Source: a virus (lineage: Duplodnaviria > Heunggongvirae > Uroviricota > Caudoviricetes). From it: DNA of 64,000 nt. The notes beneath the pieces were generated by a model that was not told the origin of the DNA, ran no database searches, and saw nothing but the letters and a program-made list of their open reading frames with translations. Made by a program: the position numbers and the translations under genes. Where the stretch lies: IMG/VR virus record IMGVR_UViG_3300044712_000123. One strand, 5' to 3'. Of this stretch, positions 1 through 64,000 are shown in pieces (within the stretch, counting starts at the first letter, position 1; each line of letters opens with the position of its first letter).

Positions 1-2
1 GC

Positions 3-332
3 AATGCTGACGAGGCACGTAAAGCCCGTGAGCTAGATGCCTCATGGAAAGAACTTCAAAAGAAGTGGGACGTTGAAGCCGAAGACAAAAAGCGCAAACG
101 TGCTTTGGCTGCACAACCTTTGACCTACAATCTGTCAACACCAGTCGGTCGCTCGACCTCCAATCACATTCCTTCACGCAATACAGGTGAGGCAGGTACA
201 AGTACGTACAAAGCAAGCCCTCAATACACTGGTACTAAAATCAAAGGTATCGGTACGATGCACAAGTCAAATGCTGTGCCTGTATTCAGTGATGAGGAAG
301 CGCAAGATATCGCAAGGATGCGCCGTGGCTGA
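3..332 (+). CDS. 3' end of a gene that begins upstream of the window; hypothetical protein, Lys/Glu-rich then Ser/Thr-rich
   Basis: Open frame from the window edge to a stop at 332; no start codon inside the window. Confidence 0.4.
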   Translation, partial: NADEARKARELDASWKELQKKWDVEAEDKKRKRALAAQPLTYNLSTPVGRSTSNHIPSRNTGEAGTSTYKASPQYTGTKIKGIGTMHKSNAVPVFSDEEAQDIARMRRG

Positions 333-408
333 TGTTTACTTTGAAATAGCAGATGCCGCTATCTCGAAATTCGGGAGAAAGTATTTTGTTTCACATGAGG
401 TAGATAAT

Positions 409-576
409 ATGCCTTGGCAAACAAGGCGCGTTTCGTACCTACAATATAGTGAACGAGCATGGATGGAACAAGACGATAAAGTTTGGTTTATAAAAAATCG
501 TCATTTACCCAGTCCAACAGTTGACCTGAAAGAATTCATGTGGGTAAAACTTAGTGCGGAGACTGTTCGTGGTTGA
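409..576 (+). CDS. small hypothetical protein with a C-terminal KEFMWVKL motif (paralog A)
   Basis: ATG at 409 preceded by GAGG; the longer frame from 187 overlaps the upstream gene, so the internal start is preferred. It shares the DKVW and FMWVKL motifs with the 554..838 ORF. Confidence 0.3.
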   Translation: MPWQTRRVSYLQYSERAWMEQDDKVWFIKNRHLPSPTVDLKEFMWVKLSAETVRG

Positions 577-838
577 TTATAACTATTATTGTGAAGTCAC
601 ATATGACCGTGCTGATATCAAGCCGGGCATATATAGTTTTAGTTCGCAAAAGAATAGTCGTATAGGATACAATAGATTGATTACCCTTAGCGACAAAGTT
701 TGGCGACAAGGTCCTAAAGGTGGCGTAAAGATTATCAAAGACAGAGGTGCAACATATCACCCTGCTGGATATGTTACTACAGACGAGAAACTAATGAAGA
801 AATTCATGTGGGTCAAACTTCAGGCCCAATCATATTAA
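554..838 (+). CDS. small hypothetical protein with a C-terminal KKFMWVKL motif (paralog B)
   Basis: ORF on the track. It shares a 20-nt near-identical block (aattcatgtgggtNaaactt) with the 3' end of 409..576. Confidence 0.3.
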   Translation: MRRLFVVDYNYYCEVTYDRADIKPGIYSFSSQKNSRIGYNRLITLSDKVWRQGPKGGVKIIKDRGATYHPAGYVTTDEKLMKKFMWVKLQAQSY

Positions 839-1368
839 AGGAGTGTGATATGAACACGCAAGAATGGTTAGACAAAATTACATCAGACAAAGATAAATTG
901 ACTCATTGGCTTGAACGTCAGTTTATCGGTGAGATTACTGCGGCTAAGCGAATTCGCAAACTAGCTGACGAGGCTCCTGAAAAATTTAAACCCGTACTCA
1001 ATCGCATTGCCGATGATGAAGCACTACATGCATTCTGGGTCGGAGAGTTGCTCGTTGCTCGTAATATTCAGATTCCGTTAATCGAACATCCAGAAGATCG
1101 CTACTGGAAGCCTATTCTCAGCGAACTAGATACATTTGAAAAGACTGCGGCAGCAGGCCATCACGCCGAAGGTATGAGACTGGTTCGTATTCGTGCGTTA
1201 GCAGATTCAGACAAAGTGGATAATGATATCCGTGAAGTATTTCGTAAGATTCTACCAGACGAAGAATTCCACGAAGTAGCGTTTGTCAAAATGTCAAACG
1301 AGGAAGCAGTCAAGTATATGCAAGACAAGCATGAAGCTGGTCTTGAAATGCTTGGTCTAGAGATTTAA
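808..1368 (+). CDS. ferritin-like diiron-carboxylate protein
   Basis: Two ExxH motifs about 100 aa apart (DDEALHAF and DEEFHEVAF) plus HHAEG; an AGGAG ribosome-binding site lies before the ATG. Confidence 0.45.
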   Translation: MGQTSGPIILKECDMNTQEWLDKITSDKDKLTHWLERQFIGEITAAKRIRKLADEAPEKFKPVLNRIADDEALHAFWVGELLVARNIQIPLIEHPEDRYWKPILSELDTFEKTAAAGHHAEGMRLVRIRALADSDKVDNDIREVFRKILPDEEFHEVAFVKMSNEEAVKYMQDKHEAGLEMLGLEI

Positions 1369-2120
1369 TGACCAACCACTTCACTAACACTGACGGCTTT
1401 GTTGGATATAGTCCCGAATTCAGAGATGAACTATTCTTTCACGGCAAGGATAGTGAAGTAAACTTCGAAGCCAACAAAAAGAAACTAGGTGATAGTTGGT
1501 ACTATACCAACAACCAAATTACGTACAAAAGAAACAGTCTAGGTCATAGGTCAGGTGAGATACAAGACTTGAACCTAGACAATTATATTATTTGTACCGG
1601 CTGTAGTTTAACCGAAGGCATTGGAGTCGAAGTAGAAAATCGATACAGTAACCTATTACAAAAAGACTTAAACGTAGATGTTTACAACATGGGAGTTGCT
1701 AGTTCGGGAAACGATGTTATCGTTCTTAATCTATTAACTTGGTTAGCAAGAGTAGAAAAGAAACCCAAGTTCATTGTTATCCAATGGACTGATATACATA
1801 GATTCATGACTGATGACGTTCAACTAAAGGGATTGTGGTTGAACACTGAACCAGCAATAGAACAATTTTTTGGATCAGGTGATGAAATCAATTACTTCCT
1901 GAGCAAGTCTAAATACTTGAGAGGTCTATTGAAGACCGTAGTAAATACCCCTATCATTGAAATCCCCTGGTCGTCTAAATTTCCAAACACTGGAAGTCAA
2001 GCAGACACCATCTTACCTAAGACTAATTATTCAGACTACGGAAGAGATTTTATGCATCCGGGGATTGTCACACATCGGCGTTGGGCTGATATGATTGTCG
2101 AAAAAGCAAAACATTTTTAA
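1368..2120 (+). CDS. SGNH/GDSL-family hydrolase, paralog 1
   Basis: Block I TGCSLTEG (GDS-like, Ser retained), block III SGNDV (GxND) and block V DFMH (DxxH). The start overlaps the upstream stop as ATGA. Confidence 0.55.
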
Positions 2121-2139
2121 AAGGAAAAGCAAACCCAAA

Positions 2140-2355
2140 ATGGCTAAAGAAGAAGGTATCAAGATGGATGGTAAGGTAATCGATGTATTACCCAATGCTG
2201 TCTTTAGAGTCACATTAAACGCCGGTCAAACAGTGACTGGTTATATCTCTGGTAAAATGCGCAAGCATGATATCAAGATTCTGTTAGGTGACGTAGTAGA
2301 GATTGAATTCAGTCCATATGACCTGACTAAAGGACGAATCACAAGGCGCAGATAA
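2140..2355 (+). CDS. infA: translation initiation factor IF-1
   Basis: [26 protein letters not shown]...[24 protein letters not shown] is roughly 60% identical by eye to E. coli IF-1. ATG 2140 with an AAGGAAAAG ribosome-binding site is preferred over the TTG at 2095 used on the ORF track. Confidence 0.85.
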
Positions 2356-2978
2356 TGCAGTTTTATGATAAGTTATTAGGCCATGATCCAGACCCTCAAT
2401 TCAATTCAAGAGGGCATCGTTCTAAAGAGATAGAAGAATTGAACCTGCACAATTACATATTATTTGTAGGTGACAATGTAGCTCTTGGGTTAGACAAACC
2501 TGTAGAAGAAACATTCCCTCATATTGTTAGTACAAAAATGAATGTTGACTATTACAACCTGTCTATCTTCAACGGTGGTCTAGACGCAATACGTTACAAT
2601 CTTCTAACTTGGAATCGTATTCAACCAATGAAACCCAGATTGATAATTGTGGCTTCTGAGTTTTTGAATTCATTCATTGTCAGTGACCCAAGTTACTCAT
2701 TTTGGTCAGCATGTGATTGTAATGATAGTAAAGTTATCGAGTTATTTGATGCAGGTAATCATAACGCATTCTTCACAACACGCCAATTATTGGCCGACAA
2801 ATTACTTCGAAACTCAATCAATACACCAATGTACCAAGTTGTGTTGAAAGACAAAATTCCATTGTTTGCAGACTATCCCAACAATATTATACATGATGGT
2901 GATTTAAAAGATCATGCATCGATAGCTGACCAGATAGTCAACAAATTTCAGAAACACACGAGGGCAGCTAGACCATGA
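2355..2978 (+). CDS. SGNH-like hydrolase paralog 2, with degenerate catalytic motifs
   Basis: Homologous to paralogs 1 and 3 (GHRSKEIEELNL.NYI). Block I is VGDNV, with Ser replaced by Asn, and block III is NGGLD. The start overlaps the infA stop. Confidence 0.5.
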   Translation: MQFYDKLLGHDPDPQFNSRGHRSKEIEELNLHNYILFVGDNVALGLDKPVEETFPHIVSTKMNVDYYNLSIFNGGLDAIRYNLLTWNRIQPMKPRLIIVASEFLNSFIVSDPSYSFWSACDCNDSKVIELFDAGNHNAFFTTRQLLADKLLRNSINTPMYQVVLKDKIPLFADYPNNIIHDGDLKDHASIADQIVNKFQKHTRAARP

Positions 2979-3715
2979 AATTCTATGACGACTTTATTGG
3001 TAATGGCGAAGAAAATGTAGTACTACCATTCACAGGCGGTGATTCCGAAAGACAGTTTTTAGAGAACCAAAAGAGAGTCCGCAAAGATTGGTATTACTTT
3101 GACCATCCTATTTCGTATTCCTACAATGAATATGGACATCGTTCTAAGAATATAAAAGACATTGACTTAGACAACTATGTAATTTTTACAGGATGTAGTC
3201 ACACTGTAGGAGTAGGGTTAGAATTAGAAAAAACGTTCCCCTACTTAGTTTCTCAAAAACTAGGGGTCGATTACTATAATATTGCTATGGCAGCAACTGG
3301 TATCGATGTTCTTGAATACAACTTGCTGACTTGGTTTGCAAAAGTAAAGAAGAAGCCTAAGTATGTATTTATCCAGTGGCCAGATCATAGTAGATTTGCA
3401 TCTTATCGAAAAGACTATGACTTGATGCACGAGGTTGGTAGCTGGTCTACTGATGTACATGATCGCAATTTGATGATTAACGGGGAAGACACTGGGTTAT
3501 TCTATGCTCGAAAAGAACTAGCCAGAAGACTGATAACTCAAACAGTAGACGCGCCCATTCACAGCTATGATTACGGTGGTCAACAACCCTACGGCACCTG
3601 GAATCACAAGCTACGTCACATTGATTGGGCTAGAGATTTATCACACACTGGCATAAAATCACATGCAAAATTTACTGATTTGTTGTGTGAGCACATTCAA
3701 TCGATAAATAGCTGA
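2975..3715 (+). CDS. SGNH/GDSL-family hydrolase, paralog 3
   Basis: TGCSHTVG (block I), TGIDV (block III) and DLSH (DxxH). Overlaps paralog 2 by 4 nt. Confidence 0.55.
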   Translation: MKFYDDFIGNGEENVVLPFTGGDSERQFLENQKRVRKDWYYFDHPISYSYNEYGHRSKNIKDIDLDNYVIFTGCSHTVGVGLELEKTFPYLVSQKLGVDYYNIAMAATGIDVLEYNLLTWFAKVKKKPKYVFIQWPDHSRFASYRKDYDLMHEVGSWSTDVHDRNLMINGEDTGLFYARKELARRLITQTVDAPIHSYDYGGQQPYGTWNHKLRHIDWARDLSHTGIKSHAKFTDLLCEHIQSINS

Positions 3716-4041
3716 TGTTAAGTATAACCGAATCAGCAAAAATCAAGATCGCCGATGTGTTGGCAGAAGAGAATAATCCTGCCATGCGCCTGCGAATGTA
3801 CATTCAGGGTGGAGGATGTTCAGGAATGAGTTATGGATTCACCCTTGATGACCAGAATAACGAAGACGATTTCGAAGTTCCTGCAGGTGATACTACTGTA
3901 TTAATCGATAGCATGAGTATGCAATATGTTGAAAATGCTACAATTGACTTTATCGATGACCTGCAGGGTTCTCGATTCAGCATCACTAATCCACAAGCAC
4001 AAACAACATGCGGATGCGGGAGTTCCTTTAGTCCTTATTGA
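3715..4041 (+). CDS. erpA: A-type iron-sulfur cluster carrier / insertion protein
   Basis: Close to E. coli ErpA/IscA along the whole length (YIQGGGCSGMSYGFTLDD...GSRFSITNPQAQTTCGCGSSF); the three conserved Cys are present. Confidence 0.9.
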   Translation: MLSITESAKIKIADVLAEENNPAMRLRMYIQGGGCSGMSYGFTLDDQNNEDDFEVPAGDTTVLIDSMSMQYVENATIDFIDDLQGSRFSITNPQAQTTCGCGSSFSPY

Positions 4042-4047
4042 TAAATA
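4039..4047 (+). promoter_or_regulatory. TGATAAATA motif, candidate late-type promoter element upstream of the tail-fibre gene
   Basis: Exact TGATAAATA, overlapping the erpA stop and 19 nt before the ATG at 4067. The motif recurs at 14518, 14568, 37598 and 51710. Confidence 0.25.
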
Positions 4048-4066
4048 CATCAATAAGGATTAAATT

Positions 4067-5293
4067 ATGGCGATTTCCGGTCAACAGGTCATTTTAGTTG
4101 GACTACAAAACGAGTCAGCTAACAGTGACTCACTATATGCTGCTTTTAACAAGACAGTAACTAACTTTGCAACATTATTTTCCTGTGCTAGCCCGTACAA
4201 TACTTTTGTGGGCAACTCGGGGATAACAGTAAATACTAGCCCAAGTTCTGGTACAGTGTATATTACTAATACTGGGGTAACCAGTCTGACACCAGGTACG
4301 GGTATTTCATTAAGTAGTAGTAATGGTAATGTTACTATCTCTAGTACCGGTGGCGGCGGAGGTGGAGGTGGTACCGTAACTAGCGTAGGTGTGACAACTG
4401 CGTCATCTAGTAGAATTACAGTTTTAGGTGGACCAATTGTTAGCTCTGGTAATATTCAACTAGATTTGGGTACAACTGGCGTGCTCGCAGGCAGCTATAC
4501 ATATCCTACTATGACAGTAGACTCATATGGTAGAGTGACTAGCATTTCTAGTGCGTCATCGACTGGTACAGTCACTAGTGTAGCAGTTAATCCAGGTACA
4601 GGGATTCAAGTTACAGGTAGTCCAATCACTACTTCAGGTACAATCAATATCACAAACACAGGTGTTACTCGTCTAAATGCCGGAACCGGTATCTCATTGA
4701 GTAGCAGTAACGGTAACATCACGGTATCAACAACGACTACCGGCGGAACTGTTACAAGTGTTGGAGTGTCCAGCACAACGTTAACTGTCTCAAATAGTCC
4801 TATTACAACAACTGGTACGATTACGATTGATTTACCTAGTACAATCAGTGTGTCGGGTAATGTCACTGGGGCAAATATTACGACTGCTGGATTAATTACA
4901 GCTACGGGTAACGTAACCGCAGGTAATTTAATATCACGTGGATCTATTACTTCAAATAATACAGGTGGTGTTGGTTATGCAACCGGAGCAGGTGGCACTG
5001 TAACTCAGATAACATCACGTACAACTGGTGTAACGATAAACAAGATATCTGGGGCAATTACTTTAGTATCAGCCGCAGGTACATCATCGTATACTACATT
5101 CACTGTCACAAACAGCACAGTGGCTGCGACTGACGTTATCATTATCAATCAAAAATCAGGTACTGACAAGTACGAGGCGTGGATCAGTAATGTGGCTGCT
5201 GGTAGCTTTAACGTCACATTTGCGGATACATCAGGTACAACAACTGAACAACCAGTATTCAACTTTGCTGTAATTAAAGCAGTAGCTGCATAA
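4067..5293 (+). CDS. tail-fibre-like structural protein (Gly/Ser/Thr-rich, with an internal duplication)
   Basis: Repeated ITNTGVT..GTGISLSSSNGN.T.S and GTVTSVGV units, a run of eight Gly, a low-complexity beta-rich composition, and an AAGGA ribosome-binding site. Confidence 0.55.
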   Translation: MAISGQQVILVGLQNESANSDSLYAAFNKTVTNFATLFSCASPYNTFVGNSGITVNTSPSSGTVYITNTGVTSLTPGTGISLSSSNGNVTISSTGGGGGGGGTVTSVGVTTASSSRITVLGGPIVSSGNIQLDLGTTGVLAGSYTYPTMTVDSYGRVTSISSASSTGTVTSVAVNPGTGIQVTGSPITTSGTINITNTGVTRLNAGTGISLSSSNGNITVSTTTTGGTVTSVGVSSTTLTVSNSPITTTGTITIDLPSTISVSGNVTGANITTAGLITATGNVTAGNLISRGSITSNNTGGVGYATGAGGTVTQITSRTTGVTINKISGAITLVSAAGTSSYTTFTVTNSTVAATDVIIINQKSGTDKYEAWISNVAAGSFNVTFADTSGTTTEQPVFNFAVIKAVAA

Positions 5294-5302
5294 GGAAAAC
5301 AA

Positions 5303-6643
5303 ATGGCAAACGCAACAATAAAAATAACACAACTGCCAAGTATCGGTAATGCTCTTGCAGCAAATACTGTTTTACCAGTAGTAAATACTGCAGGAACAGC
5401 AATCACACAGAAAACAACTGTGGGTAATATCGCAAACTTTGCACTTAGTCAAGCTGGTAATACTTTACCTCCGGCATTCTTGTCTACATTAGCATACACA
5501 GTAGCAAATGCTGCCCAGCCAAACATTACAAGCGTTGGTACATTGAATATTAATACGTTGCATATCTCTGGTGGTACTAACGGTCAATACTTACAAACAG
5601 ACGGGGCTGGTAATCTATCATGGGCTGTAGGTGGTAGCGGAGGCAACGGATCACCTGGTGGTTCAAATACTCAAGTTCAATTCAATACTAATGGTTTATT
5701 TGGCGCGGATGCCAACTTCACCTATGATTCTACTAGATCGATGCTTACTGTTTCATACCTTACCAGTACACCAAACGCTAACTTGTACGTATCTGCTAGC
5801 AACGGTGGTCCTACGTGGATTTTTGGCATAGGCGGAGCACTAGTATGGCCTGGTTCCGGCGACCATGCTATTGAATCAAACATTGATGAAGAATTTGAGA
5901 TTAGAAGTACCAACAATGTTGTAATCTCAACAGATATTGCTAACTCTAATAATCATTTTACATTTGCGAATGATGGTGTTGTTTATGCACCATCAAACGT
6001 TGTATTGGCAGGGTCAACATTGTTTGTGGGCCCGGGTGCCAATGCAATATCGTTAGTAAACCCAACGATGATTGTGACCAATAGTGCGTCTGATTACGTT
6101 CAATCTGCTATTATTAACTCTGGCAGTGGATCTGCTGACTGGATCGCATATGGCAACGCTGGAACAGATGCAGGGGCCTGGGGAGACATGGGTTTCACTA
6201 GCACTGGGTTTGCCGATGCAAACTACACCATTACAAAACCTGGTGATGGATATTTCTTTGTTCAAGGTTATGCTAATGATACAACCGGCGGTAATCTAGT
6301 TATTGCAACAGGTAATCATGGCAACACCAAAGACATTATCTTTGCTACGGGTGGTTTCTTAGCTGCCAATGAGTTTGCTAGAATTAGTGATTCGAACAAT
6401 GCATTAGAATTATATAACGGTGGAAACATCACCGGAGCAACTAAAATACGATCAACATATAGCCAGACTTCAGGGACTACTATTACGTTGCTCGGTAGTG
6501 CAGCCACTGCTGGAGCAGGAACACGTGCGTTTGTTACCGATGCTAACTTGGTAGCTGCTGGAAACTTCGGTGTAGTAGTATCTGGATCAGGTTCCAATGC
6601 AGTACCAGTGTACTCTGACGGTACGAATTGGCGAATCGGATAA
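5303..6643 (+). CDS. tail-fibre-like structural protein 2
   Basis: Gly/Asn/Thr/Ser-rich 446-aa protein directly downstream of 4067..5293 with an AAGGAAAA ribosome-binding site. A terminator follows. Confidence 0.5.
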   Translation: MANATIKITQLPSIGNALAANTVLPVVNTAGTAITQKTTVGNIANFALSQAGNTLPPAFLSTLAYTVANAAQPNITSVGTLNINTLHISGGTNGQYLQTDGAGNLSWAVGGSGGNGSPGGSNTQVQFNTNGLFGADANFTYDSTRSMLTVSYLTSTPNANLYVSASNGGPTWIFGIGGALVWPGSGDHAIESNIDEEFEIRSTNNVVISTDIANSNNHFTFANDGVVYAPSNVVLAGSTLFVGPGANAISLVNPTMIVTNSASDYVQSAIINSGSGSADWIAYGNAGTDAGAWGDMGFTSTGFADANYTITKPGDGYFFVQGYANDTTGGNLVIATGNHGNTKDIIFATGGFLAANEFARISDSNNALELYNGGNITGATKIRSTYSQTSGTTITLLGSAATAGAGTRAFVTDANLVAAGNFGVVVSGSGSNAVPVYSDGTNWRIG

Positions 6644-6654
6644 TCGAATTCATG

Positions 6655-6690
6655 CAACAAAAAGCCCCTCACTTGGGGCTTTTTTGTTTT
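6655..6690. terminator. bidirectional rho-independent terminator
   Basis: aaaAGCCCCtcacttGGGGCTtttttgtttt: a 6-bp GC stem flanked by an A-run and a T-run. It is shared by the convergent + strand fibre operon and the - strand gene 6669..6905. Confidence 0.75.
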
Positions 6691-6905
6691 CTAACAGTGA
6701 CCTTCATTTGTGACAACATATAGTCCGTATACTTGAAGTAGCACATTGCGGGCACTTCGATAAACGGATCTTCTACATAGAAGGGACAACCATTCTTCCA
6801 TTTGCCGTTATCTTTGAAATACTTCAACTCAAGTAAGTCTTCTTTGCTAGAAGGATCAAACTCACGGCGTGGATTAAAAGATCGGCGAAATGTTTTGAGG
6901 TTCAT
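6669..6905 (-). CDS. hypothetical protein
   Basis: ORF on the track; its stop lies in the loop of the terminator hairpin. Confidence 0.4.
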   Translation of the reverse strand: MNLKTFRRSFNPRREFDPSSKEDLLELKYFKDNGKWKNGCPFYVEDPFIEVPAMCYFKYTDYMLSQMKVTVRKQKSPK

Positions 6906-6906
6906 G

Positions 6907-7098
6907 TTATTCTCGTGGAATTACAGTTGCGGCTTCTTTGATAACTGCATAAACATCATCCAATGTTGGACAGACAATTTTTGCAGTCTTCCAGTCGTCA
7001 TCAGAGTCACGACCTGACACTTCAACCATGTACCCATTGTCGTACATATTGATGGTCAAGCTGTCACCGCACTTTGCTAGTTTGTCTGACAGCTTCAT
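6907..7098 (-). CDS. hypothetical protein
   Basis: ORF on the track, tightly packed with its neighbours. Confidence 0.35.
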   Translation of the reverse strand: MKLSDKLAKCGDSLTINMYDNGYMVEVSGRDSDDDWKTAKIVCPTLDDVYAVIKEAATVIPRE

Positions 7099-7100
7099 GA

Positions 7101-7499
7101 TTATGCTGGATCCACGTTGTGCAAGTCAACTGCATCGAGGATCTGTTCTGCGGTGACTTCTTTGTTTTTCTTACCACGTGCTTTGATAGCATCGAGGCTA
7201 GGCTTTTTAGTTGCCTTAACTTTGACAGTGCCCTTGCCTGCTTCTTTCTCCTTGTCTGCAAGAGAATCAGCAATTGTTGCCTGATCTGCGGCAGATTGAA
7301 AATCAGCATGGGATGCCAGATACTTGAGAGCTTCGATCTTTGTCATCTCACTCGGCAATTCAATCAGGTCAATGCGAGTGGCACCACCTTTACTGAATTG
7401 TTTGATACGGCGAACCATGTCATCAGTGAAACGAACCTTAGCATTGCCATTGTGAATAGTGATGCCAGCGACCTTGAAAGTTTGAGAAGTATTAGCCAT
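7101..7499 (-). CDS. hypothetical protein
   Basis: ORF with an AAGGAAACAA ribosome-binding site before the ATG. The C-terminal half is Lys/Ala-rich. Confidence 0.45.
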   Translation of the reverse strand: MANTSQTFKVAGITIHNGNAKVRFTDDMVRRIKQFSKGGATRIDLIELPSEMTKIEALKYLASHADFQSAADQATIADSLADKEKEAGKGTVKVKATKKPSLDAIKARGKKNKEVTAEQILDAVDLHNVDPA

Positions 7500-7555
7500 T
7501 TTGTTTCCTTTAAAGATTAGCTAAGTTGATAAAAATGTCTTGCGACATAGTTATA

Positions 7556-7584
7556 ATGATAACACAGGTGTGCTTTAAAGTCAA
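7556..7584 (-). promoter_or_regulatory. sigma70-like promoter (TTGACT, 17-nt spacer, TATCAT) for 7101..7499
   Basis: Reverse complement reads TTGACTttaaagcacacctgtgtTATCAT. The -35 box sits inside a 9-bp inverted repeat (cacaggtgt/acacctgtg). Confidence 0.4.
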
Positions 7585-7607
7585 CACCTGTGTTGCCCAT
7601 TATTCGT

Positions 7608-7763
7608 TAAACCGGGCAAGCCGATTCCGAGATTAGTAGACGACCGTACATACCTCGAGCCATTTGGATAGCTTGGTAAGGATCATTTGCAGTAATGTAC
7701 ATCCGGTCAAACCCTGCACCCGGTTCGTCTTTGTATTTCACGAGGACCCAATATTGATTCATT
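7608..7763 (-). CDS. small hypothetical protein (51 aa)
   Basis: ATG overlaps the upstream stop as ATGA; it is below the ORF-track length cutoff and was read by eye. Confidence 0.3.
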
Positions 7764-7992
7764 TCAAGTTACCTTTCAAAGTAAAGTTTGCCAACACAGA
7801 ACGAGCGAGGGAAAGATCCTCGGCATCGTCAAAAATTTCTGCCATTTTTACTACAGTTTCCGATCGAGCCTGACGAATGATTTCGATTGCGTATTCAACA
7901 TCATCCTGACTGATTGACGAATACCATTCATCAAATTGCTCGGGAGTGAGTGACATGATGAAGTGCAGGTTATTGCGATCCCAATCATTCAT
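7759..7992 (-). CDS. hypothetical protein
   Basis: ORF on the track. Its start overlaps the stop of the EHFGVEE-family gene, inside the conserved 26-nt coupling block. Confidence 0.4.
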   Translation of the reverse strand: MNDWDRNNLHFIMSLTPEQFDEWYSSISQDDVEYAIEIIRQARSETVVKMAEIFDDAEDLSLARSVLANFTLKGNLK

Positions 7993-8300
7993 TCTTCAAC
8001 TCCGAAATGTTCTTTGATATCTGAATCCACAAGGCCGTTGTTAATCTGAGATAAACGACCCACATACATACATTCCCGAACAATTTGTTCTGCAAACTGT
8101 TCCAGCCAGTGCTCAACTACTTTGCCGTCACTGGTATCAGTAAGCGCCTTTACAATCTCTTTGGGATCAACTTTGGCTTGCTTACGTAATTTAGAAATTA
8201 GTTCCTTGTTCATATTAAGCCTCAACAGTGTAGGGTTTGTTCCAAGTACCGATAGACACGTCCACATACCAGCCCACATCGAAGTAGTCAGTTTGGACAT
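7989..8300 (-). CDS. small protein of the paralogous FAE.IV.EC...KEHFGVEE family (copy 1)
   Basis: C-terminal IKEHFGVEE and internal FAEQIVRECMY are shared with 23549..23827 and 45341..45550, and the last 26 nt are identical in all three. The true start may be the internal MNKELISK. Confidence 0.5.
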   Translation of the reverse strand: MSKLTTSMWAGMWTCLSVLGTNPTLLRLNMNKELISKLRKQAKVDPKEIVKALTDTSDGKVVEHWLEQFAEQIVRECMYVGRLSQINNGLVDSDIKEHFGVEE

Positions 8301-8640
8301 CCGAATTATTGTGATTGCCTTTGTTCATAGCAGCCAGTACTTCGTTCAGGAAAGATACAGCCTTACCTGAGAAGTGTTCTTGATACCAGTAAGTATTCAC
8401 ATCCAGAGAACGTTCCTTGCGAACATACGCAATACGGTCATCAGACATTTTGTTACCGTAGGGCTTGTCTGCATCGGTCTTGATATAGTTTTCGATAAAG
8501 TCAATCGAACCACTCTTGATAGTCAAAACAAAAGACATGCTATTGCGCACAGAAAGAGAACCTTTGACACCGTACTTTTTCAGGATAGCTTTGATAGCTG
8601 GAGCACGTTCTTGTTTGCGGTCTTGATTGAAGTAAGCCAT
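8215..8640 (-). CDS. hypothetical protein
   Basis: ORF with an AAAGGA ribosome-binding site; a consensus promoter lies 34 nt upstream. Confidence 0.45.
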   Translation of the reverse strand: MAYFNQDRKQERAPAIKAILKKYGVKGSLSVRNSMSFVLTIKSGSIDFIENYIKTDADKPYGNKMSDDRIAYVRKERSLDVNTYWYQEHFSGKAVSFLNEVLAAMNKGNHNNSDVQTDYFDVGWYVDVSIGTWNKPYTVEA

Positions 8641-8673
8641 TTTCGAGTCCTTTTCTTTACTGTCTAAGATTCT

Positions 8674-8702
8674 ATTATATGCCCAAAACGATTTATTGTC
8701 AA
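8674..8702 (-). promoter_or_regulatory. consensus sigma70 promoter (TTGACA, 17-nt spacer, TATAAT), cassette copy 1
   Basis: Reverse complement reads TTGACAataaatcgttttgggcaTATAAT. The 34-mer is identical to the one at 25652..25680. Confidence 0.7.
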
Positions 8703-8851
8703 GCCTTATTGTAAACCCGACGATGTGAACGATATGCTTCCTTCGTTTCGCTAACAGACCAGCGGAACGCTTGCTTCATCAATTTGTAAGTATTCTTGGT
8801 CAATACCAGGATGAAAAACACGGGTAACAGTGTCAGTTGAATGTAGTACAT
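8699..8851 (-). CDS. small hydrophobic protein (50 aa, one predicted transmembrane helix)
   Basis: MYYIQLTLLPVFFILVLTKN...; an AAAGGAAC ribosome-binding site; lies between two promoter cassettes. Read by eye. Confidence 0.3.
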   Translation of the reverse strand: MYYIQLTLLPVFFILVLTKNTYKLMKQAFRWSVSETKEAYRSHRRVYNKA

Positions 8852-8881
8852 ATCAGTTCCTTTGTTTCAATCTATGCATAG

Positions 8882-8910
8882 ATTATATGCCCAAACTGAT
8901 TTATTGTCAA
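8882..8910 (-). promoter_or_regulatory. consensus sigma70 promoter, cassette copy 2
   Basis: Reverse complement reads TTGACAataaatcagtttgggcaTATAAT. Confidence 0.7.
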
Positions 8911-9027
8911 CCTTTGGCAAAAACGCTAGAACTGTATCAAGATGCATCCCTGCAAAAAGAATTGGTCCTAGCGTTCCTGTGTCATTAAAATGAATACTTT
9001 TTACTACAAAAAAGTAGTACTAACGTA

Positions 9028-9204
9028 TTAACTATTGACCGTATTAAACGGGTTCAATTCATCAAACTGCGAGTCTTGGATTTCTTCCAACACATCGTAC
9101 ACGAAACTGACAGGGCAGTCCAAGACCGCGCTGATAGTAGAAGGGTGATCGCCCTTCTCCAACATCATTTCGATTTCCAAAGAGAGTTCAGACATTTGGC
9201 TCAT
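9028..9204 (-). CDS. small acidic hypothetical protein (58 aa)
   Basis: ORF read by eye; its start overlaps the stop of 9201..9419. Confidence 0.25.
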   Translation of the reverse strand: MSQMSELSLEIEMMLEKGDHPSTISAVLDCPVSFVYDVLEEIQDSQFDELNPFNTVNS

Positions 9205-9419
9205 TTTGTGGCTTTCGAGATAGTGCTACGAAACAGGATACCAAACAAGAAATTGATACCCCATGCTTGCAACCAAGTGACTTCTTTGACACCTTGAATA
9301 GCATCAACCAAGCATCCATTCCACAGCATATAGACAGGCCAACTCAGTAAGAAACTGATTAGCAGTAGACCTGCAAGACCAATGACAATTGCACCAACAG
9401 CAACAACGAGTTTTTCCAT
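9201..9419 (-). CDS. small membrane protein
   Basis: Two hydrophobic helices (VVAVGAIVIGLAGLLLISFLL and INFLFGILF) and an AAAGGAAAAA ribosome-binding site. Confidence 0.4.
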   Translation of the reverse strand: MEKLVVAVGAIVIGLAGLLLISFLLSWPVYMLWNGCLVDAIQGVKEVTWLQAWGINFLFGILFRSTISKATK

Positions 9420-9440
9420 GATTTTTCCTTTGATTAAAAA

Positions 9441-9725
9441 TTAAGCAGCCGACAACATATTAGCAGGAACACGCCAAGTACCGAACGCCTTGCCGTTCTC
9501 ACGAACAATTATGAACTTTCGATTTACCTTTTCAACAGTACCGAGAACAGTCTGACCATTACGGTTAGATGTAAACTTTACCGCTGAACCTGCTCGGAAT
9601 GTAAACTTGGCTTTAGTAGCAAGCTGATTCCGAGCAAACTTAATTGCCATTTGAATACTATCCAACTGTTCATTAGTAAATACACCACTGACGATAGTAG
9701 TATTAATTTGCTGAATCGTTGACAT
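9441..9725 (-). CDS. hypothetical protein
   Basis: ORF with a CAGGAGAAAAC ribosome-binding site; a promoter lies 35 nt upstream. Confidence 0.45.
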   Translation of the reverse strand: MSTIQQINTTIVSGVFTNEQLDSIQMAIKFARNQLATKAKFTFRAGSAVKFTSNRNGQTVLGTVEKVNRKFIIVRENGKAFGTWRVPANMLSAA

Positions 9726-9757
9726 GTTTTCTCCTGTGTTTCAGTGTCAATACAAGT

Positions 9758-9786
9758 ATTGTATCACCGAAACCATTTATTGTCAA
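9758..9786 (-). promoter_or_regulatory. sigma70 promoter (TTGACA, 17-nt spacer, TACAAT)
   Basis: Reverse complement reads TTGACAataaatggtttcggtgaTACAAT. It shares the 'ATAAAT' spacer start with the cassette. Confidence 0.65.
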
Positions 9787-9787
9787 A

Positions 9788-10378
9788 TTACGGACGCTTT
9801 GTTACGATCTGGTCGATCAATCCGTATTCCAGTGCTTGTTGTGCTGACATGAATGTGTCACGATCCATATCCTTCTCAAACTCTGCGTAGGTCTTGCCCT
9901 TTGAGTTGTGCTCGACATAGATTTCGGTTAGTCGCTTTTTCAAGAATGTGATTTCTTTGTAACTGATTTCGATATCAGATTGCATACCACGTGCGCCACC
10001 TGAGGGCTGGTGAATCATGTGTCGTGCATTGGGCAACATGAAACGCTTACCAGGAGCACCAGCTTGCGCTAGCAGAGAACCCATTGAACATGCTTGACCC
10101 ATAACGATGGTATGCACATTTGGTTTGATGAATTGCATGGTATCATAGATCGCCATACCAGCAGTAACACTACCACCTGGCGAGTTGATATACATTGAAA
10201 TGTCTTTTTCGGGATCCTCAGATTCGAGGAATAGTAGTTGGGCAACAATCAAGTTTGCCATTTGGTCATGAACTTCACCTTCTAGCAGAATGACACGATC
10301 ACGTAGCAAACGTGAATAGATATCATAGCTACGCTCACCTTTAGCGGTGTGTTCAATGACGATTGGGACTAGAGACAT
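9788..10378 (-). CDS. clpP: ATP-dependent Clp protease proteolytic subunit
   Basis: Full-length ClpP with Ser-His-Asp triad context ([16 protein letters not shown]) and an AAGGAAG ribosome-binding site. Confidence 0.95.
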
Positions 10379-10404
10379 AAACTTCCTTAAATAGTTGAAC
10401 TGCT

Positions 10405-10433
10405 AGTATAGCAAAAACTATCTAGCAAGTCAA
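10405..10433 (-). promoter_or_regulatory. sigma70 promoter (TTGACT, 17-nt spacer, TATACT) for clpP
   Basis: Reverse complement reads TTGACTtgctagatagtttttgcTATACT. Confidence 0.6.
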
Positions 10434-10447
10434 CTACTTTCGGTCAT

Positions 10448-12019
10448 TTATTTACGTTTGGCTCGAACGCCCGTTTCTTTAGCTTTACGGGTACTGCTTG
10501 GGTTGATGATATCCTTAGCTGCACCAGCTAGACTACGTGTGCCCATACTGTCAGCACCGTCAAGTGCATCCTGAGCTTCACCGTCATCACCATACATGTC
10601 AATATTATCATCATGTTGGGCAGTGTCTGCTAGTTTGAAACTGAAACCACCTTTTGTTGGGTCAGTAGAACCTGACTTAGATTCCAATGTAACCTTACCG
10701 TCCAACTTAGCTGGCCATTGTGTAGTGAACACGATCTTGCCTGCTTTGTATGTTGCATATTGTTGCATGAAGTTCATGTCCAAGATTTCCAACACGCCAC
10801 CTTGATAGTTAGGGATAGCATCACTGTCGTTAACCATATCAACTACAGCCTTCTTGACAAGATACATCAACTTACCACCGTCACTTGATTCACCTTTGAA
10901 TCCCATGTCAGCCCAAAGTGATGCATACTTTCCTGGTAACTTAGATTCTTCTTTGCGGTTAGCTTTGTACATCATTAAACTTTGATCTGCCATCTTCATT
11001 ACTTTATCAGTCCAAGGCAAGAATTGATTGAACTTCTTAGGGATAGCCTTAGGGTTGTATTTGTGAATGATGTTCATACCTCTGAACGGTTGTTCTTTAG
11101 TAGGAGTAGTCTTAGTCATCTCAATAAATTCAACTAAGGCAGCATATTTCTTGTTCTTTCTGATATGATCTGGAATCTTCAAACCAGTCATACTAGGAGG
11201 CGCACCGCCACCTGTTCCCTTACTAGAGATTTTAACAGTGTGTGATGTTGCAGCATTCTTAACTTCGGCGTAGCTATCAGCTAGCTTCTCATTTTGCTTG
11301 CTCGGGAATCGTAGTACTAGATCACCCAATGAACCACCTAGCCATTCTTCGAATTGCTTTCTCTTGGGGAAGCTAGACTGACCATACAACAATGCAAGAA
11401 CACCCAGGTATTCGCCTGCATTATCAACTAGTGCAGTACGCACGGTTTCGTGGCTTTTGTCTCTATAGTCTTCAGGAAGAATAGCACCTTCACCTGCCAT
11501 AATCTGATAAGCAAGTTGAATAGTAACTTTACCATAATCAGTGCTTTCTAGGACTTGGTTGTGTGTAATCATGTCACCGAAGTCTTCTGCATTAATATCT
11601 TGGTCAGTGATCTTAATCTGAGCAGGATTTAATTTGAAAGCAGCTTTACCTTTAGGTTCTTGTTCGCCCTTTTCACTTGGTTCGCCTGTTGCACTACCGG
11701 CAAGTTGTCCACCAAATTCGCTAGTTTTCAACAGACTACCTAACGGGATTACATCACCATCAGTTGTCTTTAACTCGATAGAACCCTTGAACTGAGTGCC
11801 ACCTGGGCTGTTATGTAGTGCTTGAATTCTTTTAGCTTCTCTAGGATCGATGAAGACTTGAACTCCATCCTTGCTTAGAAAAGGCTTGCTTGTAGCAATG
11901 TGTTGGATGAAACTTTCAAAACGACCTGGTCGTTTTAATAGTACACCGGGGCTTAGGGTCTTAGCAGAAGATTCCGAATCTTCGGCAAGAACAGATAATA
12001 GGTCTAATAAATCACGCAT
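10448..12019 (-). CDS. hypothetical 523-aa protein with N-terminal MRDLLDLLSVLAED; candidate propeptide-tagged virion or injected protein
   Basis: No recognisable catalytic motif. Its N-terminus resembles that of the SOD-like gene at 40007 (MRDLIQLLED). Confidence 0.45.
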   Translation of the reverse strand: MRDLLDLLSVLAEDSESSAKTLSPGVLLKRPGRFESFIQHIATSKPFLSKDGVQVFIDPREAKRIQALHNSPGGTQFKGSIELKTTDGDVIPLGSLLKTSEFGGQLAGSATGEPSEKGEQEPKGKAAFKLNPAQIKITDQDINAEDFGDMITHNQVLESTDYGKVTIQLAYQIMAGEGAILPEDYRDKSHETVRTALVDNAGEYLGVLALLYGQSSFPKRKQFEEWLGGSLGDLVLRFPSKQNEKLADSYAEVKNAATSHTVKISSKGTGGGAPPSMTGLKIPDHIRKNKKYAALVEFIEMTKTTPTKEQPFRGMNIIHKYNPKAIPKKFNQFLPWTDKVMKMADQSLMMYKANRKEESKLPGKYASLWADMGFKGESSDGGKLMYLVKKAVVDMVNDSDAIPNYQGGVLEILDMNFMQQYATYKAGKIVFTTQWPAKLDGKVTLESKSGSTDPTKGGFSFKLADTAQHDDNIDMYGDDGEAQDALDGADSMGTRSLAGAAKDIINPSSTRKAKETGVRAKRK

Positions 12020-12038
12020 AGTCTAGTATTTATGCTTT

Positions 12039-12530
12039 TCAGCATTTAAAGATATTTTGATATCTGAGCCAATGCTTTTGTCTATGTGATGTTTTAAGTG
12101 GGATCCCGTATTCTGCTAGTCTATCTCTGAACAAAAAGAAGCTAGGACCATGACTCATTAGTCTATCCTTTCCATCTTGGATTCGTTGTTCACCGATGAT
12201 ATCCCATTGATACTGATGACACATTTCGTGAGCTAATGTAGTGATAAGCCATTGCTTGCAGTACCACTTGTCCATGAGTCGTATTTTACACAGTGACCTA
12301 CGGTAGTGAATCTTTTCGTGCGCACCGTAACAGATTCCCCAGTATTCTCTGCATCTAGGAACTACTTCGAGTATTGGCATAGTCATTACATTGTCAAATA
12401 CATAGTAATTGATTTGTCGATAAAGATTTGAGACCTCATAGTAGTCAGTCCTGTACATCAGTCTTTTTTGATAACTGATGCTAGGCAATGGTGTATCCAT
12501 CATTTCTTCAAGAGAATAGTACTTGGCCAT
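12039..12530 (-). CDS. SprT-like zinc metallopeptidase
   Basis: HEMCH (HExxH) motif in a SprT-like context (TLAHEMCHQYQWD) and several Cys. Confidence 0.5.
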   Translation of the reverse strand: MAKYYSLEEMMDTPLPSISYQKRLMYRTDYYEVSNLYRQINYYVFDNVMTMPILEVVPRCREYWGICYGAHEKIHYRRSLCKIRLMDKWYCKQWLITTLAHEMCHQYQWDIIGEQRIQDGKDRLMSHGPSFFLFRDRLAEYGIPLKTSHRQKHWLRYQNIFKC

Positions 12531-12630
12531 GATAATGATATTTACAAGTTTAGGCTGTGCGTAAGTATGTGTACATTAGAAAAATATCATTGGTTTGTGC
12601 CCACTCTAAATATATGTTTAGGAGACAGAA

Positions 12631-12954
12631 ATGTTTAATTTTATCAAGAGACTATTTGGATTTGGCGAGACACAACAAGCTGAGCCAGTAGCACCCTACA
12701 AAGTAGAGGTTGCCCCTGTTCTAGCACCCGTAGTCGAAGCAAAGCCAGAAGTCAAACCTGCGCCGGAAGTAAAGCCAGAGCCAGTAGTTGCAGCTACACC
12801 AGCGGCAGCTATGACAGCTAAGCCTAAGGCTGCAAAAGCTAAAGCACCTGCAAAAGCAAAGGCTCCGGCAAAAGCTAAAGCACCTGCAAAGGCCCCAGCT
12901 AAGCCCAAGACTGAAAAGCCAGCAACTAAGAAAAATCTTAGAGTCGTAAAATAA
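12631..12954 (+). CDS. Ala/Lys/Pro-rich histone-H1-like basic repeat protein
   Basis: (KAKAPA)n and PEVKP repeats; an AGGAGACAGAA ribosome-binding site. The opposite-strand ORFs 12696..12908 and 12721..13068 are repeat artefacts. Confidence 0.55.
   Translation: MFNFIKRLFGFGETQQAEPVAPYKVEVAPVLAPVVEAKPEVKPAPEVKPEPVVAATPAAAMTAKPKAAKAKAPAKAKAPAKAKAPAKAPAKPKTEKPATKKNLRVVK
12838..12909 (+). repeat. tandem 18-nt coding repeat, about four units
   Basis: gctaaagcacctgcaaaa / gcaaaggctccggcaaaa / gctaaagcacctgcaaag / gccccagctaagcccaag. Confidence 0.6.
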
Positions 12955-12955
12955 G

Positions 12956-13648
12956 ATGCATATAGGTTTTGATGTAATCAGTGATCTTAATCTGTCTCCT
13001 GAAGACAGCTTCAATTGGGAAGGTAAGGCCACTAGCTTGTATTGTGTCATCGCTGGTAATATCAGCAATGACTTGCGAACTGTTAGACAAACGTTATTAC
13101 ACTTGTCTAAGTTATATCAAGGCATCTTTTATATCATCGGAACGTTAGAGTATGAAACAGCTACTGACATACAACAGCGCTCCGATGAAATTTTCAAACT
13201 ATGCGCTACTATCAAAAACGTAGCAGTACTACATCATCATGTAGTCATTATTGATGGCATTGCAGTCGTTGGTGCAAACGGTTGGTATGATGCAAAGCAT
13301 CAACATGCATCTGATTTAGAACTTGAAGGTCACAGACATGAAGACCTCTCATATTTAAAAAGCACACTTGAACGTCTTCAAAGACACTTGGACGTTAAGA
13401 AGATTTTCGTTGTTTCTCATTCTGTTCCAGGACCCGGTTTATACTTCGGTGAAGCTCCTAGTACAACAGAAACACATCTTTCACTAGACCTACTGCTAGG
13501 AGTCGATACTGAAAAGAAGATCACTCACTGGGCGTACGGCACATATGGAAAAGTAGTTGACACCACTATAAATGGCATCAACTACGTTAATAACTCATAC
13601 TACAAACGTAAGCCTTATTGGGCTAAACGTGTAGAAATCTCGATTTAA
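12956..13648 (+). CDS. hypothetical protein, possibly a calcineurin-like phosphoesterase
   Basis: ORF only; weak D/H/GN motifs. It is convergent with clpS and their stops overlap. Confidence 0.35.
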   Translation: MHIGFDVISDLNLSPEDSFNWEGKATSLYCVIAGNISNDLRTVRQTLLHLSKLYQGIFYIIGTLEYETATDIQQRSDEIFKLCATIKNVAVLHHHVVIIDGIAVVGANGWYDAKHQHASDLELEGHRHEDLSYLKSTLERLQRHLDVKKIFVVSHSVPGPGLYFGEAPSTTETHLSLDLLLGVDTEKKITHWAYGTYGKVVDTTINGINYVNNSYYKRKPYWAKRVEISI

Positions 13649-13950
13649 GCCTCTGCTTCTACTCGCACAAGCAATGGGAAGCCCTGATTACGCGCTTCCA
13701 AAGTGACCTCAGTCCCTTTTTGTTCTGCGATCTCGTAGGGCAATACTGCAACTACAGCAGAACCTTCATTATGGATGCTCTCTGTGATATTCATCGCAGT
13801 GTCAGTGTTGTAATTGAAATAGTCGATCAGGCTTCCTACAACAAACTCCATGCTAGTTACATCATCGTTCATGTAAATAATTTTGTACATAGGAGGCTCT
13901 TTAAGAGCAAGATTTGGTTTGATTTTAATTTTTGTTTCAGTTTTAGACAT
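13645..13950 (-). CDS. clpS: ATP-dependent Clp protease adaptor ClpS
   Basis: KEPPMYKIIYMNDDVTSMEFVV...PLL aligns with E. coli ClpS ([22 protein letters not shown]...PLL) across the core domain. Confidence 0.85.
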   Translation of the reverse strand: MSKTETKIKIKPNLALKEPPMYKIIYMNDDVTSMEFVVGSLIDYFNYNTDTAMNITESIHNEGSAVVAVLPYEIAEQKGTEVTLEARNQGFPLLVRVEAEA

Positions 13951-14014
13951 GCGTGATACCTAATTTAGGGTTATGAAAGTGAGTAGCCTTTCGACTACTC
14001 ACACTGCTATTATA

Positions 14015-14458
14015 TTATTTAGTGTAACTGATAGCAATAGTTTTCGGCTTCTTTTCTTCTGGAACTCTACGTTCCAAATACACAGTTAGAATACCGTCAC
14101 GCTGACTAGCGTTTACAACTTCGACATGTTCGGCAAGTGTGAACTCACGGTCAAAGTCTCGGCTGCTAATACCGCGATGTAGGTACTCATTAGATGCATC
14201 CTCGTCCCGAACAATACGACCCTTGATACTTAATAGACGGTTGTCTAAGTTGATCTCCACTTCACCTTCACGGAAGCCAGCAGTAGCAACTTCAATATAG
14301 AAAGTGTCTTCTGTCTGTTTTACGATATTGTAAGGGGGATAGTTTAGGGATTGTTGAGCATTCATTCGTGCAAGTTCGTCAAACATGTTATCGAAACCGA
14401 TACCAAATTTGTGAATTGACGGAATGTCGAGGGAACGAAGGGTTAAAGTTTTTGTCAT
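14015..14458 (-). CDS. ibpA: small heat-shock protein, alpha-crystallin/Hsp20 family
   Basis: YPPYNI, AGF.E.E..I and LERR.PEEKKP match IbpA/IbpB; an AGGAG ribosome-binding site. Confidence 0.9.
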   Translation of the reverse strand: MTKTLTLRSLDIPSIHKFGIGFDNMFDELARMNAQQSLNYPPYNIVKQTEDTFYIEVATAGFREGEVEINLDNRLLSIKGRIVRDEDASNEYLHRGISSRDFDREFTLAEHVEVVNASQRDGILTVYLERRVPEEKKPKTIAISYTK

Positions 14459-14488
14459 GTTTTTCTCCTATAAGCAAGTAATGACTAT

Positions 14489-14512
14489 GTGAGCCCGACA
14501 GTCGGCACTCAC
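14489..14512 (-). promoter_or_regulatory. imperfect inverted repeat in the ibpA 5' UTR
   Basis: gtgagcccgacagtcggcactcac: GUGAG/CUCAC outer stem with CCGAC/GUCGG inner stem. It lies between the TGATAAATA motif and the ribosome-binding site. Confidence 0.35.
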
Positions 14513-14517
14513 AATGA

Positions 14518-14526
14518 TATTTATCA
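14518..14526 (-). promoter_or_regulatory. TGATAAATA motif, candidate promoter element for ibpA
   Basis: Exact 9-mer, 59 nt upstream of the ibpA ATG. Confidence 0.3.
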
Positions 14527-14567
14527 TATCAAATTACGTAAAATATTTAAATATTTTTCGGTTAAAC

Positions 14568-14576
14568 TGATAAATA
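14568..14576 (+). promoter_or_regulatory. TGATAAATA motif, candidate promoter element for the homing endonuclease
   Basis: Exact 9-mer, 62 nt upstream of the ATG at 14639; divergent from the ibpA copy. Confidence 0.3.
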
Positions 14577-14638
14577 AAAGTGTAGTTCGCGGACTTCGTA
14601 CATCCCAACTACTCTAATGCTTACAAGGAGCAATCAGC

Positions 14639-15130
14639 ATGACTATTTATCTATACGTAAAGACCCACAACAAAACAGGGTTAAAATATCTAGGAAAAAC
14701 TACGGCAAAGGATCCTCATAAGTACAAGGGCTCAGGTACATATTGGATATCACATATCAAAAAGCATGGATATGATGTTAAAACTGAAATTATACAAGAA
14801 TGCCTAAATGTCAATGAAGTTGCTGAGTGGGGGATACATTACAGCAACCTATGGAATATAGTAGATTCATCTGAATGGGCTAATTTAAAACCTGAGTCAG
14901 GCGATGGAGGAAGCCCACCTAGAGATGTTGAAACTAAAATGAAAATTTCTGCTGTGATGAAGGGTAGACCTGCCCACAATAAGGGAAAGAAACAAGTTCA
15001 CAAAAAACACAAAGCTAGAAGTGATCTAAAGGGCAAAGTCAGACCTAAAATAGAATGCCCGCATTGCGGACGACACATAGATGAGGCAAATTATCACCGA
15101 TACCATGGTGATAGATGCAAATCAAAATAG
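14639..15130 (+). CDS. GIY-YIG homing endonuclease (Seg-like) with a C-terminal zinc finger
   Basis: IYLYVKTHNKTGLKYLGKT...YKGSG matches the GIY-YIG motif; C-terminal CPHCGRH...H. It is a lone + strand gene between - strand genes. Confidence 0.6.
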   Translation: MTIYLYVKTHNKTGLKYLGKTTAKDPHKYKGSGTYWISHIKKHGYDVKTEIIQECLNVNEVAEWGIHYSNLWNIVDSSEWANLKPESGDGGSPPRDVETKMKISAVMKGRPAHNKGKKQVHKKHKARSDLKGKVRPKIECPHCGRHIDEANYHRYHGDRCKSK

Positions 15131-15340
15131 CTTCTTAGGAAGACTTTGTTCACGCAAGAATTTCTTCCATCTAGACTTAGCTTTGGATTTCTTTAACTTG
15201 CGTTCAGTGGTAGGCTTAACAAACTGTTGTCTGTCTCTCACTTCTTGGAGAAGATCCATATCGGTTATCTTCTTCTTGAATTTACGTAGGGCTTTCTCTA
15301 CGTTACCATCTGTTACAATTACTCGTCTTCCTTTTTTCAT
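15122..15340 (-). CDS. rpsU: 30S ribosomal protein S21
   Basis: ALRKFKKK...L.EVR.R..F.KPTTERK matches bacterial bS21 (ALRRFKR...LAEVRRREFYEKPTTERK). Its start overlaps the clpX stop as ATGA. Confidence 0.8.
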   Translation of the reverse strand: MKKGRRVIVTDGNVEKALRKFKKKITDMDLLQEVRDRQQFVKPTTERKLKKSKAKSRWKKFLREQSLPKKLF

Positions 15341-16542
15341 ATAAGTTCAATGGGTGTTAAAACTTGCTCCCGACTAATATTTATCTTGGTTACGTTATTT
15401 TCACGATATTTCTTAGTGTTGAACATGTGTGGCATCAATACACGCTCGATTTCAGTGTGTAATCCACGTGCACCGGTCTTCAATTTGATAGTGTTTTCAG
15501 CAAGTTGTTCTAGTGCTTCTTGGTCAAACGTAAGTTCAATCCCGTCTAGACTTAGCAAATACTTATATTGGTCAATATAGTTGTTCTTGACACCGGTCAA
15601 AACTTTAACCAGTTGTTCTTTGGTCAAATTATCAATAGAAACTGAGGTAGTGAATCGGCCAATGAATTCAGGAATCATACCAAATTTAGTCAAGTCATCC
15701 GGTGTGACCAGAGTCAAGTCTCCTTCTCTGTTCTTATCTTTGACTTTGGCACTAAAACCAATACTAGAACCATCTGTACGTTTAGCAATAACGTCTTTCA
15801 ATCCGACGAATGCGCCACCTGCAATGAACAAGATATTCTTGGTGTTAATTTCAATCATGTCTCCTGCAGGATTCTTGCGACCACCTTGGGCAGGGACTCG
15901 ACAGACAGTACCTTCAACCAACTTCAATAACGCTTGTTGAACACCTTCACCTGATACGTCACGTGTGATACTTGTCGATTCTCCTTTACGTGCAATTTTG
16001 TCGATTTCATCAACAAACACAATACCACGTTCTGCAAGTTTGCTATCGCCACCAGCAGCATTCAACAGCATACTAATCATTGATTCAACGTCATCACCCA
16101 CATAACCAGCTTCGGTCAAGCTAGTGGCATCCGTGACTACGAACGGAACATTCAAATACTTTGCTACACTTTTAGCAAGCAATGTCTTACCTGAACCAGT
16201 TGGTCCTATGATTAGCACGTTACCTTTAGAGATTTCTAGGTCTTTGGGAGGATTGTTGATTCGCTTGTAGTGATTAGCAATAGCTACGCTCAATACTTTC
16301 TTTGCGCTATCTTGCCCAATAACATGTAAATCCAGATATTCTTTGATAGATGATGGGTCAAAACGTTCATCATTCTTTTGAACCACTTCCTCTACGGAAG
16401 TTTCGTCAGTGAGCAACTGACCGCATAGTTCGATACAATCGCTACAAATAGCAACATCTTCACCTACGATTAATTTTTTTACCAGATCCTTGTGGTTACC
16501 GCAAAATGAGCAGTGAGTTAGTGTTTTTGATTCAGTGGTCAT
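15337..16542 (-). CDS. clpX: ATP-dependent Clp protease ATP-binding subunit ClpX
   Basis: N-terminal zinc-binding CSFCG...CSDCIELC, Walker A GPTGSGKT, sensor motifs and a 401-aa length. Confidence 0.95.
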   Translation of the reverse strand: MTTESKTLTHCSFCGNHKDLVKKLIVGEDVAICSDCIELCGQLLTDETSVEEVVQKNDERFDPSSIKEYLDLHVIGQDSAKKVLSVAIANHYKRINNPPKDLEISKGNVLIIGPTGSGKTLLAKSVAKYLNVPFVVTDATSLTEAGYVGDDVESMISMLLNAAGGDSKLAERGIVFVDEIDKIARKGESTSITRDVSGEGVQQALLKLVEGTVCRVPAQGGRKNPAGDMIEINTKNILFIAGGAFVGLKDVIAKRTDGSSIGFSAKVKDKNREGDLTLVTPDDLTKFGMIPEFIGRFTTSVSIDNLTKEQLVKVLTGVKNNYIDQYKYLLSLDGIELTFDQEALEQLAENTIKLKTGARGLHTEIERVLMPHMFNTKKYRENNVTKINISREQVLTPIELI

Positions 16543-16577
16543 ATTATACTTATCTTTGTAGCGTTTTTGATTTTATT

Positions 16578-17564
16578 TTAGCATTCCATTTCAGGAACAA
16601 TAGACAATTCTACAGAATTCATGTATTGAAGTATATTACTTCGGTGAGGCTCGATAATGAACATGATACTGTTCTTCTCGGTGTTATTCCCGTGAATCAC
16701 AATCGTGTTTGAACTGCCCACACCATACATAGAACGTTTGCTTCCTGTCAAAAATTCAGGCATCCAGCATGTTCTGCTTACAGGATACCCACCTGTATCT
16801 TTAATAGTCATCATGATTCTGATTGTTCTACCACCAATGAATGCATCATGGATAGTGTTGATACGTGACAGGTCGTTGAAGTAGAATTCTGTTCTAGTTC
16901 CCACGACTAAATCTTGAGGTCGTTTGACCATAGTAATGACGGTGCCTGCACTTTGCTTTAACAGTCCATTACTACCATCTTGTAGGACACCCATAGTCTC
17001 GTTGAATACTTTAATGAACTCATAGTTCCATGATAGTTCAAAAGGAACAGTAAGCAACGCATTTCTTTTATAATCAATTGAAAGTGAGTATGGAAATTGC
17101 TTAATGGTGTATGCTCTTTTTGGATAGTCTTGTAGAAGTCTATTCAGTACCTGATCTCCGGTGCGTTTTTGTTCGAGGTAAGTTTGATATTGCGCACCGA
17201 TTCGGCCACCGTCAACGTACCCAGAGCTTTTGCCAACAGATAGAATCTGATTGGTGAGCTTACTTTCAGATACAAGCACATCTACCGTGACACGATATCT
17301 ACCGTTGTTATTGATGCTACCTACGATTTTGAAATCGTCTACAAAACCTGCACTATGTACAATCACTTGGTCAGTGATAGTCTTGTTATTCAGGTGTTCT
17401 CGTTCGCTTAGAATGATAGTACCAACTTTAATTTGCACAGCCTCAGTGAAAGCATTTTGCTTGGCTTGTTCAAACGAACTACCTTCACCGAAAGTGCGTA
17501 TGTAATTAGAGTCGGCTACCGCATTGATAGCGATAGCCGCTATCAGCAATAACAACCAACGCAT
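16578..17564 (-). CDS. secreted hypothetical protein with an N-terminal signal peptide
   Basis: MRWLLLLIAAIAINAVA signal-like N-terminus. Confidence 0.45.
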   Translation of the reverse strand: MRWLLLLIAAIAINAVADSNYIRTFGEGSSFEQAKQNAFTEAVQIKVGTIILSEREHLNNKTITDQVIVHSAGFVDDFKIVGSINNNGRYRVTVDVLVSESKLTNQILSVGKSSGYVDGGRIGAQYQTYLEQKRTGDQVLNRLLQDYPKRAYTIKQFPYSLSIDYKRNALLTVPFELSWNYEFIKVFNETMGVLQDGSNGLLKQSAGTVITMVKRPQDLVVGTRTEFYFNDLSRINTIHDAFIGGRTIRIMMTIKDTGGYPVSRTCWMPEFLTGSKRSMYGVGSSNTIVIHGNNTEKNSIMFIIEPHRSNILQYMNSVELSIVPEMEC

Positions 17565-17566
17565 GA

Positions 17567-18196
17567 TTAGTTACCGAAACGTTTACGAAGGCTTTCAGCT
17601 TGGCGATCACTACCCAAGTCCCAACGAATAGTGACAGCTACCTCTTGAGGGCCTACGATTTCTTGTTTGACAGTTTTAAAGCCACGCAAGATACCAGTAG
17701 CATTGACACGAATCGTTTCAGTCAATTGGTATGCAGTGTTGTTTGAATTTTCACGTACACTGTGATTAGAGTCTTTTTCTGCATCAGTGTCAGACATTGC
17801 TACCACTTCACCTTCAACAGTTTTTGACTTCAATCGGTCACTAGCACGTTCAACGTTCTTGGCGATTGTGTTGGTAACACGTGAGCTAGTAACTTCTTCA
17901 TTGATAAAGTGACGAACCTGAGCACGGGCACGATCACCTGCACGAATCAACGCAGTACGACGGTTAGATTCAGTGTTGCCGTTAGTTGCGGCTGTGCCAA
18001 TTGATTCAATAGAAACGATATCACATTCATTCTTATTGACAGTGTACCACTTGCAGTCAGTTTCAATCTTGATGCCTTCTGCTACGAATGTGGTTGACAG
18101 TTTCTGATTGCGAATTGGTTCGCTTGAATTAGTCAACGGATTTGAACTACAACCTACGAGGGCAACAGTTGCAAGTGCGATCAATGCGAGTTTCAT
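17567..18196 (-). CDS. putative lipoprotein
   Basis: MKLALIALATVALVGCSS lipobox. Confidence 0.5.
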   Translation of the reverse strand: MKLALIALATVALVGCSSNPLTNSSEPIRNQKLSTTFVAEGIKIETDCKWYTVNKNECDIVSIESIGTAATNGNTESNRRTALIRAGDRARAQVRHFINEEVTSSRVTNTIAKNVERASDRLKSKTVEGEVVAMSDTDAEKDSNHSVRENSNNTAYQLTETIRVNATGILRGFKTVKQEIVGPQEVAVTIRWDLGSDRQAESLRKRFGN

Positions 18197-18249
18197 GTTT
18201 ACTCCAAAAAGTTTAGATGTTCATAGTATAGCACATGTTGATATTAATG

Positions 18250-19815
18250 TCAACCTTTTTGTGCTTTCAAATATTCTTCAATCTCAAGTTTTTCAGTTTC
18301 GGACAACAACTCTACATCATACTGCCCATTCTCGATATTATCTACTAGGTACTTGATGTATTCCTGATTGTGTAGATAAGAATCCGATTGTTCCTTGTTA
18401 ACCTCGATCCATTTGGAACTGTCAAATTTGTATACACGATTTGGTAATGCATCAACACGAACAAACACATCACCCTTTGAAGCATAATCTGGGAACTTAG
18501 TGCCAAAGTTAGTGCTGATATTTCTTACTGAGTCAGCAGTCAATCTAAAGAGTTCAGGATGCAATCCTTGCAATGCATCTTTGTGCATCAACGCACCGTT
18601 GTAAGTGACATACCCACCTTCAACTTCATTGATTGGATCTTCTTTAGTAACGTTCTCGGTTATGATTGGAGCTTCTACTTTTGGTTCTGGTTTGTATACC
18701 ATCGGAGTAGTATCTTTAAAGTGATCGAATCCTGCTAGTAAGTATGGGTGTTGTTCAAAGATAGACTTTTCTTCTTTGACTTCTACCACTGGTTCTTCTA
18801 CTTGAGTTTCGTCATAGTCTAACGGGTGCTCACCTAAGTCCACGAACTTAACGGGCTCTTTGGGTAGTATAACTTCTGGAACTTCTTTTTCAATCTCGTC
18901 AATTAGTTTGTTACCTTCATCAATATCAGGGAACAACTCTGACTTAGTGATTACTTCACCTACAGGTTCTTCTTTGATTACTTCACGTAATTTTTCTAAC
19001 GCTTCTTCGTTAATAGGCCCGTCATCAGGTTCATATGCAGGTTCTTCATCGTCCCAATCTTTACTCTGGTTGGCAGCTAATACAAGTGCAATAGCAAGCG
19101 GATCAAATACAGCAACAAGCAAGATAATAACCCAACGAACAGCGGCTTCTAGCATGTTCTCGTCAGCATTGTCACCGTAAATCAATGCGGCGATATATTT
19201 TATTGGTCCTACTTCTGCCTCGACTTTACGTACCTCTGCGGCCAGGGGCGCTCTCTCCTCAGATAACTGACTAATCGTTTTCTGTTCGGCTTGGATTTCT
19301 GCAATAATACGTGCTCGTTCTTTTTGTTGACTTTTACGGACTGCAACTGCTTTATCAGCACCCGTTTCTGATGTACTTCTGCCCATGATCTGGTCCACAG
19401 ATTCATCCATCTGTTTAAGTACTTTACGGTTCGCATCAATGTTGTCCTTCGCTGTTTTAATTTTTTCGTCAAAAATAGATACTTTCGCTACTGCGTCACC
19501 TGACACTACACCTTGATCCATGTGTGCCTTTGACAAGAAGCCAAAGATACCCATACTTGTTAGCATTGCTAATGCAACTACTGCCGGAACAAGATATAGT
19601 TTAATAAGCCAACCAGCACGATGCCAGTATTTGCGTAGCCAAACTGTTGTAGTGATCTTCCCCACTTCGAGGATTGAACCCATGATAATAACTGGAATAA
19701 CCGCACCGGCAAAGATAGCAGTTAGACCAATGATACTATAGTAGGCTGCTACTGAGCTAAGTGACAGTGCTACTAATAGAGTGAGATTAGAAAAGGATAG
19801 AAATTTTAAGCGCAT
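18250..19815 (-). CDS. membrane protein with N-terminal transmembrane helices, a central coiled-coil, an acidic linker and a C-terminal globular domain
   Basis: Composition only; several hydrophobic helices and a Gln/Glu/Lys-rich heptad region. Confidence 0.45.
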   Translation of the reverse strand: MRLKFLSFSNLTLLVALSLSSVAAYYSIIGLTAIFAGAVIPVIIMGSILEVGKITTTVWLRKYWHRAGWLIKLYLVPAVVALAMLTSMGIFGFLSKAHMDQGVVSGDAVAKVSIFDEKIKTAKDNIDANRKVLKQMDESVDQIMGRSTSETGADKAVAVRKSQQKERARIIAEIQAEQKTISQLSEERAPLAAEVRKVEAEVGPIKYIAALIYGDNADENMLEAAVRWVIILLVAVFDPLAIALVLAANQSKDWDDEEPAYEPDDGPINEEALEKLREVIKEEPVGEVITKSELFPDIDEGNKLIDEIEKEVPEVILPKEPVKFVDLGEHPLDYDETQVEEPVVEVKEEKSIFEQHPYLLAGFDHFKDTTPMVYKPEPKVEAPIITENVTKEDPINEVEGGYVTYNGALMHKDALQGLHPELFRLTADSVRNISTNFGTKFPDYASKGDVFVRVDALPNRVYKFDSSKWIEVNKEQSDSYLHNQEYIKYLVDNIENGQYDVELLSETEKLEIEEYLKAQKG

Positions 19816-19853
19816 TAGAATATTTATGTGTTTTTGTTCTCCGTAGAGTAATA

Positions 19854-20057
19854 CTATTCTTTGAATAAATGACCAAATGTATTGATAAATTCAGTGGCTC
19901 CCATGACCAATTTTCTAGGGATGCCGGGACCTTGTGAGATAAGGTATGTAATTAAATGACCACCTCGGTCTTCATCGGTTCGCTTACACTGAATGACTTC
20001 GATTTTGTTACCGTCTTCGAATGTGTAGCTTTTGCCTACTAATTCTTCTGGTGTCAT
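19854..20057 (-). CDS. hypothetical protein
   Basis: ORF on the track. Confidence 0.35.
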   Translation of the reverse strand: MTPEELVGKSYTFEDGNKIEVIQCKRTDEDRGGHLITYLISQGPGIPRKLVMGATEFINTFGHLFKE

Positions 20058-20578
20058 TCCTCATCCTCTGAAAACATTGCTTCAATTTCAGCAAGTCGTT
20101 TTTTGCTTTCGTTTTCTTTCAAGACACCTGCTTCGGTCAATTCGATAGAAGATTCGCAGTAGGGACAAACATGCTTGGCTTCGTCAAGTTCATTACCTTT
20201 GTCGTCTTCCCATTTCCATTCAGCATCATATGACTGTCCAGTCCACTTGCAGTTGGTACACTTGTGTGTAGGCTCCGGCGGGGTATCAGGTGTCACCCAA
20301 CTAGATTCGTCACCTACTTCAAACGTGACTTCGTAACCACCTTTACGATCAGTCCACCAGTCATCATACTGGCGATCCCATTCAATCTCTACATCATTGT
20401 CGTAGGCATCTTGTAACAGTACTTCCAGATCAACTTCACCATCAGCAATTTGCTGTAGCATAGTTGCAATTTCATCTTCATCCATATCAGGATAAATTTC
20501 GCTGAGTTTATCAGCATCAAGTTCGTATGCGAATTGTGCATCTACTTGATGCCATTCATGTTTTACTAGTGTTACCAT
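20054..20578 (-). CDS. acidic protein with a C-terminal zinc ribbon (CTNCKW...CPYCES)
   Basis: Two CxxC pairs and very high Asp/Glu content. Confidence 0.4.
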   Translation of the reverse strand: MVTLVKHEWHQVDAQFAYELDADKLSEIYPDMDEDEIATMLQQIADGEVDLEVLLQDAYDNDVEIEWDRQYDDWWTDRKGGYEVTFEVGDESSWVTPDTPPEPTHKCTNCKWTGQSYDAEWKWEDDKGNELDEAKHVCPYCESSIELTEAGVLKENESKKRLAEIEAMFSEDEE

Positions 20579-20713
20579 AATATCTTTCCTCTATAGCTTT
20601 CAATTTTTGCTCATATTCACGATTAATCGCTTGGTCACACTTATACCAAATGACAAAAAGAATTGTCATTGGTATAAAAAACAGAACGAAGGCTATGATG
20701 CCTGCGGTCCAAT
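20560..20713 (-). CDS. small single-pass membrane protein (about 51 aa)
   Basis: MNWTAGIIAFVLFFIPMTILFVIWY...; read by eye. Confidence 0.25.
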
Positions 20714-22060
20714 TCATTTGTCATCCCTGAATCGGACAAAGCGAGGGAATCGCAATGAATAAGTTCCGTCTTGATTCTGCGTGATTACATCACACATGAC
20801 CTCAGCAGTGCGACCAATGACCAAATTGCGATTAGCCCAATAGTCATCTCGATCACCATCACTAAAACCACTACCAACGTTGACAGAAATCTCTTTTCCG
20901 TCATCCACACCTGCACAAACAAGTGCTCCCAAGCGTCCGATATTACGTCCAGTACCTTCTTCAACACCGACAACCTCCAAGTCTACAGTGATAGTTGGCT
21001 TCCACTTCATCCAATCAGTACTACGCTTGCATTGATATGGAGCTTCCATTTCTTTAATCATGATGCCTTCGAACCCTGCATTCACATTGTCCTTAGCATA
21101 ACGCATCAACTGATCTTTACCTTCCGCTGTGTTAAGGTCAACCATGATGTGTGGGAGTAGTTCAACGTTAGGCATAGTGTCAACAACAGGACGCATAGCA
21201 TCTAGCAATGCAATACGCTTTTTCAACTGAGCATTCCAATGACCTCGACGGAAGTCATCAAGAGGAACAATGTCAAAGACATTAAACACACTGTCGTCGG
21301 CTTGAACGTCACTCTTACGGCGTGCCTGACGCATGAGTTCTTGGAATGTGTTACCGATCACTTCACCGTCGAGTACGAAACCATTGATAAGACCACGACC
21401 TTGATCTGTGCCAGAACACGATTTAACAATATTGGCGTAGTTGTCACGAATCTGGTCTTCGATATGACCGAAGTTATCAAACTGTTTGCCATTGCGACTG
21501 TAGCAAATAGTAGTTACTTCACCGTCACTAGGGATAACCAGGAACAACGCACGAACACCATCCAACTTAGGCTCAAGTCGTTTAGTGCCCTTCATTTCAG
21601 GACGACCCTCACTGTTAGTTGCTAGTTGGCAACCAAAGATTGGGATTTCGTAGTCTGTCTTTTTACAGATTTTGTTGATAGTGGTTGACGAGATACCGGC
21701 GCGCATGTCTCGGCGCAGTACAGGAGCACAGAAAGTATTCCATTCTTCGCTGTCAAATTGTTCTGCTATGTCTTGAATGGCGTCACGTGCGGCGTGACCA
21801 GTCAGTTGGCGCTGAGAGAGTTGAACGAGTAGTTCATTGAATTCCTGCCAAGGGTTCCCAGCGCCAACTATACCTACAGTGTCAGGGATTTGCTTGACAC
21901 CGAATGTTACGAAAGGGTTGTAACAGGCTTTGAGTAAGCCCAAAAAGATTTGTGAGTTTGTGCTACCAAGCACAGCAGCCTCGAGGGCTTGTTTGAGTAC
22001 ATCTTCCTTGTGAAGACGACCATCAGATTCATTAAGTTTGCGAATCCAAGATGCAGACAT
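20714..22060 (-). CDS. ATP-dependent DNA ligase
   Basis: KLDGVRA adenylation motif (KxDG), a 448-aa T4-gp30-like architecture and a GGAG ribosome-binding site. Confidence 0.85.
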   Translation of the reverse strand: MSASWIRKLNESDGRLHKEDVLKQALEAAVLGSTNSQIFLGLLKACYNPFVTFGVKQIPDTVGIVGAGNPWQEFNELLVQLSQRQLTGHAARDAIQDIAEQFDSEEWNTFCAPVLRRDMRAGISSTTINKICKKTDYEIPIFGCQLATNSEGRPEMKGTKRLEPKLDGVRALFLVIPSDGEVTTICYSRNGKQFDNFGHIEDQIRDNYANIVKSCSGTDQGRGLINGFVLDGEVIGNTFQELMRQARRKSDVQADDSVFNVFDIVPLDDFRRGHWNAQLKKRIALLDAMRPVVDTMPNVELLPHIMVDLNTAEGKDQLMRYAKDNVNAGFEGIMIKEMEAPYQCKRSTDWMKWKPTITVDLEVVGVEEGTGRNIGRLGALVCAGVDDGKEISVNVGSGFSDGDRDDYWANRNLVIGRTAEVMCDVITQNQDGTYSLRFPRFVRFRDDK

Positions 22061-22087
22061 TGATTACTCCGTTCATTTAATAAGACA

Positions 22088-22116
22088 ATTATACATCAGA
22101 TTGTATTTTTTGTCAA
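22088..22116 (-). promoter_or_regulatory. consensus sigma70 promoter (TTGACA, 17-nt spacer, TATAAT) for the ligase
   Basis: Reverse complement reads TTGACAaaaaatacaatctgatgTATAAT. Confidence 0.65.
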
Positions 22117-22347
22117 CTGTCTATACCGAATTAGGCATTCTTCGATAACCTCAGTTGGCACCTGATCGTACTCAGAAAGTGTACTACATTTGTATTCAAT
22201 TACAACTGCGTCCGGATCATCATAACCGTTTTCATCTGAATCGGCTCCAAGCCAAAAGAGTACAACAATAATTGTTAGGATGGTGATGACGATGTTTTTT
22301 AGCATTGCGTATTTACTACAGTTTTTGTTCTTCTGATAAAATGCCAA
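22096..22347 (-). CDS. small membrane protein
   Basis: NIVITILTIIVVLFWL hydrophobic helix. Confidence 0.35.
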   Translation of the reverse strand: MAFYQKNKNCSKYAMLKNIVITILTIIVVLFWLGADSDENGYDDPDAVVIEYKCSTLSEYDQVPTEVIEECLIRYRQLTKNTI

Positions 22348-22627
22348 ATAAGTCTAACTTAGAAATTTCAGTCATAGCGGCATCGATTGTTTTGATGCCA
22401 TCTTCTAATCGGTCTTTTGCATTCTTCAATGTATCTTTGTTCATGCTACGAATATAACGGCTGGTAGCAGCCATCTTAGAAAGATTACATTCAGCACCAA
22501 CGACAGTCAGGTTTTGCATTACACACCCGTCATCGTACTTGCTACGAAAGCCATTCAACAGAGCGATCTCCTCGTCAGACACTTCGCAAATGAATGCAGT
22601 ATTACTTACCTTTGCAATTACTTTCAT
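22316..22627 (-). CDS. hypothetical protein
   Basis: ORF on the track. Confidence 0.35.
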   Translation of the reverse strand: MKVIAKVSNTAFICEVSDEEIALLNGFRSKYDDGCVMQNLTVVGAECNLSKMAATSRYIRSMNKDTLKNAKDRLEDGIKTIDAAMTEISKLDLFGILSEEQKL

Positions 22628-22630
22628 ATG

Positions 22631-23056
22631 TCACCAGCTTGAGTTGTAAAACACTTTGCGACCAAGGAAGCATTCTGCCTTAGCATCAATACAAAACTTG
22701 AGGTCTTGTTCTTTATAGTATTCATCACTTGGATCACCAAAGAAGAAACCAGTAGTACCTAACTTTGACATGTGACCATTCTTGATATCTTGTTCAAGCA
22801 TATCAATATCATCCCAAGTCAATTCAAGTTCTACACCATTGAATTCCTCGTCACCGCCTTTAGCTTCCCACAATTTCTGCATCCAACCATGCAAATTAGG
22901 ATGCTTGCGCCAGTATGCAAGTTCTTGTGGTTCTTGAACGCCACCTTCAGGAACGTTCCAACCACCTGTCACGGGATTAAACTCAAGATTTTCTTGTTCG
23001 TAAAATTCATCACGTTGACCTGGTTGACCAACGTATGCATACATATCGAGACCCAT
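22631..23056 (-). CDS. hypothetical protein
   Basis: ORF on the track with a GGAGG ribosome-binding site upstream. Confidence 0.4.
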   Translation of the reverse strand: MGLDMYAYVGQPGQRDEFYEQENLEFNPVTGGWNVPEGGVQEPQELAYWRKHPNLHGWMQKLWEAKGGDEEFNGVELELTWDDIDMLEQDIKNGHMSKLGTTGFFFGDPSDEYYKEQDLKFCIDAKAECFLGRKVFYNSSW

Positions 23057-23216
23057 GATTTACCTCACTTACAGATTCGGTTGATTTCTTCGGCAGTCTT
23101 ATTTGACTGTACATAAGCAATCTTACACTGACCTTTTTGATATTCACCGATACCGGCAGCAGCCATGCCACCACCAAAGATCACTGCCATTGCAATCATA
23201 GCCCATTTGACTTCCA

Positions 23217-23552
23217 TCATTTTACTCCTAAAAGTTTCTTTTCTTCGGCTGTCAATTTAGACAGTGCTTTTTCTTTAGCTTCAACTTCTGCTAATTGTTT
23301 GCGTAAGTTGTCACTAGTCACTACTGTGACTTCAGTGGTAGTAGTTTTACCTGAGGCTCGCTGGTGTGTAATGACCTCGCTAGAAGAAGGACACTTTGCG
23401 ATAAAGAAATTATAGCCTCGAGGATTGTCAACATACTTGACCAAACATCCGTCGGCTTCAACTTCATACTTGACGAAAGGTACAGACAGCGTATCTCTGG
23501 GGTTACAACCTGCTAACAGTGCAACAACTCCGATCAACAGAATATATTTCAT
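23217..23552 (-). CDS. putative lipoprotein
   Basis: MKYILLIGVVALLAGCNP lipobox; its start sits in the conserved coupling block. Confidence 0.5.
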   Translation of the reverse strand: MKYILLIGVVALLAGCNPRDTLSVPFVKYEVEADGCLVKYVDNPRGYNFFIAKCPSSSEVITHQRASGKTTTTEVTVVTSDNLRKQLAEVEAKEKALSKLTAEEKKLLGVK

Positions 23553-23827
23553 TCTTCAACTCCGAAATGTTCTTTGACTTGTTGTTTGACTGACTCCAGA
23601 CCCCAGAAGAATCCTTCGCTCACTAGGGCATTTTGATTGTCGTTGTATTGTGGCTGTTCATTAAAGGCAAATCCTGCTTTATTCACTCGGTCCATACATT
23701 CCTGCACAATCAACTCGGCGAATTTTTCTAAGTCAACACTTTTACCTTCATGAACTGATCCGTCGTGTGAGGTGTATGTTTCTACCAATGTTGCCTGGCG
23801 GCGTAGTTCTTTAATTCGTTCGTTCAT
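23549..23827 (-). CDS. EHFGVEE-family small protein (copy 2)
   Basis: LEKFAELIVQECMDRV...VKEHFGVEE. Confidence 0.5.
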   Translation of the reverse strand: MNERIKELRRQATLVETYTSHDGSVHEGKSVDLEKFAELIVQECMDRVNKAGFAFNEQPQYNDNQNALVSEGFFWGLESVKQQVKEHFGVEE

Positions 23828-23948
23828 TTTGCAGTCTCCACCGCAATAGCCTTTGTTTTCTCGATTCCATTGTCAAGCATTCGAGCGATGCCCGAGAAGC
23901 CAACCGTAGCGACTACGATACCAAAGATAGTACCAACAATAAAGTTTT

Positions 23949-24137
23949 TCATTTTTCAATCCTTACACACCAGGGTTTACGATAACCACCAACAACAGTG
24001 ATAGACCTTTCATTAGCAGATTGCGTAATGATAGATGCTGCCAATTCACAACTTTCTTTAGTCTTAAACTCAGGACCAGTGTTCACGTTCATTCCATATG
24101 CGAACATAACCATGATCCAAACAGAAGTAGTAATCAT
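23949..24137 (-). CDS. small membrane protein
   Basis: ITTSVWIMVMFAYGM hydrophobic helix. Confidence 0.3.
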   Translation of the reverse strand: MITTSVWIMVMFAYGMNVNTGPEFKTKESCELAASIITQSANERSITVVGGYRKPWCVRIEK

Positions 24138-24886
24138 AGAACCTTCACACGACCAAGTTGAGTAGAAACATCACGTTGACTTTTGACAACACCTTGAACA
24201 GTGAGCATAGTGCCAATATCATACTGAGTACGGTGTGCAAAGAAGACAACCTGATCTTCACCAGTGATACCGGTAATGTACCAAGTGTTAAACTTTTCAC
24301 TCCACAGTTGTTTCAATACTTCGATGTTAAGAGTTACCTTATCACCGATGCTACCCACAAAGCCACCACGTGCAAAATTGATACGGCGATCAACATCATC
24401 ACGTTTTGCAGACTTTTCATAACTAGCGGGAAGACTAACTACAACAGCAAGTTGGTATGTACTAGTGATAATATCATTGCCAGCAATGTCCATTGCATTC
24501 TTAGCAAAGTCACTCAGTTGTTTACCTTCAATAACCTTGAAAGTGAAACCTTTGAAATATTGACGAACACGCTCACCTTGTTGGCGATCATCAAGTGCAA
24601 TTTGTGTAGGATCCTTCAACAGTTCCTCAGCAATTTGCCGATTAGTCTTTTGAGTAGTACCCGGGGCGATTGCCTTGACATACTGACCATTGAGTCGCTG
24701 TGCCGCACATGCTGCCGCGAAAACGTCATCGGTGTTAAGTTCGAGTTTGCGAACACGGGGAGTTGATGCAACCGGCTTTCGATATGCATACGGGTTGCGA
24801 ACGAAGGGTTCATCATAGTCATCAGCGTGACCCATACGGCGAACATCTTCGTAAGTCATACCACTAACGTCAACAAATCCAGGCAT
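24134..24886 (-). CDS. hypothetical protein
   Basis: ORF on the track. Confidence 0.45.
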   Translation of the reverse strand: MPGFVDVSGMTYEDVRRMGHADDYDEPFVRNPYAYRKPVASTPRVRKLELNTDDVFAAACAAQRLNGQYVKAIAPGTTQKTNRQIAEELLKDPTQIALDDRQQGERVRQYFKGFTFKVIEGKQLSDFAKNAMDIAGNDIITSTYQLAVVVSLPASYEKSAKRDDVDRRINFARGGFVGSIGDKVTLNIEVLKQLWSEKFNTWYITGITGEDQVVFFAHRTQYDIGTMLTVQGVVKSQRDVSTQLGRVKVL

Positions 24887-24895
24887 GATTATTCC

Positions 24896-25102
24896 TTAAG
24901 CAACAAAGTCAAACAAAAATCCATACGAACCGTCAGGGCTAATCTGAATTTTTGTATCCAATTCTTTAGACAGTTTTTTTGCAATTCGGTTAGCTTCCGA
25001 TGCAGTGCAAACCACACACAACGTACCGCAGAAAAATGAAGCCAAGTTATCAGACTTGAGAACTTTAGCGACTTTATCCAGAACAACTGTTTCGAAACCC
25101 AT
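24896..25102 (-). CDS. hypothetical protein
   Basis: ORF with an AAGGAG ribosome-binding site; a promoter lies 34 nt upstream. Confidence 0.4.
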   Translation of the reverse strand: MGFETVVLDKVAKVLKSDNLASFFCGTLCVVCTASEANRIAKKLSKELDTKIQISPDGSYGFLFDFVA

Positions 25103-25135
25103 TTTTGACTCCTTGTCTTAACTGTCTATGTATGT

Positions 25136-25164
25136 ATTATATACCCAAACTGATTTATTGTCAA
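25136..25164 (-). promoter_or_regulatory. consensus sigma70 promoter, cassette copy 3
   Basis: Reverse complement reads TTGACAataaatcagtttgggtaTATAAT. Confidence 0.7.
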
Positions 25165-25345
25165 GAGGGATCGACCAACGACAGGGTAATGTGGTCAGCA
25201 TCCATAACCTTTTGGAAACGCTGTGCCAACAGTAGAGCATGACGGGAATCGTCGGCAGTGATATCAACAGTCATGGACGCAGTTTCATCCGTACCCATGA
25301 AGTTGTCCAAATTTGTAAAAAAAAGTGTCAGTTTGTATTTTGTCA

Positions 25346-25621
25346 TTACATGCTCCAGAAAGATTCTGACGCAGGGTTGCAACACCAAGGAGTGTCACGG
25401 TCGATTTGCACATCTTGACCAGTCATCAGATTCTTGACTGTAATCATAGTAGGAAAGTATTCAAAACGATAATCGGGGTTCATTGTTTGACCAACTTGCA
25501 CAACAGCCTTCATTGTCTGCTCATCCATGTTTTTGAGAACTTGAGTATTAACCAGTTTCTCACCGGACTTAGCACGTTTGTCAGCCTTGTATGCGTACAG
25601 TGTGTAATCTTGCTTAGTCAT
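25346..25621 (-). CDS. hypothetical protein
   Basis: Internal ATG with an AAGGAACTGAA ribosome-binding site is preferred; the longer track ORF would run through the promoter at 25652. Confidence 0.4.
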   Translation of the reverse strand: MTKQDYTLYAYKADKRAKSGEKLVNTQVLKNMDEQTMKAVVQVGQTMNPDYRFEYFPTMITVKNLMTGQDVQIDRDTPWCCNPASESFWSM

Positions 25622-25651
25622 TTCAGTTCCTTTTCTCGATTCAATACATGT

Positions 25652-25680
25652 ATTATATGCCCAAAACGATTTATTGTCAA
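25652..25680 (-). promoter_or_regulatory. consensus sigma70 promoter, cassette copy 4 (identical 34-mer to copy 1)
   Basis: tattatatgcccaaaacgatttattgtcaagcc is identical to 8673..8706. Confidence 0.7.
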
Positions 25681-25683
25681 GCC

Positions 25684-25712
25684 ACAAAAAAGCCCCAATT
25701 AAGGGGCTTTGT
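25684..25712 (-). terminator. rho-independent terminator after 25727..26080
   Basis: Reverse complement reads GCCCCttaattGGGGCttttttgtgg. Confidence 0.7.
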
Positions 25713-25726
25713 TAGAACTAAAAGTA

Positions 25727-26080
25727 TTACTTTTTAGTAGCTTGGTTGACGAAGCCGTACATCTTTTCGGCAGCTTCTAAAATCTTATCTAGTCCTGGAA
25801 ACTCGGGCATTGCTACAGTAGTTGTTACTTGTCCAGTACGTTCATCTCTCAATGCAGTGATTTCCCAACCATGCATCTTAACTTGATAGTCTTGCATGAC
25901 GATGTCCTTAGCCATTGCTAGAACGTCTGCACGAATCTCATATCCGTTTTTGTTGAATTTAACTTCTGGTAGTTTTGGTGTTTCGAATTGCGACATGATG
26001 TGTCTCCTGTGTTTATGTGTGTTGATTATAACAGAATTGTTATGTTTGTTAATTATTTCGGCAAGATCGGAGTAGCCCAC
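25727..26080 (-). CDS. hypothetical protein
   Basis: ORF on the track. Confidence 0.4.
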   Translation of the reverse strand: MGYSDLAEIINKHNNSVIINTHKHRRHIMSQFETPKLPEVKFNKNGYEIRADVLAMAKDIVMQDYQVKMHGWEITALRDERTGQVTTTVAMPEFPGLDKILEAAEKMYGFVNQATKK

Positions 26081-26628
26081 AATTTCGTTAAACGATTGCG
26101 TAATTTTCCGAATTCATCGAATATTTCTTTTTGCTCTTTAAAGAGTTGTGCGTTAGCTTCAAAGACTGTTGGATTAGGAACCTCGATTGAGGCTGTGCGT
26201 TCACCGTCACCTCTACTTCTAGTTCTCAATTCATTCTTATTAGCCAAGTGTTGAATGACACGGTTATCTTCTATGCAATGCATATAGACCTCAGTGATAT
26301 GGTGAAACTTAGCCCATGCTAACATTTCAGTAATCAATTGATTGCCAATGCCTTGACGTTGAAAATCTTTCTGTACGGATACAGCAAGTTCCCATGAGCC
26401 ATCCTCGTTCTTTGCCATATGACCCCAACCCACACGTTCACCGTCATCACGTGCATACCACAGTTCGTGGTCTTGTGGATGATAGCACATACGCAAAACT
26501 AGTTGATCGATAGAGTGGTCACTTGCAGGATAACCGAAACGACTGACTTTATCATCAGGTGTCAGTGCCTTCAAGTGACGACTATAATCACTAATCTTGT
26601 ATATGTTAGTGTGATGGACTTGCATCAT
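26053..26628 (-). CDS. GNAT-family N-acetyltransferase
   Basis: Motif A QRQGIGNQLITEML. Confidence 0.55.
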   Translation of the reverse strand: MMQVHHTNIYKISDYSRHLKALTPDDKVSRFGYPASDHSIDQLVLRMCYHPQDHELWYARDDGERVGWGHMAKNEDGSWELAVSVQKDFQRQGIGNQLITEMLAWAKFHHITEVYMHCIEDNRVIQHLANKNELRTRSRGDGERTASIEVPNPTVFEANAQLFKEQKEIFDEFGKLRNRLTKLWATPILPK

Positions 26629-26695
26629 TTTAGTTTGCTTGCTTTGTATTCCTTGATTGATTGGATAGCTTCAAGGATGCTTAGGAAGAACTCTT

Positions 26696-26896
26696 TCATA
26701 GATAACCTTCTTTGGTTTTTCTATCGTATTCATTAGTTAGACGTTCTACGTCAGCGATATCACGTGGATTCTGACTGACAATGTATTCTTCTAACTGTGA
26801 ACCGTATGTTGGTTGTTTCTCAGAGATAAGTGCGAATAAGGGACCAATGATCCCTACTACTGCTAATGCACCTATTGTCAATAGGACACTAATCAT
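26696..26896 (-). CDS. small membrane protein
   Basis: ISVLLTIGALAVVGIIGPLFALI hydrophobic helix. Confidence 0.3.
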   Translation of the reverse strand: MISVLLTIGALAVVGIIGPLFALISEKQPTYGSQLEEYIVSQNPRDIADVERLTNEYDRKTKEGYL

Positions 26897-26897
26897 A

Positions 26898-27179
26898 TTA
26901 CTTAGCCTTCTTAGCTGGCTGTGCGCAGTATGCAGTTGGAAAGTATGCTTGGATCTTCTTTGTCAATTCAACGAACGGCGTACGATCTGTTACGATTGAT
27001 TGTGTTTCGCTGAATGCTTTTGCTCCTGCATCGATTGCAGACTTTGTGTATTCAGCTTGAGCATCAACGAAACCGTTAAGTACTTTAGCGAATTGTTCGT
27101 GTTGAATGAATGTAGAAACGAATTGTTTCTTTGCGTTCTGGATGGCGTCAACGCCTTGATATGCGTAAGTTTTAAACAT
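26898..27179 (-). CDS. hypothetical protein
   Basis: ORF with an ACAGGAGAAAAAC ribosome-binding site. Confidence 0.4.
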   Translation of the reverse strand: MFKTYAYQGVDAIQNAKKQFVSTFIQHEQFAKVLNGFVDAQAEYTKSAIDAGAKAFSETQSIVTDRTPFVELTKKIQAYFPTAYCAQPAKKAK

Positions 27180-27239
27180 GTTTTTCTCCTGTGTGTGTTT
27201 AAGTGTTGAGTTTTTAAGTAGAACTCTAACTACTTTTAT

Positions 27240-27464
27240 TTATGCCTTAGTATAGCACGTTTCACGATATTTTTGTAGAGCTTGGACTCTAATCTCTTCT
27301 AACCTCTTTGTGATACGTTCTGGCAATTCAGTATCATCATCCCAAAGATTTTTTAGTTTGACTAGTTTCGGTCTATCGAAACCACGATGAAGGTCTAACT
27401 CTTCACCGTAGTCATCATCGCTATCGTCTATATTACTTTGCTGGTTTGGCTTCTGGCTTAGCAA
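27240..27464 (-). CDS. hypothetical acidic protein
   Basis: ORF on the track. Confidence 0.3.
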   Translation of the reverse strand: MLSQKPNQQSNIDDSDDDYGEELDLHRGFDRPKLVKLKNLWDDDTELPERITKRLEEIRVQALQKYRETCYTKA

Positions 27465-27699
27465 CTGGTGTTGCAGCCTTTTCGTCCTTGGCAGGGCTTT
27501 TGGTGGCGTCTTTCTTAGCCTTTGCTTCTGCGTCCTTTTCAGACTTCTTCTTAGCTAACTTGATTTCGGTAGCTGGAGCAGATGCTGCCGGTGCAGGTGT
27601 AGCTGCTACAACTGGAGCAACAGTAGTCTTTGCTGGTTCTGCGGCGAATGCAGTAGCGAAGCCAAAAGATGCGATAAGAGCGATTGCGATATTTTTCAT
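27433..27699 (-). CDS. secreted Ala/Lys/Pro-rich protein
   Basis: Signal peptide MKNIAIALIASFGFATAFA followed by an AKP-rich low-complexity region; AAAGGAAAAC ribosome-binding site. Confidence 0.5.
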   Translation of the reverse strand: MKNIAIALIASFGFATAFAAEPAKTTVAPVVAATPAPAASAPATEIKLAKKKSEKDAEAKAKKDATKSPAKDEKAATPVAKPEAKPAK

Positions 27700-27780
27700 T
27701 TTGTTTTCCTTTGAAGTAATGAAAGTGTAGATTATTGTGTCTACTATATAATAACGCCTCAGGATGTGAATCCGTTGACA

Positions 27781-28185
27781 TTACTTTATTTGAATTGAAT
27801 CAAGATATTCGTTTACGTTCCCGTACAGACTTACCATCATAGCGATCTTGCTATCATAGAATCTAATATAGGGTTTGCTTTTCTTGCCGTCTTTGTGTAC
27901 ACCCATAAAGTATGGGCATTTAATTTTCTTATTGAGTTCCATCACCCAAGCATGGTACTGAGTGTCAGGCTTACTTGCGAGGTCATATTGATAGAACTCA
28001 ATTTCAGCCATTCTGAATGCTAGGTCACCATAGTCAGTTAATCGTAGACCTTCTTGTCTACCTGACTGCCACCATTTGAATAACAGTTTGTCTACGGGAG
28101 TGGCTTTCTCTTCGGCAAAAGTATCGGGCAGTTCAGCCATAACTGCCTCAGTGATTATCTCTTTGAGAGATTTTCTCTTATTCAT
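27781..28185 (-). CDS. hypothetical protein
   Basis: ORF on the track. Confidence 0.35.
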   Translation of the reverse strand: MNKRKSLKEIITEAVMAELPDTFAEEKATPVDKLLFKWWQSGRQEGLRLTDYGDLAFRMAEIEFYQYDLASKPDTQYHAWVMELNKKIKCPYFMGVHKDGKKSKPYIRFYDSKIAMMVSLYGNVNEYLDSIQIK

Positions 28186-28471
28186 CTGGGTAGACGCATC
28201 TACCTGAATTCATAAACACGACAGTAAATTTATCTGTCTTAAATTGTGCGTTGAGTTTACGACACAGGTTTCGAGCGTGTCCTGGATTACTAAAGCTGGT
28301 CTTCTTGTATTTGGGTGTAGCTTCGTTGTCTAAGTAGTGTTGGCTTTTTAGGTTGATAGGCTGTCCGTCATAGAAAACTGCCCAAATTCCTGAGGCTTCT
28401 ACGATTTGGTCACATTTGTATGTGAGTTTATCAACTAGCTCAAGTAAGATTTTAGGTTGGGTGCGGCTCAT
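28178..28471 (-). CDS. hypothetical protein
   Basis: ORF overlapping its neighbours by a few nt. Confidence 0.35.
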   Translation of the reverse strand: MSRTQPKILLELVDKLTYKCDQIVEASGIWAVFYDGQPINLKSQHYLDNEATPKYKKTSFSNPGHARNLCRKLNAQFKTDKFTVVFMNSGRCVYPDE

Positions 28472-28668
28472 TAGAATTTGCCCCCAACAATTTGAATCTC
28501 TATAGGTTCTTCTGATTTAGCTTGTTTGCCGTTCTCAACTTGATCGGCTAATAACTTAGCCAACTCGTCACGCAAACCACGTGCCTCAGTGATGGGAATA
28601 ATCACATCTTTGCCTTGTCTACCTTCGACACTGGCAATTTTATCAATGAACCTCTTTATATTAATCAT
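28471..28668 (-). CDS. hypothetical protein
   Basis: ORF on the track. Confidence 0.3.
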   Translation of the reverse strand: MINIKRFIDKIASVEGRQGKDVIIPITEARGLRDELAKLLADQVENGKQAKSEEPIEIQIVGGKF

Positions 28669-29165
28669 CGACTATTTATCACAGCTTTTGCTTCGGCTTC
28701 AGTTTTAAACGGACCTTGATAGTCATATCGCTGGATAAAGATATATTTAGGACAGAATTCTACGGTCGCCTCAGTTCCTTGGTTCATTACATACCACCCT
28801 GCGGCATAGTAACATTTGCTTTTCAATGTCTTTGTGTACAAGTGAATCTTGCGTTTGATATCCAAGATTGAATTGAAGACTTTACTGGTCGTAGGATACT
28901 CGTTGAACGGTGCTTCGTGCTTTGGTTTCTCTTTGGTAAGTGGTTGAAACTCGATATGAGTTTGCTTTTTGATAGCAGTGGTATTTTTAAAATGAGCAAC
29001 GCCACCGTTGAGCTTCACTTCGAATCCAGACCCATCAGCGATAACGTTACCGACTTTTTCGTTTCCGTCCGTTACTATCCAGAACTGATTCTTTACTACG
29101 GGTTTTGCTATTAGTGTTTTTGTCATTTGTTTCCTCTTCGTCAAAAGATTTGAGTCTTTTAACAT
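28665..29165 (-). CDS. hypothetical protein
   Basis: ORF on the track. Confidence 0.4.
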   Translation of the reverse strand: MLKDSNLLTKRKQMTKTLIAKPVVKNQFWIVTDGNEKVGNVIADGSGFEVKLNGGVAHFKNTTAIKKQTHIEFQPLTKEKPKHEAPFNEYPTTSKVFNSILDIKRKIHLYTKTLKSKCYYAAGWYVMNQGTEATVEFCPKYIFIQRYDYQGPFKTEAEAKAVINSR

Positions 29166-29403
29166 CTTTGTGCTTAACGATTATAACGTTATGCCTCTGT
29201 CCTTGATACAATATCGGTAAATCTAACGTTACTGTAAGTCGAGGACCTTCTAGTTCACTAACTACACTATCAGTGCCTATAGTGCCGATGAATGGGATTT
29301 TATTCCATTTACCGAACACTCGGGCACCGAATTCATATTTAGCTTGGTATCTGTTCTGGGCAAAATAATCTGCTAAGTTCATAGCCAACTGTGGCATGAC
29401 CAC
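29047..29403 (-). CDS. hypothetical protein
   Basis: ORF; overlaps 28665..29165 in a different frame, so the start is uncertain. Confidence 0.3.
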   Translation of the reverse strand: MVMPQLAMNLADYFAQNRYQAKYEFGARVFGKWNKIPFIGTIGTDSVVSELEGPRLTVTLDLPILYQGQRHNVIIVKHKDVKRLKSFDEEETNDKNTNSKTRSKESVLDSNGRKRKSR

Positions 29404-29699
29404 TTGTTAAGATATCGCATACTTGCACCTTTAAATGCACCAAAGTGTTTCTTGTGAAAGTTGTTGTACGCTTTCTGCCACTTCTTGGTTACCGGTTCAG
29501 GTGCATGACAAGCAAGATAGTGAAGTTTGCCAAACTGATTAAAGATAGTCTTGTGATTGAGTTTGAATCCTACAGGATACCACTCAATACGACTTTGCCA
29601 ATTGTAATTGTCAGTACGACCATACACACGGCGCATCTTCATAATAGTTCTAGTGTCCACACTAGAACTTGGGCGAAACTTGTTTGGATGCTTTTTCAT
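29379..29699 (-). CDS. hypothetical protein
   Basis: ORF on the track. Confidence 0.35.
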   Translation of the reverse strand: MKKHPNKFRPSSSVDTRTIMKMRRVYGRTDNYNWQSRIEWYPVGFKLNHKTIFNQFGKLHYLACHAPEPVTKKWQKAYNNFHKKHFGAFKGASMRYLNKWSCHSWL

Positions 29700-29859
29700 C
29701 GTCTGTTCAAAGCGTAGTTGAGATACGCAAGACCAAAGTTAATCACTGCACTGCTATAGTTCCCTCGGGACAATGCATCAAGCCCAGTGAAACAACACAT
29801 ACCAATAATGAACCAAGTAATCTCGGTTGCGTTATTCAAATACCATTCACGAAATTTAT

Positions 29860-30255
29860 TCATACAATCATCCTTGCGATAAAGAGATAAGTGATATAGT
29901 GTGCCAATTGATCCAACCCCAGATGATTCCAGAATTGGGGAGTACGGATATCACGATTTCCGTAATTCATTTTAATCCAATCGACATGATAGTGTACAAC
30001 AAAGTCAACCATACCTAGAATCATTGCATAAAACAGAAAGGGTGTTCCAGTAACGATCCAAACACAGATCATGGTTGCAAGACCTTGCTTTGCAGAGTGC
30101 ATGATACCATGAAAGTCTCCATATATACCTTTGCTTGCGACTTCGACATTGCTTTGGTTAACAAAGTCAATATACCAATGCTTAACAAAAAGCAGACCCA
30201 ACAGTAAAATGATTGCGTTAATTTGTTCCATTTTTCTTTCCCTTACGATATCCAA
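29860..30255 (-). CDS. integral membrane protein
   Basis: At least three hydrophobic helices (INAIILLLGLLFV, LATMICVWIVTGTPFLFYAMILGMV). Confidence 0.45.
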   Translation of the reverse strand: MDIVRERKMEQINAIILLLGLLFVKHWYIDFVNQSNVEVASKGIYGDFHGIMHSAKQGLATMICVWIVTGTPFLFYAMILGMVDFVVHYHVDWIKMNYGNRDIRTPQFWNHLGLDQLAHYITYLFIARMIV

Positions 30256-30336
30256 CTTTGTAGCCTACGTAGAAAGCAAATGCAACTACGCAAGCAAGTC
30301 CTGTAAGCATCAAAACATTAAGGACTAGCATTTTGT

Positions 30337-31503
30337 TTAATCCCAGCTTGACGAACTAGAGCTAGAGCTAGAGCTAGAGCTAGAACTGTCACTCCAGCTT
30401 GAGGAGCTGTCAGAGCTAGAACTTGACCAAGAGGAGCTACTCTTGCGTGAACTGTCATCATCCCAAGAACTAGAAGATGAGCTAGTACTAGGAGTGTCAT
30501 CCCAACTAGAACTACGTGAGCTAGAGCTTGTACTTGGAGTGTCGTCCCATGACGAACTGCGACTTGGTGCTTCACGTTCAATCACACGTTCACGCACAAC
30601 TTCACGGGTTGGCTCACTGTGAGAATGATTATGAGAACCACCCAGCATGTTACCAATCAGTACACCTGTGAGCATATCAGTGCCACTATTGTTTGTGTGT
30701 ACCACAGTTTGTGTTGGTTGAGCATTGTAGCTAGAGTTACGTGATGCCGATTCACGGATTCGTGCTGACCGTGCTTCTGCCTCTGCCGCTTCTGCACGGG
30801 CAACAGCTTCACGAATCGCCACCGCATCAGCTTCTGCCTTGAGTTCTGCCTTAGTCTTTTTCTTGGGCAAGGGGAGCAATGTGTCAGGGTTTGTAGGGTC
30901 GAAACGTTCGTGACCATAGTTAGGATGTTGACGCAATGCTTGACGTTCAGCTTCTTCCTGACGTTCACGTTCACGTTGACGAGCCATCTCCGACTCACGA
31001 TCTGCCTTCATTTTTGCCAATTGTGCTTGACGTTCAGCTTCTTCCTCATCCTTTTTACGATTGTAGAGGATGTATGCAGTACCACCGGCAATTACAACCA
31101 GCAAAACAATCAACAGATTACGACCAGTGTGAGATTCCTCAATGGACTCAATCTTTTTGACTTGAGGGGTGATAGCTTCTTTAAGACTTGCCACGCTAGA
31201 TTGTGGGGCAAAGTCAAGTGTGGGGTTCAGACCAGTAGCGATATCAAGAGCCTTCTTTGCTTTTTCTTGATTGCCTAGACCTGCTTGTGCCTGAGACATT
31301 GCATAGAATGCTTTAGCACTTTTGGGGTGATTGCGAATGATTTCCTCAAGACCCTTTTCTGCGGCAGAGTAATTTTGTTGTTGGATCAGCATTTGAATCT
31401 GATCGAATGTTGCCTCAGCATGTGCTGCCAAACTAGCAACGCCGAGAATAAGAGTAGCGAGAAACTTTTTCATAAAGACTCCATGAGTTAATTGATAGAT
31501 CAA
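30337..31503 (-). CDS. signal-peptide and TPR-like protein with a transmembrane segment, an ERQ-rich coiled-coil and a poly-Ser/SSSWDDTPSTSSSS repeat tail
   Basis: Signal peptide MKKFLATLILGVASLAAHA, TPR-like helices, transmembrane LLIVLLVVIAGGTAYILY, then low-complexity sequence. Confidence 0.5.
   Translation of the reverse strand: MIYQLTHGVFMKKFLATLILGVASLAAHAEATFDQIQMLIQQQNYSAAEKGLEEIIRNHPKSAKAFYAMSQAQAGLGNQEKAKKALDIATGLNPTLDFAPQSSVASLKEAITPQVKKIESIEESHTGRNLLIVLLVVIAGGTAYILYNRKKDEEEAERQAQLAKMKADRESEMARQRERERQEEAERQALRQHPNYGHERFDPTNPDTLLPLPKKKTKAELKAEADAVAIREAVARAEAAEAEARSARIRESASRNSSYNAQPTQTVVHTNNSGTDMLTGVLIGNMLGGSHNHSHSEPTREVVRERVIEREAPSRSSSWDDTPSTSSSSRSSSWDDTPSTSSSSSSWDDDSSRKSSSSWSSSSSDSSSSWSDSSSSSSSSSSSSSSWD
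30358..30390 (-). repeat. (TCTAGC)n hexanucleotide microsatellite encoding poly-Ser
   Basis: gctagagctagagctagagctagagctaga on the + strand, about five units, plus longer degenerate 60-nt repeats upstream encoding SSSWDDTPSTSSSS twice. Confidence 0.55.
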
Positions 31504-31531
31504 TTGTACAGGAAAAGCGATTATTTGTCAA
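31503..31531 (-). promoter_or_regulatory. sigma70 promoter (TTGACA, 17-nt spacer, TACAAT)
   Basis: Reverse complement reads TTGACAaataatcgcttttcctgTACAAT. Confidence 0.65.
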
Positions 31532-31552
31532 CCGCTTTTCACTGTATACTTT

Positions 31553-32401
31553 TTACTTACCGATGTTCATCAGTGTTTTAGTGTCGCCACCAAGCATTGT
31601 ACTTGGGAGAGCACCATTCCACTTTTCAATCCATTGCAATGCCACGTAGTTTGCACCACCATTTGACTGAATAGCTGCCGCTTGAATCGCAATAGCTTTA
31701 GCTTCACCATCAGCCTGAGCGATACGACTTGCAGCCTCAACCTTGATACGTTCCAAGTCTTGTTGTGCCTTAGCAGTTTGTTGAACTGAAATCACCTTAG
31801 CTTCAATCGCTTTCTGATACTCAGGACTAAAGCCGAAGTTAACCAAGCTAATGTTACTGACTGTGATGTTAAACGGAGCCATCTTAGAAACCAAATGAGT
31901 CAGAATTTCTTGACTAACCAAATCACGCTTAGTAACCAATTCTTCACTTGTATAGTGACCAGTCACACTCTTAAACGCTTCGTTAATGCCAGGGCCAAGA
32001 ACTTTTTCATCAACGTTCAAGCCATACTCTTTATAGATGTGTGGGACTTTTGCAGGATCAAGACGAAAGTTAACAACAATGTCAGTATGCACAACCTGCA
32101 AGTCTTTAGTACCTGCGTTAGCACCCTTCAACTCTGCCTTCTGCAATCGCACATCAACATCCTTGACCTGACTAATCGGGTTCACCATGTGAACACCTTC
32201 AGTCAACGGCTGAGGATTAACCTCACCTAGTGTTACTTGAACACCAGTATGTCCTGCTGAAATAACCGTGAATGACTCGAAAATAAAGACCAGTGCAAAC
32301 AACAGAGCACCGCCCAAAATACCCAACTTACTCTTGGTGAGTACAAAAACAGCAACTGCAATCGCAATGCCTACGATGGCAGCAAGAAACAATGTAAACA
32401 T
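31553..32401 (-). CDS. SPFH/band-7 (prohibitin/HflC-like) membrane protein
   Basis: N-terminal transmembrane segment, then an SPFH core (GHTGVQVTLGEV...VDV..Q......T.D...V.....R) and a C-terminal Ala/Gln coiled-coil. Confidence 0.75.
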   Translation of the reverse strand: MFTLFLAAIVGIAIAVAVFVLTKSKLGILGGALLFALVFIFESFTVISAGHTGVQVTLGEVNPQPLTEGVHMVNPISQVKDVDVRLQKAELKGANAGTKDLQVVHTDIVVNFRLDPAKVPHIYKEYGLNVDEKVLGPGINEAFKSVTGHYTSEELVTKRDLVSQEILTHLVSKMAPFNITVSNISLVNFGFSPEYQKAIEAKVISVQQTAKAQQDLERIKVEAASRIAQADGEAKAIAIQAAAIQSNGGANYVALQWIEKWNGALPSTMLGGDTKTLMNIGK

Positions 32402-32437
32402 AAAAACTCCTTTAAGGATTAATGAAAGTGAACACGT

Positions 32438-32466
32438 AGTATAGCACTACGTGGATTAATTGTCAA
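32438..32466 (-). promoter_or_regulatory. sigma70 promoter (TTGACA, 17-nt spacer, TATACT) for the SPFH gene
   Basis: Reverse complement reads TTGACAattaatccacgtagtgcTATACT. Confidence 0.6.
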
Positions 32467-32938
32467 CCTTTTCTTCTCTAGTCAACTCAGCAACTAAGAG
32501 AAAATGGTCATACGCTTTTTTGACTGCTGGATTTGTAAGCAATTTGTTTGCTTCCTCTTGCATAGCTTTGATTCCTGCTTCTGCACAATCACGGATACAC
32601 AACCCATTGAGAGTAGCAAGTTCATCACCTAGTTCTTTTGCTAAATGTTCCCAAGCCTTCTTCTGACCTTCCGTGAGTAAGGTACGTTGTGGTCTGAGTT
32701 CACTAGCCTTACTGATGGCAGTGCAAATTGCATCCTCTGCTACACGTGCCGCGGCGATCATTGGGGCATACGCAGGGTCAATATTGTAACGCCGACTCGT
32801 GCCACCGGGATAACTCATAACAAGGTGATTTCCTTTAGTGAAGCTATCCAAGAAGTCATTGTCATATTCTGCTACCGGAACGTACTTACGTCCCTTCTTT
32901 TCGTAGTAAATCTTCTTCATGATTCGAGTACTTCCCAA
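32456..32938 (-). CDS. hypothetical protein
   Basis: ORF on the track. Confidence 0.4.
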   Translation of the reverse strand: MGSTRIMKKIYYEKKGRKYVPVAEYDNDFLDSFTKGNHLVMSYPGGTSRRYNIDPAYAPMIAAARVAEDAICTAISKASELRPQRTLLTEGQKKAWEHLAKELGDELATLNGLCIRDCAEAGIKAMQEEANKLLTNPAVKKAYDHFLLVAELTREEKVDN

Positions 32939-33162
32939 AATAGTTCTTTAGTCTTGATATATGCAACTGGCTTGACCCAGCCTCTATCAATGCAGTCAGC
33001 TAGGATCAATTGATATTCACGAGGACATTGTCTTGAAATTTCTAGACCTGCACGTGGTACCAACTTGATACCATCAGTCATGTAAAAGTGTGCATCGTCC
33101 CGGTTAATCTCTTTGAAACGATTTTCTGGAGTAGTGAATGTCATTTTTTCAAATCTTCCCAC
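32917..33162 (-). CDS. hypothetical protein
   Basis: ORF on the track. Confidence 0.3.
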   Translation of the reverse strand: MGRFEKMTFTTPENRFKEINRDDAHFYMTDGIKLVPRAGLEISRQCPREYQLILADCIDRGWVKPVAYIKTKELFWEVLES

Positions 33163-33461
33163 ATTAGTTCTTTGGCACGTTTGTCAAGTTTCTCACGTTC
33201 GTTTTTCAGAATCAGTGGTGCCATTGTTTCGATGTACAATAACAATGCTTCTTTGCCACCATCTTGAAAGTGATTATAAGCACCTTTACCACCGATTTGA
33301 GATTCGTAATATAACTTCTGATCCTTGAGTACCGCAACAATACCCAAGTACAATTGCTTCTCAATTAAATCATTCATTAAGGTTCCCTTGATACGGTGCA
33401 TTAAGCCACTTAGAATAAGTTTCAGCTTGCTCAGAGATTTTCGTAAGATCATATTTGCCAC
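33141..33461 (-). CDS. hypothetical protein
   Basis: ORF on the track. Confidence 0.3.
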   Translation of the reverse strand: MANMILRKSLSKLKLILSGLMHRIKGTLMNDLIEKQLYLGIVAVLKDQKLYYESQIGGKGAYNHFQDGGKEALLLYIETMAPLILKNEREKLDKRAKELMWEDLKK

Positions 33462-34368
33462 AGAATTTCATAAAGTGAATGCCCACCTGTCCAACTTGTT
33501 TAGTTGCTACAGATTCTTTGATAGAAGTATCACATGCCTCTTTGATATTATCGGGCTGTGCCTTCAAATCAATTAGCATTTTATTGCGTTCATAGCAATC
33601 ACGCACCCGTTGTTCAACACCATTATGGTCAGTCCAGCGTTGGAGCATAAAATTGTTATAATTGAAACCTTGTTTGTGACGGTCTTCAAATGCTTCACGA
33701 ATACCCACACGATTCTTGCTACCTTTTTCGGGAGCACGGGGATATGCAGTGAACACGTTGTCACCTGCGTCACCTCTGACACACTTCAGGAAAAGCAGAT
33801 ACTCAGGATCCTCAAGCAGCTTGGGTTTCTTTTCCTTGTCTAGTACGGGCTTACCTGATTCTTTAAAGTAACCGTCGAGGGTGACAAGTTCATTGCCCAC
33901 GCCATTGTATCTGAACACTTTGTCAGTGATAAGTTGATCGTAATCAGTATCAGTGGAAATAATATAGTGCGTGTCATCTGGGTGCAAGTGAATAAATCGA
34001 GCAATCATGTCATCAGCCTCTGCCTGAGGATGACGCAATACACTTACGTTGGTCTTCTCTTTGATGTAGGTTGTGAAGGCTTCGTATGTTTCCCAGAACA
34101 TTTCCGATTCTTCTTTTTCAGCCTCAGTGACGGACATGGCGTCAACGATACGATTTTTCTTATACGGCTCGTAAACGTCTTTGCGCCAGCTACGGCCTTC
34201 GAGACAGAATACGACATGATCGATTCCATAACGACGGACAGCTTGATTGACCGATGCAAAAGTAAGATGCAGTGCCATCCCCACCTTCTCCCAAGCATCA
34301 CTGTTACGTGATGCTACGTGACGGGCACGGAAGAATGTGTTAGCTGTGTCAATTAGTGCGTATTTCAT
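33370..34368 (-). CDS. rnh: 5'-3' exonuclease / RNase H (FEN family, T4 rnh-like)
   Basis: T4 RNase H-like acidic clusters (VVFCLEG..WRKDVYEPYKKNR, AEADDMIA, STDTDYDQL); 332 aa. Confidence 0.75.
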   Translation of the reverse strand: MKYALIDTANTFFRARHVASRNSDAWEKVGMALHLTFASVNQAVRRYGIDHVVFCLEGRSWRKDVYEPYKKNRIVDAMSVTEAEKEESEMFWETYEAFTTYIKEKTNVSVLRHPQAEADDMIARFIHLHPDDTHYIISTDTDYDQLITDKVFRYNGVGNELVTLDGYFKESGKPVLDKEKKPKLLEDPEYLLFLKCVRGDAGDNVFTAYPRAPEKGSKNRVGIREAFEDRHKQGFNYNNFMLQRWTDHNGVEQRVRDCYERNKMLIDLKAQPDNIKEACDTSIKESVATKQVGQVGIHFMKFCGKYDLTKISEQAETYSKWLNAPYQGNLNE

Positions 34369-34391
34369 GTGTGTCCTTAAGTAGTCGTATA

Positions 34392-34420
34392 ATTATACGA
34401 CTACTTGGGTTTATTGTCAA
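34392..34420 (-). promoter_or_regulatory. consensus sigma70 promoter (TTGACA, 17-nt spacer, TATAAT)
   Basis: Reverse complement reads TTGACAataaacccaagtagtcgTATAAT. Confidence 0.7.
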
Positions 34421-34842
34421 GCGATATCTTCTAGATACTTATCCGGAAAATTCTTAATACCGTCTACAACCGTTTTCATGTTGTATCGAGTAATGGGCAA
34501 GAACACCTGCTTAACTCGTTTCATTTTCAGTGGGTGACATTTGATCCGATCTTCAACCAAGTCACGCACATAGTCCGCGGTGACATTAGTGTGTTTTGGA
34601 TCAACATACTCACTTGGTTTGTGATTACCTTGAGGATTTTCCAAGAAGGGAAACAATTCCCTCATTACATAACTCTCGCAGTTTTTCACGTGTTCATCAT
34701 ACCCATCCACTGCTACATATAAGTGATGAACCGTAGGGTTGTTGTTTCCCTTATCATATGAAATGATGCGAGACTTAGCTTTCTTGGTGATACCAGGTTT
34801 AATCTTGCCGTACACCTCGGCAACATAAAGCATCATGCTCAT
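34417..34842 (-). CDS. hypothetical protein
   Basis: ORF on the track. Confidence 0.35.
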   Translation of the reverse strand: MSMMLYVAEVYGKIKPGITKKAKSRIISYDKGNNNPTVHHLYVAVDGYDEHVKNCESYVMRELFPFLENPQGNHKPSEYVDPKHTNVTADYVRDLVEDRIKCHPLKMKRVKQVFLPITRYNMKTVVDGIKNFPDKYLEDIA

Positions 34843-36044
34843 TTGAATTTGTCCTTCTGTGCAGGGCTAAGTTTCTTGAACATGTTAGTATTGTTTTCGC
34901 AGTAGCGAGTGTACAAACTCTTTGGTACATACTGATATGTGCCACCGGCTTTGATATACAATTGCATCAGCAATACAAGTGAAGCATCTTTAGGGCAGCC
35001 TGCAGGCTTATCACCGAATGCATCTTCGTAGTATGCTGGGTACAGTGCTTGTGTCAAATTCTTGAACTCAGGCCATCCACCTGCAACTTCCTTGACCAAA
35101 GCGTTGATATCACGCATGAATTCTTTGAATTCAGGTGCAGTGAAGTCTGCTCCTTCTTTTGCAAGTTTCTTACGCAATTCTTGGAAGGGAAGCATTTCGA
35201 TAGCATCGAGCGGTTCCTGTGGCCAGTAAGTAGCGTGATTCTCTCCGAAGAAACGAACATCAGCGACTTCCAACTTTGTCAGCAAGTTGCTATGAACTAC
35301 TGCACCTGCTTTGAAACGCTCAGGACTATCAGGATGAACAGGGAACAAGTTCCAAGCTTCCAATTCAGTTTGGATGCGGTTTGCAATTTCGTATTTTTCT
35401 TGTGTATCTTTATTCGGTGAATCCAGACGTTTACCGAATACATGAATCTTGTGTGTTTCGAACGGGATGATTGGTTTCTTGTCTTCCCCGTTGATACCCA
35501 AGAAGTGTTCACGTGCAAAACTGAAATCGCTAGTTTCAACGACTTGACAGTTTACTTGCAAGTCCAGCCAATCTGCGGGATCCACATCAGGGAACAATCC
35601 CAACTTTGCTCGGAGAGCAATTGCCAATACAGTGTGCTGTCCGTCAGTGATGTAGCAAACATCGCTCTTGGGCATTTTGATTACGTTAATCGTTGCTGGG
35701 CGACGGGAGTCCCAAGTAGTGATGATTCGAATGAGGTGATCGAAATCAATTTTTCGTTGTACTGCAAGTGCAGACAACAGGTGACGAATTTTAATTCGTT
35801 TCAATTTAGGCATTTGGTTGTATCGCTGAGGCTTGCCCTTGCGGCTAGTCTTGTAATCAGCAGATTCCAAAATCTGTTGGAGTTGTGTATACTCTGGGCT
35901 ACCGATAAAGAGTTTAGCTAGTGCATCAATGCCGTTAGCGTCAACGTAGCCGGGTTTCTGATCCAGTTCATTTGTTGGGCGATCTGTCGGGGTGACTTGT
36001 TTTGAGTTAGGAACCCAAGTGAACTTATAAGTAGGTGTTGCCAT
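34839..36044 (-). CDS. ParB/Srx-fold protein with a DGQHT (DGQHR-like) motif
   Basis: CYITDGQHTVLAIAL resembles the DGQHR motif of the DndB/DpdB family; otherwise no motif was recognised. Confidence 0.4.
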   Translation of the reverse strand: MATPTYKFTWVPNSKQVTPTDRPTNELDQKPGYVDANGIDALAKLFIGSPEYTQLQQILESADYKTSRKGKPQRYNQMPKLKRIKIRHLLSALAVQRKIDFDHLIRIITTWDSRRPATINVIKMPKSDVCYITDGQHTVLAIALRAKLGLFPDVDPADWLDLQVNCQVVETSDFSFAREHFLGINGEDKKPIIPFETHKIHVFGKRLDSPNKDTQEKYEIANRIQTELEAWNLFPVHPDSPERFKAGAVVHSNLLTKLEVADVRFFGENHATYWPQEPLDAIEMLPFQELRKKLAKEGADFTAPEFKEFMRDINALVKEVAGGWPEFKNLTQALYPAYYEDAFGDKPAGCPKDASLVLLMQLYIKAGGTYQYVPKSLYTRYCENNTNMFKKLSPAQKDKFK

Positions 36045-36106
36045 AATTTTTCCTTTCTGTAATAAAATTTAGGCTGTGCAAAGAATATTATTCAATGCAC
36101 AACCTT

Positions 36107-36135
36107 ATTATACGACAGAAACGATTAATTGTCAA
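36107..36135 (-). promoter_or_regulatory. consensus sigma70 promoter (TTGACA, 17-nt spacer, TATAAT)
   Basis: Reverse complement reads TTGACAattaatcgtttctgtcgTATAAT. Confidence 0.7.
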
Positions 36136-36566
36136 CTAATCTCTGTTCTTCCGTCACCCAAATCTTTTGTTCTAACCATACGCATATCTCGATTAGTTGG
36201 ATCAGCTTGTTGTTGTTCATAAACTTCGAGTGCTACATTGCGACAAATTGTTTGGAACCAGCGATCCACAATGACTGAATCAGCTTCGTCATCCTTCATT
36301 TTGTAACCAGCACGAATCAAATTAAGAATGAACTTGTCATTCCAATCTAGTTCGAATGCACCTGAGTTAATATCGTTAGGATCGATATCCATACCCAATA
36401 TATTCACGTAGGGATCTCCTGCGGCAGTTGCTTTCTCTTTAGCAGTTAACTCAGGTGTAACCTTCTTTTCCTTAGGCTTGCGTGGTTTCTTTACCTTAGG
36501 CATTACAGGAGCTGGCGCTGGTTCTGGAGTCTCTTTCTTTCCAAATAGTTTATCAAATAGTCCCAT
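36132..36566 (-). CDS. hypothetical protein with a Pro/Lys-rich N-terminus
   Basis: ORF on the track. Confidence 0.35.
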   Translation of the reverse strand: MGLFDKLFGKKETPEPAPAPVMPKVKKPRKPKEKKVTPELTAKEKATAAGDPYVNILGMDIDPNDINSGAFELDWNDKFILNLIRAGYKMKDDEADSVIVDRWFQTICRNVALEVYEQQQADPTNRDMRMVRTKDLGDGRTEIS

Positions 36567-37585
36567 TATTTTACTTTCTCATATAGTTTAAAGCTGGCCA
36601 AGTTCTTACCTTTAGCCTCGCACATCATATCGAATTTATCATAGAATGACAGTGCCCAATCATTTACTGCATCATTCCAGTAATAGTCTGAGTGTGCGCG
36701 AAGTTTCTGTTTGCTATGACCTGCGGCAATCAACGCACCATGATCGGGTAAGATGTGTCCGGGATGTTGAGTAAGTACATCTTCCCGAGAAACACTGTAA
36801 TGGAGAGTAGGACGAATGCCCCTCCAACTATCAATAACCTTTTTAACAAGATCATCATTGCAGTCAAGATAGGTTCCCTCACGAATCCAATTATGGTGAA
36901 TGTCCAAGACCGTAGGGACGAGGTCAGATAATGATAAGCAGTCAGATAGTCCATGTGTGTATTCCTCATTTTCGAGTGTTAGTGTGTTTCGTGCCTCAGG
37001 TGACAACTTGCCAAAAACATCCCTGATACCCTGAGGGCCTCTGCGACCAGAAATGTGTACGTTGATTTTGATATCTTGAAACTGTTTACCATAGCCCATC
37101 ATACGAGCCATGTCAACGTGATATTCAAATTCTTCGATACTCTTATTTACTACCTCGTCACGGTCGCTTGCAAGAACCACAAACTGATCGGGGTGAAACG
37201 AAAGACGAACGTTGTTTTGTCGTGCAGTCTCACCTAGAGGTGCGAACCAACGAGCAAGTGAATCCTGAGTGTTTTGACTTTGCCAGAAGTCTGTGTAATC
37301 TTCATGCGTATAGAACGACAACATGTCCGATGTGATACGCAACATACGCAGGGGTTCGGGAAGTGTTGCAACTTTCTTAATCAGTGCATGAGTGTTGACA
37401 ATATTGGTCTTAGCAACATCGATGATTTTTTGTTCGACTGCAGGACGATTGTTACGCTTTGCCCAAGCAAGTGTAGTACCACCTGTGTTCAAGCCTTCGA
37501 CACTGGAAATCTCGCCTTTCTTGTTAATTTCAGCGAATTTACAAGCAAAACCGATACGTTTAGTGTTAAGGTCAAAAGAGTGCAT
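36566..37585 (-). CDS. uvdE: UV-damage endonuclease
   Basis: Conserved UvdE blocks RIGFAC, LRITSDMLSF, NVRLSFHPDQFVVL, EEFEYHVDMARMMG, INVHISG, LTLENEEYTH and DIHHNW. Confidence 0.85.
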   Translation of the reverse strand: MHSFDLNTKRIGFACKFAEINKKGEISSVEGLNTGGTTLAWAKRNNRPAVEQKIIDVAKTNIVNTHALIKKVATLPEPLRMLRITSDMLSFYTHEDYTDFWQSQNTQDSLARWFAPLGETARQNNVRLSFHPDQFVVLASDRDEVVNKSIEEFEYHVDMARMMGYGKQFQDIKINVHISGRRGPQGIRDVFGKLSPEARNTLTLENEEYTHGLSDCLSLSDLVPTVLDIHHNWIREGTYLDCNDDLVKKVIDSWRGIRPTLHYSVSREDVLTQHPGHILPDHGALIAAGHSKQKLRAHSDYYWNDAVNDWALSFYDKFDMMCEAKGKNLASFKLYEKVK

Positions 37586-37597
37586 AAGAGTCCAAAG

Positions 37598-37606
37598 TGA
37601 TAAATA
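37598..37606 (+). promoter_or_regulatory. TGATAAATA motif, candidate promoter element for the + strand island
   Basis: Exact 9-mer, 54 nt upstream of ATG 37661. Confidence 0.3.
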
Positions 37607-37660
37607 ATATAATACTATAACACATCTGTGTTTTTATGTCAACTATTTACGGATACAACT

Positions 37661-38227
37661 ATGAGAATCAATGAATTTATCAATGAGGGCAAAAAACCCG
37701 GTTTATGGGCAAACATTCACGCTAAACAAAACCGCATTAAAAACGGTTCCGGTGAGAAGATGCGTAAGCCAGGAAGTAAGGGCGCGCCTTCTGCACAAGA
37801 TTTCAAAGATGCAGCAAATGAAGCAGCCAATCCAGCACAACAAGCTGCCATTGCTATTAGCAAAAAAGAGCAAGATGTCTCAGAAGACTGGCAAAAGGTC
37901 AACAAAAAGGACAAAACTGACGGTATGAGCAAGAAGGCTGTCAAAGCCTATCGCCGTGAGAATCCAGGTTCTAAACTAAAGACCGCTGTCACAACTAAGC
38001 CTTCAAAATTAAAGAAGGGCTCTAAGAGTGCAAAACGCCGTAAGAGTTTCTGCGCACGTATGAGTGGAATGAAAAAGGCTCATGCAAGTGCTAAGACTAA
38101 ACGAGATCCGGATAGCCCAATCAACAAAGCATTGCGCCGTTGGAACTGCGAATCAGTAGAACAACTACAAGAATTGGTAATGATCGCCGAACAATATATA
38201 GCAACAAAAAAGAAAGAATTGAAATGA
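37661..38227 (+). CDS. basic Lys-rich protein with N-terminal MRINEFINE; candidate propeptide-tagged virion protein
   Basis: Start reassigned to the internal ATG 37661. The MRxNEF(I/L)xE N-terminus is shared with 40557, 41414 and 62914. Confidence 0.45.
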   Translation: MRINEFINEGKKPGLWANIHAKQNRIKNGSGEKMRKPGSKGAPSAQDFKDAANEAANPAQQAAIAISKKEQDVSEDWQKVNKKDKTDGMSKKAVKAYRRENPGSKLKTAVTTKPSKLKKGSKSAKRRKSFCARMSGMKKAHASAKTKRDPDSPINKALRRWNCESVEQLQELVMIAEQYIATKKKELK

Positions 38228-40005
38228 ACTTCAAAGAACTATACGAAGGCGCAACGCCAAAACTACCCGGAGCGTTTAATGGCGTTCAAGTAATGACACC
38301 TCAGCAATTTGTTGCTAAAGCAGGTGATATGGCAGGTGAAGAAGTTGATGAAGGGTATCCCAAACATCAAGACTTGAGTGGTGTCAGTACTGACAAACTC
38401 AAAGCATATCTTGCTAAACAAAGTCAGCAATCAGTGCCGGGTGAAGGTAGTCAGGTCAAGCGTGTACAAGCTGAATTACAGCGTAGAAGTCAAGGTGTGG
38501 AGGAAGGCATCGGCGATACTATTAAGCGCGGAGTCAAGAGCGTCAAGCGTGGTATGCAGGGTTGGGGGCAGTTAAATGATGTGCCGGACGATGACCCAAG
38601 ATTGTTACCTGGGGCTAAAGATACACCAAGACAATTAGTGGCACGTAACAAAGGCTATGATGACAAAACTGTAAAGCAATTAGCTCGTCCTGTTAAATCA
38701 AGTTTCCCGTTCGGTGGTGATGATACTACAAGTCCGCATAGCCCAAGAGGATTGCAAAAGCGTGTATTAGATCGTGAAATGAAAAAACGCGGACTGGATG
38801 AGCAAGGTGTATCTGAAGGTGAAGAACACCTAGCAAGAATTCGTAAACTATCTGGCTTAGAAGAAGCAACTAAACTGCCAGCACAAAGTCGTGACTTAGG
38901 TGGCCAAGAGTTTCAAGACTACATGAAACGTATTCAAGGTACTCCTGACGTAGACAAAGCTGGTAACGTTAAAGTAGACAAGAAGGGCAACGAGAAGTAT
39001 GTCACTGGTAAAACAAAGACAGACAAGTACAAGATGCCCTATATCCATCGTTCAAGTGTTATCACATACTTGAGTCCTGATGGCAAGACTTACAGTGAAG
39101 ATGCTATTAAAAAGACGCTAGCAATTCGTCCTAAAGCATTGTTAAAGCAGAACGAAAAGATGAAGCATTCTAACGGAGAGTTTGAACAATTCTTCAACGT
39201 TGGTTTCGCAGCATTGACGGGAATTGCATTAGACGAACAAACTAACAACCTAATCATTGTAAACACATGCCCAGGCGCTGGTTCATGTAAAGTTGATTGC
39301 TTCGCTATGAAGGGCGGTAAGGTTCAGTTTAAGAATGCTTGGCAAAGTGATGGCCGTATCTTAACATATCTATTGAATGATCCAGATGGCTTCTTCAATC
39401 AACTAAGTGCAGAGATTACAAAAGAATCTGAAGCAGGTAAAAAGGGTGATAAGAAGTTCCCTGGTGGTTGGAATGTAACAGTTCGCTGGCATGATGCTGG
39501 TGATTTCTTTAGTCCAGAATATCTAGACTTAGCATTGAAGATGGCTGCAAAGCATCCTGATGTTAAGTTCTATGCTTACACAAAGATGGCTGGTGCTGCA
39601 TTAGCTAAGAAGCCAGACAACTTTATCATCAACTGGTCAGAAGGCGCAAGCTCAAGTCAAGAGAAACAAGTTAAAGCACAAGATCCTAACTTAGAACAAA
39701 CTAAGAATAGTCGTATCGTTCCTGAGAAGTTATTCTATGACTTGTTAGCTAAAGACGAGAAGGGTAACTTAGCTAAAGGACCTGCTGGTCAATGGCAACC
39801 TGCTAGCCCAGAAGCATTGAAGCAAATGAAACAGCGTATTGCACAAGCATACAACATCAGCCCATCAAGTATCTTGTCATATGACGAATATACAAGCAAG
39901 CCTAAAGTCGCTGGTATGAAGTACAACGTTATTGTAGCTCCAGGTGAAGGTGATATCAGTGCTAACGATCCTAACGTACTAAGCACATTGTTGTTGAGAC
40001 ACTAA
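38224..40005 (+). CDS. hypothetical 594-aa protein with N-terminal MNFKELYEG
   Basis: ATG overlaps the upstream stop as ATGA. No catalytic motif recognised beyond a CPGAGSCKVDC Cys cluster. Confidence 0.45.
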   Translation: MNFKELYEGATPKLPGAFNGVQVMTPQQFVAKAGDMAGEEVDEGYPKHQDLSGVSTDKLKAYLAKQSQQSVPGEGSQVKRVQAELQRRSQGVEEGIGDTIKRGVKSVKRGMQGWGQLNDVPDDDPRLLPGAKDTPRQLVARNKGYDDKTVKQLARPVKSSFPFGGDDTTSPHSPRGLQKRVLDREMKKRGLDEQGVSEGEEHLARIRKLSGLEEATKLPAQSRDLGGQEFQDYMKRIQGTPDVDKAGNVKVDKKGNEKYVTGKTKTDKYKMPYIHRSSVITYLSPDGKTYSEDAIKKTLAIRPKALLKQNEKMKHSNGEFEQFFNVGFAALTGIALDEQTNNLIIVNTCPGAGSCKVDCFAMKGGKVQFKNAWQSDGRILTYLLNDPDGFFNQLSAEITKESEAGKKGDKKFPGGWNVTVRWHDAGDFFSPEYLDLALKMAAKHPDVKFYAYTKMAGAALAKKPDNFIINWSEGASSSQEKQVKAQDPNLEQTKNSRIVPEKLFYDLLAKDEKGNLAKGPAGQWQPASPEALKQMKQRIAQAYNISPSSILSYDEYTSKPKVAGMKYNVIVAPGEGDISANDPNVLSTLLLRH

Positions 40006-40006
40006 G

Positions 40007-40570
40007 ATGCGTGATCTGATTCAGCTACTTGAGGATAAGTCAAAGCCTCAAGATATAGAAATCATCGCTCTTAACTTTGAGCCAAAAGATGTAAGTCCTG
40101 TGTTGTCGAAAGACACACTAGACTTGCACTATGGCAAGTTAGCGCATGGCTATGCTGAACGATACAACAAGAAAGAGGGCGATAGAGAGTTTAACTACGC
40201 AGGCGCGTTCTTACACAATCTATTGTTTACTCAGTTTCGTGAAGTCAGAAACAATAACAAACCAAATGGTCCCGTTGAAAAACTAATCAACTCTCGTTAC
40301 AAATCATGGGACAACTTCAAAGACAAGTTTCTAGAAGAAGCAATGAAGATTGAAGGCAGTGGCTGGGTATACTTAGCTACTGATGGTAGCATCAAGACTA
40401 TCAAGAACCACGATGTTCGTGATGACATTCTATTGTTAGTAGACTGGTGGGAACATGCATGGTTGCTTGACTACGAATCGAACAAAACTAAATACTTAAA
40501 AGAGCAGTGGAAGATCATCAATTGGAATGTAATCAACACTCGCTGGGGCAAGAATTATGAGAGCAAATGA
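40007..40570 (+). CDS. Fe/Mn superoxide dismutase-like protein
   Basis: C-terminal VDWWEHAWLLDY...WKIINWNVINTRW matches the SOD DVWEHAYYLDY..W..VNW..V signature. GSGWVYL and the N-terminal His ligands (LHYGKLAH) are present, although the HH pair reads HY. N-terminus MRDLIQLLED. Confidence 0.65.
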   Translation: MRDLIQLLEDKSKPQDIEIIALNFEPKDVSPVLSKDTLDLHYGKLAHGYAERYNKKEGDREFNYAGAFLHNLLFTQFREVRNNNKPNGPVEKLINSRYKSWDNFKDKFLEEAMKIEGSGWVYLATDGSIKTIKNHDVRDDILLLVDWWEHAWLLDYESNKTKYLKEQWKIINWNVINTRWGKNYESK

Positions 40571-41414
40571 ATTTCTAAATGAGACACAAGAACTAGACGA
40601 AATCGAAAGATTACGTCCAAATGACTATGCAGGCGGCAAAGAAAGTCTATACGATAAGCAAGTTGGCAAGCAGGTAAAGAAACTACCAGGTGGTAGTGGA
40701 TTTCTTTATTCTACTAGTGAGGGTCGTTGGGGTGGTACTGATATCAAACTTTGGGATCCAAACGGTAAAGATTTTATTGCTCAAAAAGAAAGAGGTGTTC
40801 AACCTAAACCAGTGCGTGGCCAAAGAGAGTCGAGCTTCAGTTACGACCGTAGACTTTGGGATTGGCAAAGAGCACAACGTGATTTGAATACACCAGGTCA
40901 ATTGATCGGCAAGTTGTCAGTTAGCAATGCTAATGATTTCCCATTAAAAGGTGCAGTACAAGTTGACACTATCACTGTAGATGAAGATTACCGTGGTGTA
41001 GGTCTTGCTAAAGCATTGTATGGTATCGTGTTAACTATCATGAAGCGTCCATTAGTCGCAGGATCAAGTCAAACGCCCGGTGGTCGTAGAAACTGGGTCA
41101 GTCTTGCTGGCATCCCCGGAGTAGAAATGAAGGGTTATATCAAGTTCGAAGAAGACGAGTTAGATGCTGATCCAAGAATAAATGATATGAGGTCCACTAA
41201 ACAAGCGAACCAAATAATCGATACTGTCATGGGTCAATTAGGTGGACAATATATTGGTCGTGGAAAATATGATGAAGAATTCTTTGCGTTTGACGTTAAG
41301 CCAAATACAACAGGTACAGAATTAGAAGCATACGTTAAAACCAAATTGAATCCTGTATACGGTAACTTCAACTCATCTACTGGCTTATACGCTATCTGGA
41401 CTGGACCAGCATAA
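40557..41414 (+). CDS. protein with N-terminal MRANEFLNE and a GNAT-like motif A (YRGVGLAKALY)
   Basis: Overlaps the SOD-like stop. Confidence 0.45.
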   Translation: MRANEFLNETQELDEIERLRPNDYAGGKESLYDKQVGKQVKKLPGGSGFLYSTSEGRWGGTDIKLWDPNGKDFIAQKERGVQPKPVRGQRESSFSYDRRLWDWQRAQRDLNTPGQLIGKLSVSNANDFPLKGAVQVDTITVDEDYRGVGLAKALYGIVLTIMKRPLVAGSSQTPGGRRNWVSLAGIPGVEMKGYIKFEEDELDADPRINDMRSTKQANQIIDTVMGQLGGQYIGRGKYDEEFFAFDVKPNTTGTELEAYVKTKLNPVYGNFNSSTGLYAIWTGPA

Positions 41415-42991
41415 TGAGAGCTACTGAATTCATCACCGAAGAAGCTAAAAACGCTAAGTACAATGGATTGACGTTGAAGTACGCATTCAATGACCGTGCA
41501 TTGATTATGAAGGCGTTCGAGCCTATTACTAAAAATCCACTAGCTTATGTTAAGTTCGTAAAAGAAAACGAAGAACTATATCCACAGGATCTTTGGGTCA
41601 ACGATGAATATCGCAACAAGGGCATTGCCAAGTCGATGTATGACTATCTAAAAAGTGAAGGCTATGTCATCAATAGAAGTCACGACCAGACTAAAGCCGG
41701 AGCCGGCTTCTGGGATAAGCATCGTGGTGAGGATGCATACGTTTGGGAAGACGAAAAGTTAGACGAACTATTTCAACCCGGTAAAAACTGGGAATGGACG
41801 TTTCGAGGTAGCGAAGAAGCTGTTGCCGTCTTTGACATTGGAGATGTTGAATATGTGTTTCATGCATATGGACCAGATCCGATATGGGAAGTTGGATTTA
41901 GACAACGTGAACAAGCAGAATGGGACAAAGCATTTGGACTAACTGGCACTGGTAATTCAGCAGAAGTCATGAGTACTGTAGTTGATATCATGCGATCATT
42001 TTTAGCCCAGTACAAAGACAAAATAGGAACATTGGTATTCAGTGCAAAGGAAGATTCGCGCCAAGGGTTATATGCTAGAATGGTTAAACGACTACTACCC
42101 GACTGGACTATGAAACAAGAAGGTCAAAGTTTTATACTCACCGCTCCTAAACAAGTAGATGAAGAAATTACAGATGAAATGGCTCTTAAACAGTTTACCC
42201 CAATAGGTGACTTTGAGAAGCCAGGACCATTTAAAGCAGTTGATAAGCGTCTAGTTCAACACCAGACTAATCAATTAAAGGCTGAAAAATTCTTTGAACA
42301 AACGCCATATGATTTCAGATTGTTTTTCAGCAACATTCCAGGTACTGGCAAATATGCTGAAACTGGTCCAGTCAATGCGCAACAATTACAACAAATGTTT
42401 GGCCCTGAATATGCCAAGCAAATTCTAGCTGACAGTGAAGATGCTATTACCGTTGTATTCGTAGGTAACAGTGGTGCAGACAAAGTAATGATTACTCCAT
42501 GGATCATGGCACATAGATTTGGTCATGCGATTCAAGCAGGTGCAAGGCGTAACCAAGGATGGAGTACATGGAAAGAAGCTGAAAAGCATTTCTTTACCAC
42601 AGTCAATACTTTGTTGGCAGACTACTATCGCAAACAGTCACGCTCTAGTGGTAGACAGCATGACATGCAAGGTGATCTAACACAAGAATACAACGCACTA
42701 TTCAACGCACTTGGTACCCAACGTAGCAGTCGCACCGGACAGATCAAACGTCCGTACGAATTCTTGTATGAGATATTTGCACAATATCTAAAGACTGGTG
42801 AAGTTACCTTTAACCCATTACCGCAGCGTATAGATTATGGTAGAAAAGCATGGGGTACTAGCACCAAGGGTATGTCTGCACAACCAGGAGCAGAAGACTT
42901 ACGAGACATGGCAGAAATTCTTGCAAGAGATATGCAATACATGTTTGATGATGTATTGTCTAGCTCAGTAGGTCAAGTCTTTGTAATGTAA
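41414..42991 (+). CDS. 525-aa protein with N-terminal MRATEFITEE and a GNAT-like motif A (YRNKGIAKSMY)
   Basis: ATG overlaps the upstream stop as ATGA; last gene of the + strand island. Confidence 0.45.
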   Translation: MRATEFITEEAKNAKYNGLTLKYAFNDRALIMKAFEPITKNPLAYVKFVKENEELYPQDLWVNDEYRNKGIAKSMYDYLKSEGYVINRSHDQTKAGAGFWDKHRGEDAYVWEDEKLDELFQPGKNWEWTFRGSEEAVAVFDIGDVEYVFHAYGPDPIWEVGFRQREQAEWDKAFGLTGTGNSAEVMSTVVDIMRSFLAQYKDKIGTLVFSAKEDSRQGLYARMVKRLLPDWTMKQEGQSFILTAPKQVDEEITDEMALKQFTPIGDFEKPGPFKAVDKRLVQHQTNQLKAEKFFEQTPYDFRLFFSNIPGTGKYAETGPVNAQQLQQMFGPEYAKQILADSEDAITVVFVGNSGADKVMITPWIMAHRFGHAIQAGARRNQGWSTWKEAEKHFFTTVNTLLADYYRKQSRSSGRQHDMQGDLTQEYNALFNALGTQRSSRTGQIKRPYEFLYEIFAQYLKTGEVTFNPLPQRIDYGRKAWGTSTKGMSAQPGAEDLRDMAEILARDMQYMFDDVLSSSVGQVFVM

Positions 42992-43819
42992 TTAAGGTAA
43001 CTTTAATAGTTCTTCAATACTATACAAGTTCTTCATATAGGGTGACACATCTTCTAGCACTGAGCTAGGTAAGTCACCCTTTCTTCTTGGGCCGTACACC
43101 ACATCAAAGTCAATATCGTTGACTTTCTGAAATACATTAACGATCTCTCGTACTGTGTGTCCCACACCATGCCCTAAACATTCAATTTTATTAGCTGGTT
43201 TCTCAATTGCCAATTTGAGTGCTTCACATACTTCGTTAACGTGAACATAGTCACGTACACAAGTACCATCAGGTGATACATCATAATCATTCCCGTATAT
43301 AGTGAACTGGTTTGTATCAGTTGCCTCAAACAATTTGTACATCAACCCATCAGGATTAGTAGGAGCGAATCCATCGCAACCAATCACATTGTAGAATCGA
43401 AAGATTGAATAGTCTTGTTTGTTCCTAAGAGTGCAGTACTCACGTATAACATCTTCTGCCGCGCGCTTACTAGTACCGTAAACGCTCTGACAATACTCAG
43501 CAGTACCGGTGCTAGCAAAAATGAAATTCTTCGTTTTGACACGATTTAGAATGTTCATCGTACCATTCAGATTAGTGATGTAATATTGAATAGGCATATG
43601 CTCACTCTCACCTACACGAACGAGAGCCGCTAAATGAATCACTGCATCATACTCGCTTTCAGGTTCAAACAGTCGATTGATATCTTGCTTGTAGAACCTA
43701 TCAACAGGTGCTTTAGGCATGTTTACATCAAGCCCGTGAATCTCATATTGGCCTTCTAACATCTTGCACAAATGACTGCCGATGTAACCTGAACTACCTG
43801 TGATTAGTATTTTCTTCAT
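42992..43819 (-). CDS. NAD-dependent sugar-nucleotide epimerase/dehydratase (extended SDR)
   Basis: Rossmann motif TGSSGYIGSHL and catalytic YGTSK (YxxxK). Confidence 0.7.
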   Translation of the reverse strand: MKKILITGSSGYIGSHLCKMLEGQYEIHGLDVNMPKAPVDRFYKQDINRLFEPESEYDAVIHLAALVRVGESEHMPIQYYITNLNGTMNILNRVKTKNFIFASTGTAEYCQSVYGTSKRAAEDVIREYCTLRNKQDYSIFRFYNVIGCDGFAPTNPDGLMYKLFEATDTNQFTIYGNDYDVSPDGTCVRDYVHVNEVCEALKLAIEKPANKIECLGHGVGHTVREIVNVFQKVNDIDFDVVYGPRRKGDLPSSVLEDVSPYMKNLYSIEELLKLP

Positions 43820-45162
43820 GCGAATGTAAACAGGTCTGAGCCCGTTGCTTCCTCTAATGGTTCAAATGATGGATCTTTTGACAAGTATGTGTCGTTGTCT
43901 GTATAGATAACTCTGTACTTATGTTTATTAGTAAGTGCAGACCTTGCGTCATCAATGCAAATTAGTTTACGACCTAGACCCTCAATATACTCACTGTACT
44001 TAACCGTAGTGTTCTCTAAAATCTTAGCAGTGTTACTATTAGATTGCTTGGGAACAAACTCAGTGAAACAATCATTCCACTTGCCGAATACACGCTTTTC
44101 CATAAAGTTAGCATGTTCTAATGAACCTAAGTTATACCAAGTTTCTGCTTTCTCAAACGACCCATAGAGTTCCTGTGCCCTTTGAGCCATGTTCTTTTTA
44201 TTACAATAGTAAAAGAATTCATCATTGAAGTTTTTAGTCCAACGTTGGTTCTCTAACACAAGAGTAGGTAATTGAATATGCTGTTCATAGAAAGCCATAC
44301 CATATGATTCAACGATACTCGGATTGAAGGCGATACGTGCCGAGGTCATGAATTCTACTTTCTCTTTTCCTATGATACCAACCTTAATTTCATAAGGTAC
44401 ACCTATCTTTTTTAATCGTTCTTCAAACTTCTTAGCACCGTTTGCACTAGTCATCACTTTCGCAGGGAATCGTGTTTGCTCGATTAAGTCTAAGAACAGT
44501 TCTGGATTCTTTCCTTCTTCCCAACGACCTACGAACAACACACCTTCACGAGGTTTATGATGTTCTTGTAAAAGATCAGGTTCACTGATAGGGATAGGAA
44601 GATGCCATGCACCTTTGTCTTCTAGTTCTAGCGAGTTAAACTTACTCTGTGTACCCAGCCATAGACCATCACACTCAAGTTGTCTACGCATCATATCATT
44701 AGTTGTATTCAAGAACGGGTTCTTAGTATCTTTGAAAATCTGACTTTCCAAATGAGTGTACGCAATTACTTGAATACAGTCTTCAAGACCCATAGTACTA
44801 GCGACCTGAACAGTTTCGTATGTGTTGCAAATAAGTGCATCATACAAGTTATGTTCCAGTGCTTCTACGATTGCATTTCTAAAGTTAGCCATACGCTCAT
44901 AGCAGAATGTATCACCGTACATAAAGATGCCACTATGTGTAGTGTACGGTAAAGACTCTTTAGGACTGATAATGTTAGCCTTTAAGGACTTAACAAAGTC
45001 GTTGTCTTTAGGTTCTTTATCAGTGATGATATCGACTTTGATATTATGACTATCCATCAGTTCACAAAAACTCTTAGCAAACTGACCAATACCACCATGA
45101 GGGATAAGAGTTTGGTAGCTTACTAAGAAGCCGATGCGTTTGTCGTATATTCTCATTACCAA
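43816..45162 (-). CDS. GT-B (GT4-like) glycosyltransferase
   Basis: C-terminal ESYGMAFYEQ (E-x7-E) and a FVGRWEEGKNPELFLDLIE donor-binding region. Confidence 0.55.
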   Translation of the reverse strand: MVMRIYDKRIGFLVSYQTLIPHGGIGQFAKSFCELMDSHNIKVDIITDKEPKDNDFVKSLKANIISPKESLPYTTHSGIFMYGDTFCYERMANFRNAIVEALEHNLYDALICNTYETVQVASTMGLEDCIQVIAYTHLESQIFKDTKNPFLNTTNDMMRRQLECDGLWLGTQSKFNSLELEDKGAWHLPIPISEPDLLQEHHKPREGVLFVGRWEEGKNPELFLDLIEQTRFPAKVMTSANGAKKFEERLKKIGVPYEIKVGIIGKEKVEFMTSARIAFNPSIVESYGMAFYEQHIQLPTLVLENQRWTKNFNDEFFYYCNKKNMAQRAQELYGSFEKAETWYNLGSLEHANFMEKRVFGKWNDCFTEFVPKQSNSNTAKILENTTVKYSEYIEGLGRKLICIDDARSALTNKHKYRVIYTDNDTYLSKDPSFEPLEEATGSDLFTFA

Positions 45163-45344
45163 CTTTCAACGTCAGTGATGTCCATCTTGATAGATTGCTT
45201 TGGATCGAACTCAATAGTAGTGACTGCACCAATACCCCCACCCTTGCTTGAATCTTCTGTAATGATTACCCGATCTAAATCATACATCTCAAATACTTCT
45301 TTTAGTTTCTCAAACTGCTTTCTTGTTATTACAACTTGTCTCAT
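45156..45344 (-). CDS. hypothetical protein
   Basis: ORF; its start sits in the conserved coupling block. Confidence 0.3.
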   Translation of the reverse strand: MRQVVITRKQFEKLKEVFEMYDLDRVIITEDSSKGGGIGAVTTIEFDPKQSIKMDITDVESW

Positions 45345-45550
45345 TCTTCAACTCCGAAATGTTCTTTAATTCTTCTACTGACAAATGCATTAGGGTCATT
45401 AAACCCTGCAACATCAGCGCATTCTTTTACGATCAACTCAGCAAACTTTTCTAAGCTGAATACATGGGTATGTAATCCAGTTTGTCCCGGCATATGAACC
45501 ATCGACTGTTCTGCGATGTTTTCAAATACTTCACGCATCATGTTCCCCAT
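45341..45550 (-). CDS. EHFGVEE-family small protein (copy 3)
   Basis: LEKFAELIVKECADVA...IKEHFGVEE. Confidence 0.5.
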   Translation of the reverse strand: MGNMMREVFENIAEQSMVHMPGQTGLHTHVFSLEKFAELIVKECADVAGFNDPNAFVSRRIKEHFGVEE

Positions 45551-46380
45551 TCGTTTTTGAACAAAGGCACTTGCAATCTATCTGAATATCGCCAGCCACG
45601 TTTACATGCTTCGTCTGCTACTCTACGTGCGTTCATAGTGTAGATTGATTCAACACCACCGCAAGGCATCAAGTAAACAGGACCTCTGAATCCATGCGCT
45701 CTGTATGCCGCTACTGCTTTGTCTGCTTCTAATGCATCTTCTTCTGTGGCAACAACAAACTTCAAGTAAACAAAGCCCACTTCTTGATATTGATTGATTA
45801 CTGGTGGACAGATTGCTTCTTCCCACTTCTCACCACTGATTGACAACTTAGGACTAACTGAGAACGTGATTGCATTCTTCTCACGATTCATCTTCCACTG
45901 ATGCAAATATGTCTTTAGATCAATAGACAACATCTGTGTACCATTAGTTTCGAACGTCAACTCCTTCAGTTGTTTCATTCTTTCGTGCGAAAGTAAGTCA
46001 GGATACGCTCTTTGCCATCCGAGCAACGGTTCACCGCCCGTGATAACCAAGTGCTCATCCATCCAACGCTTGTGAGGAAGTAAATCACACATACTGTCAG
46101 CAAGAGAATCGGTACTGAGCACAGGACTAAGATGTTTGAAACGAGGGTCCCAAGATGCATAACTATCACAGCCCGTGCTGACAAGCGGTAAGGATTTATA
46201 CTCTGTAAAACTCTCTGCATCAATTTTGTCTCTCTCAACACTCAATTCTCCCTTAGGCATACCGAAGCCGCCGCATGTAAAGTTGCACCCATATGTTCTG
46301 AGAAAGATACTAGGGACTCCCATGTATCTACCCTCACCTTGAATGCTATAAAATAACTCTGAAATTTTTAGTTGACTCAT
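45538..46380 (-). CDS. queE: 7-carboxy-7-deazaguanine synthase (radical SAM)
   Basis: LFYSIQGEGRYMGVPSIFLRTYGCNFTCGG matches the QueE N-terminus; VITGGEP and ETNGT are present. Confidence 0.8.
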   Translation of the reverse strand: MSQLKISELFYSIQGEGRYMGVPSIFLRTYGCNFTCGGFGMPKGELSVERDKIDAESFTEYKSLPLVSTGCDSYASWDPRFKHLSPVLSTDSLADSMCDLLPHKRWMDEHLVITGGEPLLGWQRAYPDLLSHERMKQLKELTFETNGTQMLSIDLKTYLHQWKMNREKNAITFSVSPKLSISGEKWEEAICPPVINQYQEVGFVYLKFVVATEEDALEADKAVAAYRAHGFRGPVYLMPCGGVESIYTMNARRVADEACKRGWRYSDRLQVPLFKNEWGT

Positions 46381-47555
46381 ATTAAATCTGCTACCGTTTT
46401 AGAAGTGAATGGACTCAATGTCCAGCCAAGATGTCCGTGTCCTGTATTATAGTATACTTTAGGATTCTTGTCACTCTGTTTGGTAATAGGCATCATGTCA
46501 GGTGTCATTGGACGCAAACATGCCCATTGTGAGTAGTCGCTTGTATTGATATTGGGAAAGTTTGTATGTACCCATTTTAGTAGAGGTTCAATTCTGTCTC
46601 TAGTGATATCATAGTTCTCACCTGTCAACTCAGCAGTACCGGCAACACGGAATCTATTACCCAATGAACTAGTAACTATCTTAGCCTGATCGTCAAGCAA
46701 ACTGACCTTAGGCAAGTACTTAGGATCAACGTTGTTGATAGTGATTGAATATCCTTTGACTGGATATACATCAATAGTGTCACCAACTTGCTTTGCTAGT
46801 TCTGCGCTACCAACTCCAGCAGCAACTACAACTGCATCAAACAGTTCAGTCAATGCGTTCATGCCATACTTTTCAGTGACAGTTGACTCGTACTTGAACT
46901 CTACATTATACTTATTAGCCAATACTAATGATAGTTGCTGGCAGAATTTGTGAATGTCACCGGTGCTATCACTTGGGGTGAATGTTCCACCGATCACTCC
47001 ATTGATATCTTGCAATGCAGGATCTAGAAATTTAACTTGCATTGGTGTCAACAAGTCCCACTCACACCCGTTTTCGTTGTAAATCTCTTTGACTTGTTTA
47101 GCATTATCCCAATACTGTTCATCTTTGTAAAAGTGAACAATGCCTGCCTTCAAGTGGTCGTAGCAAATGCCTTCTTCTTCGACAAGTTGGTCATACAACT
47201 TACGTGCTTCAACTCCTGCACGAATTGTCCATGCTGTATTTCGCTTATATGCACCTGTCGCAGTGTGATACAAGAACTTTAGAATCCACTTCCACTGTTT
47301 GTAATCTAACCTGGGACGAATGAGTAGTGGCGCGTCTTTAGTAAAAAGCCACTTAGTAGCTTTCTTGACGTTACTCCATGTAGTCCATACTTCGCTGTTG
47401 CTTACTGATACTTGTCCGCCATTAGCAAAGCTAGTCTTCATTGCTGAGTAGCGTTCTTGTTCGTAGACAACTACTTTATAACCTTTTTTTGCGAGGTAGT
47501 ATGCAGTTGTTAGTCCTGCGATACCTGCCCCGATTACTGCTACTGTTTTTGACAT
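46377..47555 (-). CDS. FAD-dependent amine oxidase/dehydrogenase (DadA/DAO family)
   Basis: Dinucleotide fold VAVIGAGIAGLTTAYYL; ETSFANGGQV, LRPMTPD and NTGHGHLGWT match DadA. Confidence 0.75.
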   Translation of the reverse strand: MSKTVAVIGAGIAGLTTAYYLAKKGYKVVVYEQERYSAMKTSFANGGQVSVSNSEVWTTWSNVKKATKWLFTKDAPLLIRPRLDYKQWKWILKFLYHTATGAYKRNTAWTIRAGVEARKLYDQLVEEEGICYDHLKAGIVHFYKDEQYWDNAKQVKEIYNENGCEWDLLTPMQVKFLDPALQDINGVIGGTFTPSDSTGDIHKFCQQLSLVLANKYNVEFKYESTVTEKYGMNALTELFDAVVVAAGVGSAELAKQVGDTIDVYPVKGYSITINNVDPKYLPKVSLLDDQAKIVTSSLGNRFRVAGTAELTGENYDITRDRIEPLLKWVHTNFPNINTSDYSQWACLRPMTPDMMPITKQSDKNPKVYYNTGHGHLGWTLSPFTSKTVADLI

Positions 47556-47770
47556 TAATATCCTAATCGTTCTTTTCTTTGTTCTTCTGTTTCGTCACGT
47601 TGTAAGTGAATGAAGATGCATCCTTCCACACCGCAACCGCAAACAATGTGATATTCTCTAACGATACGCTCTGCGGCTTTAACTTCGCCGCGCTTGAGCA
47701 AACTGTTGACAATCTCACGTTCATGCTTGGCAGCACTTAGGTCTTTAGGTGAAAGGAAGCGACCGCTCAT
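47555..47770 (-). CDS. hypothetical small Cys-rich protein
   Basis: ORF with a CGCGVEGC cluster. Confidence 0.3.
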   Translation of the reverse strand: MSGRFLSPKDLSAAKHEREIVNSLLKRGEVKAAERIVREYHIVCGCGVEGCIFIHLQRDETEEQRKERLGY

Positions 47771-48270
47771 GCAAGTAAATCCTCATTCCATTCACGATGA
47801 CCTTCACGGAAAGCCATGTTGCTCTGTGTCTCACGTACTTCAACACGATAGCACCACAATCTTTTTGCTTCACCTTCGCCCCACATGTCAGGGATGTAAA
47901 CACCATTAACATATTTGTAAAGCATATCTGCAAGACTTTCACACCCTAAGCGTGGAAGAATTGTTAGTTTAGCCATCTTCTTTTCTTGCAATAATTTGAA
48001 TGTTTCAAGTTCAGGGTCATCTTCTGCGACTAACAATGTGTGGTCGAATTGATCTTCAAGAATCTTCTTCAATTCTTTTAAGCCACCGTAGTCTGCTGCC
48101 CAATTGCGAACATCTAAGTCATCAGTACCAAAATAGAACTTCATACTGAAACTATATCCGTGAATTGTATTGCAGTGACTATCCGCGCGCCATTGACGAT
48201 AAGCGCAAGGGAATGAATCGTGGTACTCTTTAGTACTTGTGTATTTGTAACTTACTAGTTGATTTGCCAT
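47767..48270 (-). CDS. queD: 6-carboxytetrahydropterin synthase-like protein (QueD/PTPS family, variant zinc motif)
   Basis: CNTIHGYSF aligns to the QueD CxxxHGH motif with the last His replaced by Tyr; T-fold length. Confidence 0.55.
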   Translation of the reverse strand: MANQLVSYKYTSTKEYHDSFPCAYRQWRADSHCNTIHGYSFSMKFYFGTDDLDVRNWAADYGGLKELKKILEDQFDHTLLVAEDDPELETFKLLQEKKMAKLTILPRLGCESLADMLYKYVNGVYIPDMWGEGEAKRLWCYRVEVRETQSNMAFREGHREWNEDLLA

Positions 48271-48346
48271 TGTTTTCTCCTATGTTAATTATAGCATAGG
48301 CAGCAGAGTTTGTATAGCGGGATGACGCCGAGACCGCTATCTTTAT

Positions 48347-48553
48347 TTACCTTTTTATACCCCATGCAATTTTATTCCAAATTCGCTCATGAATAAAATA
48401 TAGAATGGTGTTAAAAGTTAACTGAATTAGTGCGATTGTTCCGGAAACAGACACATTTCCTAATATCATATATGATATCAAGAACGTAGCAAGACTGCCA
48501 GTTATTCTCCAACTGACAGTCTTTACTAAGCTACGCTTAGTTGTTTCACTCAA
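48347..48553 (-). CDS. small membrane protein
   Basis: Two hydrophobic helices. Confidence 0.3.
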   Translation of the reverse strand: MSETTKRSLVKTVSWRITGSLATFLISYMILGNVSVSGTIALIQLTFNTILYFIHERIWNKIAWGIKR

Positions 48554-49337
48554 GCCCTAACCCTCTTCGGATTTTTGTAGCACTGATACTATGGGTAGCA
48601 TCATCAAATGTTTCTTGTTCGATTTTGTATCCTACATCACGTCCATATGTAATGTTCACGATGTTTGGTACAATCTGAATCTCGTATTGACCTTGATAAA
48701 GCATATCCAAATCACGCTTGATAAAGTTCTTTACTTGTTCAATGGCAAATGGATTTGAACCATTCCAGCCCTGACAGTCACGAATCTGGATAACAACTTG
48801 ACCAGTCTTAGCAACTGCACGTTCAAACAATTTACGATGACCTTCATGCCAAGGTTGCCAACGACCTAACATTTGTACTGTTTCTTTTTTCCAATCGAAT
48901 TCTGGGCGTCTGCGATCATCCAAGATATGTGCAGCAATAAACTCTCCCCATTTTTCACCATGTTGCTCAGTGATTCTAAAATCATAAACATCAGGTGCGA
49001 TGAATGCTTTGTTGGTATCTTCGTATCGACCCTTGTCAATAGTATCAACCCAAACAGTCCAATCTGCTTTAAAGTTGTTACGCATTTCTACTAGAGGTGC
49101 AACAAAGTCACAGATAACATAGTCCATGCCTGTCATACTATCTGCTAGTTCACGCATACGCAAACTTTGACGGATACGGCCTTCTTTACTGAAATCCCAA
49201 TCGTTATATTTCTTACGCACATCATCAGCGTTAAGCCAACCAACTTTCTTCTTTTCAGCTTGCAAGTGACCGAGTATATGTTGTGCTAGATATGTTTTGC
49301 CTGAGCCCGGAAGACCCATAATTAAAATTCGTTTCAT
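48546..49337 (-). CDS. bifunctional APS-kinase-like P-loop kinase / HxGH nucleotidyltransferase
   Basis: N-terminal GLPGSGKT plus LNADDVRKK...GRIRQSLRMRELA (APS-kinase-like); C-terminal WHEGH and ISATKIR (nucleotidyltransferase HxGH / ISSTxIR motifs). Confidence 0.55.
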   Translation of the reverse strand: MKRILIMGLPGSGKTYLAQHILGHLQAEKKKVGWLNADDVRKKYNDWDFSKEGRIRQSLRMRELADSMTGMDYVICDFVAPLVEMRNNFKADWTVWVDTIDKGRYEDTNKAFIAPDVYDFRITEQHGEKWGEFIAAHILDDRRRPEFDWKKETVQMLGRWQPWHEGHRKLFERAVAKTGQVVIQIRDCQGWNGSNPFAIEQVKNFIKRDLDMLYQGQYEIQIVPNIVNITYGRDVGYKIEQETFDDATHSISATKIRRGLGLE

Positions 49338-49639
49338 TTGTATAACTCCAATAACATTTTGTATTTACTATATGCTTCTGCAACTGCCGGGTGTGTTCTA
49401 CGTAGATATGCCTCTTCGCGCTGGTCTTGCCATTCCTTTTCACTTGCGTTGTCCATCTTGACCAAATCTTCAAACCCACTACGTGTGAGTTCCATTTCAA
49501 TTAATTCTTCGCGGTCAGCGTAATAACTAGCAGTTTGGTTATAACTACCGTAGTTGATAGTTGCATAATTTCGATCACGACTTACTTGTACATGTTTGAC
49601 ACGGTATTTACTAATGAATGAATCGTAAAAATTACTCAT
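49334..49639 (-). CDS. hypothetical protein
   Basis: ORF on the track. Confidence 0.35.
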   Translation of the reverse strand: MSNFYDSFISKYRVKHVQVSRDRNYATINYGSYNQTASYYADREELIEMELTRSGFEDLVKMDNASEKEWQDQREEAYLRRTHPAVAEAYSKYKMLLELYK

Positions 49640-50109
49640 TGTTGTCCCCTTTTGTTGGACTCACTATCATAGACACGTTTACGTAGGCTACTGGAGCTAA
49701 AGGAGTGATCTCTACCGTTAAAGACAATTGCGATGGATCGGAGCTCGCATTCACTTTTACCCGTGAACTCTTTATCTGCGTATTCGATGCCAAGAATTCT
49801 GACATCCACTGGGAGTATGAGTAAGAGGTCAACGAGGTCTTGTTCTGTGCTGTACACAACCACTTCGTCAACGTAACGGCACGCCGCCAATTGGATTTGA
49901 CGTTCCACGATGCTTTGAACAGGCTTGTTCTTAGTGTCAGGACGATCAATTGTAGGATCACTTTGAAGACCGCAGATAAGGTAGTCGCAATGGTTTCTTG
50001 CTTCACTGAGCATTGCGATGTGTCCTGCATGGAGCATGTCGAAGGTTGAGAACGTGATTCCAATTCGTTTGCCTTCTTGTTTAAGTTTTTTAACATGATT
50101 AAAGATCAT
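49636..50109 (-). CDS. cytidylyltransferase of the TagD / HldE-domain-II family
   Basis: FSTFDMLHAGHIAML (HxGH) and RYVDEV match glycerol-3-phosphate cytidylyltransferase-type enzymes. Confidence 0.65.
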   Translation of the reverse strand: MIFNHVKKLKQEGKRIGITFSTFDMLHAGHIAMLSEARNHCDYLICGLQSDPTIDRPDTKNKPVQSIVERQIQLAACRYVDEVVVYSTEQDLVDLLLILPVDVRILGIEYADKEFTGKSECELRSIAIVFNGRDHSFSSSSLRKRVYDSESNKRGQQ

Positions 50110-50389
50110 CTGGTAATATCTCTGCTAATTCATCCCAACCATCACCCAATGTAAGATGATAAGTCTTGCCTGCATGTTCATACACACTTGTCCAAGAACG
50201 TTGGTTGTTACTTTCTTCAGTCGGTTCAGTGAGCCTGAATACTGTTAATAAGTGTTCTTTCTCTTGGCCTTCAATGATTCGTTGATTGGGGCCCATTACT
50301 CTGCGCATAAACTCTTTGAGTTTGATAGGATCGCTCATGATCCTATCAGCAGCTTCTTGTATCCAATCAAGATTTGTTTTTGCAGTCAC
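50099..50389 (-). CDS. hypothetical protein
   Basis: ORF on the track. Confidence 0.3.
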   Translation of the reverse strand: MTAKTNLDWIQEAADRIMSDPIKLKEFMRRVMGPNQRIIEGQEKEHLLTVFRLTEPTEESNNQRSWTSVYEHAGKTYHLTLGDGWDELAEILPDDL

Positions 50390-50488
50390 AGTTACGTCCT
50401 TGGTTACAGTTGCCAGTGCAATCGCTTTTTGGTAATCTACGAACGATTGATACAGCTACTGCGATTACGATTAGAATGATTAATAAGT

Positions 50489-50797
50489 TCATATGTCGTT
50501 CCTAACAACAAGTCCACCTGAAATAACAGCATATGCATCACAAGTATTATCCGTAAAAATACCACGCACAAGATAGCTTTCTAATTGCGTTCCTATAATC
50601 GTTTTGGTTTCAAAAGTTATCGGATCTAATGCAGTACCTTCAACATTCTCCGCAACAAGTCTATTATAGTATGTTTTCCTAGTGACCACATTCTCGGTTA
50701 TAGGCGCACCGTAGTTACCCCAGGTTACTATTTCATAGTGTTGTGCAATTTCATCTAACACTCCTTGAGGTATATCCTCACGCTTTATTATAGTCAT
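50489..50797 (-). CDS. hypothetical protein
   Basis: ORF on the track. Confidence 0.3.
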   Translation of the reverse strand: MTIIKREDIPQGVLDEIAQHYEIVTWGNYGAPITENVVTRKTYYNRLVAENVEGTALDPITFETKTIIGTQLESYLVRGIFTDNTCDAYAVISGGLVVRNDI

Positions 50798-50969
50798 TCT
50801 TTTGACCTCAACATTTCAAACAACTCTTTTCCAAGTTTATTTTGAAATTCTTCCTCAGTCATCGTGACAAGGGTATCCATTGCTAGTTCCATCGGCATTC
50901 TCAATACAATTTCCATTTCTGGAGCAAAGGTATCGGGGTTCATTTTTATGTGTCTGCTGATTAGTCTCA

Positions 50970-51650
50970 TTATTTGCTACCTTTGTTTGCGATTTGCAAG
51001 AACTCTGCACGTGCCGCTGGATCAGTTTTGAAACCGCCACCTAAGCGACAAGTAACTGTACTTGAACCTGTATCTTCTACACCACGTGATTTTACGCAAT
51101 AGTGTTGTGCGTCAATCATAACTGCAACGTCTTCTGTATCAAGGATGAACTGTAGTGTGTGAAAGATTTGTTCAGTCAATCGTTCTTGAATCTGTGGTCT
51201 CTTAGAGAAGTATTCCACAATTCGATTAATCTTGGACAATCCGAGAACCTTCTGCTTAGGAACATATGCCACAGTAGCGAGGCCGTCAATAACGACAAAG
51301 TGATGTTCACAGTTACTCTGGACGTTAACGTTACGTTCCACGACCATTTCATTATACTGCATCTTATTGTCAACGGTGGTACATTTTGGAAACGCTTCAT
51401 AATCTAGACCCCAAAAGATTTCATTGACATACATCTTAGCAACACGCTTTGGTGTTTCGATAAGACTGTCATCGAATAGATCAAGTCCCATTGTTTCCAT
51501 GATCTTTTGAAAATGACTTTCAATGATATCAATCTTTTCTTTGCGGTCTAGAGTGTTTGCTTTTGTGGGTGTCTCGACTCCCATCTTAACTAGATGTTCG
51601 TGAACTTGTTGACCCAATGCTGGATCTGTTTTTGTTTTATTGTAACTCAT
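50970..51650 (-). CDS. folE: GTP cyclohydrolase I
   Basis: ETPKRVAKMYVNEIF, CEHHFV, LGLSKINRIV, RPQIQERLT and HYCVKSRG are identical or near-identical to E. coli FolE blocks. Confidence 0.95.
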   Translation of the reverse strand: MSYNKTKTDPALGQQVHEHLVKMGVETPTKANTLDRKEKIDIIESHFQKIMETMGLDLFDDSLIETPKRVAKMYVNEIFWGLDYEAFPKCTTVDNKMQYNEMVVERNVNVQSNCEHHFVVIDGLATVAYVPKQKVLGLSKINRIVEYFSKRPQIQERLTEQIFHTLQFILDTEDVAVMIDAQHYCVKSRGVEDTGSSTVTCRLGGGFKTDPAARAEFLQIANKGSK

Positions 51651-51709
51651 GATAACCTTCCTTTGTGATGGTTTTATTTTGACATTGTGCTACCGTTGTG
51701 TAGCACAAG

Positions 51710-51718
51710 TATTTATCA
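51710..51718 (-). promoter_or_regulatory. TGATAAATA motif, candidate promoter element for folE
   Basis: Exact 9-mer, 59 nt upstream of the folE ATG; it overlaps the groES stop. Confidence 0.3.
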
Positions 51719-52009
51719 TTCTTCGTCAACGATACAAAGAATATCTTCTTCTTTCATCACGATGAAATCTTGATTACCTACGGTAATCTTCTGAGGACCT
51801 GATTGAGTGTAGATAACTACATCACCCTCTTTTACTTCAGGTGTAGCGAAAGTACCATCGTCTAATCTGCGACCTTTGCCTACCTTGAATACTGTACCAC
51901 GTGGCAATTTCTCTTGAGCCGAATCAGGGATGTAAAACCCTGATTCTGTTCTAGTCTTTGCTTCCTGCGGTTTGACCAAGATGCGGTCATTTGCTGGAGT
52001 CAATGCCAT
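51716..52009 (-). CDS. groES: co-chaperonin GroES
   Basis: 97 aa; L.P..DR.LVK......T.SG.......Q.K...G.V..VG.G........P.VK.GD.V......G...I.......V..E.DIL.IV matches GroES throughout. Confidence 0.85.
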   Translation of the reverse strand: MALTPANDRILVKPQEAKTRTESGFYIPDSAQEKLPRGTVFKVGKGRRLDDGTFATPEVKEGDVVIYTQSGPQKITVGNQDFIVMKEEDILCIVDEE

Positions 52010-52011
52010 GA

Positions 52012-52206
52012 TTAAGCCTTAGCTTTTGCTTCTGCACGTGCGTTCTTAGTCTCGGTAATTTCATTACGGCGAGCCTTAACTGCTTTAGCAAGTTCTGCAA
52101 GTGCTTTACGGGCACGGGTGCCTGCGGCTGCATTGCCTGCTTCAAACTTTGCAGATTCAGCTTGGTATGCTGCCATTTGTGTTTCGATATCTTGATGTGC
52201 GCTCAT
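52012..52206 (-). CDS. small Ala-rich helical protein
   Basis: ORF on the track. Confidence 0.3.
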   Translation of the reverse strand: MSAHQDIETQMAAYQAESAKFEAGNAAAGTRARKALAELAKAVKARRNEITETKNARAEAKAKA

Positions 52207-52472
52207 TTTTTCTCCTTTGATTTACGCTTTGGTTTCATCGTAGCAACCATAGATTCTATTGTTGCATCGGATAGTTTGCGTTTTGCCTTTGCCGGGGTGA
52301 TTTCCTCAGCACTAGCAATCGCTAGTCTTACTTCATTCAGTAATGCTTCGTCATCCCATTGTAACACTGTTCGACCATCTTCGAAAGTCGTTACGGTCAA
52401 ATGAGTTCCTTGTTGTATCTTAGGCCATCCACCTGAAGGGACGTTCTCTAATTTTTGTTTACGTGTTGCCAT
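52203..52472 (-). CDS. hypothetical protein
   Basis: ORF on the track. Confidence 0.3.
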   Translation of the reverse strand: MATRKQKLENVPSGGWPKIQQGTHLTVTTFEDGRTVLQWDDEALLNEVRLAIASAEEITPAKAKRKLSDATIESMVATMKPKRKSKEKK

Positions 52473-52968
52473 TATTTTCTCCTTCTACTGGTCTATCAAA
52501 AGGCCACTTGGCAGGTGTTTCTAAAATTGTTTTAGCATCAGATTCAGATACAGCTTCCTCCTCTGGTTCACCTGTACGAATGATTTGTTCTTCATCGCCG
52601 TCAACTCGTTCGATGATTAGATCACAATCAATAATCATTTCACAGTCACCTTGAATCCAACCATGTTCTTCTAAGTCAAGCCAAGAATTTTCTTCTAAAA
52701 ATTCTTCTAGCCATTCTTCTAGTTCTTCGTCATCGATAGTAACTTCTTCCCAGCAACCGTCGAATGTTTCAACAAGTTCTGTTTCGTAGTCACAATCATA
52801 CATGTCTACACCTGCTTCAATGTCAGGAGGATTGTCATCATCGGTATAAACAGTAAACTCACCACCACGCCAGCCTGTTTCAGCTACAATCGTTTTACCG
52901 TCTTTGTAAAGATAGTTGCGTTCGATGATTGATTTCTTCCACGCGGGTGTTACTTTCCACTCAGCCAT
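52459..52968 (-). CDS. highly acidic hypothetical protein
   Basis: ORF; Asp/Glu-rich. Confidence 0.35.
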   Translation of the reverse strand: MAEWKVTPAWKKSIIERNYLYKDGKTIVAETGWRGGEFTVYTDDDNPPDIEAGVDMYDCDYETELVETFDGCWEEVTIDDEELEEWLEEFLEENSWLDLEEHGWIQGDCEMIIDCDLIIERVDGDEEQIIRTGEPEEEAVSESDAKTILETPAKWPFDRPVEGENNGNT

Positions 52969-52969
52969 A

Positions 52970-54157
52970 TTAGTATTTCCCTTCTCTAGTATATTTTCGG
53001 TAATCAGTAGTCATACGAGACCATTGTTCACCTTTGCCTTCTAAGATATCAACGATACGGTCAATAGTACCATTGTTCCAATCACTGATCTGACCTATCT
53101 TAGGGTTTGGATCTGATAAGCTACAATACAATTTTTCCATTGCGTCATGTATTGACCAAGGGATGTATAGTCGTTCAGAATCATTGCTAAATGTTTCAGG
53201 GAAACTACGATAAGCAGGATAAAGCACATTACAGCCAAGCGCATCTGCCTCCGAGACAGTGTTTGAGACCCAGTCTTGTAAAGCGCAGTTGAACACCACG
53301 CGAGAGTTATTAACAATATTATAGTAATCATTCTTTTCTAAGTCCTCATATACTGTTAGTAGACCACGTGCTTGCAAGTCACGAGTGCGTTGCATGTAGC
53401 TGTCGTTATTTGATTTTAGTTTTCCACCTGAGCAGACACAGAACTCTACGCCATTGTCAGGAAGTTCTTCGTGCCAACGTTCGATAAGGTCCATGTAGAA
53501 GTCAGGTTGCTTCTCTTGATCCCAACGAGCACTGAAGACAACACGAGGCTTACGTTCATAGAACGGAATGATTTCACCTACTCGACTTTGAACTTCGCTC
53601 TTACCGAATGCTAGACCACTGATATTGTAGATTGGGGCTTCCCAACCTGCAATCTTCATGTGCATGACCATTTCTTCATTAGTCGCAAGGATCGCACCGC
53701 CACTGTCACGTACAGCCTCACACACCATTTTCTCGTAACTGCCCATCCACTTCGACATTCCCCAGACATGGACAAAATCGTCAGGATCGATAGACTGCGC
53801 GAGACACCTAACAAATATCTTTGGGCGATGTGTTTCACTAACTTGATTAAGAATATAAGGCAGACTCTCAAAGCCCGGTTGAAACATGTCTTCAAAATAG
53901 ATAACATCTTCACTAGTAACTTCTCCTGCCTTCATCATCTTAACTAGATTCATCAATTGACTCATACCAAAGTATGAACGACCGTGTGCATCTAATACTT
54001 GACCAGTTACAATAGCTTGGTCATTACTCAATGTCTCACCGGGCACGATTACATAATCAATGCCACGTTGCTTAAACACGGCTTCATTCCAGTCTTGTAA
54101 CTGCAATGTGTATCGTGCTTTGTAGGGTTCGAGACCCATGTAATATAGTTTTCTCAT
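52970..54157 (-). CDS. GT-B glycosyltransferase (T4 a-gt/b-gt-like architecture)
   Basis: C-terminal Rossmann half KPRVVFSARWDQEKQPDFYMDLIERW resembles the donor-binding region of GT-B enzymes; about 395 aa, like the T4 DNA glucosyltransferases. Confidence 0.45.
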   Translation of the reverse strand: MRKLYYMGLEPYKARYTLQLQDWNEAVFKQRGIDYVIVPGETLSNDQAIVTGQVLDAHGRSYFGMSQLMNLVKMMKAGEVTSEDVIYFEDMFQPGFESLPYILNQVSETHRPKIFVRCLAQSIDPDDFVHVWGMSKWMGSYEKMVCEAVRDSGGAILATNEEMVMHMKIAGWEAPIYNISGLAFGKSEVQSRVGEIIPFYERKPRVVFSARWDQEKQPDFYMDLIERWHEELPDNGVEFCVCSGGKLKSNNDSYMQRTRDLQARGLLTVYEDLEKNDYYNIVNNSRVVFNCALQDWVSNTVSEADALGCNVLYPAYRSFPETFSNDSERLYIPWSIHDAMEKLYCSLSDPNPKIGQISDWNNGTIDRIVDILEGKGEQWSRMTTDYRKYTREGKY

Positions 54158-54889
54158 TTATTCTCCGTATGTTTCGTTGATTAACCTAAGTGCAATATCA
54201 TATTCAGTTTGAGTAATCGCTTCATTAGATGATATTCTCCAATAACTTTTTACTGCTTCTACGTCAGTTCCTAATGTTAGCATAGCTTTTTCGTTGTGTT
54301 TCTGTAGATCAAACCATTTATTATGAATGAGATTTGCAGACTCATACTGGTTACTGATATCAAAGAAATCAACTATGGTGCTATAGATGTCTATATCTAA
54401 CTCTCTATTAGTATACAATTTATCAATGTTCAACGTAAGTATATCATTTGATATGGCGCTTTGCAACTTGTTACGGTCATTGTCGTTGGATATGGCTATC
54501 CTATATGATCTTTTTATGTCGTCTAATGTTATTGTTTGGTCTAATGTAGCTTGCTTCACTAAGCCATTCAATGCAGGGTTAAATTTCAAATAGTGCTTAT
54601 AACTGAGGTCTGGATTGGGTACTAGTACTAAAACTTTCTTAGGAGTTCCAATTGTCATACATGCATCTATTGAGTGATTTACGGTCACTAACTTTTGTAT
54701 GTGAGGTAATTCTCGAAACAAATACTCGTGTGATAACCAGACAAACGATGATCTGCGTTCAGGGTAAACAATGTTTGAAATGAAATGCATTTTTTCAGAG
54801 ATACCCCACTTAAACTCAGGAGATAGTAATATTAACCATCTAACATGATTCATCAGGCCTCCGCAAGGAGCGCATATCACCCTATTCAT
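54158..54889 (-). CDS. hypothetical protein
   Basis: ORF on the track. Confidence 0.35.
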   Translation of the reverse strand: MNRVICAPCGGLMNHVRWLILLSPEFKWGISEKMHFISNIVYPERRSSFVWLSHEYLFRELPHIQKLVTVNHSIDACMTIGTPKKVLVLVPNPDLSYKHYLKFNPALNGLVKQATLDQTITLDDIKRSYRIAISNDNDRNKLQSAISNDILTLNIDKLYTNRELDIDIYSTIVDFFDISNQYESANLIHNKWFDLQKHNEKAMLTLGTDVEAVKSYWRISSNEAITQTEYDIALRLINETYGE

Positions 54890-55638
54890 TTTCGTTCGAT
54901 ATCTTCCTCAACACACAATTCACCATACTGAATCTCTACTATTCTACATGGTTCGTTGTATGGATTACTTAGCTGATGCCAATCACCTACAGGAATTTTA
55001 TATGAGTTATGTGCTGTCAATGTTTGAGTTGGTAGTTGATATCCGTTTTCCATCATAGATAGAACATCACACTTGCCTTCACTAACTAACCAATATTCAT
55101 TGCGTTTAAAATGCTTTTGCATACTTAGTGTCTTTCCAGGTTCTACTGTTAGTTCTTTGACCTTGCATCCAGGTACATCATGTAGAATACGATAGTAGCC
55201 CCATTGACGTTCAGTTTTAGGGTTCTTCCATTCACGTAGAATCCAAGAACTACTATTCATCTTGTTCTCGCCACCGACACCAAATACAAACTGTACATCA
55301 TCAAAGACCATTTCAGGAATGTTCTCTGCTGTTCTATCTCCACCGTTAGCAAAGATAATCTCTGCATCTGGGAATATAGTTTTTACTTTTTGAATGGCAT
55401 CTTTGCTTGAATTGTCATCATCTTTGAATTCAATGGTACTGTCTACCACTGCTAAATGGCCAACAATAGCTCTGCGTTCTTCAAGAGGCATGAAAGGCTG
55501 ACCTTTCTTACGGGTCAGCCATGCGTCACTGTTCAACCCAACGATTAGTTTATCGCCGAGTTGTTTAGCAGCCTTGAAGTATTCAATGTGACCACTGTGT
55601 AGAGGGTCGAAACCTCCAGTGACTAGTACAATCTTCAT
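54886..55638 (-). CDS. sugar-phosphate nucleotidyltransferase (HldE domain II / TagD family) fused to a C-terminal cupin (phosphomannose-isomerase-like)
   Basis: VTGGFDPLHSGHIEYFKAAKQLGDKLIVGLNSD matches RfaE/HldE domain II; the C-terminal about 120 aa have a cupin pattern (QKHFKRNEYWLVSEGKCDV...HQLSNP). Start set at the internal MKIVLV, which overlaps the upstream stop. Confidence 0.6.
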   Translation of the reverse strand: MKIVLVTGGFDPLHSGHIEYFKAAKQLGDKLIVGLNSDAWLTRKKGQPFMPLEERRAIVGHLAVVDSTIEFKDDDNSSKDAIQKVKTIFPDAEIIFANGGDRTAENIPEMVFDDVQFVFGVGGENKMNSSSWILREWKNPKTERQWGYYRILHDVPGCKVKELTVEPGKTLSMQKHFKRNEYWLVSEGKCDVLSMMENGYQLPTQTLTAHNSYKIPVGDWHQLSNPYNEPCRIVEIQYGELCVEEDIERK

Positions 55639-55841
55639 CGAACGATTGCTTCCGCCCAGCCATCTTTTGCCCACTTACCGGCGAGTTGTTTCTGATGTTG
55701 ACGATACACAAAATTGCGCATGTCATACAATGTAGACTCATCGAACTTATATCCGAAGTCTACACAGAATTCACGATACTTGTCCAAGTCATCGAAAATT
55801 TGACGGACACGTGGGTTAGGTTGGAAGTTATGTTTTGCCAT
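55635..55841 (-). CDS. hypothetical protein
   Basis: ORF on the track. Confidence 0.3.
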   Translation of the reverse strand: MAKHNFQPNPRVRQIFDDLDKYREFCVDFGYKFDESTLYDMRNFVYRQHQKQLAGKWAKDGWAEAIVR

Positions 55842-55853
55842 TTTAATATTTCC

Positions 55854-56309
55854 TTAAATAGCGAGTTGTTGTAAAGGTTGAGTTGTGTTGTAGTGAATCG
55901 TAGCACCATTCTCGTTGTCTTCTGAGACAGTGATAATGATGTTACGATCTGGATATCGAGTTGCAATGACTTCATAGAGGTCATCACTAATCATTTCACA
56001 ACTCTTGTAATCCAATGCAAGAATGCCTTGAGAATATTGATTCTCTAACCATCGCTTGAATTGAATAAACTCGATATCACGGTCGTTGTGAAACACTTCA
56101 ATCGTCACTTCAAAGTGAAAGATGTGACGATGTGGAGTTGCTAGAAAGCTAACATCATATTCATCACCTGTTGCGAGTGCTGGATCTGTTGCTGCCGCTG
56201 GGTATTTATGAATACCTTCTTTTTGAAAACGCACAAAAATTGTACGAATTGCTTTATCTTTGATGCGCTGACGCTTTTCGGTCATTGCTTGTTCTCGTTG
56301 TTCAATCAT
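55854..56309 (-). CDS. hypothetical protein
   Basis: ORF on the track. Confidence 0.35.
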   Translation of the reverse strand: MIEQREQAMTEKRQRIKDKAIRTIFVRFQKEGIHKYPAAATDPALATGDEYDVSFLATPHRHIFHFEVTIEVFHNDRDIEFIQFKRWLENQYSQGILALDYKSCEMISDDLYEVIATRYPDRNIIITVSEDNENGATIHYNTTQPLQQLAI

Positions 56310-56518
56310 CGGTCGTCATCCAAATCTACTGTTTCATGGTCATGATCCCATTGTGCTCGAATCATGTGTTTAAGTTCAGTATTGTATTTTACACTAGCTT
56401 CACGTAGTTTAGCAAGAGCCTTCGGGTCTGCATTACCCGATTTTTCTAATTTAAAGATTTGATCCTCTACTAATCTATATGATTCTTGTAGTATATTAAT
56501 TCTATTTTTATAGGGCAT
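56306..56518 (-). CDS. hypothetical protein
   Basis: ORF on the track. Confidence 0.3.
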   Translation of the reverse strand: MPYKNRINILQESYRLVEDQIFKLEKSGNADPKALAKLREASVKYNTELKHMIRAQWDHDHETVDLDDDR

Positions 56519-56519
56519 T

Positions 56520-58076
56520 TCAATCTCCTAGTACTTCGTTCATTGCATCATCACTGTCTTCGATAATTTCATCAACTTCGGGTTCAGATTCAGCAACATC
56601 AAATAGCTTGTCAAACATGGTCAATGAATTCATTGTCTTCTTACCACTAAAACCTTGACTACCTGATGAGAACTGCATCCAAAGTCTAGAGTTAGCATCA
56701 ATCAAGTCGATAGCTTCCTGTTTAGTTTTCTTACTGAATACTTCATCGATAATGTCTTTAAACAGTATACGCTCAAAGGTCTCATTCATCAACATCTTCG
56801 GGATAACACCTTGGTCATATTTACGATTGGCTTCTTGAACTGCGTTCATGTGCATCCAAACATTATGACTTTGAACCAAAGTATAGCTTAAAGTATCCCA
56901 ACTTGTCTTTGTTTCTTTACCATGTTGTCCGATAAAGCCTTGACCGCGGTAGCAAAGGTCCTTGACAGTCATGATATCAGTTACTGGGCTATCTGTCCAA
57001 ACTTTGTGAACTTTATCCTGTAACACTGCGTCACTATACTTTCGGTTATCACTTGCGTAGGATTTCTTCTCCGCAGTCTTTTCCATTTGATATGACCATT
57101 TACCATTATGCTCAATAGTCGTATTGTAGTAAGCCAAACCCTTAGCAGCACTAAAGAATGGGCTAGCACAATCGAATGTGATTTGCAGTTTTGGATTGTG
57201 ATACTTGCGAATAGCACGTTGGATATCGCTAAACAACACAGCATACTCTAAGATACTTGTACCCAAACAGTGAATCAAGTCATGCTTACCTTCTTGCAAC
57301 AACCCATCATAGATGATATCAATCATACGGGTTAGCATCAAGTGAACGTCAATCTTGTTTTGACCCCCGAATGCCCAACCGTTAAAGTGATTATCTGGAT
57401 AGACGTTTGGATCGCAATACTTTTTCATCTCAGCGTACCAATCAGCAGATTGATCGTGGTTACGACCTTGAAGTACGTTTAAGAACTTACACTTGCCGTT
57501 ACGATGTTTGATGAAATACTCATTGTTAATATGAGTAGCACTGATAGCTTCTTCGATGGTACTGATACCGTGAGCACTTGTGCCTGTCTTCGGGTCTTTG
57601 ATATGAAAAGTAGTCAATGATTGTGATGGGATATCAAGACACATACCATAGTCCATGTATGTATCCATCCAAGTCAAAACTTGTTGACGCTTTTTCATAG
57701 CACGTGGACAGTTAGGATCTTTCCAGTCAGCAGGCCATTGTGCCTTTAAAATCTGAAAACCACCTGAGTCACCCAACATGAAAGTACCTTCTTCACGTTT
57801 GCGAATGATACTTTCTTTATGGTCGTCAACTGTAGTATCCAAGTTAGCGTGACCAGCAGAGTACAGGCCCCACTTATAAGTATAGATACCTTCTTTACTA
57901 TTTAGGAAGTTTAGTTTCTCAACATCGCCATTGAAACTAGGAGGAATACGTTGAGGCTCAAAGTATACTTCACCCTCACGTTGTTTCCCCAAGCCAGCAA
58001 TGTAGAATGAACTCACTGCTGGTAAGAACAATGCCCAGTCTGGTTGTTGCTTTGCTGATAAATTATCTTGTTGCAT
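56520..58076 (-). CDS. dpdA: DpdA-like 7-deazaguanine DNA transglycosylase (TGT superfamily)
   Basis: FMLGDSGGFQILKAQW matches the TGT/DpdA DSGGFQ active-site motif; the TIM-barrel-sized N-terminal part is followed by about 200 extra C-terminal residues. Confidence 0.55.
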   Translation of the reverse strand: MQQDNLSAKQQPDWALFLPAVSSFYIAGLGKQREGEVYFEPQRIPPSFNGDVEKLNFLNSKEGIYTYKWGLYSAGHANLDTTVDDHKESIIRKREEGTFMLGDSGGFQILKAQWPADWKDPNCPRAMKKRQQVLTWMDTYMDYGMCLDIPSQSLTTFHIKDPKTGTSAHGISTIEEAISATHINNEYFIKHRNGKCKFLNVLQGRNHDQSADWYAEMKKYCDPNVYPDNHFNGWAFGGQNKIDVHLMLTRMIDIIYDGLLQEGKHDLIHCLGTSILEYAVLFSDIQRAIRKYHNPKLQITFDCASPFFSAAKGLAYYNTTIEHNGKWSYQMEKTAEKKSYASDNRKYSDAVLQDKVHKVWTDSPVTDIMTVKDLCYRGQGFIGQHGKETKTSWDTLSYTLVQSHNVWMHMNAVQEANRKYDQGVIPKMLMNETFERILFKDIIDEVFSKKTKQEAIDLIDANSRLWMQFSSGSQGFSGKKTMNSLTMFDKLFDVAESEPEVDEIIEDSDDAMNEVLGD

Positions 58077-58456
58077 TAAACTTTTACTTCTTCTTGTATT
58101 AGTGCTTTAACCATTTCAATCTTGTTGATATAGTTATCCATTGTAGTTCGCATCTCAACTACGATATCGTTGATAGTAGGATGCTTTTCGCACAAGGCTT
58201 TTAATTCTTGTTCTTCAAACATCTTATTTTCAGCCCACTTGAGTATAGCAATAGCGTTTGGTGTTAGATTGACAGTAGCACTGCCACCTCCAATAGTCAT
58301 CCAACTATTACCATCAAAGACTTTCATCTGTTGACTACCTGGATCGTAACTCATTGCGCCTGTCATGGGTAGACCAGTGGTCTTATTGATATAAGGCTGA
58401 GCACCTTTGTTACTAGTAACATTTAGGTACTCGCCACCTACTACGTAGTCGATCAT
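58076..58456 (-). CDS. hypothetical protein
   Basis: ORF on the track. Confidence 0.35.
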   Translation of the reverse strand: MIDYVVGGEYLNVTSNKGAQPYINKTTGLPMTGAMSYDPGSQQMKVFDGNSWMTIGGGSATVNLTPNAIAILKWAENKMFEEQELKALCEKHPTINDIVVEMRTTMDNYINKIEMVKALIQEEVKV

Positions 58457-59184
58457 TTTGTCTTAGCTGGGATCAAGTAGCGATATGTTGCGATACCGCT
58501 GTCAACTACAACTTCAGTTGCACCTGCATCACTGATACGAACAGTCTTATCACCGACTAAGTCCATGATACTGATAAACTGCTTGACTGGCCACATCCAT
58601 TGCTTGTTCAATGTTCCACCGACAGTAGGTTGAAACACGAAGTTACCACTGTGAGTTGATGGGTCACCGAAGTAAATCTTCAAGTCGCCATTGTCTGTTT
58701 TAGTCGTGAAGTTTTCTTCTTCACTGTTAGCAGAAGCCTGCTTCTTTAGTCGCTGAATACCTGCGATTGTAGGCTCAAACTCAACACCCCAAGCTGCACC
58801 TTTGAATGCAACACTCTTGACTTTTTCTTCAACGATGTTCTTGCCCATCAATCGATAGTCGTTAATGAAACTCTTGTCAGCGTTTTCAAAGTGAATGTAT
58901 TCTGGAACATCAACCCCATCACGACTCACACGTGTAACATAGATGTTAGAGGTTGCATCGTATTCATCGAATCCAATGATGGTCTTCAACTTGCTCAAGT
59001 TAGGCATACCGAATGTGCCGATAAAATCACTGATCGGAGCCTTGAATGTACCTGATACGATAACAGTCTTGTCTTCTGCGATTGCATTAATCTGTGTTTC
59101 TTTGTCAGTACCGGTGATCTTAATCAGTTCGATAACGCCTAGACCAAATGTATGGTCGATCAAGTCTTTTAAATTGTCTTTCAT
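58453..59184 (-). CDS. hypothetical protein (the position near the polymerase allows a replication accessory role, but no motif supports it)
   Basis: ORF on the track. Confidence 0.35.
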   Translation of the reverse strand: MKDNLKDLIDHTFGLGVIELIKITGTDKETQINAIAEDKTVIVSGTFKAPISDFIGTFGMPNLSKLKTIIGFDEYDATSNIYVTRVSRDGVDVPEYIHFENADKSFINDYRLMGKNIVEEKVKSVAFKGAAWGVEFEPTIAGIQRLKKQASANSEEENFTTKTDNGDLKIYFGDPSTHSGNFVFQPTVGGTLNKQWMWPVKQFISIMDLVGDKTVRISDAGATEVVVDSGIATYRYLIPAKTK

Positions 59185-59242
59185 GTTTTTCCTTTATATG
59201 TTGAATTGTATACGGTATTGTTCGTATAAACAATTAGTCTGG

Positions 59243-59809
59243 TCATTTCCAATATGGGCCCCATGCCCAACAATTCAGTGACCAGCGTTCACCGGATATG
59301 ATTGGTTTTACTTCGTGTAGATAGAACGAGGGTAAGATTGTTAGAGAACCAATAGTTTTACTTACAGTATTACGGATTACGTGCAAGTCACCTCCGGTGT
59401 AATCTGATTCGTCACTCAATTGAATAAGCATTGTTAATTTACGTTCAGTTCCTGCTGTACCGTAAAACTGGTCAACATGTTCTGTGACGTAATCACCTTC
59501 ACTATATTTTTTTATCTCGTATTGCTCTACGTGTGTTACATCCATGCCATAATATTGAATTGCTTCTTCCCATAATGGTGATAGCAATTCATGTAACTTG
59601 CCTTCATTCCAATGCAGTGGGATTCTGCAAGTATGACATTCGATATCCCAATGCTTAGGTGCACGATTGATCGAGCGATGCCATCCTGAATGCTCACTTC
59701 TAGTGAACTCCTTAATAGATTCGCACATTTCAACACTTAACACATTTTGCCTACTGAAAAGTTTAAGCGGGAAAATGTTGTTTCTCGTAAATTCTAATTG
59801 GGATATCAT
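59243..59809 (-). CDS. 2OG-Fe(II) oxygenase superfamily protein
   Basis: HVD (HxD)...H...R pattern: TEHVDQ, YLHEV, RWSLN. Confidence 0.5.
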   Translation of the reverse strand: MISQLEFTRNNIFPLKLFSRQNVLSVEMCESIKEFTRSEHSGWHRSINRAPKHWDIECHTCRIPLHWNEGKLHELLSPLWEEAIQYYGMDVTHVEQYEIKKYSEGDYVTEHVDQFYGTAGTERKLTMLIQLSDESDYTGGDLHVIRNTVSKTIGSLTILPSFYLHEVKPIISGERWSLNCWAWGPYWK

Positions 59810-59837
59810 AATATTATTTAGGAACTTATATAGTTAT

Positions 59838-59866
59838 ATAATAGTGGATTTTTTTGCGTAAGTCAA
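59838..59866 (-). promoter_or_regulatory. sigma70-like promoter (TTGACT, 17-nt spacer, TATTAT)
   Basis: Reverse complement reads TTGACTtacgcaaaaaaatccacTATTAT. Confidence 0.45.
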
Positions 59867-59873
59867 CACCGGT

Positions 59874-62582
59874 TTAACCGAATGTGAACAAATCGTCAAA
59901 TGTTGACTTGACATCGATGTTACTCTTAATGTCCCAATCAAGAACACCAAGCAAGTTATCGACCTTTTCATCAACCAATGTAGATTCCATTGCTTCGTTG
60001 TCGAATGGCAATTCTTTGAACCATTGAGGTAAGCGAAGTTCATCAACTGGGTACGCAATACTAGTGAAGTCTAACGGGTTAGGCTTTAGCTTGCAAACGA
60101 TAATCTTCATACCGTCAGTGATTGACATTGAATAGTTATCGCCGTGTAGTCTGCGCAAATAGTTCCAGTTGATAGCGGCTCTAGCATGACCAACGCCACA
60201 CTTACCAGTCTTCTCAAAAGCAATCGTGTGTTTAGTCAAGTTGTTCACTGACTTAGGACTACCTTTAGTCCAGGGATCCTGAGCAACCATAACACGCTTG
60301 AACTCTTTCACCCGTTCAATGATATCATCACGCAGTTTACCACGTTGTAGAACCATTTCAAGAACGTCCATCAAGAACTCTTGCACGTATTTAGGAGTAT
60401 CAGCACGTTTCAAGTCAAGACCCATAGCTTTGATATCACCCAAAGCTCCGTCTTTGTCTTTACGCTTGCCCTCTTTATCAAAGATGTTGATAGCATAACG
60501 CTTCTTAGTGATAAAGATACTACGATCACCAATCAATTCACGACCAGCTTTGATAATCTCACCATTCTTACGAGGTGCATGAAATGCACGTTCCATGAAT
60601 GCAGGGAAACTATCGTTTGCTTGTTCAGCAATACCATCATACAACCCGATACACAGGTCTTTGTTCCACTCTAGTTCACCACTATCAACCTGAGGCTTCA
60701 ATGTTGGGAACGCAGTGAAGTAACATGAGTCAGTATCACCATAAACAATAGCGTTACCTTCGTGTGTGTACTTGCCTTCAACTACTTCGTTGATTTGGCT
60801 CATCATGTGTTTAACAATCTGACGACCACTCAGTGTAACTGATTGACCAATACGCTTGTCATAGAAACGGCAATGCTCGTTCAACAGTGCGCCGTATGCA
60901 GAGTTAAGCAAAATCTTACGAACAAGCTGACGCTTATCGTAGTATTCATACATATCAGTGCCATACGCAGCCTTCGCTTGCTTCTGTAAGTCTTTACGTT
61001 CTGAGTACCAACGAGTTAGTAGACCGGGAATTACACCCTCTTTCTCATAAGTAAAGATTGTACCATTCGCACTTAGAATCCAAGGCTTGTGACTGTCAAA
61101 GATCATCTTCCAGATTTCAGCCGCTGACATTTCTTCACTGCGACCATCTTCAAAGTCAACGGTGAGAATAGTGCCACGTTCTTGGTTCATGATTGCCGTA
61201 TACTCTAAAGCACCAAACAAACCTTCCCATAGAATTGCACCAGTCACATCATCGTCACCGTCTTTGTAGTACTTCTTTTCTCGGGCTAACTTTGCGCCCT
61301 TCTCTTTCATGTACTGATCGGTGAGCGTTTGTCTGACTTGGGCAACGATTGTTTCTGGTGCCATGTTGAGGGCGCGAATAGCCGAGGGATAGAGCGAGTT
61401 AATGTCAACTGCTCCGACCCATTCGTGCAAACCTCGTTTCGGCGTAGCAACATAGGCACCTGCTGCTTGTTGGACTTCATCATCATTGATACTCTTTCGT
61501 TTTTTATCGGGAACAACCAAACCTCTTTCATGCGCTTCGTTGTAGATTGCCATTTCAATCATCGCAACAGAGCCCATAACAGTAGGCAGCAAAACTGTAT
61601 TCTCATGTGCTAGCGCATTCGCTAGTTCTAAGAATTTGAGTTTGTTGTGGATCTTAACCAACAACATCGTATCCTGTCTGTTGTATTCAATAAACTTTTT
61701 AAAGTCTTTGTTATACAACTGATCGAGAGTACCTTCGTAAACGGTCTTATTCTCTCCTACTTCCATCTCACCAATAGCATCCAACTTGTACGAGTGACGA
61801 GACTCATAGTTGTATTTCTTGTAGAGTTGCAAATAGTCAAGGTGAATGCGACCGATCAAGTCGTAAGTCATTTCTTTCTTACCGAATCGTTCATACTCAC
61901 GTGGCTTGGGCAATTGACCCAACAGACAGAACTTACGTGTATCATCTTTCGACATAACACGTGTAACACGATTGACCATGTATGGAATATCATAGCCTTC
62001 TGAGTTCCAACCAGTCAATACATCTGCGTCTTCAATTAACTGAAAGAAAACATCGAACATGTCCTTCTCATTCGTGAACAACATTGTGTTCTCAAACTCT
62101 GCTACAATTTCAGCCGCTGTTTCAGGCGTCATATGCTTTGGTGCAATGACAAGAGTGATACACTGATCTAGCCAATCTAAGTAGCAACTGATAGCTGTTA
62201 CTGGATTGAAAGGATCAGAGGTAGGACTGAAACCTTTGACAGGATCAAAGTCTACTTCAATGTCGAAGAAGCACGTGTGTAGTTTAGGAGGTTCAACCCC
62301 TAAGTAGTTATCAGCTAGACAACGAAACACAACAGGTACATCTGATTCAAACAATTTCTTGCCTGAGTGAATTCTTTTTTCTTTTTCGAATTCTGTACGC
62401 TTGCGTGTGCTGAAACGACTTACTGGTTCGTTGAAGATACTACGTTGCTTACCTCTAGCATCTGGGTAGTATAGAACGTAGTTTGCAGGATACTCTTTGT
62501 ATTCACGCTTACCCTCAGGTGAACGTTCTACTACGTAGATCCGATCTTCATCCCTGCTGTGAATAGCATCAACGTATGACAT
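59874..62582 (-). CDS. family B DNA polymerase (T4 gp43-like)
   Basis: 902 aa with Exo I FFDIEVD, Pol A DINSLYPSAI and Pol C YGDTDSCYF. Confidence 0.95.
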   Translation of the reverse strand: MSYVDAIHSRDEDRIYVVERSPEGKREYKEYPANYVLYYPDARGKQRSIFNEPVSRFSTRKRTEFEKEKRIHSGKKLFESDVPVVFRCLADNYLGVEPPKLHTCFFDIEVDFDPVKGFSPTSDPFNPVTAISCYLDWLDQCITLVIAPKHMTPETAAEIVAEFENTMLFTNEKDMFDVFFQLIEDADVLTGWNSEGYDIPYMVNRVTRVMSKDDTRKFCLLGQLPKPREYERFGKKEMTYDLIGRIHLDYLQLYKKYNYESRHSYKLDAIGEMEVGENKTVYEGTLDQLYNKDFKKFIEYNRQDTMLLVKIHNKLKFLELANALAHENTVLLPTVMGSVAMIEMAIYNEAHERGLVVPDKKRKSINDDEVQQAAGAYVATPKRGLHEWVGAVDINSLYPSAIRALNMAPETIVAQVRQTLTDQYMKEKGAKLAREKKYYKDGDDDVTGAILWEGLFGALEYTAIMNQERGTILTVDFEDGRSEEMSAAEIWKMIFDSHKPWILSANGTIFTYEKEGVIPGLLTRWYSERKDLQKQAKAAYGTDMYEYYDKRQLVRKILLNSAYGALLNEHCRFYDKRIGQSVTLSGRQIVKHMMSQINEVVEGKYTHEGNAIVYGDTDSCYFTAFPTLKPQVDSGELEWNKDLCIGLYDGIAEQANDSFPAFMERAFHAPRKNGEIIKAGRELIGDRSIFITKKRYAINIFDKEGKRKDKDGALGDIKAMGLDLKRADTPKYVQEFLMDVLEMVLQRGKLRDDIIERVKEFKRVMVAQDPWTKGSPKSVNNLTKHTIAFEKTGKCGVGHARAAINWNYLRRLHGDNYSMSITDGMKIIVCKLKPNPLDFTSIAYPVDELRLPQWFKELPFDNEAMESTLVDEKVDNLLGVLDWDIKSNIDVKSTFDDLFTFG

Positions 62583-62842
62583 TAAAGAGTCTTACCTACA
62601 GTTTCCAAGATAGTATTGAGTTCTTCATTTTCGGCGTTAGTCTGTCCTAGACTTGCCTTGTGGGCAACACGAATTGCCTTTTTGAGAACAGAAGGTTTGA
62701 CTTCCAATTCTTCTGCGATAGCCTTGATCGTATCAGTCAAACCACCATTCAATGTATCAATCTCATGCATGACACCCATGCCTTCGTTGATAAGTTGTGT
62801 TAGTTTAATCTTTTGATCGCCGCTGAAAATCTTTGCTGACAT
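62582..62842 (-). CDS. hypothetical protein
   Basis: ORF with an AAGGAGAAAC ribosome-binding site; it overlaps the polymerase start. Confidence 0.4.
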   Translation of the reverse strand: MSAKIFSGDQKIKLTQLINEGMGVMHEIDTLNGGLTDTIKAIAEELEVKPSVLKKAIRVAHKASLGQTNAENEELNTILETVGKTL

Positions 62843-62869
62843 AGTTTCTCCTTAAGTATAGATAAGTAG

Positions 62870-62898
62870 TTATTCTACTTGATCTGCGTAAGGAAGTC
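62870..62898 (-). promoter_or_regulatory. sigma70-like promoter (TTGACT, 17-nt spacer, TAGAAT)
   Basis: Reverse complement reads TTGACTtccttacgcagatcaagTAGAAT. Confidence 0.4.
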
Positions 62899-62913
62899 AA
62901 CTACTTTGCGCTA

Positions 62914-63594
62914 TTATTGGAAGATTTGAGGATGAGCTTTACCGAATATTTTGATGTACTTACCTGCCATCATATCGGCTTCTGCTTCGATTGGGCTACC
63001 TGGGTAGCTGTCGCCGGGTTGAATCATATTAAGTTCGCTTTGGCGACAGTGAACTAATTCGTGAAATACGGTGCGCATGATATCAACCATATTGCGATTC
63101 TTTGCGTATACCCAAACTTCATTTGAGCCTTCAACGTGACGACCAGTATGATGACCTTCTTGAGCTTCTTCTGTGTCGTAACTGAATTCTACTTTTGGAG
63201 TTGTTTGTAGATTTAGTTTCTTAGTTGTCCATGCAATGAACTTACGCATGGTAGGGTCGTTGTTTAGATCAGGTTCGCTATCTTCTGATAACTCATCTTG
63301 ATTGGGAACATGTCTTGGAGTTAGCTTACGTAGGCCAGATACTTCACCTCGACCAACACCAACATTTTCTTCGTTAGTAGTGAGTTCGTCTAGTTTACCC
63401 TTAATCCAGTTGTCAGGAGTTCTACCAAACTTCTTAACAAATAAGTCATGTAATGCTTTACCATTGATGCCATTCTTCTTTGCGACATTTTGCATCAATT
63501 TGTCGATGGTATTATAGTCGTGCTTGGCTAGACTAGGAAGTCTTTTGGCTAATTCAGTAGCAGGGGATTCGGATATAAACTCTTTGTAACGCAT
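62914..63594 (-). CDS. HExxH zinc-metallopeptidase-like protein with N-terminal MRYKEFISE
   Basis: FHELVHCRQ (HExxH) near the C-terminus; the N-terminus matches the MRxxEF(I/L)xE family. Confidence 0.5.
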   Translation of the reverse strand: MRYKEFISESPATELAKRLPSLAKHDYNTIDKLMQNVAKKNGINGKALHDLFVKKFGRTPDNWIKGKLDELTTNEENVGVGRGEVSGLRKLTPRHVPNQDELSEDSEPDLNNDPTMRKFIAWTTKKLNLQTTPKVEFSYDTEEAQEGHHTGRHVEGSNEVWVYAKNRNMVDIMRTVFHELVHCRQSELNMIQPGDSYPGSPIEAEADMMAGKYIKIFGKAHPQIFQ

Positions 63595-63708
63595 ATAGTA
63601 TTTATCTCCCGGTTACTTTATCCGGGGCACACTACGCGGTGCAGTTCAATTGCGCGGACGCCTGAGCTTACGCTCTACCGTTACATCAACGGGCCCTAAG
63701 GTGGGTTC

Positions 63709-63969
63709 TTACCAGAAACTCGATGGCTCATCTAATTGATAAGTATCGAACCTCTTTAATCTATTTATGAATTCTAAAGTTTTTGGTGTAATTACACCAG
63801 TCAATTGAAACGTGACACGTGGATTATGCCCTGCATTTGCTGTGCAATGTGGTAAGTTTTGCCAATCAAATGTAGTCACATCACCTGCACGCCATTGACT
63901 GTGTGTATAGTTTCCATACGACCAGAAATGACCTTGCTCCCAATCATTCAAAGCAATCATGATACGCAT
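63709..63969 (-). CDS. hypothetical protein; the start may lie at or beyond 63969
   Basis: ORF on the track near the window edge. Confidence 0.3.
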   Translation of the reverse strand: MRIMIALNDWEQGHFWSYGNYTHSQWRAGDVTTFDWQNLPHCTANAGHNPRVTFQLTGVITPKTLEFINRLKRFDTYQLDEPSSFW

Positions 63970-64000
63970 TACTTTCCATGGTTCTTCAGGATTCCACTTG

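Follow-up and report, generated by a model that had tools for sequence, protein, structure and literature searches.

A clpX-rpsU gene pair of a jumbo phage and its place in a conserved clpX-(infC)-rpsU-hsp20-clpS cassette

Ribosomal protein bS21 is among the ribosomal proteins most commonly carried by viruses. Phage-encoded S21 has been reported before (PMC6375957, PMC7162821, PMC9723584), as the preliminary description of the present locus rightly stated. Within the ribosome, bS21 is a loosely bound and exchangeable protein, and bS21 of the pelagiphage HTVC008M type was detected by mass spectrometry in 70S ribosomes of E. coli, whose activity it changes (Mizuno et al. 2019, PMC6375957). In this heterologous host, ribosomes containing the phage protein displayed approximately 5% of wild-type translation (PMC6375957), a result that fits inhibition as well as reprogramming. 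Large phages of freshwater Bacteroidetes, with genomes of up to 331 kb, also encode bS21, which was proposed to substitute into host ribosomes (Chen et al. 2022, PMC9723584). Moreover, a survey of 900 bS21 phages had already placed Hsp20 (n = 127) and two pVOGs for Clp proteases (n = 50 and n = 47) no more than ten genes from bS21 (PMC9723584). For the group of Agrobacterium phage Atu_ph07, the clpX gene has been tied by the authors to adjacent topoisomerase genes and replication, not to translation (PMC6102473, PMC11242549). Finally, in Francisella tularensis, which contains bS21 paralogues, the set of efficiently translated mRNAs shifts with an alternative bS21 (PMC9578407, PMC12262407), which by analogy offers a working precedent for the reprogramming of initiation by a bS21 swap.

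This study describes a bS21 gene (rpsU) that overlaps the unfoldase gene clpX in a 64-kb stretch of phage DNA, designated the window. The frame of a clpX-rpsU pair, in which the locus was initially described, is too narrow: the pair sits in a larger block, clpX-(infC)-rpsU-hsp20-clpS, with clpP nearby, in which infC encodes initiation factor IF3. No description of this block (clpX, often IF3, S21, hsp20 and clpS) was found in the searchable literature. Phage bS21 is known as such, and the cassette apparently represents an undescribed variant of bS21 context. The best reading, which we regard as probable, is that S21 is made by coupling to clpX, enters the host 30S subunit and alters initiation, and that the cassette has been inherited vertically in a large clade of jumbo phages related to Atu_ph07, the window carrying a local form without infC.

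Phage origin of the window and identity of clpX and rpsU

The window is a segment of a jumbo phage with Agrobacterium phage Atu_ph07 and Sinorhizobium phage Phosso as distant relatives; these two provide the best phage matches of both its T4-type DNA polymerase (46-49%) and its ClpX (52-53%). The longest IMG/VR contig bearing a relative measures 524 kb, several others fall in the range of 300-367 kb, and one relative was encountered on a 361-kb JGI metagenome contig. Megablast with 5 kb around the locus gave no match among GenBank phages, and tblastn of the window S21 against 50,697 GenBank phage records gave none at E <= 1e-3; thus, no cultured close relative was found. Origin as a cellular fragment was considered and rejected because the polymerase is of a phage type, relatives occur on viral contigs that reach 524 kb, and a homing endonuclease is present. 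The ORFs profiled in the window encode replication, repair, metabolic and proteostasis functions, and no terminase, capsid, portal or other structural genes were found among them. Rfam and tRNA scans of the window yielded nothing. Shine-Dalgarno (SD) sequences precede 46% of the ORF starts in the window, as compared to 10% of random sites. The features of the locus are collected in Table 1.

Table 1. Features of the clpX-rpsU region, with positions numbered from the first letter of the window.
Feature	Position	Strand	Description	Basis
clpX	16542..15337	minus	AAA+ unfoldase, 401 aa	
rpsU	15340..15122	minus	bS21, 72 aa, canonical length, without N-terminal extension	
ATGA stop/start overlap	15337..15340	minus	putative termination-reinitiation site	sequence, conservation
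homing-endonuclease ORF	14639..15130	plus	free-standing, 163 aa	phrog_314 'homing endonuclease', E = 1.4e-11
terminator-like hairpin	15057..15071	minus	GTCCGC-AAT-GCGGGC with T-rich tail; weak candidate	consensus scan
hsp20	14015..14458	minus	IbpA-like small heat-shock protein	PF00011, 62.6 bits; phrog_432, 135 bits
clpS	13645..13950	minus	adaptor of ClpA-type Clp proteases	PF02617, 88 bits (cut-off 23)
clpP	9788..10378	minus	proteolytic subunit, 196 aa, full-length	PF00574, 271.9 bits

The naming of the upstream gene as clpX was borne out by two equivalog profiles (NF003745, 517.5 bits with a cut-off of 359; TIGR00382, 493 bits with a cut-off of 370.75) and by residue-level alignment to the solved structure 6sfw (399 bits). 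The N-terminal zinc-finger domain (PF06689 zf-C4_ClpX, 51.2 bits; CSFCG...ICSDC) and the AAA_2 domain (107.4 bits) were both recognized. Besides Walker A (GPTGSGKT) and Walker B (VFVDEIDK, with DEID), the protein contains the pore loop GYVG (AGYVGDDV), the QGGRKNP loop and the ClpP-docking IGF loop (SSIGFSA), and the predicted product is a canonical ClpX. No SD sequence lies upstream of the clpX ATG.

The downstream ORF had been described as a bS21 homologue with a KPTTERK signature, to be verified by profile search, and this search placed it in the family well above the cut-offs of PF01165 (51.2 bits, cut-off 27, E = 1e-13) and of the TIGR00030 equivalog (52.8 bits, cut-off 28.95); phrog_21469 'ribosomal protein S21' matched with 44.2 bits. 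KPTTERK occupies residues 42-48. The E. coli bS21 contains the same heptapeptide and shares 25 of 57 residues (44%) with the window S21. Gammaproteobacterial bS21 sequences scored 33-34 bits versus 22.7 for that of F. johnsoniae, and the predicted protein is of the proteobacterial type. A core DGNxEKALRKFKK..QEvRdRq..vKPt..RK..RW..LPkkl[FY] is common to 65 distinct phage homologues, invariant or nearly so, and includes a conserved RW and an LPKKL[FY] tail that are both missing from E. coli bS21. This tail presumably resembles that of betaproteobacterial bS21, a likeness that is kept out of the argument. The dN/dS ratio of S21 is approximately 0.10 overall and 0.068 relative to the closest relative, which indicates purifying selection and retention of function.

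These properties bear on the possibility that the phage S21 serves supply, so that ribosomes stay complete during infection even if expression of host rpsU ceases or the host protein disappears, and that bulk translation is sustained rather than biased toward phage mRNAs. The exchangeable nature of bS21 (PMC6375957) is in agreement with such a role, as are the length and core of the window S21, which are close to those of cellular proteobacterial bS21, and the neighboring proteostasis genes, which also look like maintenance functions. However, the RW and the tail set the phage clade apart from E. coli bS21, and the co-carried IF3, which governs the selectivity for start sites, hints at a change in that selectivity. 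Moreover, a short-peptide-pattern scan of GTDB cellular genomes, which is pattern-biased in that nearly all cellular matches were owed to the single pattern EKALRKFK, detected no cellular genome with a protein more than 57% identical to the window S21, and its two best matches (57%), from MAGs labelled Chitinophagales and Polynucleobacter, lie on contigs that look like phage and share the synteny of the locus. On balance, supply is possible but rather doubtful.

It appears very improbable that the protein has been exapted to a role outside the ribosome, for instance by binding RNA as a small basic protein, or by serving ClpX as an adaptor or in substrate delivery. Such a role could account for the constant presence of an unfoldase, a small heat-shock protein and a Clp adaptor beside S21, and for the variable basic N- or C-terminal extensions among the cassette homologues; in addition, an association of bS21 with the OLE RNP outside the ribosome has been reported (PMC12054373). 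Nevertheless, conservation among the 65 distinct homologues is highest in the ribosomal core motifs, the window S21 is canonical in length and above the equivalog cut-off, the two-domain IF3 as cassette neighbor points to the 30S subunit, and pelagiphage bS21 does enter ribosomes (PMC6375957).

The clpX-rpsU junction

The start of rpsU at an ATGA overlapping the clpX stop, as noted earlier, was read directly at 15340..15337 of the minus strand (...GAA CTT ATA TGA), on which the S21 ATG (15340..15338) shares two nucleotides with the clpX TGA (15339..15337). The overlap was rejected as remarkable in itself, since 4-nt (ATGA-type) overlaps are found at 16 of the 85 same-strand adjacent ORF pairs in the window, and dense gene packing may be enough to explain it. 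The conservation of the linkage between clpX and S21, by contrast, exceeds chance. Among the examined loci, 86 relatives carry a window-type S21, and clpX is directly upstream of S21 in all 87 cases (window included), at S21 identities down to 57%. The ATGA is kept at 68 of these loci (the window and 67 of the 86 relatives), and the remaining junctions consist of overlaps of 7-35 nt or gaps of 0-6 nt, so that the separation never exceeds 6 nt. Pairwise distances of ClpX and S21 are strongly correlated (Mantel r = 0.90, reached by 0 of 999 permutations): S21 has co-diverged with ClpX, and both were inherited together.

No SD-like sequence is present in the 25 nt upstream of the rpsU start (aagttttaacacccattgaacttat). 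The same holds for 48 of the 55 distinct overlapping junctions (mean -0.5 kcal/mol), whereas among the four distinct junctions without overlap AAGGAG(G) occurs in L007 (-8.5) and L126 (-11.4), next to a borderline case in L117 (-4.3) and the SD-less L006. The conserved overlap, the lack of an SD before S21 in a genome that uses these sequences, and the strong SD at two of the four non-overlapping junctions together argue for the clpX-rpsU translational unit that had been suggested at the outset. We infer from this pattern that translation of rpsU is coupled to that of clpX and that both genes are co-transcribed, although initiation at this A/U-rich junction may also proceed independently of an SD.

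The cassette across the clade and its insertions

In the window, the minus-strand order is clpX, rpsU, hsp20 and clpS, interrupted by a plus-strand homing-endonuclease ORF, and the same conserved order is found in close relatives. The gene hsp20 is preceded by a separate SD (taggagaaaaacATG). It comes after S21 in most related loci with sufficient downstream sequence and in 53 of the 80 wider-clade loci, which are those found with Phosso ClpX. The last conserved gene of the cassette is clpS, which scored below the NCBIfam equivalog cut-offs, is syntenic in close relatives and is present in 61 of the 80 loci. The minus strand also carries clpP, 3.3 kb past clpS, which is near the cassette in most relatives (76-100% identity) and whose product is the likely partner of the phage ClpX.

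The wider clade adds infC to this arrangement. In 59 of the 80 loci the order is clpX>infC>rpsU with junctions of at most 8 nt, and a Pfam check on sampled loci agreed with these calls and identified a bona fide, two-domain IF3; clpX>infC was found in 8 loci and clpX>rpsU in 6. The window has no room for infC at the clpX-rpsU junction, an IF3 HMM searched against all frames of the 64 kb found nothing at E <= 10, and tblastn for IF3 gave E > 1. The cassette lacks infC throughout the sublineage of the window, and rpsU thus directly adjoins clpX. Judging from a rough midpoint-rooted NJ tree of ClpX, this abutment appears to be derived and to have followed the loss of infC.

The homing-endonuclease ORF occupies the S21-hsp20 spacer, and its 3' end overlaps the last rpsU codons convergently. 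Most relatives lack this ORF and have a spacer of approximately 105 nt, and an ORF at the same place was found in L069 (95%) and L053 (70%). Homology of the window to L001 stops around 15132 and restarts around 14507, and the endonuclease is judged to be an insertion outside the conserved cassette. The terminator-like hairpin is positioned 51 nt past the rpsU stop, within the inserted segment, and has no counterpart in L001; in L005 the sole terminator candidate is located after hsp20. Overall, promoter and terminator consensus scans gave hits at background frequency and no consistent operon boundaries.

The arrangement may also be a matter of history: S21, together with IF3, landed by clpX once and was kept there by tight packing, the overlap being a by-product of genome compaction and ClpX being functionally unrelated to an S21 that still acts on ribosomes. 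The frequency of ATGA overlaps agrees with this explanation, and the link can evidently be broken, as Phosso and Atu_ph07 keep clpX-infC with S21 about 7 kb away and S21 is missing after infC at 8 of the 80 loci. Likewise, no paper tying ClpXP to bS21 biochemically was found in the literature. Against adjacency by history alone, the junction survives divergence down to 41% ClpX identity, while the spacer right after S21 has been repeatedly invaded, with homing endonucleases among the newcomers and a length that goes up from 103 nt to as much as 2.8 kb. Furthermore, the slot after clpX is occupied by two different initiation components, and the SD is absent where genes overlap and strong at two of the four distinct non-overlapping junctions. 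Considering these data, the historical explanation is unlikely, and coupled expression of S21 for action on the host ribosome remains the preferred reading.

Proposed role and comparison with described systems

According to the preferred reading, the cassette genes clpX and rpsU would be co-transcribed, and rpsU, lacking its own ribosome-binding site, would depend on ribosomes that finish clpX and reinitiate, such that both how much S21 is made and when would follow ClpX. Since bS21 is readily exchangeable, the phage protein most likely enters the host 30S platform, beside the 3' end of 16S rRNA, where it would change initiation during infection, probably to the benefit of the phage. In the same early or middle programme, ClpX with the phage ClpP would remodel or degrade proteins. 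There may also be a bias toward phage mRNAs and a direct functional link between ClpX and S21. The coordinated takeover of proteolysis and translation that was originally suggested is a hypothesis, which is strengthened by the relatives that place IF3 between clpX and S21. A more far-reaching version, which is improbable, would regard clpX-(infC)-rpsU as a 'destroy-and-replace' module, in which the phage ClpX with phage ClpP and a ClpS-directed host ClpA would remove or degrade host platform factors (for instance host bS21 and IF3) or else hibernating or defence-modified 30S complexes, after which the co-translated phage bS21 and, in relatives, IF3 would be installed to yield phage-specialised ribosomes, the conserved start/stop coupling setting the stoichiometry of replacement.

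In one large jumbo-phage clade, bS21 is thus a long-term resident that has co-diverged with ClpX, and not a sporadic recent capture, and its usual companion IF3 acts on the same 30S face and controls start-site selection. With its three or four genes, which lend themselves to joint cloning, the cassette is a concrete, testable unit, and it bears on the question of phage-built specialised ribosomes and on the role of regulated unfolding and proteolysis therein.

The pelagiphage-type bS21 shares purifying selection with the window S21 (pN/pS of approximately 0.10 there, dN/dS of approximately 0.10 here), whereas its genomic contexts are variable, with Clp and Hsp20 unmentioned (PMC6375957), and clpX is upstream in every relative examined here. 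The Bacteroidetes bS21 phages and the window phage are both large and both carry bS21, but in the former the gene belongs to a late structural module among terminase, capsid, portal and prohead protease genes, which is not the placement seen in the window (PMC9723584). In addition, their bS21 is Flavobacteriia-like and their hosts lack SD sequences (PMC9723584), while the window S21 is closer to gammaproteobacterial bS21 and the phage uses SDs. IF3 and the clpX junction are unmentioned in that study (PMC9723584), and statistics on a 'prohead protease near bS21' may partly count ClpP. The bS21 proteins of F. tularensis are cellular paralogues and not viral, and linkage to a protease or unfoldase is not reported there (PMC9578407, PMC12262407).

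The cellular rpsU and clpX belong to the same families as the phage genes and share their motifs (IGF loop and zinc finger of ClpX, KPTTERK core of S21). In E. coli, rpsU-dnaG-rpoD and clpP-clpX are separate operons, and the phage arrangement is therefore not copied from the E. coli model. Bacillus phage G contains clpP-clpX followed by an ORF without a Pfam match, so the clpX-rpsU pattern does not reach this phage. The nearest cultured relatives by DNA polymerase and ClpX are Atu_ph07, Phosso and AP-J-162 (Polybotosvirus and relatives; PMC6102473, PMC11242549). The Phosso S21 is encoded approximately 7.4 kb from clpX-infC and lacks BLAST similarity to the window S21. These phages likewise encode ClpX, ClpP, ClpS, Hsp20, IF3 and S21, and in them infC follows clpX across a gap of 59-65 nt, whereas in the window clpX overlaps rpsU.

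Identity and junction of clpX and rpsU

The 401-aa ORF scored above the cut-offs of two NCBIfam ClpX equivalogs (NF003745, 517.5 bits, cut-off 359; TIGR00382, 493 bits, cut-off 370.75) and contained the Pfam domains zf-C4_ClpX, AAA_2, and ClpB_D2-small. Residue-level alignment to the solved ClpX 6sfw (399 bits) recovered all four cysteines of the zinc finger, GPTGSGKT, the pore loop GYVG, DEID, the GGRKNP loop, and the IGF loop involved in ClpP docking, and the ORF encodes a canonical ClpX. The adjacent 72-aa ORF encodes bS21 (S21), on the basis of PF01165 (51.2 bits, cut-off 27), TIGR00030 (52.8 bits, cut-off 28.95), a match to phrog_21469 'ribosomal protein S21', and a 57-residue alignment to E. 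coli bS21 with 44% identity, KPTTERK included. At the junction (...CTT ATA TGA) the rpsU ATG is composed of the final A of ATA and the TG of the clpX stop, generating an ATGA overlap at 15340..15337. Profile scores, E. coli alignment, and junction therefore exactly confirm the preliminary description of an S21 homologue with a KPTTERK signature that starts at the ATGA over the clpX stop, including the placement in the bS21 family for which a profile search had been proposed; gene identity and arrangement are real and were correctly interpreted.

Features of the window discussed in the text
Feature	Position	Strand	Details
clpX	16542..15337	-	401 aa ORF
rpsU (bS21)	15340..15122	-	72 aa ORF, next after clpX
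terminator-like hairpin	51 nt after rpsU	-	inside inserted segment
free-standing homing-endonuclease ORF	14639..15130	+	phrog_314, E = 1.4e-11; between rpsU and hsp20
clpS	13645..13950	-	conserved; 77 bits, under NCBIfam ClpS equivalog cut-off (149)
clpP	9788..10378	-	PF00574, 272 bits, 196 aa
predicted lipoprotein	17567..18196	-	N-terminus MKLALIALATVALVGCSS reads as lipoprotein signal peptide; just upstream of clpX
521-aa protein	18250..19815	-	N-terminal half hydrophobic; just upstream of clpX
GNAT acetyltransferase	26053..26628	-	PF00583, 48.9 bits
three small paralogous ORFs	7989..8300, 23549..23827, 45341..45550	all -	69-103 aa
6-pyruvoyl-tetrahydropterin synthase (PTPS)/QueD-like	47767..48270	-	63 bits; few kb from GTP cyclohydrolase I
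GTP cyclohydrolase I	50970..51650	-	207 bits

Conservation and probable coupling of the gene pair

By itself, the ATGA overlap is no more than chance, as 4-nt overlaps occur in 16 of the 85 same-strand neighbouring ORF pairs of the window. Related loci were obtained from IMG/VR (80 of 376 matches) and from metagenome and MAG look-ups (six loci), and clpX was positioned directly 5' of the S21 gene in 86 of 86, at S21 identities between 57% and 97% and ClpX identities as low as 50%. With the window included, the distance from clpX to rpsU was at most 6 nt in all 87 loci (ATGA in 68, an overlap of 7-35 nt in 14, and no overlap, with a spacing of 0 to +6 nt, in 5).

A near-invariant core, DGNxEKALRKFKK...QEvRdRq..vKPt..RK...RW...LPkkl[F/Y], was common to 65 distinct S21 proteins of related loci, and pairwise dN/dS amounted to approximately 0.10 (70 codons, 616 pairs with usable dS), or 0.068 relative to the closest relative. 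Pairwise S21 and ClpX distances were correlated among the 130 loci containing both genes (Mantel r 0.90, reached by 0 of 999 permutations) as well as in the distant set alone (r 0.85), and ClpX and S21 have therefore been co-inherited to a depth of approximately 41-51% ClpX identity. Judged from these sequence comparisons, the S21 gene is considered functional and old within its lineage. In almost every close relative, the predicted lipoprotein and the 521-aa protein are encoded in synteny with the cassette, but at 27-70% identity both are far more divergent than ClpX or S21.

The window uses Shine-Dalgarno (SD) sequences, with anti-SD pairing (-4.5 kcal/mol or better) at 46% of 103 ORF starts versus 10% of random sites. 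Nothing SD-like was present in the 25 nt 5' of the S21 ATG (aagttttaacacccattgaacttat), and 48 of 55 distinct overlapping junctions lacked SD-like pairing (mean -0.5 kcal/mol). The remaining seven displayed, as read from the junction sequences, only a GGAG approximately 16-19 nt upstream, which would be too distant to serve as SD. Four distinct junctions were non-overlapping, with AAGGAG (-8.5) in L007, AAGGAGG (-11.4) in L126/L127, borderline pairing (-4.3) in L117, and no SD in L006. This inverse relation between overlap and SD in an otherwise SD-using genome is the pattern expected if rpsU is coupled to clpX by termination-reinitiation. Alternatively, these SD-less starts may reflect SD-independent initiation of rpsU on an A/U-rich leader. 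Upon reinitiation, phage S21 would be made in fixed proportion to ClpX. Promoter and terminator scans remained at background level; at L005, a related locus, the sole convincing hairpin was located after hsp20, suggesting that the ancestral unit may have been clpX-rpsU-hsp20.

In contrast to the clpX-rpsU junction, the spacer 3' of rpsU is unstable, with extremes of 103 nt and 2.8 kb among relatives (many have approximately 105 nt and others 0.66-0.85 kb, a large group has approximately 2.06-2.1 kb, and three have 2.8 kb), and the rpsU-hsp20 site is therefore an insertion hot spot. The 3' end of the endonuclease ORF overlaps the rpsU stop, and homology of the window to the endonuclease-free locus L001 is lost approximately 10 nt before this stop and returns approximately 50 nt before hsp20; the insertion has replaced the spacer and the final few rpsU codons. 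L069 (95%) and L053 (70%) carry the same endonuclease at this position.

The wider clade and a possible role in initiation

In the cultured jumbo phages Phosso and Atu_ph07, the gene after clpX, at a distance of 59-65 nt, encodes a two-domain IF3 (Pfam IF3_N and IF3_C above cut-off); Phosso S21 is encoded approximately 7.4 kb from its clpX and displayed no BLAST similarity to the window S21. A wider set of 80 IMG/VR loci, with 40-84% identity to the Phosso ClpX query, was classified using IF3 and S21 HMMs on ORFs 3' of clpX, and Pfam agreed with these calls on ten sampled proteins. The order clpX-infC-rpsU, with every junction overlapping or at most 8 nt, was found in 59 loci, clpX-infC only in 8, clpX directly followed by rpsU in 6, looser variants in 4, and neither gene in 3; in L200 an unrelated 159-aa ORF occupies the slot between clpX and rpsU. 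Searches by tblastn with the window proteins located hsp20 after S21 in 53 and clpS in 61 of the 80 loci, which defines clpX-(infC)-rpsU-hsp20-clpS as the conserved block, clpP being encoded a few kb from it.

The infC ORFs often begin at or within the clpX stop; in E. coli, infC uses the non-canonical start codon AUU. S21 proteins of the clpX-infC-rpsU loci (L131-L210, e.g., L137 4234..5005) are extended at the N-terminus by 10-45 basic and aromatic residues, and some of them (L200, L179) have long basic C-terminal tails, such extensions being absent from window-clade S21. In a neighbour-joining ClpX tree the window clade was a single group, wholly clpX-rpsU, and the three-gene form was found in two other deep groups, next to separate small clpX-rpsU lineages. 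The tree is consistent with infC having been lost in the ancestor of the window clade, although deep branches are unreliable in a distance tree. No IF3 was detectable within the 64-kb window.

IF3 is a fidelity factor for start codon and initiator tRNA, associated with the same 30S face as bS21. Its occurrence in the post-clpX slot of relatives strongly favours a ribosome-directed over a non-ribosomal role of S21, and provides some comparative support for the earlier idea of a joint takeover of proteolysis and translation. bS21 is a protein of the 30S platform, located by the 16S rRNA 3' end. As described in PMC7162821 (after van Duin and Wijnands 1981) and PMC9723584, it is an exchangeable ribosomal protein and is important in initiation. 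Pelagiphage bS21 expressed in E. coli was stably incorporated into 70S ribosomes, of which in vitro translation was approximately 5% of wild type (PMC6375957), and alternative bS21 paralogues altered mRNA selectivity in Francisella (PMC9578407). Phage S21 would enter host 30S subunits and alter initiation during infection, and ClpX with phage ClpP would remodel or remove proteins in the same programme. Direct interaction of ClpX with S21 is speculative, and the literature search found no precedent for it.

Origin of the window and comparison with known phages

No nucleotide match to the 5 kb around the locus was found among GenBank phages. The T4-type family-B DNA polymerase of the window best matched, among phages, Sinorhizobium phage Phosso (49%) and Agrobacterium phage Atu_ph07 (46%), followed by Rak2-like jumbo phages, and ClpX had the same top two (52-53%). 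Metagenomic S21 relatives comprised 2439 clusters (E <= 0.001), with proteins at 76-97% identity being abundant, and their carriers included IMG/VR viral contigs as long as 524 kb, several being 300-367 kb, and one 361-kb JGI metagenome contig. The window has a G+C content of 41%, and its S21 scored best with gammaproteobacterial bS21 and clearly lower with that of Flavobacterium johnsoniae. The best two 'genome' matches to S21 were L006 (CAZXGO010000081.1) and L007 (CAYVBV010000123.1), short contigs from GTDB MAGs assigned to Chitinophagales and Polynucleobacter, which encode a membrane protein, clpX, S21, hsp20, and clpS; given this same phage synteny, their labels were rejected as host evidence, and both are probably mis-binned phage DNA.

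Further profiled genes encode DNA ligase, 5'-3' exonuclease, UvdE, GTP cyclohydrolase I, a PTPS-like enzyme, sugar-nucleotide enzymes, GNAT, an SPFH protein, and many ORFans; no terminase, capsid, or portal was identified among the profiled genes. The GTP cyclohydrolase I and PTPS/QueD-like pair suggests a pterin or 7-deazaguanine pathway, and Phosso has a PTPS gene approximately 8 kb upstream of its clpX. No ClpA-type partner for ClpS is encoded within the 64-kb window; ClpS may act on host ClpA or on a phage ClpA encoded elsewhere, and Atu_ph07 encodes ClpA (PMC6102473). An internal FAE(L/Q)IV.EC motif is common to the three small paralogues, and all three have the same C-terminus, IKEHFGVEE plus stop, the DNA of which is near-identical over 28-30 nt and terminates with an ATGA overlap to a downstream gene, unrelated from case to case.

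That phage S21 had been reported before, as initially stated, is well documented (PMC6375957, PMC7162821, PMC9723584), and as a phage bS21 the window protein is of a known kind. In the Bacteroidetes phages of Chen et al. 2022, bS21 is Flavobacteriia-like and located in the late structural module (PMC9723584), whereas the window bS21 has neither feature. Among 900 bS21 phages surveyed, frequent neighbours included Hsp20 (127 genomes) and two Clp protease pVOGs (50 and 47), such that the bS21-Hsp20/Clp association is already tabulated, without analysis there and with no mention of IF3 (PMC9723584). A 'prohead protease' was near bS21 in 310 of the 900 genomes (PMC9723584); since matches of the window ClpP also include several PHROG families for 'head maturation protease' (phrog_94, 181 bits), this count may partly represent ClpP of such cassettes. 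The Atu_ph07 (PMC6102473) and AP-J-162 papers reported clpX adjoining topoisomerase genes and IF3, and read this as replication-related. Open-access papers searched for clpX/infC/rpsU/S21 with phage terms contained no description of the cassette, and the vertically inherited, tightly coupled clpX-(infC)-rpsU-hsp20-clpS block appears to be an undescribed context variant, which offers a testable handle on the role of phage bS21.

Follow-up and report, generated by a model that had tools for sequence, protein, structure and literature searches.

We analysed a 64,000-nucleotide stretch of tailed-phage DNA (IMG/VR record IMGVR_UViG_3300044712_000123; hereafter the window), in which four mutually unrelated proteins start with M-R-x-x-E-F-(I/L)-x-E and three further proteins start with variant leaders ending in hydrophobic-x-Glu. 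Five of the genes form a cassette and two are solitary (Table 1). All seven N-termini were present as listed in the original prediction, and their start codons agreed with independent gene calls on public contigs. The start positions that it gave held for the five plus-strand genes, while 62914 and 10448 are gene ends, because both of these genes lie on the minus strand (true starts, 63594 and 12019). An eighth leader gene was found just past the window end, where MRANEFITE is fused to a GH19 domain.

Table 1. Leader genes of the window with their leaders, promoter-like boxes and predicted cut sites
Feature	Position	Strand	Description
523-aa protein	10448..12019	-	variant 13-residue leader MRDLLDLLSVLAE at 11981-12019
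ATAAATA late-promoter-like box	12027..12033	-	ends 7 nt before ATG of 523-aa gene
Promoter box GATAAATA of five-gene cassette	37600..37607	+	T4-type late-promoter-like, 54 nt 5' of first gene
188-aa protein	37661..38227	+	leader MRINEFINE at 37661-37687
Predicted internal cut site QDVSE of 188-aa protein	37871-37885	+	
593-aa protein	38224..40005	+	variant leader MNFKELYE at 38224-38247
QGV.E linkers (two) of 593-aa protein	38491-38505, 38803-38817	+	
187-aa Fe/Mn superoxide-dismutase-like protein	40007..40570	+	leader MRDLIQLLE at 40007-40033
285-aa protein	40557..41414	+	leader MRANEFLNE at 40557-40583; weak GNAT-like motif
525-aa three-module protein	41414..42991	+	leader MRATEFITE at 41414-41440
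Predicted junctions of 525-aa protein	L-D-E 41759-41767; V-D-E 42155-42163	+	
226-aa protein	62914..63594	-	leader MRYKEFISE at 63568-63594
ATAAATA late-promoter-like box	63599..63605	-	ends 4 nt before ATG of 226-aa gene

The strict motif M[RK]xxEF[IL]xE was found 4 times among 106 ORF N-termini against 0.00036 expected (Poisson P < 1e-15), and away from N-termini it occurred once in the window ORFs. Residues 7-9 were I/L-x-E, the gp21-type cleavage motif, in all four strict leaders, and the variant leaders ended in L-L-E, L-A-E and L-Y-E. The (L/I/F)-x-E ending proposed as their common feature was present in all seven proteins but was too loose as a detector: the rule (L/I/V/M/F)-x-E at residues 8-13 showed weak enrichment (21 cases against 11.5 expected) and also captured MSLVPIVIE, a false positive that is the conserved N-terminus of ClpP. 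When the leaders were stripped, comparison of all seven proteins gave no significant mutual similarity (best E = 0.14). We concluded that the leader tagging is real and far beyond chance.

The 188-aa protein is basic (pI 10.2) and consists after its leader of three small modules that begin with GKKPGLWANIHAK, AANPAQQAAIAI and DWQKVNKK, the last of which is DUF6321 (Pfam, E = 7e-12). The 593-aa protein has a GP88 domain (PF17338) at its C-terminus, and its MNFKEL(Y/F)E N-terminus and QGVAE linkers are kept in two syntenic relatives. In the 187-aa protein, Sod_Fe_C was matched at E = 3e-23 (82 bits, above the Pfam cutoff of 20.9) and Sod_Fe_N at 23.2 bits (below the cutoff of 27), and inspection by eye placed the His and Asp residues of this putative enzyme in the usual motifs LHYGK, FLHN and DWWEHA. 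Its leader lies at the start of an N-terminal extension of ∼16 residues; among relatives with 38-63% identity, many have an extension ending in hydrophobic-x-hydrophobic-hydrophobic-E and others start at the SOD fold. A homologue of the 285-aa protein (L099:12001) begins with MRANEFLTE, and each of the three modules of the 525-aa protein occurs elsewhere right behind a leader. The N-terminal module of the 226-aa protein, which has leader-bearing homologues (L026, L027, L082 and P0004), closes with L-D-E (63385-63393). Residues 18-103 of the 523-aa protein matched residues 8-90 of a protein with the canonical leader MRYSEFISE (48% identity, E = 6e-17) from the cassette of a 345-kb relative.

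Most Pfam matches in the leader proteins of the window were below threshold, and parts of the cargo originally proposed are weak. For the SOD-like protein, the C-terminal domain was above threshold. The GNAT matches in window proteins were below threshold, and a DUF6934 match in the 525-aa protein was weak; in another leader locus (L052), GNAT was above and ParB_N just below threshold. For the HExxH peptidase, an HELVH motif was found at residue 178 in the C-terminal region of the 226-aa protein, but no peptidase was recognised by Pfam, and nothing closer to this motif than HRFGH was present in the 525-aa protein.

Nearly all of the 120 homologues listed for the 188-aa protein begin with M[RK]x[TNDE][ED][FIV][ILM]xE, and in this set six or more different modules follow the leader without a spacer, each starting right after Glu9. 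In all 98 cases counted, the DUF6321 module followed [LIVMF]xE. We also searched viral contigs with a degenerate DNA pattern for M-R-x-T-E-F-I-T-E, for which few matches were expected by our own estimate, and at least 120 contigs matched. Among the matches listed, 161 unique leader proteins fell into 38 unlinked groups, and 48 of 117 loci had two or more leader genes (maximum 6). The motif (L/I/V/M)-x-E also marks boundaries between modules inside leader proteins, which suggests that these are protease-cut polyproteins.

Boxes of the sequence GATAAATA precede the cassette and both solitary leader genes, and in viral contigs they were found 5' of leader genes in 30 of 152 cases where 0.75 were expected (∼40-fold enrichment). 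Judging from this motif, the leader genes appear to be late genes transcribed from T4-type late promoters. The position of the boxes also bears on a translational explanation, raised with the original prediction, in which the shared N-terminus would meet a need of initiation, for example as a 5' coding element for nearly leaderless late mRNAs. The ATAAATA boxes end 4-7 nt before the ATGs at 12019 and 63594, and 21 of the 39 boxes in viral contigs end exactly 5 nt before the ATG; a Shine-Dalgarno sequence is not obvious. In addition, codon 2 (Arg) was AGA in 82% of leaders compared with 38% in gene bodies, so that a nucleotide-level effect on initiation is indicated at codon 2 alone. At leader positions 3-9, on the other hand, synonymous codons vary at gene-body frequencies, and the constraint is therefore on the amino acids. 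Furthermore, the DNA 5' of the leader genes is unrelated, operon-internal genes that overlap the preceding gene (40557 and 41414) bear the leader as well, other late genes whose box is likewise 4-5 nt from the ATG (3715, 19815 and 28668) are without it, and hydrophobic-x-E is found again between modules inside the proteins, at a distance from any start codon. These observations contradict the translational explanation, which we consider extremely improbable. The leader thus behaves as a peptide module of its own, kept as amino acids and not as DNA.

The cassette lies between UvdE and an epimerase gene, and the same frame in the window and two related contigs (L005 and L008) holds different leader-tagged genes in each. 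The order UvdE / DUF6321 - GP88 - ... / epimerase is kept in two relatives, and the swapped genes of the relatives encode 224-aa and 157-aa proteins with MRATEFITE and a 445-aa protein with MRYSEFISE. This cargo turnover resembles that of the T-even ip loci, which are likewise clustered hotspots whose content differs between related phages.

The DNA polymerase shared 43-49% identity with those of the jumbo-phage group that includes Atu_ph07 and RaK2, and a T4 gp17-like terminase was found on eleven leader loci with contigs of up to 342 kb. The window is from an aquatic, uncultured jumbo phage, which these affiliations place in the T4 superfamily. Jumbo phages of the Atu_ph07/RaK2 group (group 2.2) are reported to have an S77 protease together with a capsid protein of the gp23 type (PMC7824862). 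The prohead protease, which the original prediction proposed to look for elsewhere in the genome, was traced only in a relative: S77 protease, scaffold and capsid genes were not found in the window or ∼6 kb past its end, and none could be placed on a contig of exactly its lineage, but the related contig L276 has an MRINEIITE gene within a run of genes in the same orientation that also encodes the gp20 portal, the S77 protease and gp23.

Orthologues of the 188-aa protein were found in T4-like cyanophages, with leaders that include MKTYSQFIEE and MRDYKEFKELCE. The orthologue of P-SSM7 has MKTYSQFIEE directly before the same GKKKGLW.NIHAK module, and those of the cyanomyoviruses Sf-CH1b and ACG-2014i have MRD(Y/F)(K/R)EFKELCE followed by AKRGLYANIHAK. 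In the T7-like podovirus orthologues examined (P-SCSP1d and Eistla), no leader was found and the proteins begin at the module, MAKKGLYANIHAK; these Autographiviridae are not known to have a prohead protease. PSSM7_194 (519 nt) belongs to T4-GC119, the family orthologous to the 188-aa protein. Mass spectrometry of purified S-SM1 virions gave 13 peptide counts for this family (PMC3037559, Suppl. Table 8), a detection that concerns a cyanophage orthologue and virions as a whole.

These orthologues also speak to whether the leader is a tag for another machine, such as a ClpXP degron or adaptor, a chaperone tag or an export signal. ClpP, a ClpX-like ATPase and a SprT-like peptidase are encoded in the window, adjoining one leader gene. 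Twin-arginine signals were found right after Glu9 in four unique leader proteins of IMG/VR viral contigs, and hydrophobic segments in a few others. Such segments are unexpected for head-internal cargo and count against capsid targeting, and the Tat-type signals, like the adjoining Clp and SprT-like genes, favour the other-machine explanation. However, leader-type N-termini are present on three T4-like cyanophage orthologues and on T4 internal proteins, the orthologous T4-GC119 family is a virion protein, the examined Autographiviridae orthologues are without the leader, and a canonical leader gene lies within a head-morphogenesis block. In addition, the leader is presumably a poor fit to ClpX N-terminal recognition motifs. 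A tag for another machine was therefore judged very unlikely.

The leader of the T4 internal proteins functions in capsid targeting, and the N-terminus of ipII and ipIII, as read from the T4 record, is MKTYQEFIAE. In mutagenesis of this sequence, residues 4 (Tyr) and 7 (Phe) were assigned to targeting and residues 8 (Ile) and 10 (Glu) to processing (PMC9026906), and a leader with the Asp10 change was reported to be packaged though not cleavable. The equivalents of Phe7, Ile8 and Glu10 are kept in the window leaders, and that of Tyr4 only in MRYKEFISE; this, like a length of nine residues where T4 has ten, counts against capsid targeting. The leader might instead be a protease-removable pro-sequence that keeps the protein inactive or marks it for processing, with head targeting, if the proteins are packaged, provided by other determinants. 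The lack of a conserved Tyr4, the restriction of strictly invariant features to the cleavage-type residues hydrophobic-x-Glu, and internal junctions that show the cut motif but not the other leader residues are all in line with this. Nevertheless, conservation extends over all nine residues, including Met-Arg/Lys and Glu5-Phe6, beyond the last three, and inhibition of dozens of unrelated folds by so short a peptide is improbable. Moreover, a prohead protease acts in the prohead, so its substrate must already be there. We regard a pro-sequence without a targeting role as quite unlikely.

The gp21-processed IPI, IPII and IPIII of T-even phages share with the window proteins a short N-terminal leader as the sole common part, an E-F-I-x-E core ending in an (L/I)-x-E cut motif, some small and basic products, and affiliation to the T4 superfamily with late-promoter boxes. 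The leader here differs in having nine residues (M-R-x-x-E-F-I-x-E) instead of ten and no conserved Tyr4. While T-even cargo is 8-20 kDa, leader proteins here reach 846 aa and are enzyme-like or multi-module (SOD-like, GNAT, ParB_N, GH19 and HExxH), with further (L/I/V/M)-x-E linkers between modules such as QGVAE, and conserved tandem paralogues of ∼125 aa with the leader are found 5' of the terminase gene. The cargo has no sequence homology to that of T4, and its packaging and cleavage are predicted.

Polyvalent proteins (Iyer et al. 2017, PMC5512222) likewise string unrelated effector-type domains in one polypeptide; their genes also lie in late or structural regions, and delivery together with the DNA is predicted for them as well. 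Domains of this type here were GNAT, ParB-like, zincin-like HExxH, a lysozyme-type hydrolase and a weak Kinase-PolyVal match. The window gave no sign of a MuF anchor or of autoproteolytic MPTase logic; a T4-type leader would instead target these proteins, and the head protease would process them at defined junctions. The prohead proteases of phiKZ-like phages are reported to cut at (S/A/G)-x-E. No such small P3 residue was found at the leader ends or the 98 DUF6321 junctions, where P3 is I, L, V or M, aliphatic as in T4. In phiKZ-like giant phages such as SPN3US, many head-internal ejection proteins with propeptides are described as processed after Glu by an S77-family head protease, gp175/gp245 (PMC5694885, PMC7411985, PMC10052503), but the phiKZ-like propeptides are long and not a common short leader, and the window phage is outside that group (group 1). 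The leader system is most likely a version of T4-type capsid targeting that differs in consensus and cargo.

Taken together, MRxxEF(I/L)xE and its looser variants are probably propeptides that target proteins to the capsid, as in the T4 internal proteins, and are removed by the prohead protease. A leader of this kind with a gp21-type (L/I)-x-E site was the core of the original prediction and was supported by every comparative test run. The tagged proteins would be produced late in infection from GATAAATA promoters, and the leader would dock them onto the scaffolding core of the forming prohead. A T4-type S77 gp21-like prohead protease would then cut after the Glu of hydrophobic-x-Glu and free the mature protein inside the head. 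The same protease probably also cuts the (L/I/V/M)-x-E module junctions, whereby multi-module precursors would act as polyproteins. The products would comprise small basic DUF6321-type proteins, a SOD-like enzyme, GNAT-like and HExxH proteins and a GH19 hydrolase, all available to exit together with the DNA when the next cell is infected. Core binding, cleavage, packaging in the lineage of the window, and injection are what we infer for this system.

A further proposal, which we put forward as doubtful, is a combinatorial delivery in which modules flanked by head-protease sites are shuffled into customised injected effectors, and cargo with Tat signals is re-exported to the periplasm of the new host. 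If so, cleavage would expose the twin-arginine signal and hand the cargo to the Tat system of the newly infected cell, and proteins carried in the capsid would thereby reach two compartments of the host. Because the same nine-residue tag is found on many unrelated proteins, sequence alone may reveal which proteins this phage packs into the head and probably injects into the host.

The original prediction, that seven proteins of the window begin with short propeptide-like leaders, was borne out for all seven N-termini, although the positions 62914 and 10448 assigned to two of them are ORF ends, the ATGs lying at 63594 and 12019. The same start codons were chosen for the leader genes in gene calls from independent public contigs. 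Among the 106 ORF N-termini of the window, M[RK]xxEF[IL]xE was observed 4 times against 0.00036 expected (P < 1e-15), and with the leaders removed no pairwise relatedness was detectable among the window leader proteins. A single (L/I/F)-x-E rule for all leaders, also proposed originally, failed as a detector: hydrophobic-x-E near residue 9 was enriched only about two-fold in the same N-termini, and the rule was too permissive, with false positives including the conserved ClpP N-terminus. A 6-kb extension past the window end contained no protease and one more leader gene, whose product carries a GH19 chitinase/lysozyme-type domain exceeding the Pfam threshold.

Features of the window and of compared loci (raised dot, end of leader or module junction)
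Feature	Location	Strand	Description
Leader cassette	37661-42991	+	five co-oriented genes; surrounding region otherwise transcribed on minus strand
Cassette gene 1		+	MRINEFINE, 188 aa
Cassette gene 2		+	MNFKELYE, 593 aa
Cassette gene 3		+	MRDLIQLLE, 187 aa
Cassette gene 4		+	MRANEFLNE, 285 aa
Cassette gene 5		+	MRATEFITE, 525 aa
Solitary leader gene	62914-63594, ATG 63594	-	MRYKEFISE, 226 aa
Solitary leader gene	10448-12019, ATG 12019	-	MRDLLDLLSVLAE, 523 aa
Leader gene outside window, same phage	L212:409-1500, ~4.7-5.7 kb past right end		MRANEFITE·LFSPKGG..., 363 aa
UvdE (UV-damage endonuclease) gene	36566-37585	-	adjoins leader cassette
Genes behind GP88 protein	window		SOD-like, 285 aa, 525 aa
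Genes behind GP88 protein	L005		SOD-like; MRATEFITE·GLSHPVIVVDVQPEY... (224 aa); MRATEFITE·GKLSVDVPNEEW... (157 aa)
Genes behind GP88 protein	L008 (345-kb contig)		MRYSEFISE·GSLSAPELNK... (445 aa); SOD absent
(G)ATAAATA boxes ending 4-7 nt before ATG	3704-3710, 12027-12033, 19821-19827, 28673-28679, 63599-63605		also in viral-contig loci L011-L117
GATAAATA box	51710-51716		overlaps stop codon of 97-aa ORF, ~59 nt upstream of next gene (ATG 51650)
97-aa ORF	51716-52009	-	starts MALTPANDRILVKPQE; GroES/Hsp10-type co-chaperonin look by eye
Rubrerythrin-like gene and paralogues	850-3715	+	rubrerythrin-like gene, then three tandem paralogues with weak DUF6473 matches
Clp and peptidase genes	9788-12530, 15337-16542	-	ClpP (Pfam E = 3.5e-81), ClpX-like ATPase and SprT-like HExxH peptidase surround the 523-aa MRDLLDLL gene
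Modification-type cluster	45538-50109	-	PTPS/QueD-like, APS kinase, cytidylyltransferase-like and FAD-dependent oxidoreductase genes, then glycosyltransferase-sized ORF and epimerase; also in L005 and L008
L276 leader gene			MRINEIITE·EQLDE·..., 282 aa
L276 gp20 portal			E = 2e-38 to T4
L276 S77 protease			E = 7e-21
L276 gp23			E = 1e-42
188-aa orthologue, P-SSM7 (PSSM7_194)			T4-like cyanomyovirus; MKTYSQFIEE·GKKKGLWDNIHAKRKR
188-aa orthologue, Sf-CH1b, ACG-2014i			T4-like cyanomyoviruses; MRD(Y/F)(K/R)EFKELCE·AKRGLYANIHAK
188-aa orthologue, P-SCSP1d			T7-like podovirus; M..AKKKGLYANIHAK, without leader
188-aa orthologue, Eistla (gp44)			T7-like podovirus; MAKKGLYANIHAK, without leader

No tRNAs were found in the window, and it has no near match among isolate phages. 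Searches of the isolate-phage collection returned no match to the cassette (megablast) or to the 525-aa protein (tblastn), and for the 226-aa protein only matches to internal modules of cyanophage proteins. Because the T4-like DNA polymerase of the window best matches those of the jumbo phages Phosso, Atu_ph07, XaC1 and the RaK2/K64-1 group (43-49% identity), proteins identical to window proteins were found on metagenomic contigs, the syntenic relatives are found on contigs of 99 to ~358 kb, and homologues of the 188-aa protein come overwhelmingly from marine cyanophages and pelagiphages, we conclude that the window is part of a larger genome, that of an uncultured aquatic jumbo phage in the T4 superfamily. 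According to Iyer and colleagues, an S77 (T4 gp21-type) prohead peptidase and a gp23-type capsid protein occur in all Atu_ph07-containing and gammaproteobacterial-giant jumbo groups (PMC7824862). The modification-type cluster, to which relatives add GTP cyclohydrolase I, may serve to modify nucleotides, DNA or sugars.

The 120 best homologues of the 188-aa protein almost all share the start M[RK]x[TNDE][ED][FIV][ILM]xE, and the modules straight after Glu9 include GKKGLWANIHAK..., AANPAQQAAIAI..., SSKICPQCGMRGC..., DWQKVNKKDK... (DUF6321), SLGTRLKDIAK... and SVAGPKNCWPG.... The end of the leader is thereby placed exactly at Glu9. In leader proteins, Glu9 is also followed by GKKPGLWANIHAK..., EAKNAKYNGL... 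and SPATELAK.... Longer homologues contain the same modules in varying order, with linkers such as EQGVAE·G, QDVSE·D, QGIDE·D and GLNE·F, and [LIVMF]-x-E directly precedes the DUF6321 module in 98 of 98 occurrences. The 525-aa protein consists of three modules, each seen elsewhere directly behind a leader, with the junctions K-L-D-E·LFQPG and Q-V-D-E·E. Since Glu9 boundaries, linkers, DUF6321 sites and 525-aa junctions all agree, all these module junctions fit the cleavage consensus of the T4 prohead protease gp21, and we infer that they would be processing sites and the longer proteins polyproteins. QG[VILM]xE linkers were rejected as a window-wide signal, being just 3 in the window and not significant there, and are convincing only across homologues. 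Comparison with solved structures for cargo function gave no significant match for the 593-, 523- and 525-aa proteins.

The variant leaders were also traced through homologues. An N-terminal extension is very often present in the SOD-like family (38-63% identity), ending in hydrophobic-x-hydrophobic-hydrophobic-E ahead of a short linker and the SOD fold (e.g. MDDIRGIITLLE, MNTFKNILKLLE, MREHINLIE and MQDIKQWIQLFE), and other members start at the fold itself and have C-terminal extensions instead, a distribution that supports MRDLIQLLE as a putative second leader type. The N-termini of T4 gp24 (MAKINELLRE) and gp21 (MNEPQLLIE) resemble it. MNFKEL(Y/F)E, which starts a protein with QGVAE-type linkers, is kept in all three relatives, and MRDLLDLLSVLAE is tied to the canonical leader by homology between the 523-aa protein and the 445-aa MRYSEFISE protein of L008 (48% identity over 86 residues, E = 6e-17). 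The ClpX-like ATPase of the window has an N-terminal zinc-finger-like CSFCGN motif.

The leader is widespread in viral contigs. A degenerate DNA pattern for M-R-x-T-E-F-I-T-E, with only a few chance matches expected by our own estimate, was found in at least 120 contig stretches of IMG/VR. Among the matches listed, at least 203 ORFs had the leader at the true N-terminus, leaving after de-duplication at least 161 unique leader proteins in at least 38 unlinked groups, the largest of which comprised 95 proteins linked by shared modules; two or more leader genes were present in 48 of 117 loci, with six in a row at one. Recognisable cargo domains included GH19, GNAT and ParB_N, together with weak DUF6934 and Kinase-PolyVal matches. 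A ~125-aa family starting with MRAREFI(T/A)E was found in 1-4 tandem copies 1-5 kb upstream of a T4 gp17-like terminase (loci L132-L211); these paralogues, with ...YR(F/A)(G/S)xA(M/I)A... motifs, may belong to the core set of internal head proteins, and their conservation extends to contigs as long as 342 kb.

In the syntenic contigs L005 and L008, the frame of UvdE, DUF6321 protein, GP88 protein and, at the far side, epimerase is kept and the other genes differ. This locus matches the T-even ip genes, whose proteins have the N-terminal leader as their sole common part and which lie in a genomic hotspot (PMC12373910). T4 ipII and ipIII adjoin denV, encoding UV repair endonuclease V (NC_000866 64939-66415); the parallel with UvdE may be coincidence.

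According to the T4 reference record, MKTYQEFIAE·A starts both ipII and ipIII, and MKTFKEFTSTTTPVSTITE·A starts ipI. The first ten residues of IPIII are enough for head incorporation, residues 4 and 7 counting for targeting and 8 and 10 for processing (PMC9026906, a review of Black's work). Aligned at Glu, the window leaders keep the Glu, Phe, Ile/Leu and final Glu of T4, but Tyr4 is missing from all except MRYKEFISE. MRDYKEFKELCE is a leader carried by a T4-like cyanophage. The 188-aa orthologues represent, as judged from their N-termini, one module with a leader in the examined T4-type myoviruses and with none in two examined podoviruses; T7-like phages are not known to have a prohead protease. 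PSSM7_194 is annotated as T4-GC 119 (519 nt), which was detected as a structural protein in purified S-SM1 virions with 13 counts, the P-SSM7 entry in the same table likewise being 519 nt (Sullivan et al. 2010 Suppl. Table 8, PMC3037559). The first cassette gene therefore belongs to a family with a protein in the virion of a T4-like phage. Published work on capsid targeting beyond T4 deals with phiKZ-like phages and P1, and no paper containing the leader strings or DUF6321 was found in the literature searched.

Within 80 nt upstream of leader genes, GATAAATA was ~40-fold enriched (30 of 152 against 0.75 expected), and in 21 of 39 viral-contig cases the distance from the end of the ATAAATA core to the ATG was exactly 5 nt. 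In the window, the box precedes the cassette by 54 nt and the solitary genes at 12019 and 63594 by 7 and 4 nt, respectively; several non-leader genes of the window also have a late-promoter-like box. The textbook T4 late promoter is TATAAATA and cyanophage late promoters follow NATAAATA; the leader genes are therefore read as probable late genes, co-expressed with head proteins. No Shine-Dalgarno sequence was evident at genes with a (G)ATAAATA box 4-7 nt from the ATG, so that late transcripts in this clade may have little or no 5' leader.

One alternative, allowed for in the original prediction, is that the common N-terminus reflects translation-initiation context. This is less likely, since codons 3-9 of 164 non-identical leader genes from viral contigs vary synonymously much as gene bodies do (GAA 80-89% versus 78%, TTT 59% versus 65%, the three Ile codons about equal), the sole skewed leader codon being Arg2, towards AGA. 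Synonymous codons also differ from gene to gene among the window leaders, and the seven genes have unrelated 60-nt upstream sequences. The genes at 40557 and 41414, which overlap the preceding gene's end inside the operon, bear the leader despite lacking their own promoter. Other genes with the same 4-5 nt box-to-ATG spacing lack the leader peptide, so nearly leaderless mRNAs do not require it. The leader is a peptide module, neither a DNA nor an RNA element.

Queries with T4 and K64-1 gp21 found nothing in the window or in any fetched locus around leader or terminase genes. In protein searches with the K64-1 and L276 proteases, the 345-359-kb contigs of the window's relatives were not among the matches listed, and S77 protease loci from IMG/VR had no contig in common with the leader or terminase lists among the matches listed. 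Terminase neighbourhoods had gp18 nearby in a gene order unlike T4, with no gp20-gp23 genes within 10 kb of the terminase. K64-1 has an unannotated gp21 homologue beside its portal gene, ~7 kb from the polymerase, and S77 homologues are abundant on environmental contigs in the block order portal, small proteins, S77, scaffold and gp23. One contig, L276 (IMGVR_UViG_3300021963_005763), combines a canonical leader gene and three T4-type head genes in one co-oriented block. Capsid proteins of the S77 blocks have N-terminal regions with several hydrophobic-x-E motifs, and these regions stop just ahead of a conserved AGAT segment, resembling the T4 gp23 propeptide boundary. Between the portal and S77 genes of L215-L298 lies a conserved ~75-80-aa protein with the start MxLxE[LMF][FY] and a TRKT(K/R)LTL motif; its N-termini (MKLFEMFD, MILRELFY, sometimes MRSDEFLKE) are leader-like and match only sometimes, the terminal Glu usually being missing, and it was rejected as a leader member.

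We consider it probable that the leader is a capsid-targeting propeptide of the T4 type, which would bring its cargo into the head and be taken off by an S77 prohead protease, the same protease making further cuts at module junctions. Three observations are in tension with this explanation: T4 Tyr4 is not conserved, the protease was not found in the window or ~6 kb beyond its end, and Tat signals stand right after Glu9 on a few leader proteins. These twin-arginine signals occur at L057:1394, L099:11327 and L014:6890 (identical in L034 and L058), e.g. MRAIEFINE·DMSRRGFLGALGAGAMAAGGVQA, and a cut at Glu9 would put them at the new N-terminus; a tag for export, or for ClpXP, is nevertheless the less likely role. 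A pro-sequence without a targeting role is also a less likely reading of the window leaders. With capsid targeting as the preferred reading, the mechanism would be that of T4, and the new elements would be the consensus and its scale, a cargo of enzymes and polyproteins, and the range of its ecological spread.

The modules suggest a portable tag for bringing foreign proteins into capsids of non-model phages. Should the leader function as it does in T4, nine residues would be enough to mark the packaged, and probably injected, proteome from sequence alone, and this marker would cover very abundant uncultured aquatic T4-superfamily and jumbo phages (at least 120 IMG/VR stretches with one strict pattern). 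Each of the three T4 internal proteins is an inhibitor of type IV restriction enzymes (PMC12373910). The tagged proteins, enzymes included, are therefore prime places to look for new effectors of anti-defence and host takeover, and modules bounded by cleavage sites would also account for the reshuffling of such arsenals.

What the first reader, a model, noticed from the sequence alone, without database searches (positions are those of the whole stretch)
42992..58076. 15-kb DNA-hypermodification supercluster combining 7-deazaguanine genes with sugar-nucleotide and glycosyltransferase genes
Every gene in this block is on the minus strand.
- 7-deazaguanine branch: a DpdA-like transglycosylase (DSGGFQ), FolE, a QueD-like PTPS, QueE and a DadA-like FAD amine oxidase.
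- Sugar branch: two GT-B glycosyltransferases, two TagD/HldE-domain-II nucleotidyltransferases (one fused to a cupin), an APS-kinase-like/nucleotidyltransferase fusion and an SDR epimerase.

DpdA with FolE, QueD and QueE is the known route to 7-deazaguanine bases in phage DNA. The accompanying sugar-activation and glycosyl-transfer machinery is what T4-like phages use to glycosylate modified bases, and the two sets have not been described together. No QueC is visible here, so the inserted base may be a CDG derivative or something further tailored by the oxidase. A glycosylated or otherwise decorated 7-deazaguanine is plausible.
Basis: partly seen in the sequence, partly recalled or inferred. 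Interest (0 to 1): 0.85.

Follow-up and report, generated by a model that had tools for sequence, protein, structure and literature searches.

The report
Deazaguanine DNA-modification cluster with glycosyltransferases
A giant uncultured phage carries the known gene set for replacing guanine in its DNA with 7-deazaguanine, and a sugar-transferring enzyme sits in the same cluster in about 160 related viral contigs and seven groups of cultured phages, so the modified base may also carry a sugar, which has not been reported.

Summary
All genes from 42992 to 62582 are on the minus strand, and the domain calls hold.

- **DSGGFQ protein (518 aa):** it has no Pfam, PHROG or PDB sequence hit. Its AlphaFold model matches only tRNA-guanine transglycosylases, and its profile matches the ACP17/X1 phage DpdA.
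the 151-aa gene at 55854-56309 is 55% identical to ACP17 DpdL and carries the motif LATPHRHIF. This explains the missing QueC. It places the cluster in the phiST-type FolE/QueD/QueE/DpdL/DpdA route to 7-deazaguanine (dDG).
- **New point:** the 395-aa GT4-like glycosyltransferase is a core member of such clusters.
  - All 18 full-length homologs among 50,697 phage records are in DpdL phages (PA5oct group, ACP17, X1/BUDD, BCSR5, BUCT-ZZ01, Phosso).
  - DpdL lies nearby in 75/80 close and 70/80 distant viral loci.
- **Lineage-specific genes:** the nucleotidyltransferases, the epimerase and the second transferase are add-ons of this phage lineage, but 38 of 39 complete loci carry at least one of them.
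- **Not core:** the FAD oxidase is rare (4/39) and GroES is unrelated.

No tool can show that DNA is the sugar acceptor. A glycosylated 7-deazaguanine is plausible but unproven. I rate this a new variant of a known kind.

The parts
56520..58076 (-). DpdA-like DNA guanine transglycosylase candidate (518 aa, DSGGFQ). TGT fold; long subfamily not covered by Pfam.
   Evidence: AF2 model pLDDT 88.6. Foldseek PDB top 10 are all tRNA-guanine transglycosylases, E 4e-7 to 4e-4. BFVD hits include phage TGT/DpdA-annotated proteins. hhalign against ACP17/X1/BUCT DpdA: probability 97.4%, E 1e-11. Invariant D103, S104, G106, D148, P150, H269, G272, D302. Present in 39/39 complete related loci.
56306..56518 (-). 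Small ORF (70 aa), unknown, variable.
   Evidence: Present in 12/80 related loci. No family hit.
55854..56309 (-). DpdL (151 aa): QueD-paralog T-fold protein, proposed in the literature to decarboxylate CDG to 7-deazaguanine.
   Evidence: 55% identity to ACP17 DpdL and 34% to phiST DpdL. Motif LATPHRHIF matches LxxxHRHxF of PMC10516641. phrog_17812 5.5e-32. Present in 39/39 complete loci.
55635..55841 (-). Conserved small ORF (68 aa, pI 8.8) between DpdL and the glycosyltransferase; function unknown.
   Evidence: Present in 70/80 related loci in the same position. No family hit.
54886..55674 (-). Nucleotidyltransferase (HldE-domain-II/TagD-like, HxGH) fused to a type II mannose-6-P-isomerase-like cupin. 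Probable sugar-phosphate isomerase / NDP-sugar synthase. Accessory gene.
   Evidence: Pfam CTP_transf_like 5e-14 and MannoseP_isomer 2e-20. NCBIfam rfaE_dom_II 4e-22. Present in 20/39 complete loci, always together with the 157-aa nucleotidyltransferase. Another gene caller starts it at 55638.
54158..54889 (-). ORF of 243 aa, unknown, specific to this phage.
   Evidence: No Pfam, PHROG, NCBIfam or PDB hit. Absent from all 80 related loci.
52970..54157 (-). GT4-like (GT-B fold) glycosyltransferase, 395 aa. Core member of DpdL-type clusters.
52012..52968 (-). Three small unknown ORFs (169, 89 and 64 aa), variably present.
   Evidence: Present in 21, 28 and 17 of 80 loci. No family hits.
50970..51650 (-). 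FolE, GTP cyclohydrolase I.
   Evidence: Pfam 2e-61. 62% identity to ACP17 FolE. Present in 35/39 complete loci.
49636..50109 (-). Nucleotidyltransferase, 157 aa, HldE-domain-II/TagD-like. Accessory gene.
   Evidence: phrog_7878 4e-30. NCBIfam rfaE_dom_II 3e-22. Present in 24/39 complete loci.
48546..49337 (-). Fusion of an APS-kinase-like P-loop kinase with an NMNAT-like nucleotidyltransferase. Role uncertain. Accessory gene.
   Evidence: Pfam APS_kinase 1e-10. PDB 2yvu 3e-6 for the N-terminal part and 2qjt 1e-4 for the C-terminal part. phrog_10255 8e-50. Present in 9/39 complete loci.
47767..48270 (-). QueD-like 6-carboxytetrahydropterin synthase (PTPS family).
   Evidence: Pfam PTPS 3e-17. 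53% identity to ACP17 QueD. Shares the C..HGY variant motif with the phiST, ACP17 and BUCT QueDs.
46377..47555 (-). DadA-like FAD-dependent oxidoreductase. Rare accessory gene; role unknown.
   Evidence: Pfam DAO 3e-60. NCBIfam D-amino-acid dehydrogenase 454 bits against a cutoff of 494. Present in 4/39 complete loci, always between QueD and QueE.
45538..46380 (-). QueE, radical-SAM 7-carboxy-7-deazaguanine synthase.
   Evidence: phrog_2076 4e-52. NCBIfam QueE models 1e-9 to 1e-13, below cutoffs. 48% identity to BUCT-ZZ01 QueE.
43816..45162 (-). Second probable GT4-like glycosyltransferase (448 aa). Accessory gene.
   Evidence: Pfam Glycos_transf_1 3.6e-4, below threshold. GRWEEGKNP and E-x7-E (VESYGMAFYEQ) motifs on reading. 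38% identical homolog inside the BUCT-ZZ01 cluster next to FolE. Present in 22/39 complete loci, 20 of them with the window-type SDR.
42992..43819 (-). Short GalE-like NDP-sugar epimerase/dehydratase (SDR, GxxGxxG and YxxxK present).
   Evidence: Pfam Epimerase 5e-30. NCBIfam galE 3e-48, below cutoff. An SDR of this or a full-length type is present in 36/39 complete loci.

Best explanation
This is a DpdL-type 7-deazaguanine DNA-modification cluster of an uncultured jumbo phage, extended by a glycosylation module.

**Steps inferred from family assignments.**
- FolE, QueD and QueE convert GTP to 7-carboxy-7-deazaguanine (CDG).
- With no QueC present, DpdL takes CDG towards 7-deazaguanine, as proposed for phage phiST.
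- The 518-aa TGT-fold protein, a DpdA-like enzyme encoded just downstream of the polymerase and clamp genes, exchanges guanine in phage DNA for the deazapurine.

**Step supported by comparative genomics.** The 395-aa GT4-like glycosyltransferase belongs to this pathway.

**Steps that are inference only.**
- The glycosyltransferase transfers a sugar from an NDP-sugar onto the deazaguanine. This could happen on DNA, or on the free base before a queuine-like insertion.
- In this lineage the donor sugar is tailored by phage enzymes: an SDR epimerase/dehydratase and two HldE-II-like nucleotidyltransferases, one fused to an isomerase-like cupin.
- A second glycosyltransferase may extend or diversify the sugar.
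- The expected benefit is protection from restriction and other DNA-targeting defences.

**Confidence by sub-claim.**
- Deazaguanine DNA modification: about 0.85.
- Glycosyltransferase is part of that pathway: about 0.7.
- Final DNA base carries a sugar: about 0.4.
For: - **Pathway enzymes:** family assignments.
- **DpdL:** identified, using the motif and phiST data from PMC10516641.
- **DpdA-like protein:** TGT fold and profile link, with the catalytic-type motifs DSGGFQ, LDIP, VLQG, HCLG and FDCASP invariant or nearly so.
- **Homolog in PA5oct:** it lies between the polymerase and QueE. PA5oct DNA resists restriction enzymes whose sites contain G (PMC12191111).
- **GT linkage in cultured phages:** all 18 full-length GT-family matches in 50,697 phage records are in the 28 DpdL-positive records. 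The GT is immediately adjacent to DpdL in ACP17, PA5oct, BUCT-ZZ01 and Phosso.
- **GT linkage in viral contigs:** 75/80 close loci and 70/80 diverse loci carry DpdL near the GT.
- **GT properties:** GT-B/GT4 fold with conserved donor-site residues.
- **Sugar genes inside the cluster:** an SDR is present in 36/39 complete loci of this lineage, and at least one sugar-nucleotide or second-GT gene in 38/39. These genes occur as co-varying modules.
- **Consistent with a missing component:** ACP17 DpdA plus DpdL alone gave no dDG in E. coli (PMC10516641).
Against: - phiST makes plain dDG at 100% replacement without any glycosyltransferase.
- dDG offers no hydroxyl acceptor, whereas GT4 enzymes normally glycosylate hydroxyl groups.
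- Sugar-nucleotide genes are nearly absent from the wider GT/DpdL family: SDR 3/80 and nucleotidyltransferases 0/80. Those phages would need host donors.
- About half of the cultured DpdL phage groups show no detectable GT.
- DpdL's decarboxylase activity is itself unproven.
- No nucleoside data exist for any GT-bearing phage.
- QueC absence is shown only for 64 kb of a roughly 360-kb genome.
Confidence: 0.5

Rival explanations
1. The DNA carries plain 7-deazaguanine (dDG) only. The glycosyltransferases and sugar-nucleotide genes act on something else, such as host envelope polysaccharide, virion proteins or another cellular target. They sit here because this is the early/middle gene region where auxiliary genes accumulate.
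For: - phiST reaches 100% dDG without a GT.
- The nucleotidyltransferase domains are closest to cyanophage HldE-like auxiliary genes that lie in LPS-type gene clusters.
- The accessory genes are mosaic.
- GroES and unknown ORFs are interspersed in the block.
Against: - The GT family is restricted to DpdL phages in the cultured collection.
- It is adjacent to or near DpdL in seven unrelated lineages and in about 145 of 160 viral contigs.
- A surface-directed enzyme would not be expected to track DpdL across hosts as different as Pseudomonas, Sinorhizobium, Synechococcus, Xanthomonas and Burkholderia.
Confidence: 0.2
2. The glycosyltransferase works on a small-molecule intermediate, a pterin or a free deazapurine, rather than on DNA. 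It might act like cyanobacterial UDP-glucose:tetrahydrobiopterin glucosyltransferase, or make a transient glycosylated carrier needed for DpdL or DpdA chemistry. The final DNA base would not be glycosylated.
For: - The cluster starts from the same GTP cyclohydrolase I / PTPS chemistry.
- ACP17 DpdA plus DpdL alone failed to give dDG in E. coli, so another enzyme may be required for dDG itself.
Against: - phiST lacks the GT yet makes dDG.
- No sepiapterin-reductase-like gene is present to make a biopterin-type acceptor.
Confidence: 0.15
3. The modified base enters DNA before or during replication as a nucleotide. The free deazapurine would be converted to a nucleotide and incorporated by the phage polymerase. 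The TGT-fold protein and the GT would then serve nucleotide-level steps.
For: - Replacement is complete in phiST-type phages.
- An XGPRT-like phosphoribosyltransferase sits in 16/80 diverse clusters, in 7/80 loci of the close set, and in BUCT-ZZ01.
- The cluster lies directly next to the polymerase and clamp genes.
Against: - No phosphoribosyltransferase, dGTPase/MazG or nucleotide kinase is found in this window's cluster.
- The phosphoribosyltransferase is equally well explained as salvage of the guanine released by base exchange.
- Every characterised TGT-family enzyme exchanges bases in polynucleotides (PMC10516641 and established knowledge).
Confidence: 0.1

Closest known systems
phiST-type 7-deazaguanine (dDG) system: FolE, QueD, QueE, DpdL, DpdA3 (Cui et al. 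2023, PMC10516641)
   Same: - Same precursor enzymes, including the same variant QueD.
- A DpdL homolog with the LxxxHRHxF motif.
- No QueC.
- A TGT-superfamily transglycosylase.
- The cluster lies next to replication genes.
   Different: - The transglycosylase is a distinct long family (518 aa). It is related to the ACP17/X1 type (hhalign 97%) but not significantly to phiST DpdA3 (probability 55%).
- phiST has no glycosyltransferase and no sugar-nucleotide genes.
- phiST has a MazG-like gene that is absent here.
- The final base is unknown here.
DpdL clusters of cultured phages ACP17, PA5oct group, X1/BUDD, BCSR5, BUCT-ZZ01 and Phosso
   Same: - Same DpdA-like, GT and DpdL core together with FolE, QueD and QueE.
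- BUCT-ZZ01 also shares the second GT.
- Phosso has the closest DNA polymerase (49%).
   Different: - These phages lack the nucleotidyltransferases, the cupin fusion, the kinase fusion, the SDR and the DAO.
- Several carry an XGPRT-like or a PAPS-reductase-like gene instead.
- In their records these genes are annotated as hypothetical. A few carry a bare 'glycosyltransferase' or 'queuine tRNA-ribosyltransferase' label.
- No paper in the searched library links the GT to the modification.
T4 glucosylation of 5-hydroxymethylcytosine (alpha- and beta-glucosyltransferase), and virus-encoded glycosyltransferases acting on 5hmC (bioRxiv 10.1101/2023.12.21.572611)
   Different: - The acceptor there is a hydroxymethyl pyrimidine; no hydroxymethylase is present here.
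- T4 uses host UDP-glucose.
- No specific sequence relationship was found.
Glycosylated queuosine in animal tRNA (mannosyl- and galactosyl-queuosine; own knowledge, not checked here)
   Same: A sugar is attached by a glycosyltransferase to a 7-deazaguanine derivative that sits in a nucleic acid.
   Different: - The nucleic acid there is tRNA, not DNA.
- The acceptor is the cyclopentenediol hydroxyl of queuosine, which this pathway cannot make because QueC, QueF, QueA and QueG are absent.
- No homology was tested.
Bacterial Dpd restriction-modification system (DpdA/DpdB/DpdC; PMC10164549)
   Same: A TGT-family enzyme inserts a 7-deazaguanine into DNA.
   Different: - That system inserts preQ0 and converts it to dADG.
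- It needs the DpdB ATPase and a QueC-derived precursor.
- It has no glycosyltransferase.

Membership tests
TGT / DpdA superfamily (518-aa protein) | TIM-barrel fold of tRNA-guanine transglycosylases | tested here: met
   AF2 pLDDT 88.6. The ten best Foldseek PDB hits are all TGTs, probability 1.0, though TM-scores are only 0.3-0.5. BFVD hits include phage TGT/DpdA entries.
TGT / DpdA superfamily (518-aa protein) | Catalytic aspartates in DSGG(F/Y)Q and FDC-type motifs, plus substrate-binding D and Q motifs | tested here: met
   D103, S104, G106, D148, P150, H269, G272 and D302 are invariant in 48 diverse homologs. These motifs align with those of the ACP17/X1 DpdA. Equivalence to TGT Asp102/Asp156/Asp280 was read from the motifs, not from a superposition.
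TGT / DpdA superfamily (518-aa protein) | Match to Pfam TGT (PF01702) | tested here: not met
   No Pfam hit at E 0.01. The ACP17, X1, BUCT and phiST DpdAs give no hit either, so this test has low power.
TGT / DpdA superfamily (518-aa protein) | Zinc site CxCxxC...H | tested here: inconclusive
   No such motif and no invariant Cys in the alignment. Whether phage DpdAs of this type need zinc is unknown.
TGT / DpdA superfamily (518-aa protein) | Exchange of guanine in DNA for a 7-deazaguanine | not testable with these tools
   Only context is available: linkage to QueE, DpdL and FolE in all complete loci, and restriction resistance of PA5oct DNA.
DpdA3 subfamily (phiST/CP220 type) | Detectable homology to phiST CGPG_00065 | tested here: not met
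   BLASTP E 1.0. hhalign probability 55% over 81 columns. The protein is filed as DpdA-like with the subfamily unassigned.
DpdL (151-aa protein) | Homology to phiST/ACP17 DpdL, with LxxxHRHxF replacing the CxxxHGH of QueD | tested here: met
   tblastn 7e-39 to ACP17 and 9e-5 to phiST. LATPHRHIF aligns with the motif.
DpdL (151-aa protein) | CDG decarboxylase activity | not testable with these tools
   This activity is only proposed in the literature, and heterologous tests failed.
phiST-type dDG pathway | FolE, QueD and QueE present; QueC absent | tested here: inconclusive
   All three enzymes are present. No QueC is found in the window or in 80 related loci.
GT-B / GT4 glycosyltransferases (395-aa protein) | Two-Rossmann-domain GT-B fold | tested here: met
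GT-B / GT4 glycosyltransferases (395-aa protein) | Pfam Glycos_transf_1 above the gathering score | tested here: not met
   The window protein scores 16-19 bits against a cutoff of 25-27. Homologs from X1 and more than 100 metagenome relatives pass.
GT-B / GT4 glycosyltransferases (395-aa protein) | Conserved donor-binding Arg/Lys and Glu of the C-terminal domain | tested here: met
   R211, K216, P218, E303 and E321 are invariant across window, X1, ACP17, PA5oct and Phosso types.
DNA base glycosyltransferases (T4 AGT/BGT-like function) | Acts on a modified base in DNA | not testable with these tools
   T4 AGT is one of many similar-scoring folds. The isoelectric point is uninformative.
T4-type hmC glucosylation system | Pyrimidine hydroxymethylase that supplies the hydroxyl acceptor | tested here: not met
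   No thymidylate-synthase-like or hydroxymethylase domain among the cluster or window ORFs scanned.

The most novel reading that the evidence does not exclude
Phages of this lineage, and probably PA5oct, ACP17, X1, BUCT-ZZ01 and Phosso, replace guanine with a sugar-bearing 7-deazaguanine. That would be the first glycosylated purine in DNA. The sugar would be attached by a dedicated GT4-family enzyme. The glycan would vary between related phages through swappable phage-encoded NDP-sugar modules and a second glycosyltransferase.
Probability: 0.35. Interest if true: 0.9.

Novelty: new variant of a known kind. Interest (0 to 1): 0.7.

Why it matters
7-Deazaguanine DNA modifications are a major way for phages to escape restriction. 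So far, all eight described derivatives carry only small substituents at position 7.

- **A missing pathway component.** A glycosyltransferase that travels with DpdL, DpdA and QueE across many phage lineages would add one. It may also explain why DpdA plus DpdL alone failed in heterologous tests.
- **Abundance.** The protein families involved are very common in metagenomes. More than 6,000 clusters at 90% identity were found for the transglycosylase and about 8,000 for the glycosyltransferase.
- **Practical relevance.** The families occur in therapeutic-candidate phages such as PA5oct and Paride. Their DNA chemistry affects sequencing, restriction, CRISPR targeting and recognition by modification-dependent defences.
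- **Testability.** Several cultured phages carry the core module, so the question can be tested directly.

Tried and rejected
- **Megablast of the 15-kb block against phage genomes:** no match.
- **Sequence searches for the 518-aa protein:** Pfam, PHROG and PDB sequence or profile searches found nothing. Structure and hhalign were needed.
- **Link to phiST DpdA3:** BLASTP and hhalign were not significant, so no subfamily is assigned.
- **Isoelectric points as a proxy for DNA binding:** uninformative, because the GT, the DpdA-like protein and T4 AGT are all acidic.
- **Structure job that included locus-derived sequences:** It was redone with permitted homologs.
- **Literature search on the bare term 'DpdL':** returned mostly unrelated acronyms. 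Searches for glycosylated deazaguanine found nothing relevant.
- **Supplementary tables of Cui et al. 2023:** not held. I could not check which DpdA subfamily they assign to ACP17 or PA5oct.
- **Oxidase tailoring the base:** considered and set aside, because the DAO gene is in only 4/39 complete loci.
- **GroES as part of the system:** set aside (2/80 loci).
- **The 154-aa ORF at 49632-50096:** set aside. It is an alternative frame over the real 157-aa nucleotidyltransferase gene and has no hits.

Full report
**Source and layout.**
- The window comes from an uncultured jumbo phage. Identical proteins occur on a 360-kb contig.
- Its family-B DNA polymerase (59874-62582) is closest to Sinorhizobium phage Phosso (49%), followed by Atu_ph07 and the RaK2-like phages.
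- The 15-kb block has no nucleotide-level relative among 50,697 phage records.
- From 42992 to 62582, every credible gene is on the minus strand, in a tight and often overlapping chain. Plus-strand ORFs are short and nested.

**Check of the gene inventory.** Pfam, PHROG and NCBIfam scans confirm these assignments:
- GalE-like SDR (42992-43819)
- QueE (45538-46380)
- DadA-like FAD oxidoreductase (46377-47555)
- PTPS/QueD (47767-48270)
- APS-kinase-like plus NMNAT-like fusion (48546-49337)
- HldE-domain-II-like nucleotidyltransferase (49636-50109)
- FolE (50970-51650)
- nucleotidyltransferase fused to a mannose-6-phosphate-isomerase-type cupin (54886-55674)

The two glycosyltransferase calls are weaker at sequence level. 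Both are below Pfam's threshold. GroES (51716-52009) and about ten unknown small ORFs are also in the block.

**The DSGGFQ protein.**
- The 518-aa protein (56520-58076) has no hit in Pfam, PHROGs or PDB sequences, even when searched as a 48-sequence profile.
- It belongs to a large family: 824 clusters at 50% identity and more than 6,000 at 90%.
- Cultured members are annotated as hypothetical. They occur in PA5oct-like Pseudomonas jumbo phages, Vibrio phage 2.275.O and Phosso.
- An AlphaFold model (pLDDT 88.6) matches only tRNA-guanine transglycosylases at significant levels in the PDB (ten hits, E 4e-7 to 4e-4).
- Among viral models it matches phage proteins annotated as TGT or queuine tRNA-ribosyltransferase.
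- The family profile aligns with the DpdA of ACP17, X1 and BUCT-ZZ01 at 97.4% probability. The alignment covers DSGG(F/L)Q, (L/F)D(E)IP, QG, H-LG and (F/Y)D(C/S), and these positions are invariant in the family.
- The protein is not significantly similar to phiST DpdA3, so I leave the subfamily open.

- The 151-aa gene at 55854-56309 is DpdL. It is 55% identical to ACP17 DpdL and 34% to phiST DpdL.
- It carries LATPHRHIF, which matches the LxxxHRHxF signature that Cui et al. 2023 contrast with the CxxxHGH of QueD.
- In phiST, the set FolE, QueD, QueE, DpdL and DpdA3 without QueC goes with complete replacement of dG by 2'-deoxy-7-deazaguanine.
- No QueC-like sequence or PP-loop motif is present in the window or in 80 related loci.
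- The deazaguanine branch is thus a member of a known kind. The missing QueC needs no special explanation.

- *Cultured phages.* Among 50,697 phage records, all 18 full-length matches are in DpdL-positive phages: Phosso, eleven PA5oct-group phages, ACP17, BUCT-ZZ01, X1, BUDD and BCSR5.
- *Position.* The gene abuts DpdL in ACP17, PA5oct, BUCT-ZZ01 and Phosso. It is one gene away in X1 and BUDD.
- *Close viral contigs.* In 80 contigs of the window's own lineage (72-84% identical GT), the order is Pol, clamp, o126, DpdA, DpdL, a 68-aa ORF, GT, FolE, QueD, QueE. This order is conserved.
- *Diverse viral contigs.* In a second set of 80 contigs (23-56% identical to the X1 GT), DpdL lies within 8 kb in 70. 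At least one of DpdL, DpdA or QueE is present in 75.
- *Literature.* The papers that define these pathways do not mention a glycosyltransferase, and no paper in the library describes a glycosylated deazaguanine.
- *Relevant experiments.* Cui et al. could not obtain dDG from ACP17 DpdA plus DpdL in E. coli and suggested that other enzymes may be required. PA5oct DNA is reported to resist restriction enzymes with G in their sites.

**The sugar-nucleotide genes.** These are not core genes of the wider family, where SDR is in 3/80 loci and nucleotidyltransferases in 0/80. In the window's lineage they are inserted inside the cluster as modules. Among 39 loci with enough flank:

| Gene | Loci (of 39) | Note |
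|---|---|---|
| NDP-sugar epimerase/dehydratase (SDR) | 36 | |
| Any sugar-nucleotide or second-GT gene | 38 | |
| 448-aa GT | 22 | 20 with the window-type SDR |
| 157-aa nucleotidyltransferase | 24 | |
| Cupin fusion | 20 | always with the 157-aa nucleotidyltransferase |
| Kinase fusion | 9 | always with the 157-aa nucleotidyltransferase |
| DAO | 4 | |

- In relatives that lack the 448-aa GT, a full-length SDR follows the core GT directly. In L042 a DegT-type aminotransferase fragment also follows.
- This pattern fits a variable donor-sugar supply for the conserved transferase.
- The kinase fusion is the weakest member. Its N-terminal half resembles APS kinase in its substrate motifs, and its C-terminal half resembles NMNAT. 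Its full-length phage homologs are in Sano-like siphophages next to a COG3236/GTP cyclohydrolase II gene.

**Mechanism.**
- *Assigned by family membership:* GTP is converted to H2NTP by FolE, then to CPH4 by QueD, then to CDG by QueE.
- *Inferred from the phiST precedent:* DpdL converts CDG to 7-deazaguanine.
- *Inferred from fold, motifs and context:* the TGT-fold protein exchanges the base into DNA.
- *Inferred from gene linkage only:* the GT4 enzyme adds a sugar, using NDP-sugars that this lineage tailors itself.
- *The weak point:* the acceptor is unknown. dDG lacks a hydroxyl group, so the sugar would have to go onto N2, O6, C7 or a carboxylate, or the GT would have to act before insertion.
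- *Rivals:* the sugar genes serve a non-DNA target; the GT acts on a small-molecule intermediate (the tetrahydrobiopterin glucosyltransferase is a close fold match); or the base is incorporated at nucleotide level (XGPRT-like genes occur in some clusters, although these may simply salvage released guanine).

**Verdict.**
- The deazaguanine core is a known kind. The conserved glycosyltransferase and the lineage-specific sugar modules make this a new variant.
- Several cultured phages are available for a direct test.

Noticed in passing
window 59243-59809 (-); L011, L012, L029: A 2OG-Fe(II) oxygenase (Pfam 3e-13, phrog_61) lies between the clamp-like gene and the polymerase. In three related contigs a homolog sits inside the deazaguanine cluster: NTcupin-2OG-GT in two of them and DpdA-2OG-DpdL in the third. 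It could supply a hydroxyl acceptor, or it may be a generic auxiliary gene.
   Followed up: partly
window 48546-49337 (-): The kinase/nucleotidyltransferase fusion has APS-kinase-like substrate motifs (LNADDVR, DFVAPL) and an NMNAT-like HxGH domain. This layout recalls PAPS synthase or CoA synthase. Full-length homologs occur only in Sano/Salvo-like siphophages, next to a COG3236 (NADAR)/GTP cyclohydrolase II gene.
   Followed up: partly
L091-L170; L005 9093-9554; L006 7338-7871: In the diverse GT/DpdL clusters, an XGPRT-like phosphoribosyltransferase occurs in 16/80 loci and a PAPS-reductase-like ATP pyrophosphatase in 24/80. Neither is in the window. The first may salvage released guanine. 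The second might stand in for QueC.
   Followed up: partly
L089 6254-7405 (Vibrio phage Bakedbeans gp176): DpdL appears as the C-terminal part of a 383-aa protein with an N-terminal extension of about 250 aa and unknown function.
   Followed up: no
window 47767-48270 (-); L003, L004, L005 QueD genes: The phage QueD proteins of this group have C..HGY instead of CxxxHGH. They also lack the first zinc-ligand histidine of E. coli QueD. phiST, which demonstrably makes dDG, shares this variant.
   Followed up: partly
window 55635-55841 (-): A basic 68-aa ORF is conserved between DpdL and the glycosyltransferase in 70/80 related loci. It has no family hit and may be an unrecognised partner protein.
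   Followed up: no
L087 5816-6349 (Phosso XYS97380); PV764938.1 323249-324691: In Phosso a 178-aa gene annotated 'glycosylase' precedes DpdL and the GT. The 518-type DpdA homolog lies about 170 kb away, so the DpdL-GT pair stays together even when DpdA is elsewhere.
   Followed up: no
window 9788-10378 (-), 15337-16542 (-): The phage encodes ClpP (Pfam 4e-81) and ClpX (AAA_2 1e-30 plus the ClpX zinc finger).
   Followed up: no
window 40007-40570 (+), 36566-37585 (-), 20714-22060 (-), 31553-32401 (-): Other genes in the window: Fe/Mn superoxide dismutase, UvdE UV endonuclease, ATP-dependent DNA ligase and an SPFH/Band 7 protein.
   Followed up: no
window 51716-52009 (-): A GroES/Cpn10 co-chaperonin gene (3e-26) sits in the middle of the cluster. 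It is present in only 2/80 related loci and is not part of the system.
   Followed up: yes
window 49632-50096 (-): A 154-aa ORF in another frame overlaps the 157-aa nucleotidyltransferase gene almost completely. It has no hits and a low-complexity sequence, and is probably not a gene.
   Followed up: yes
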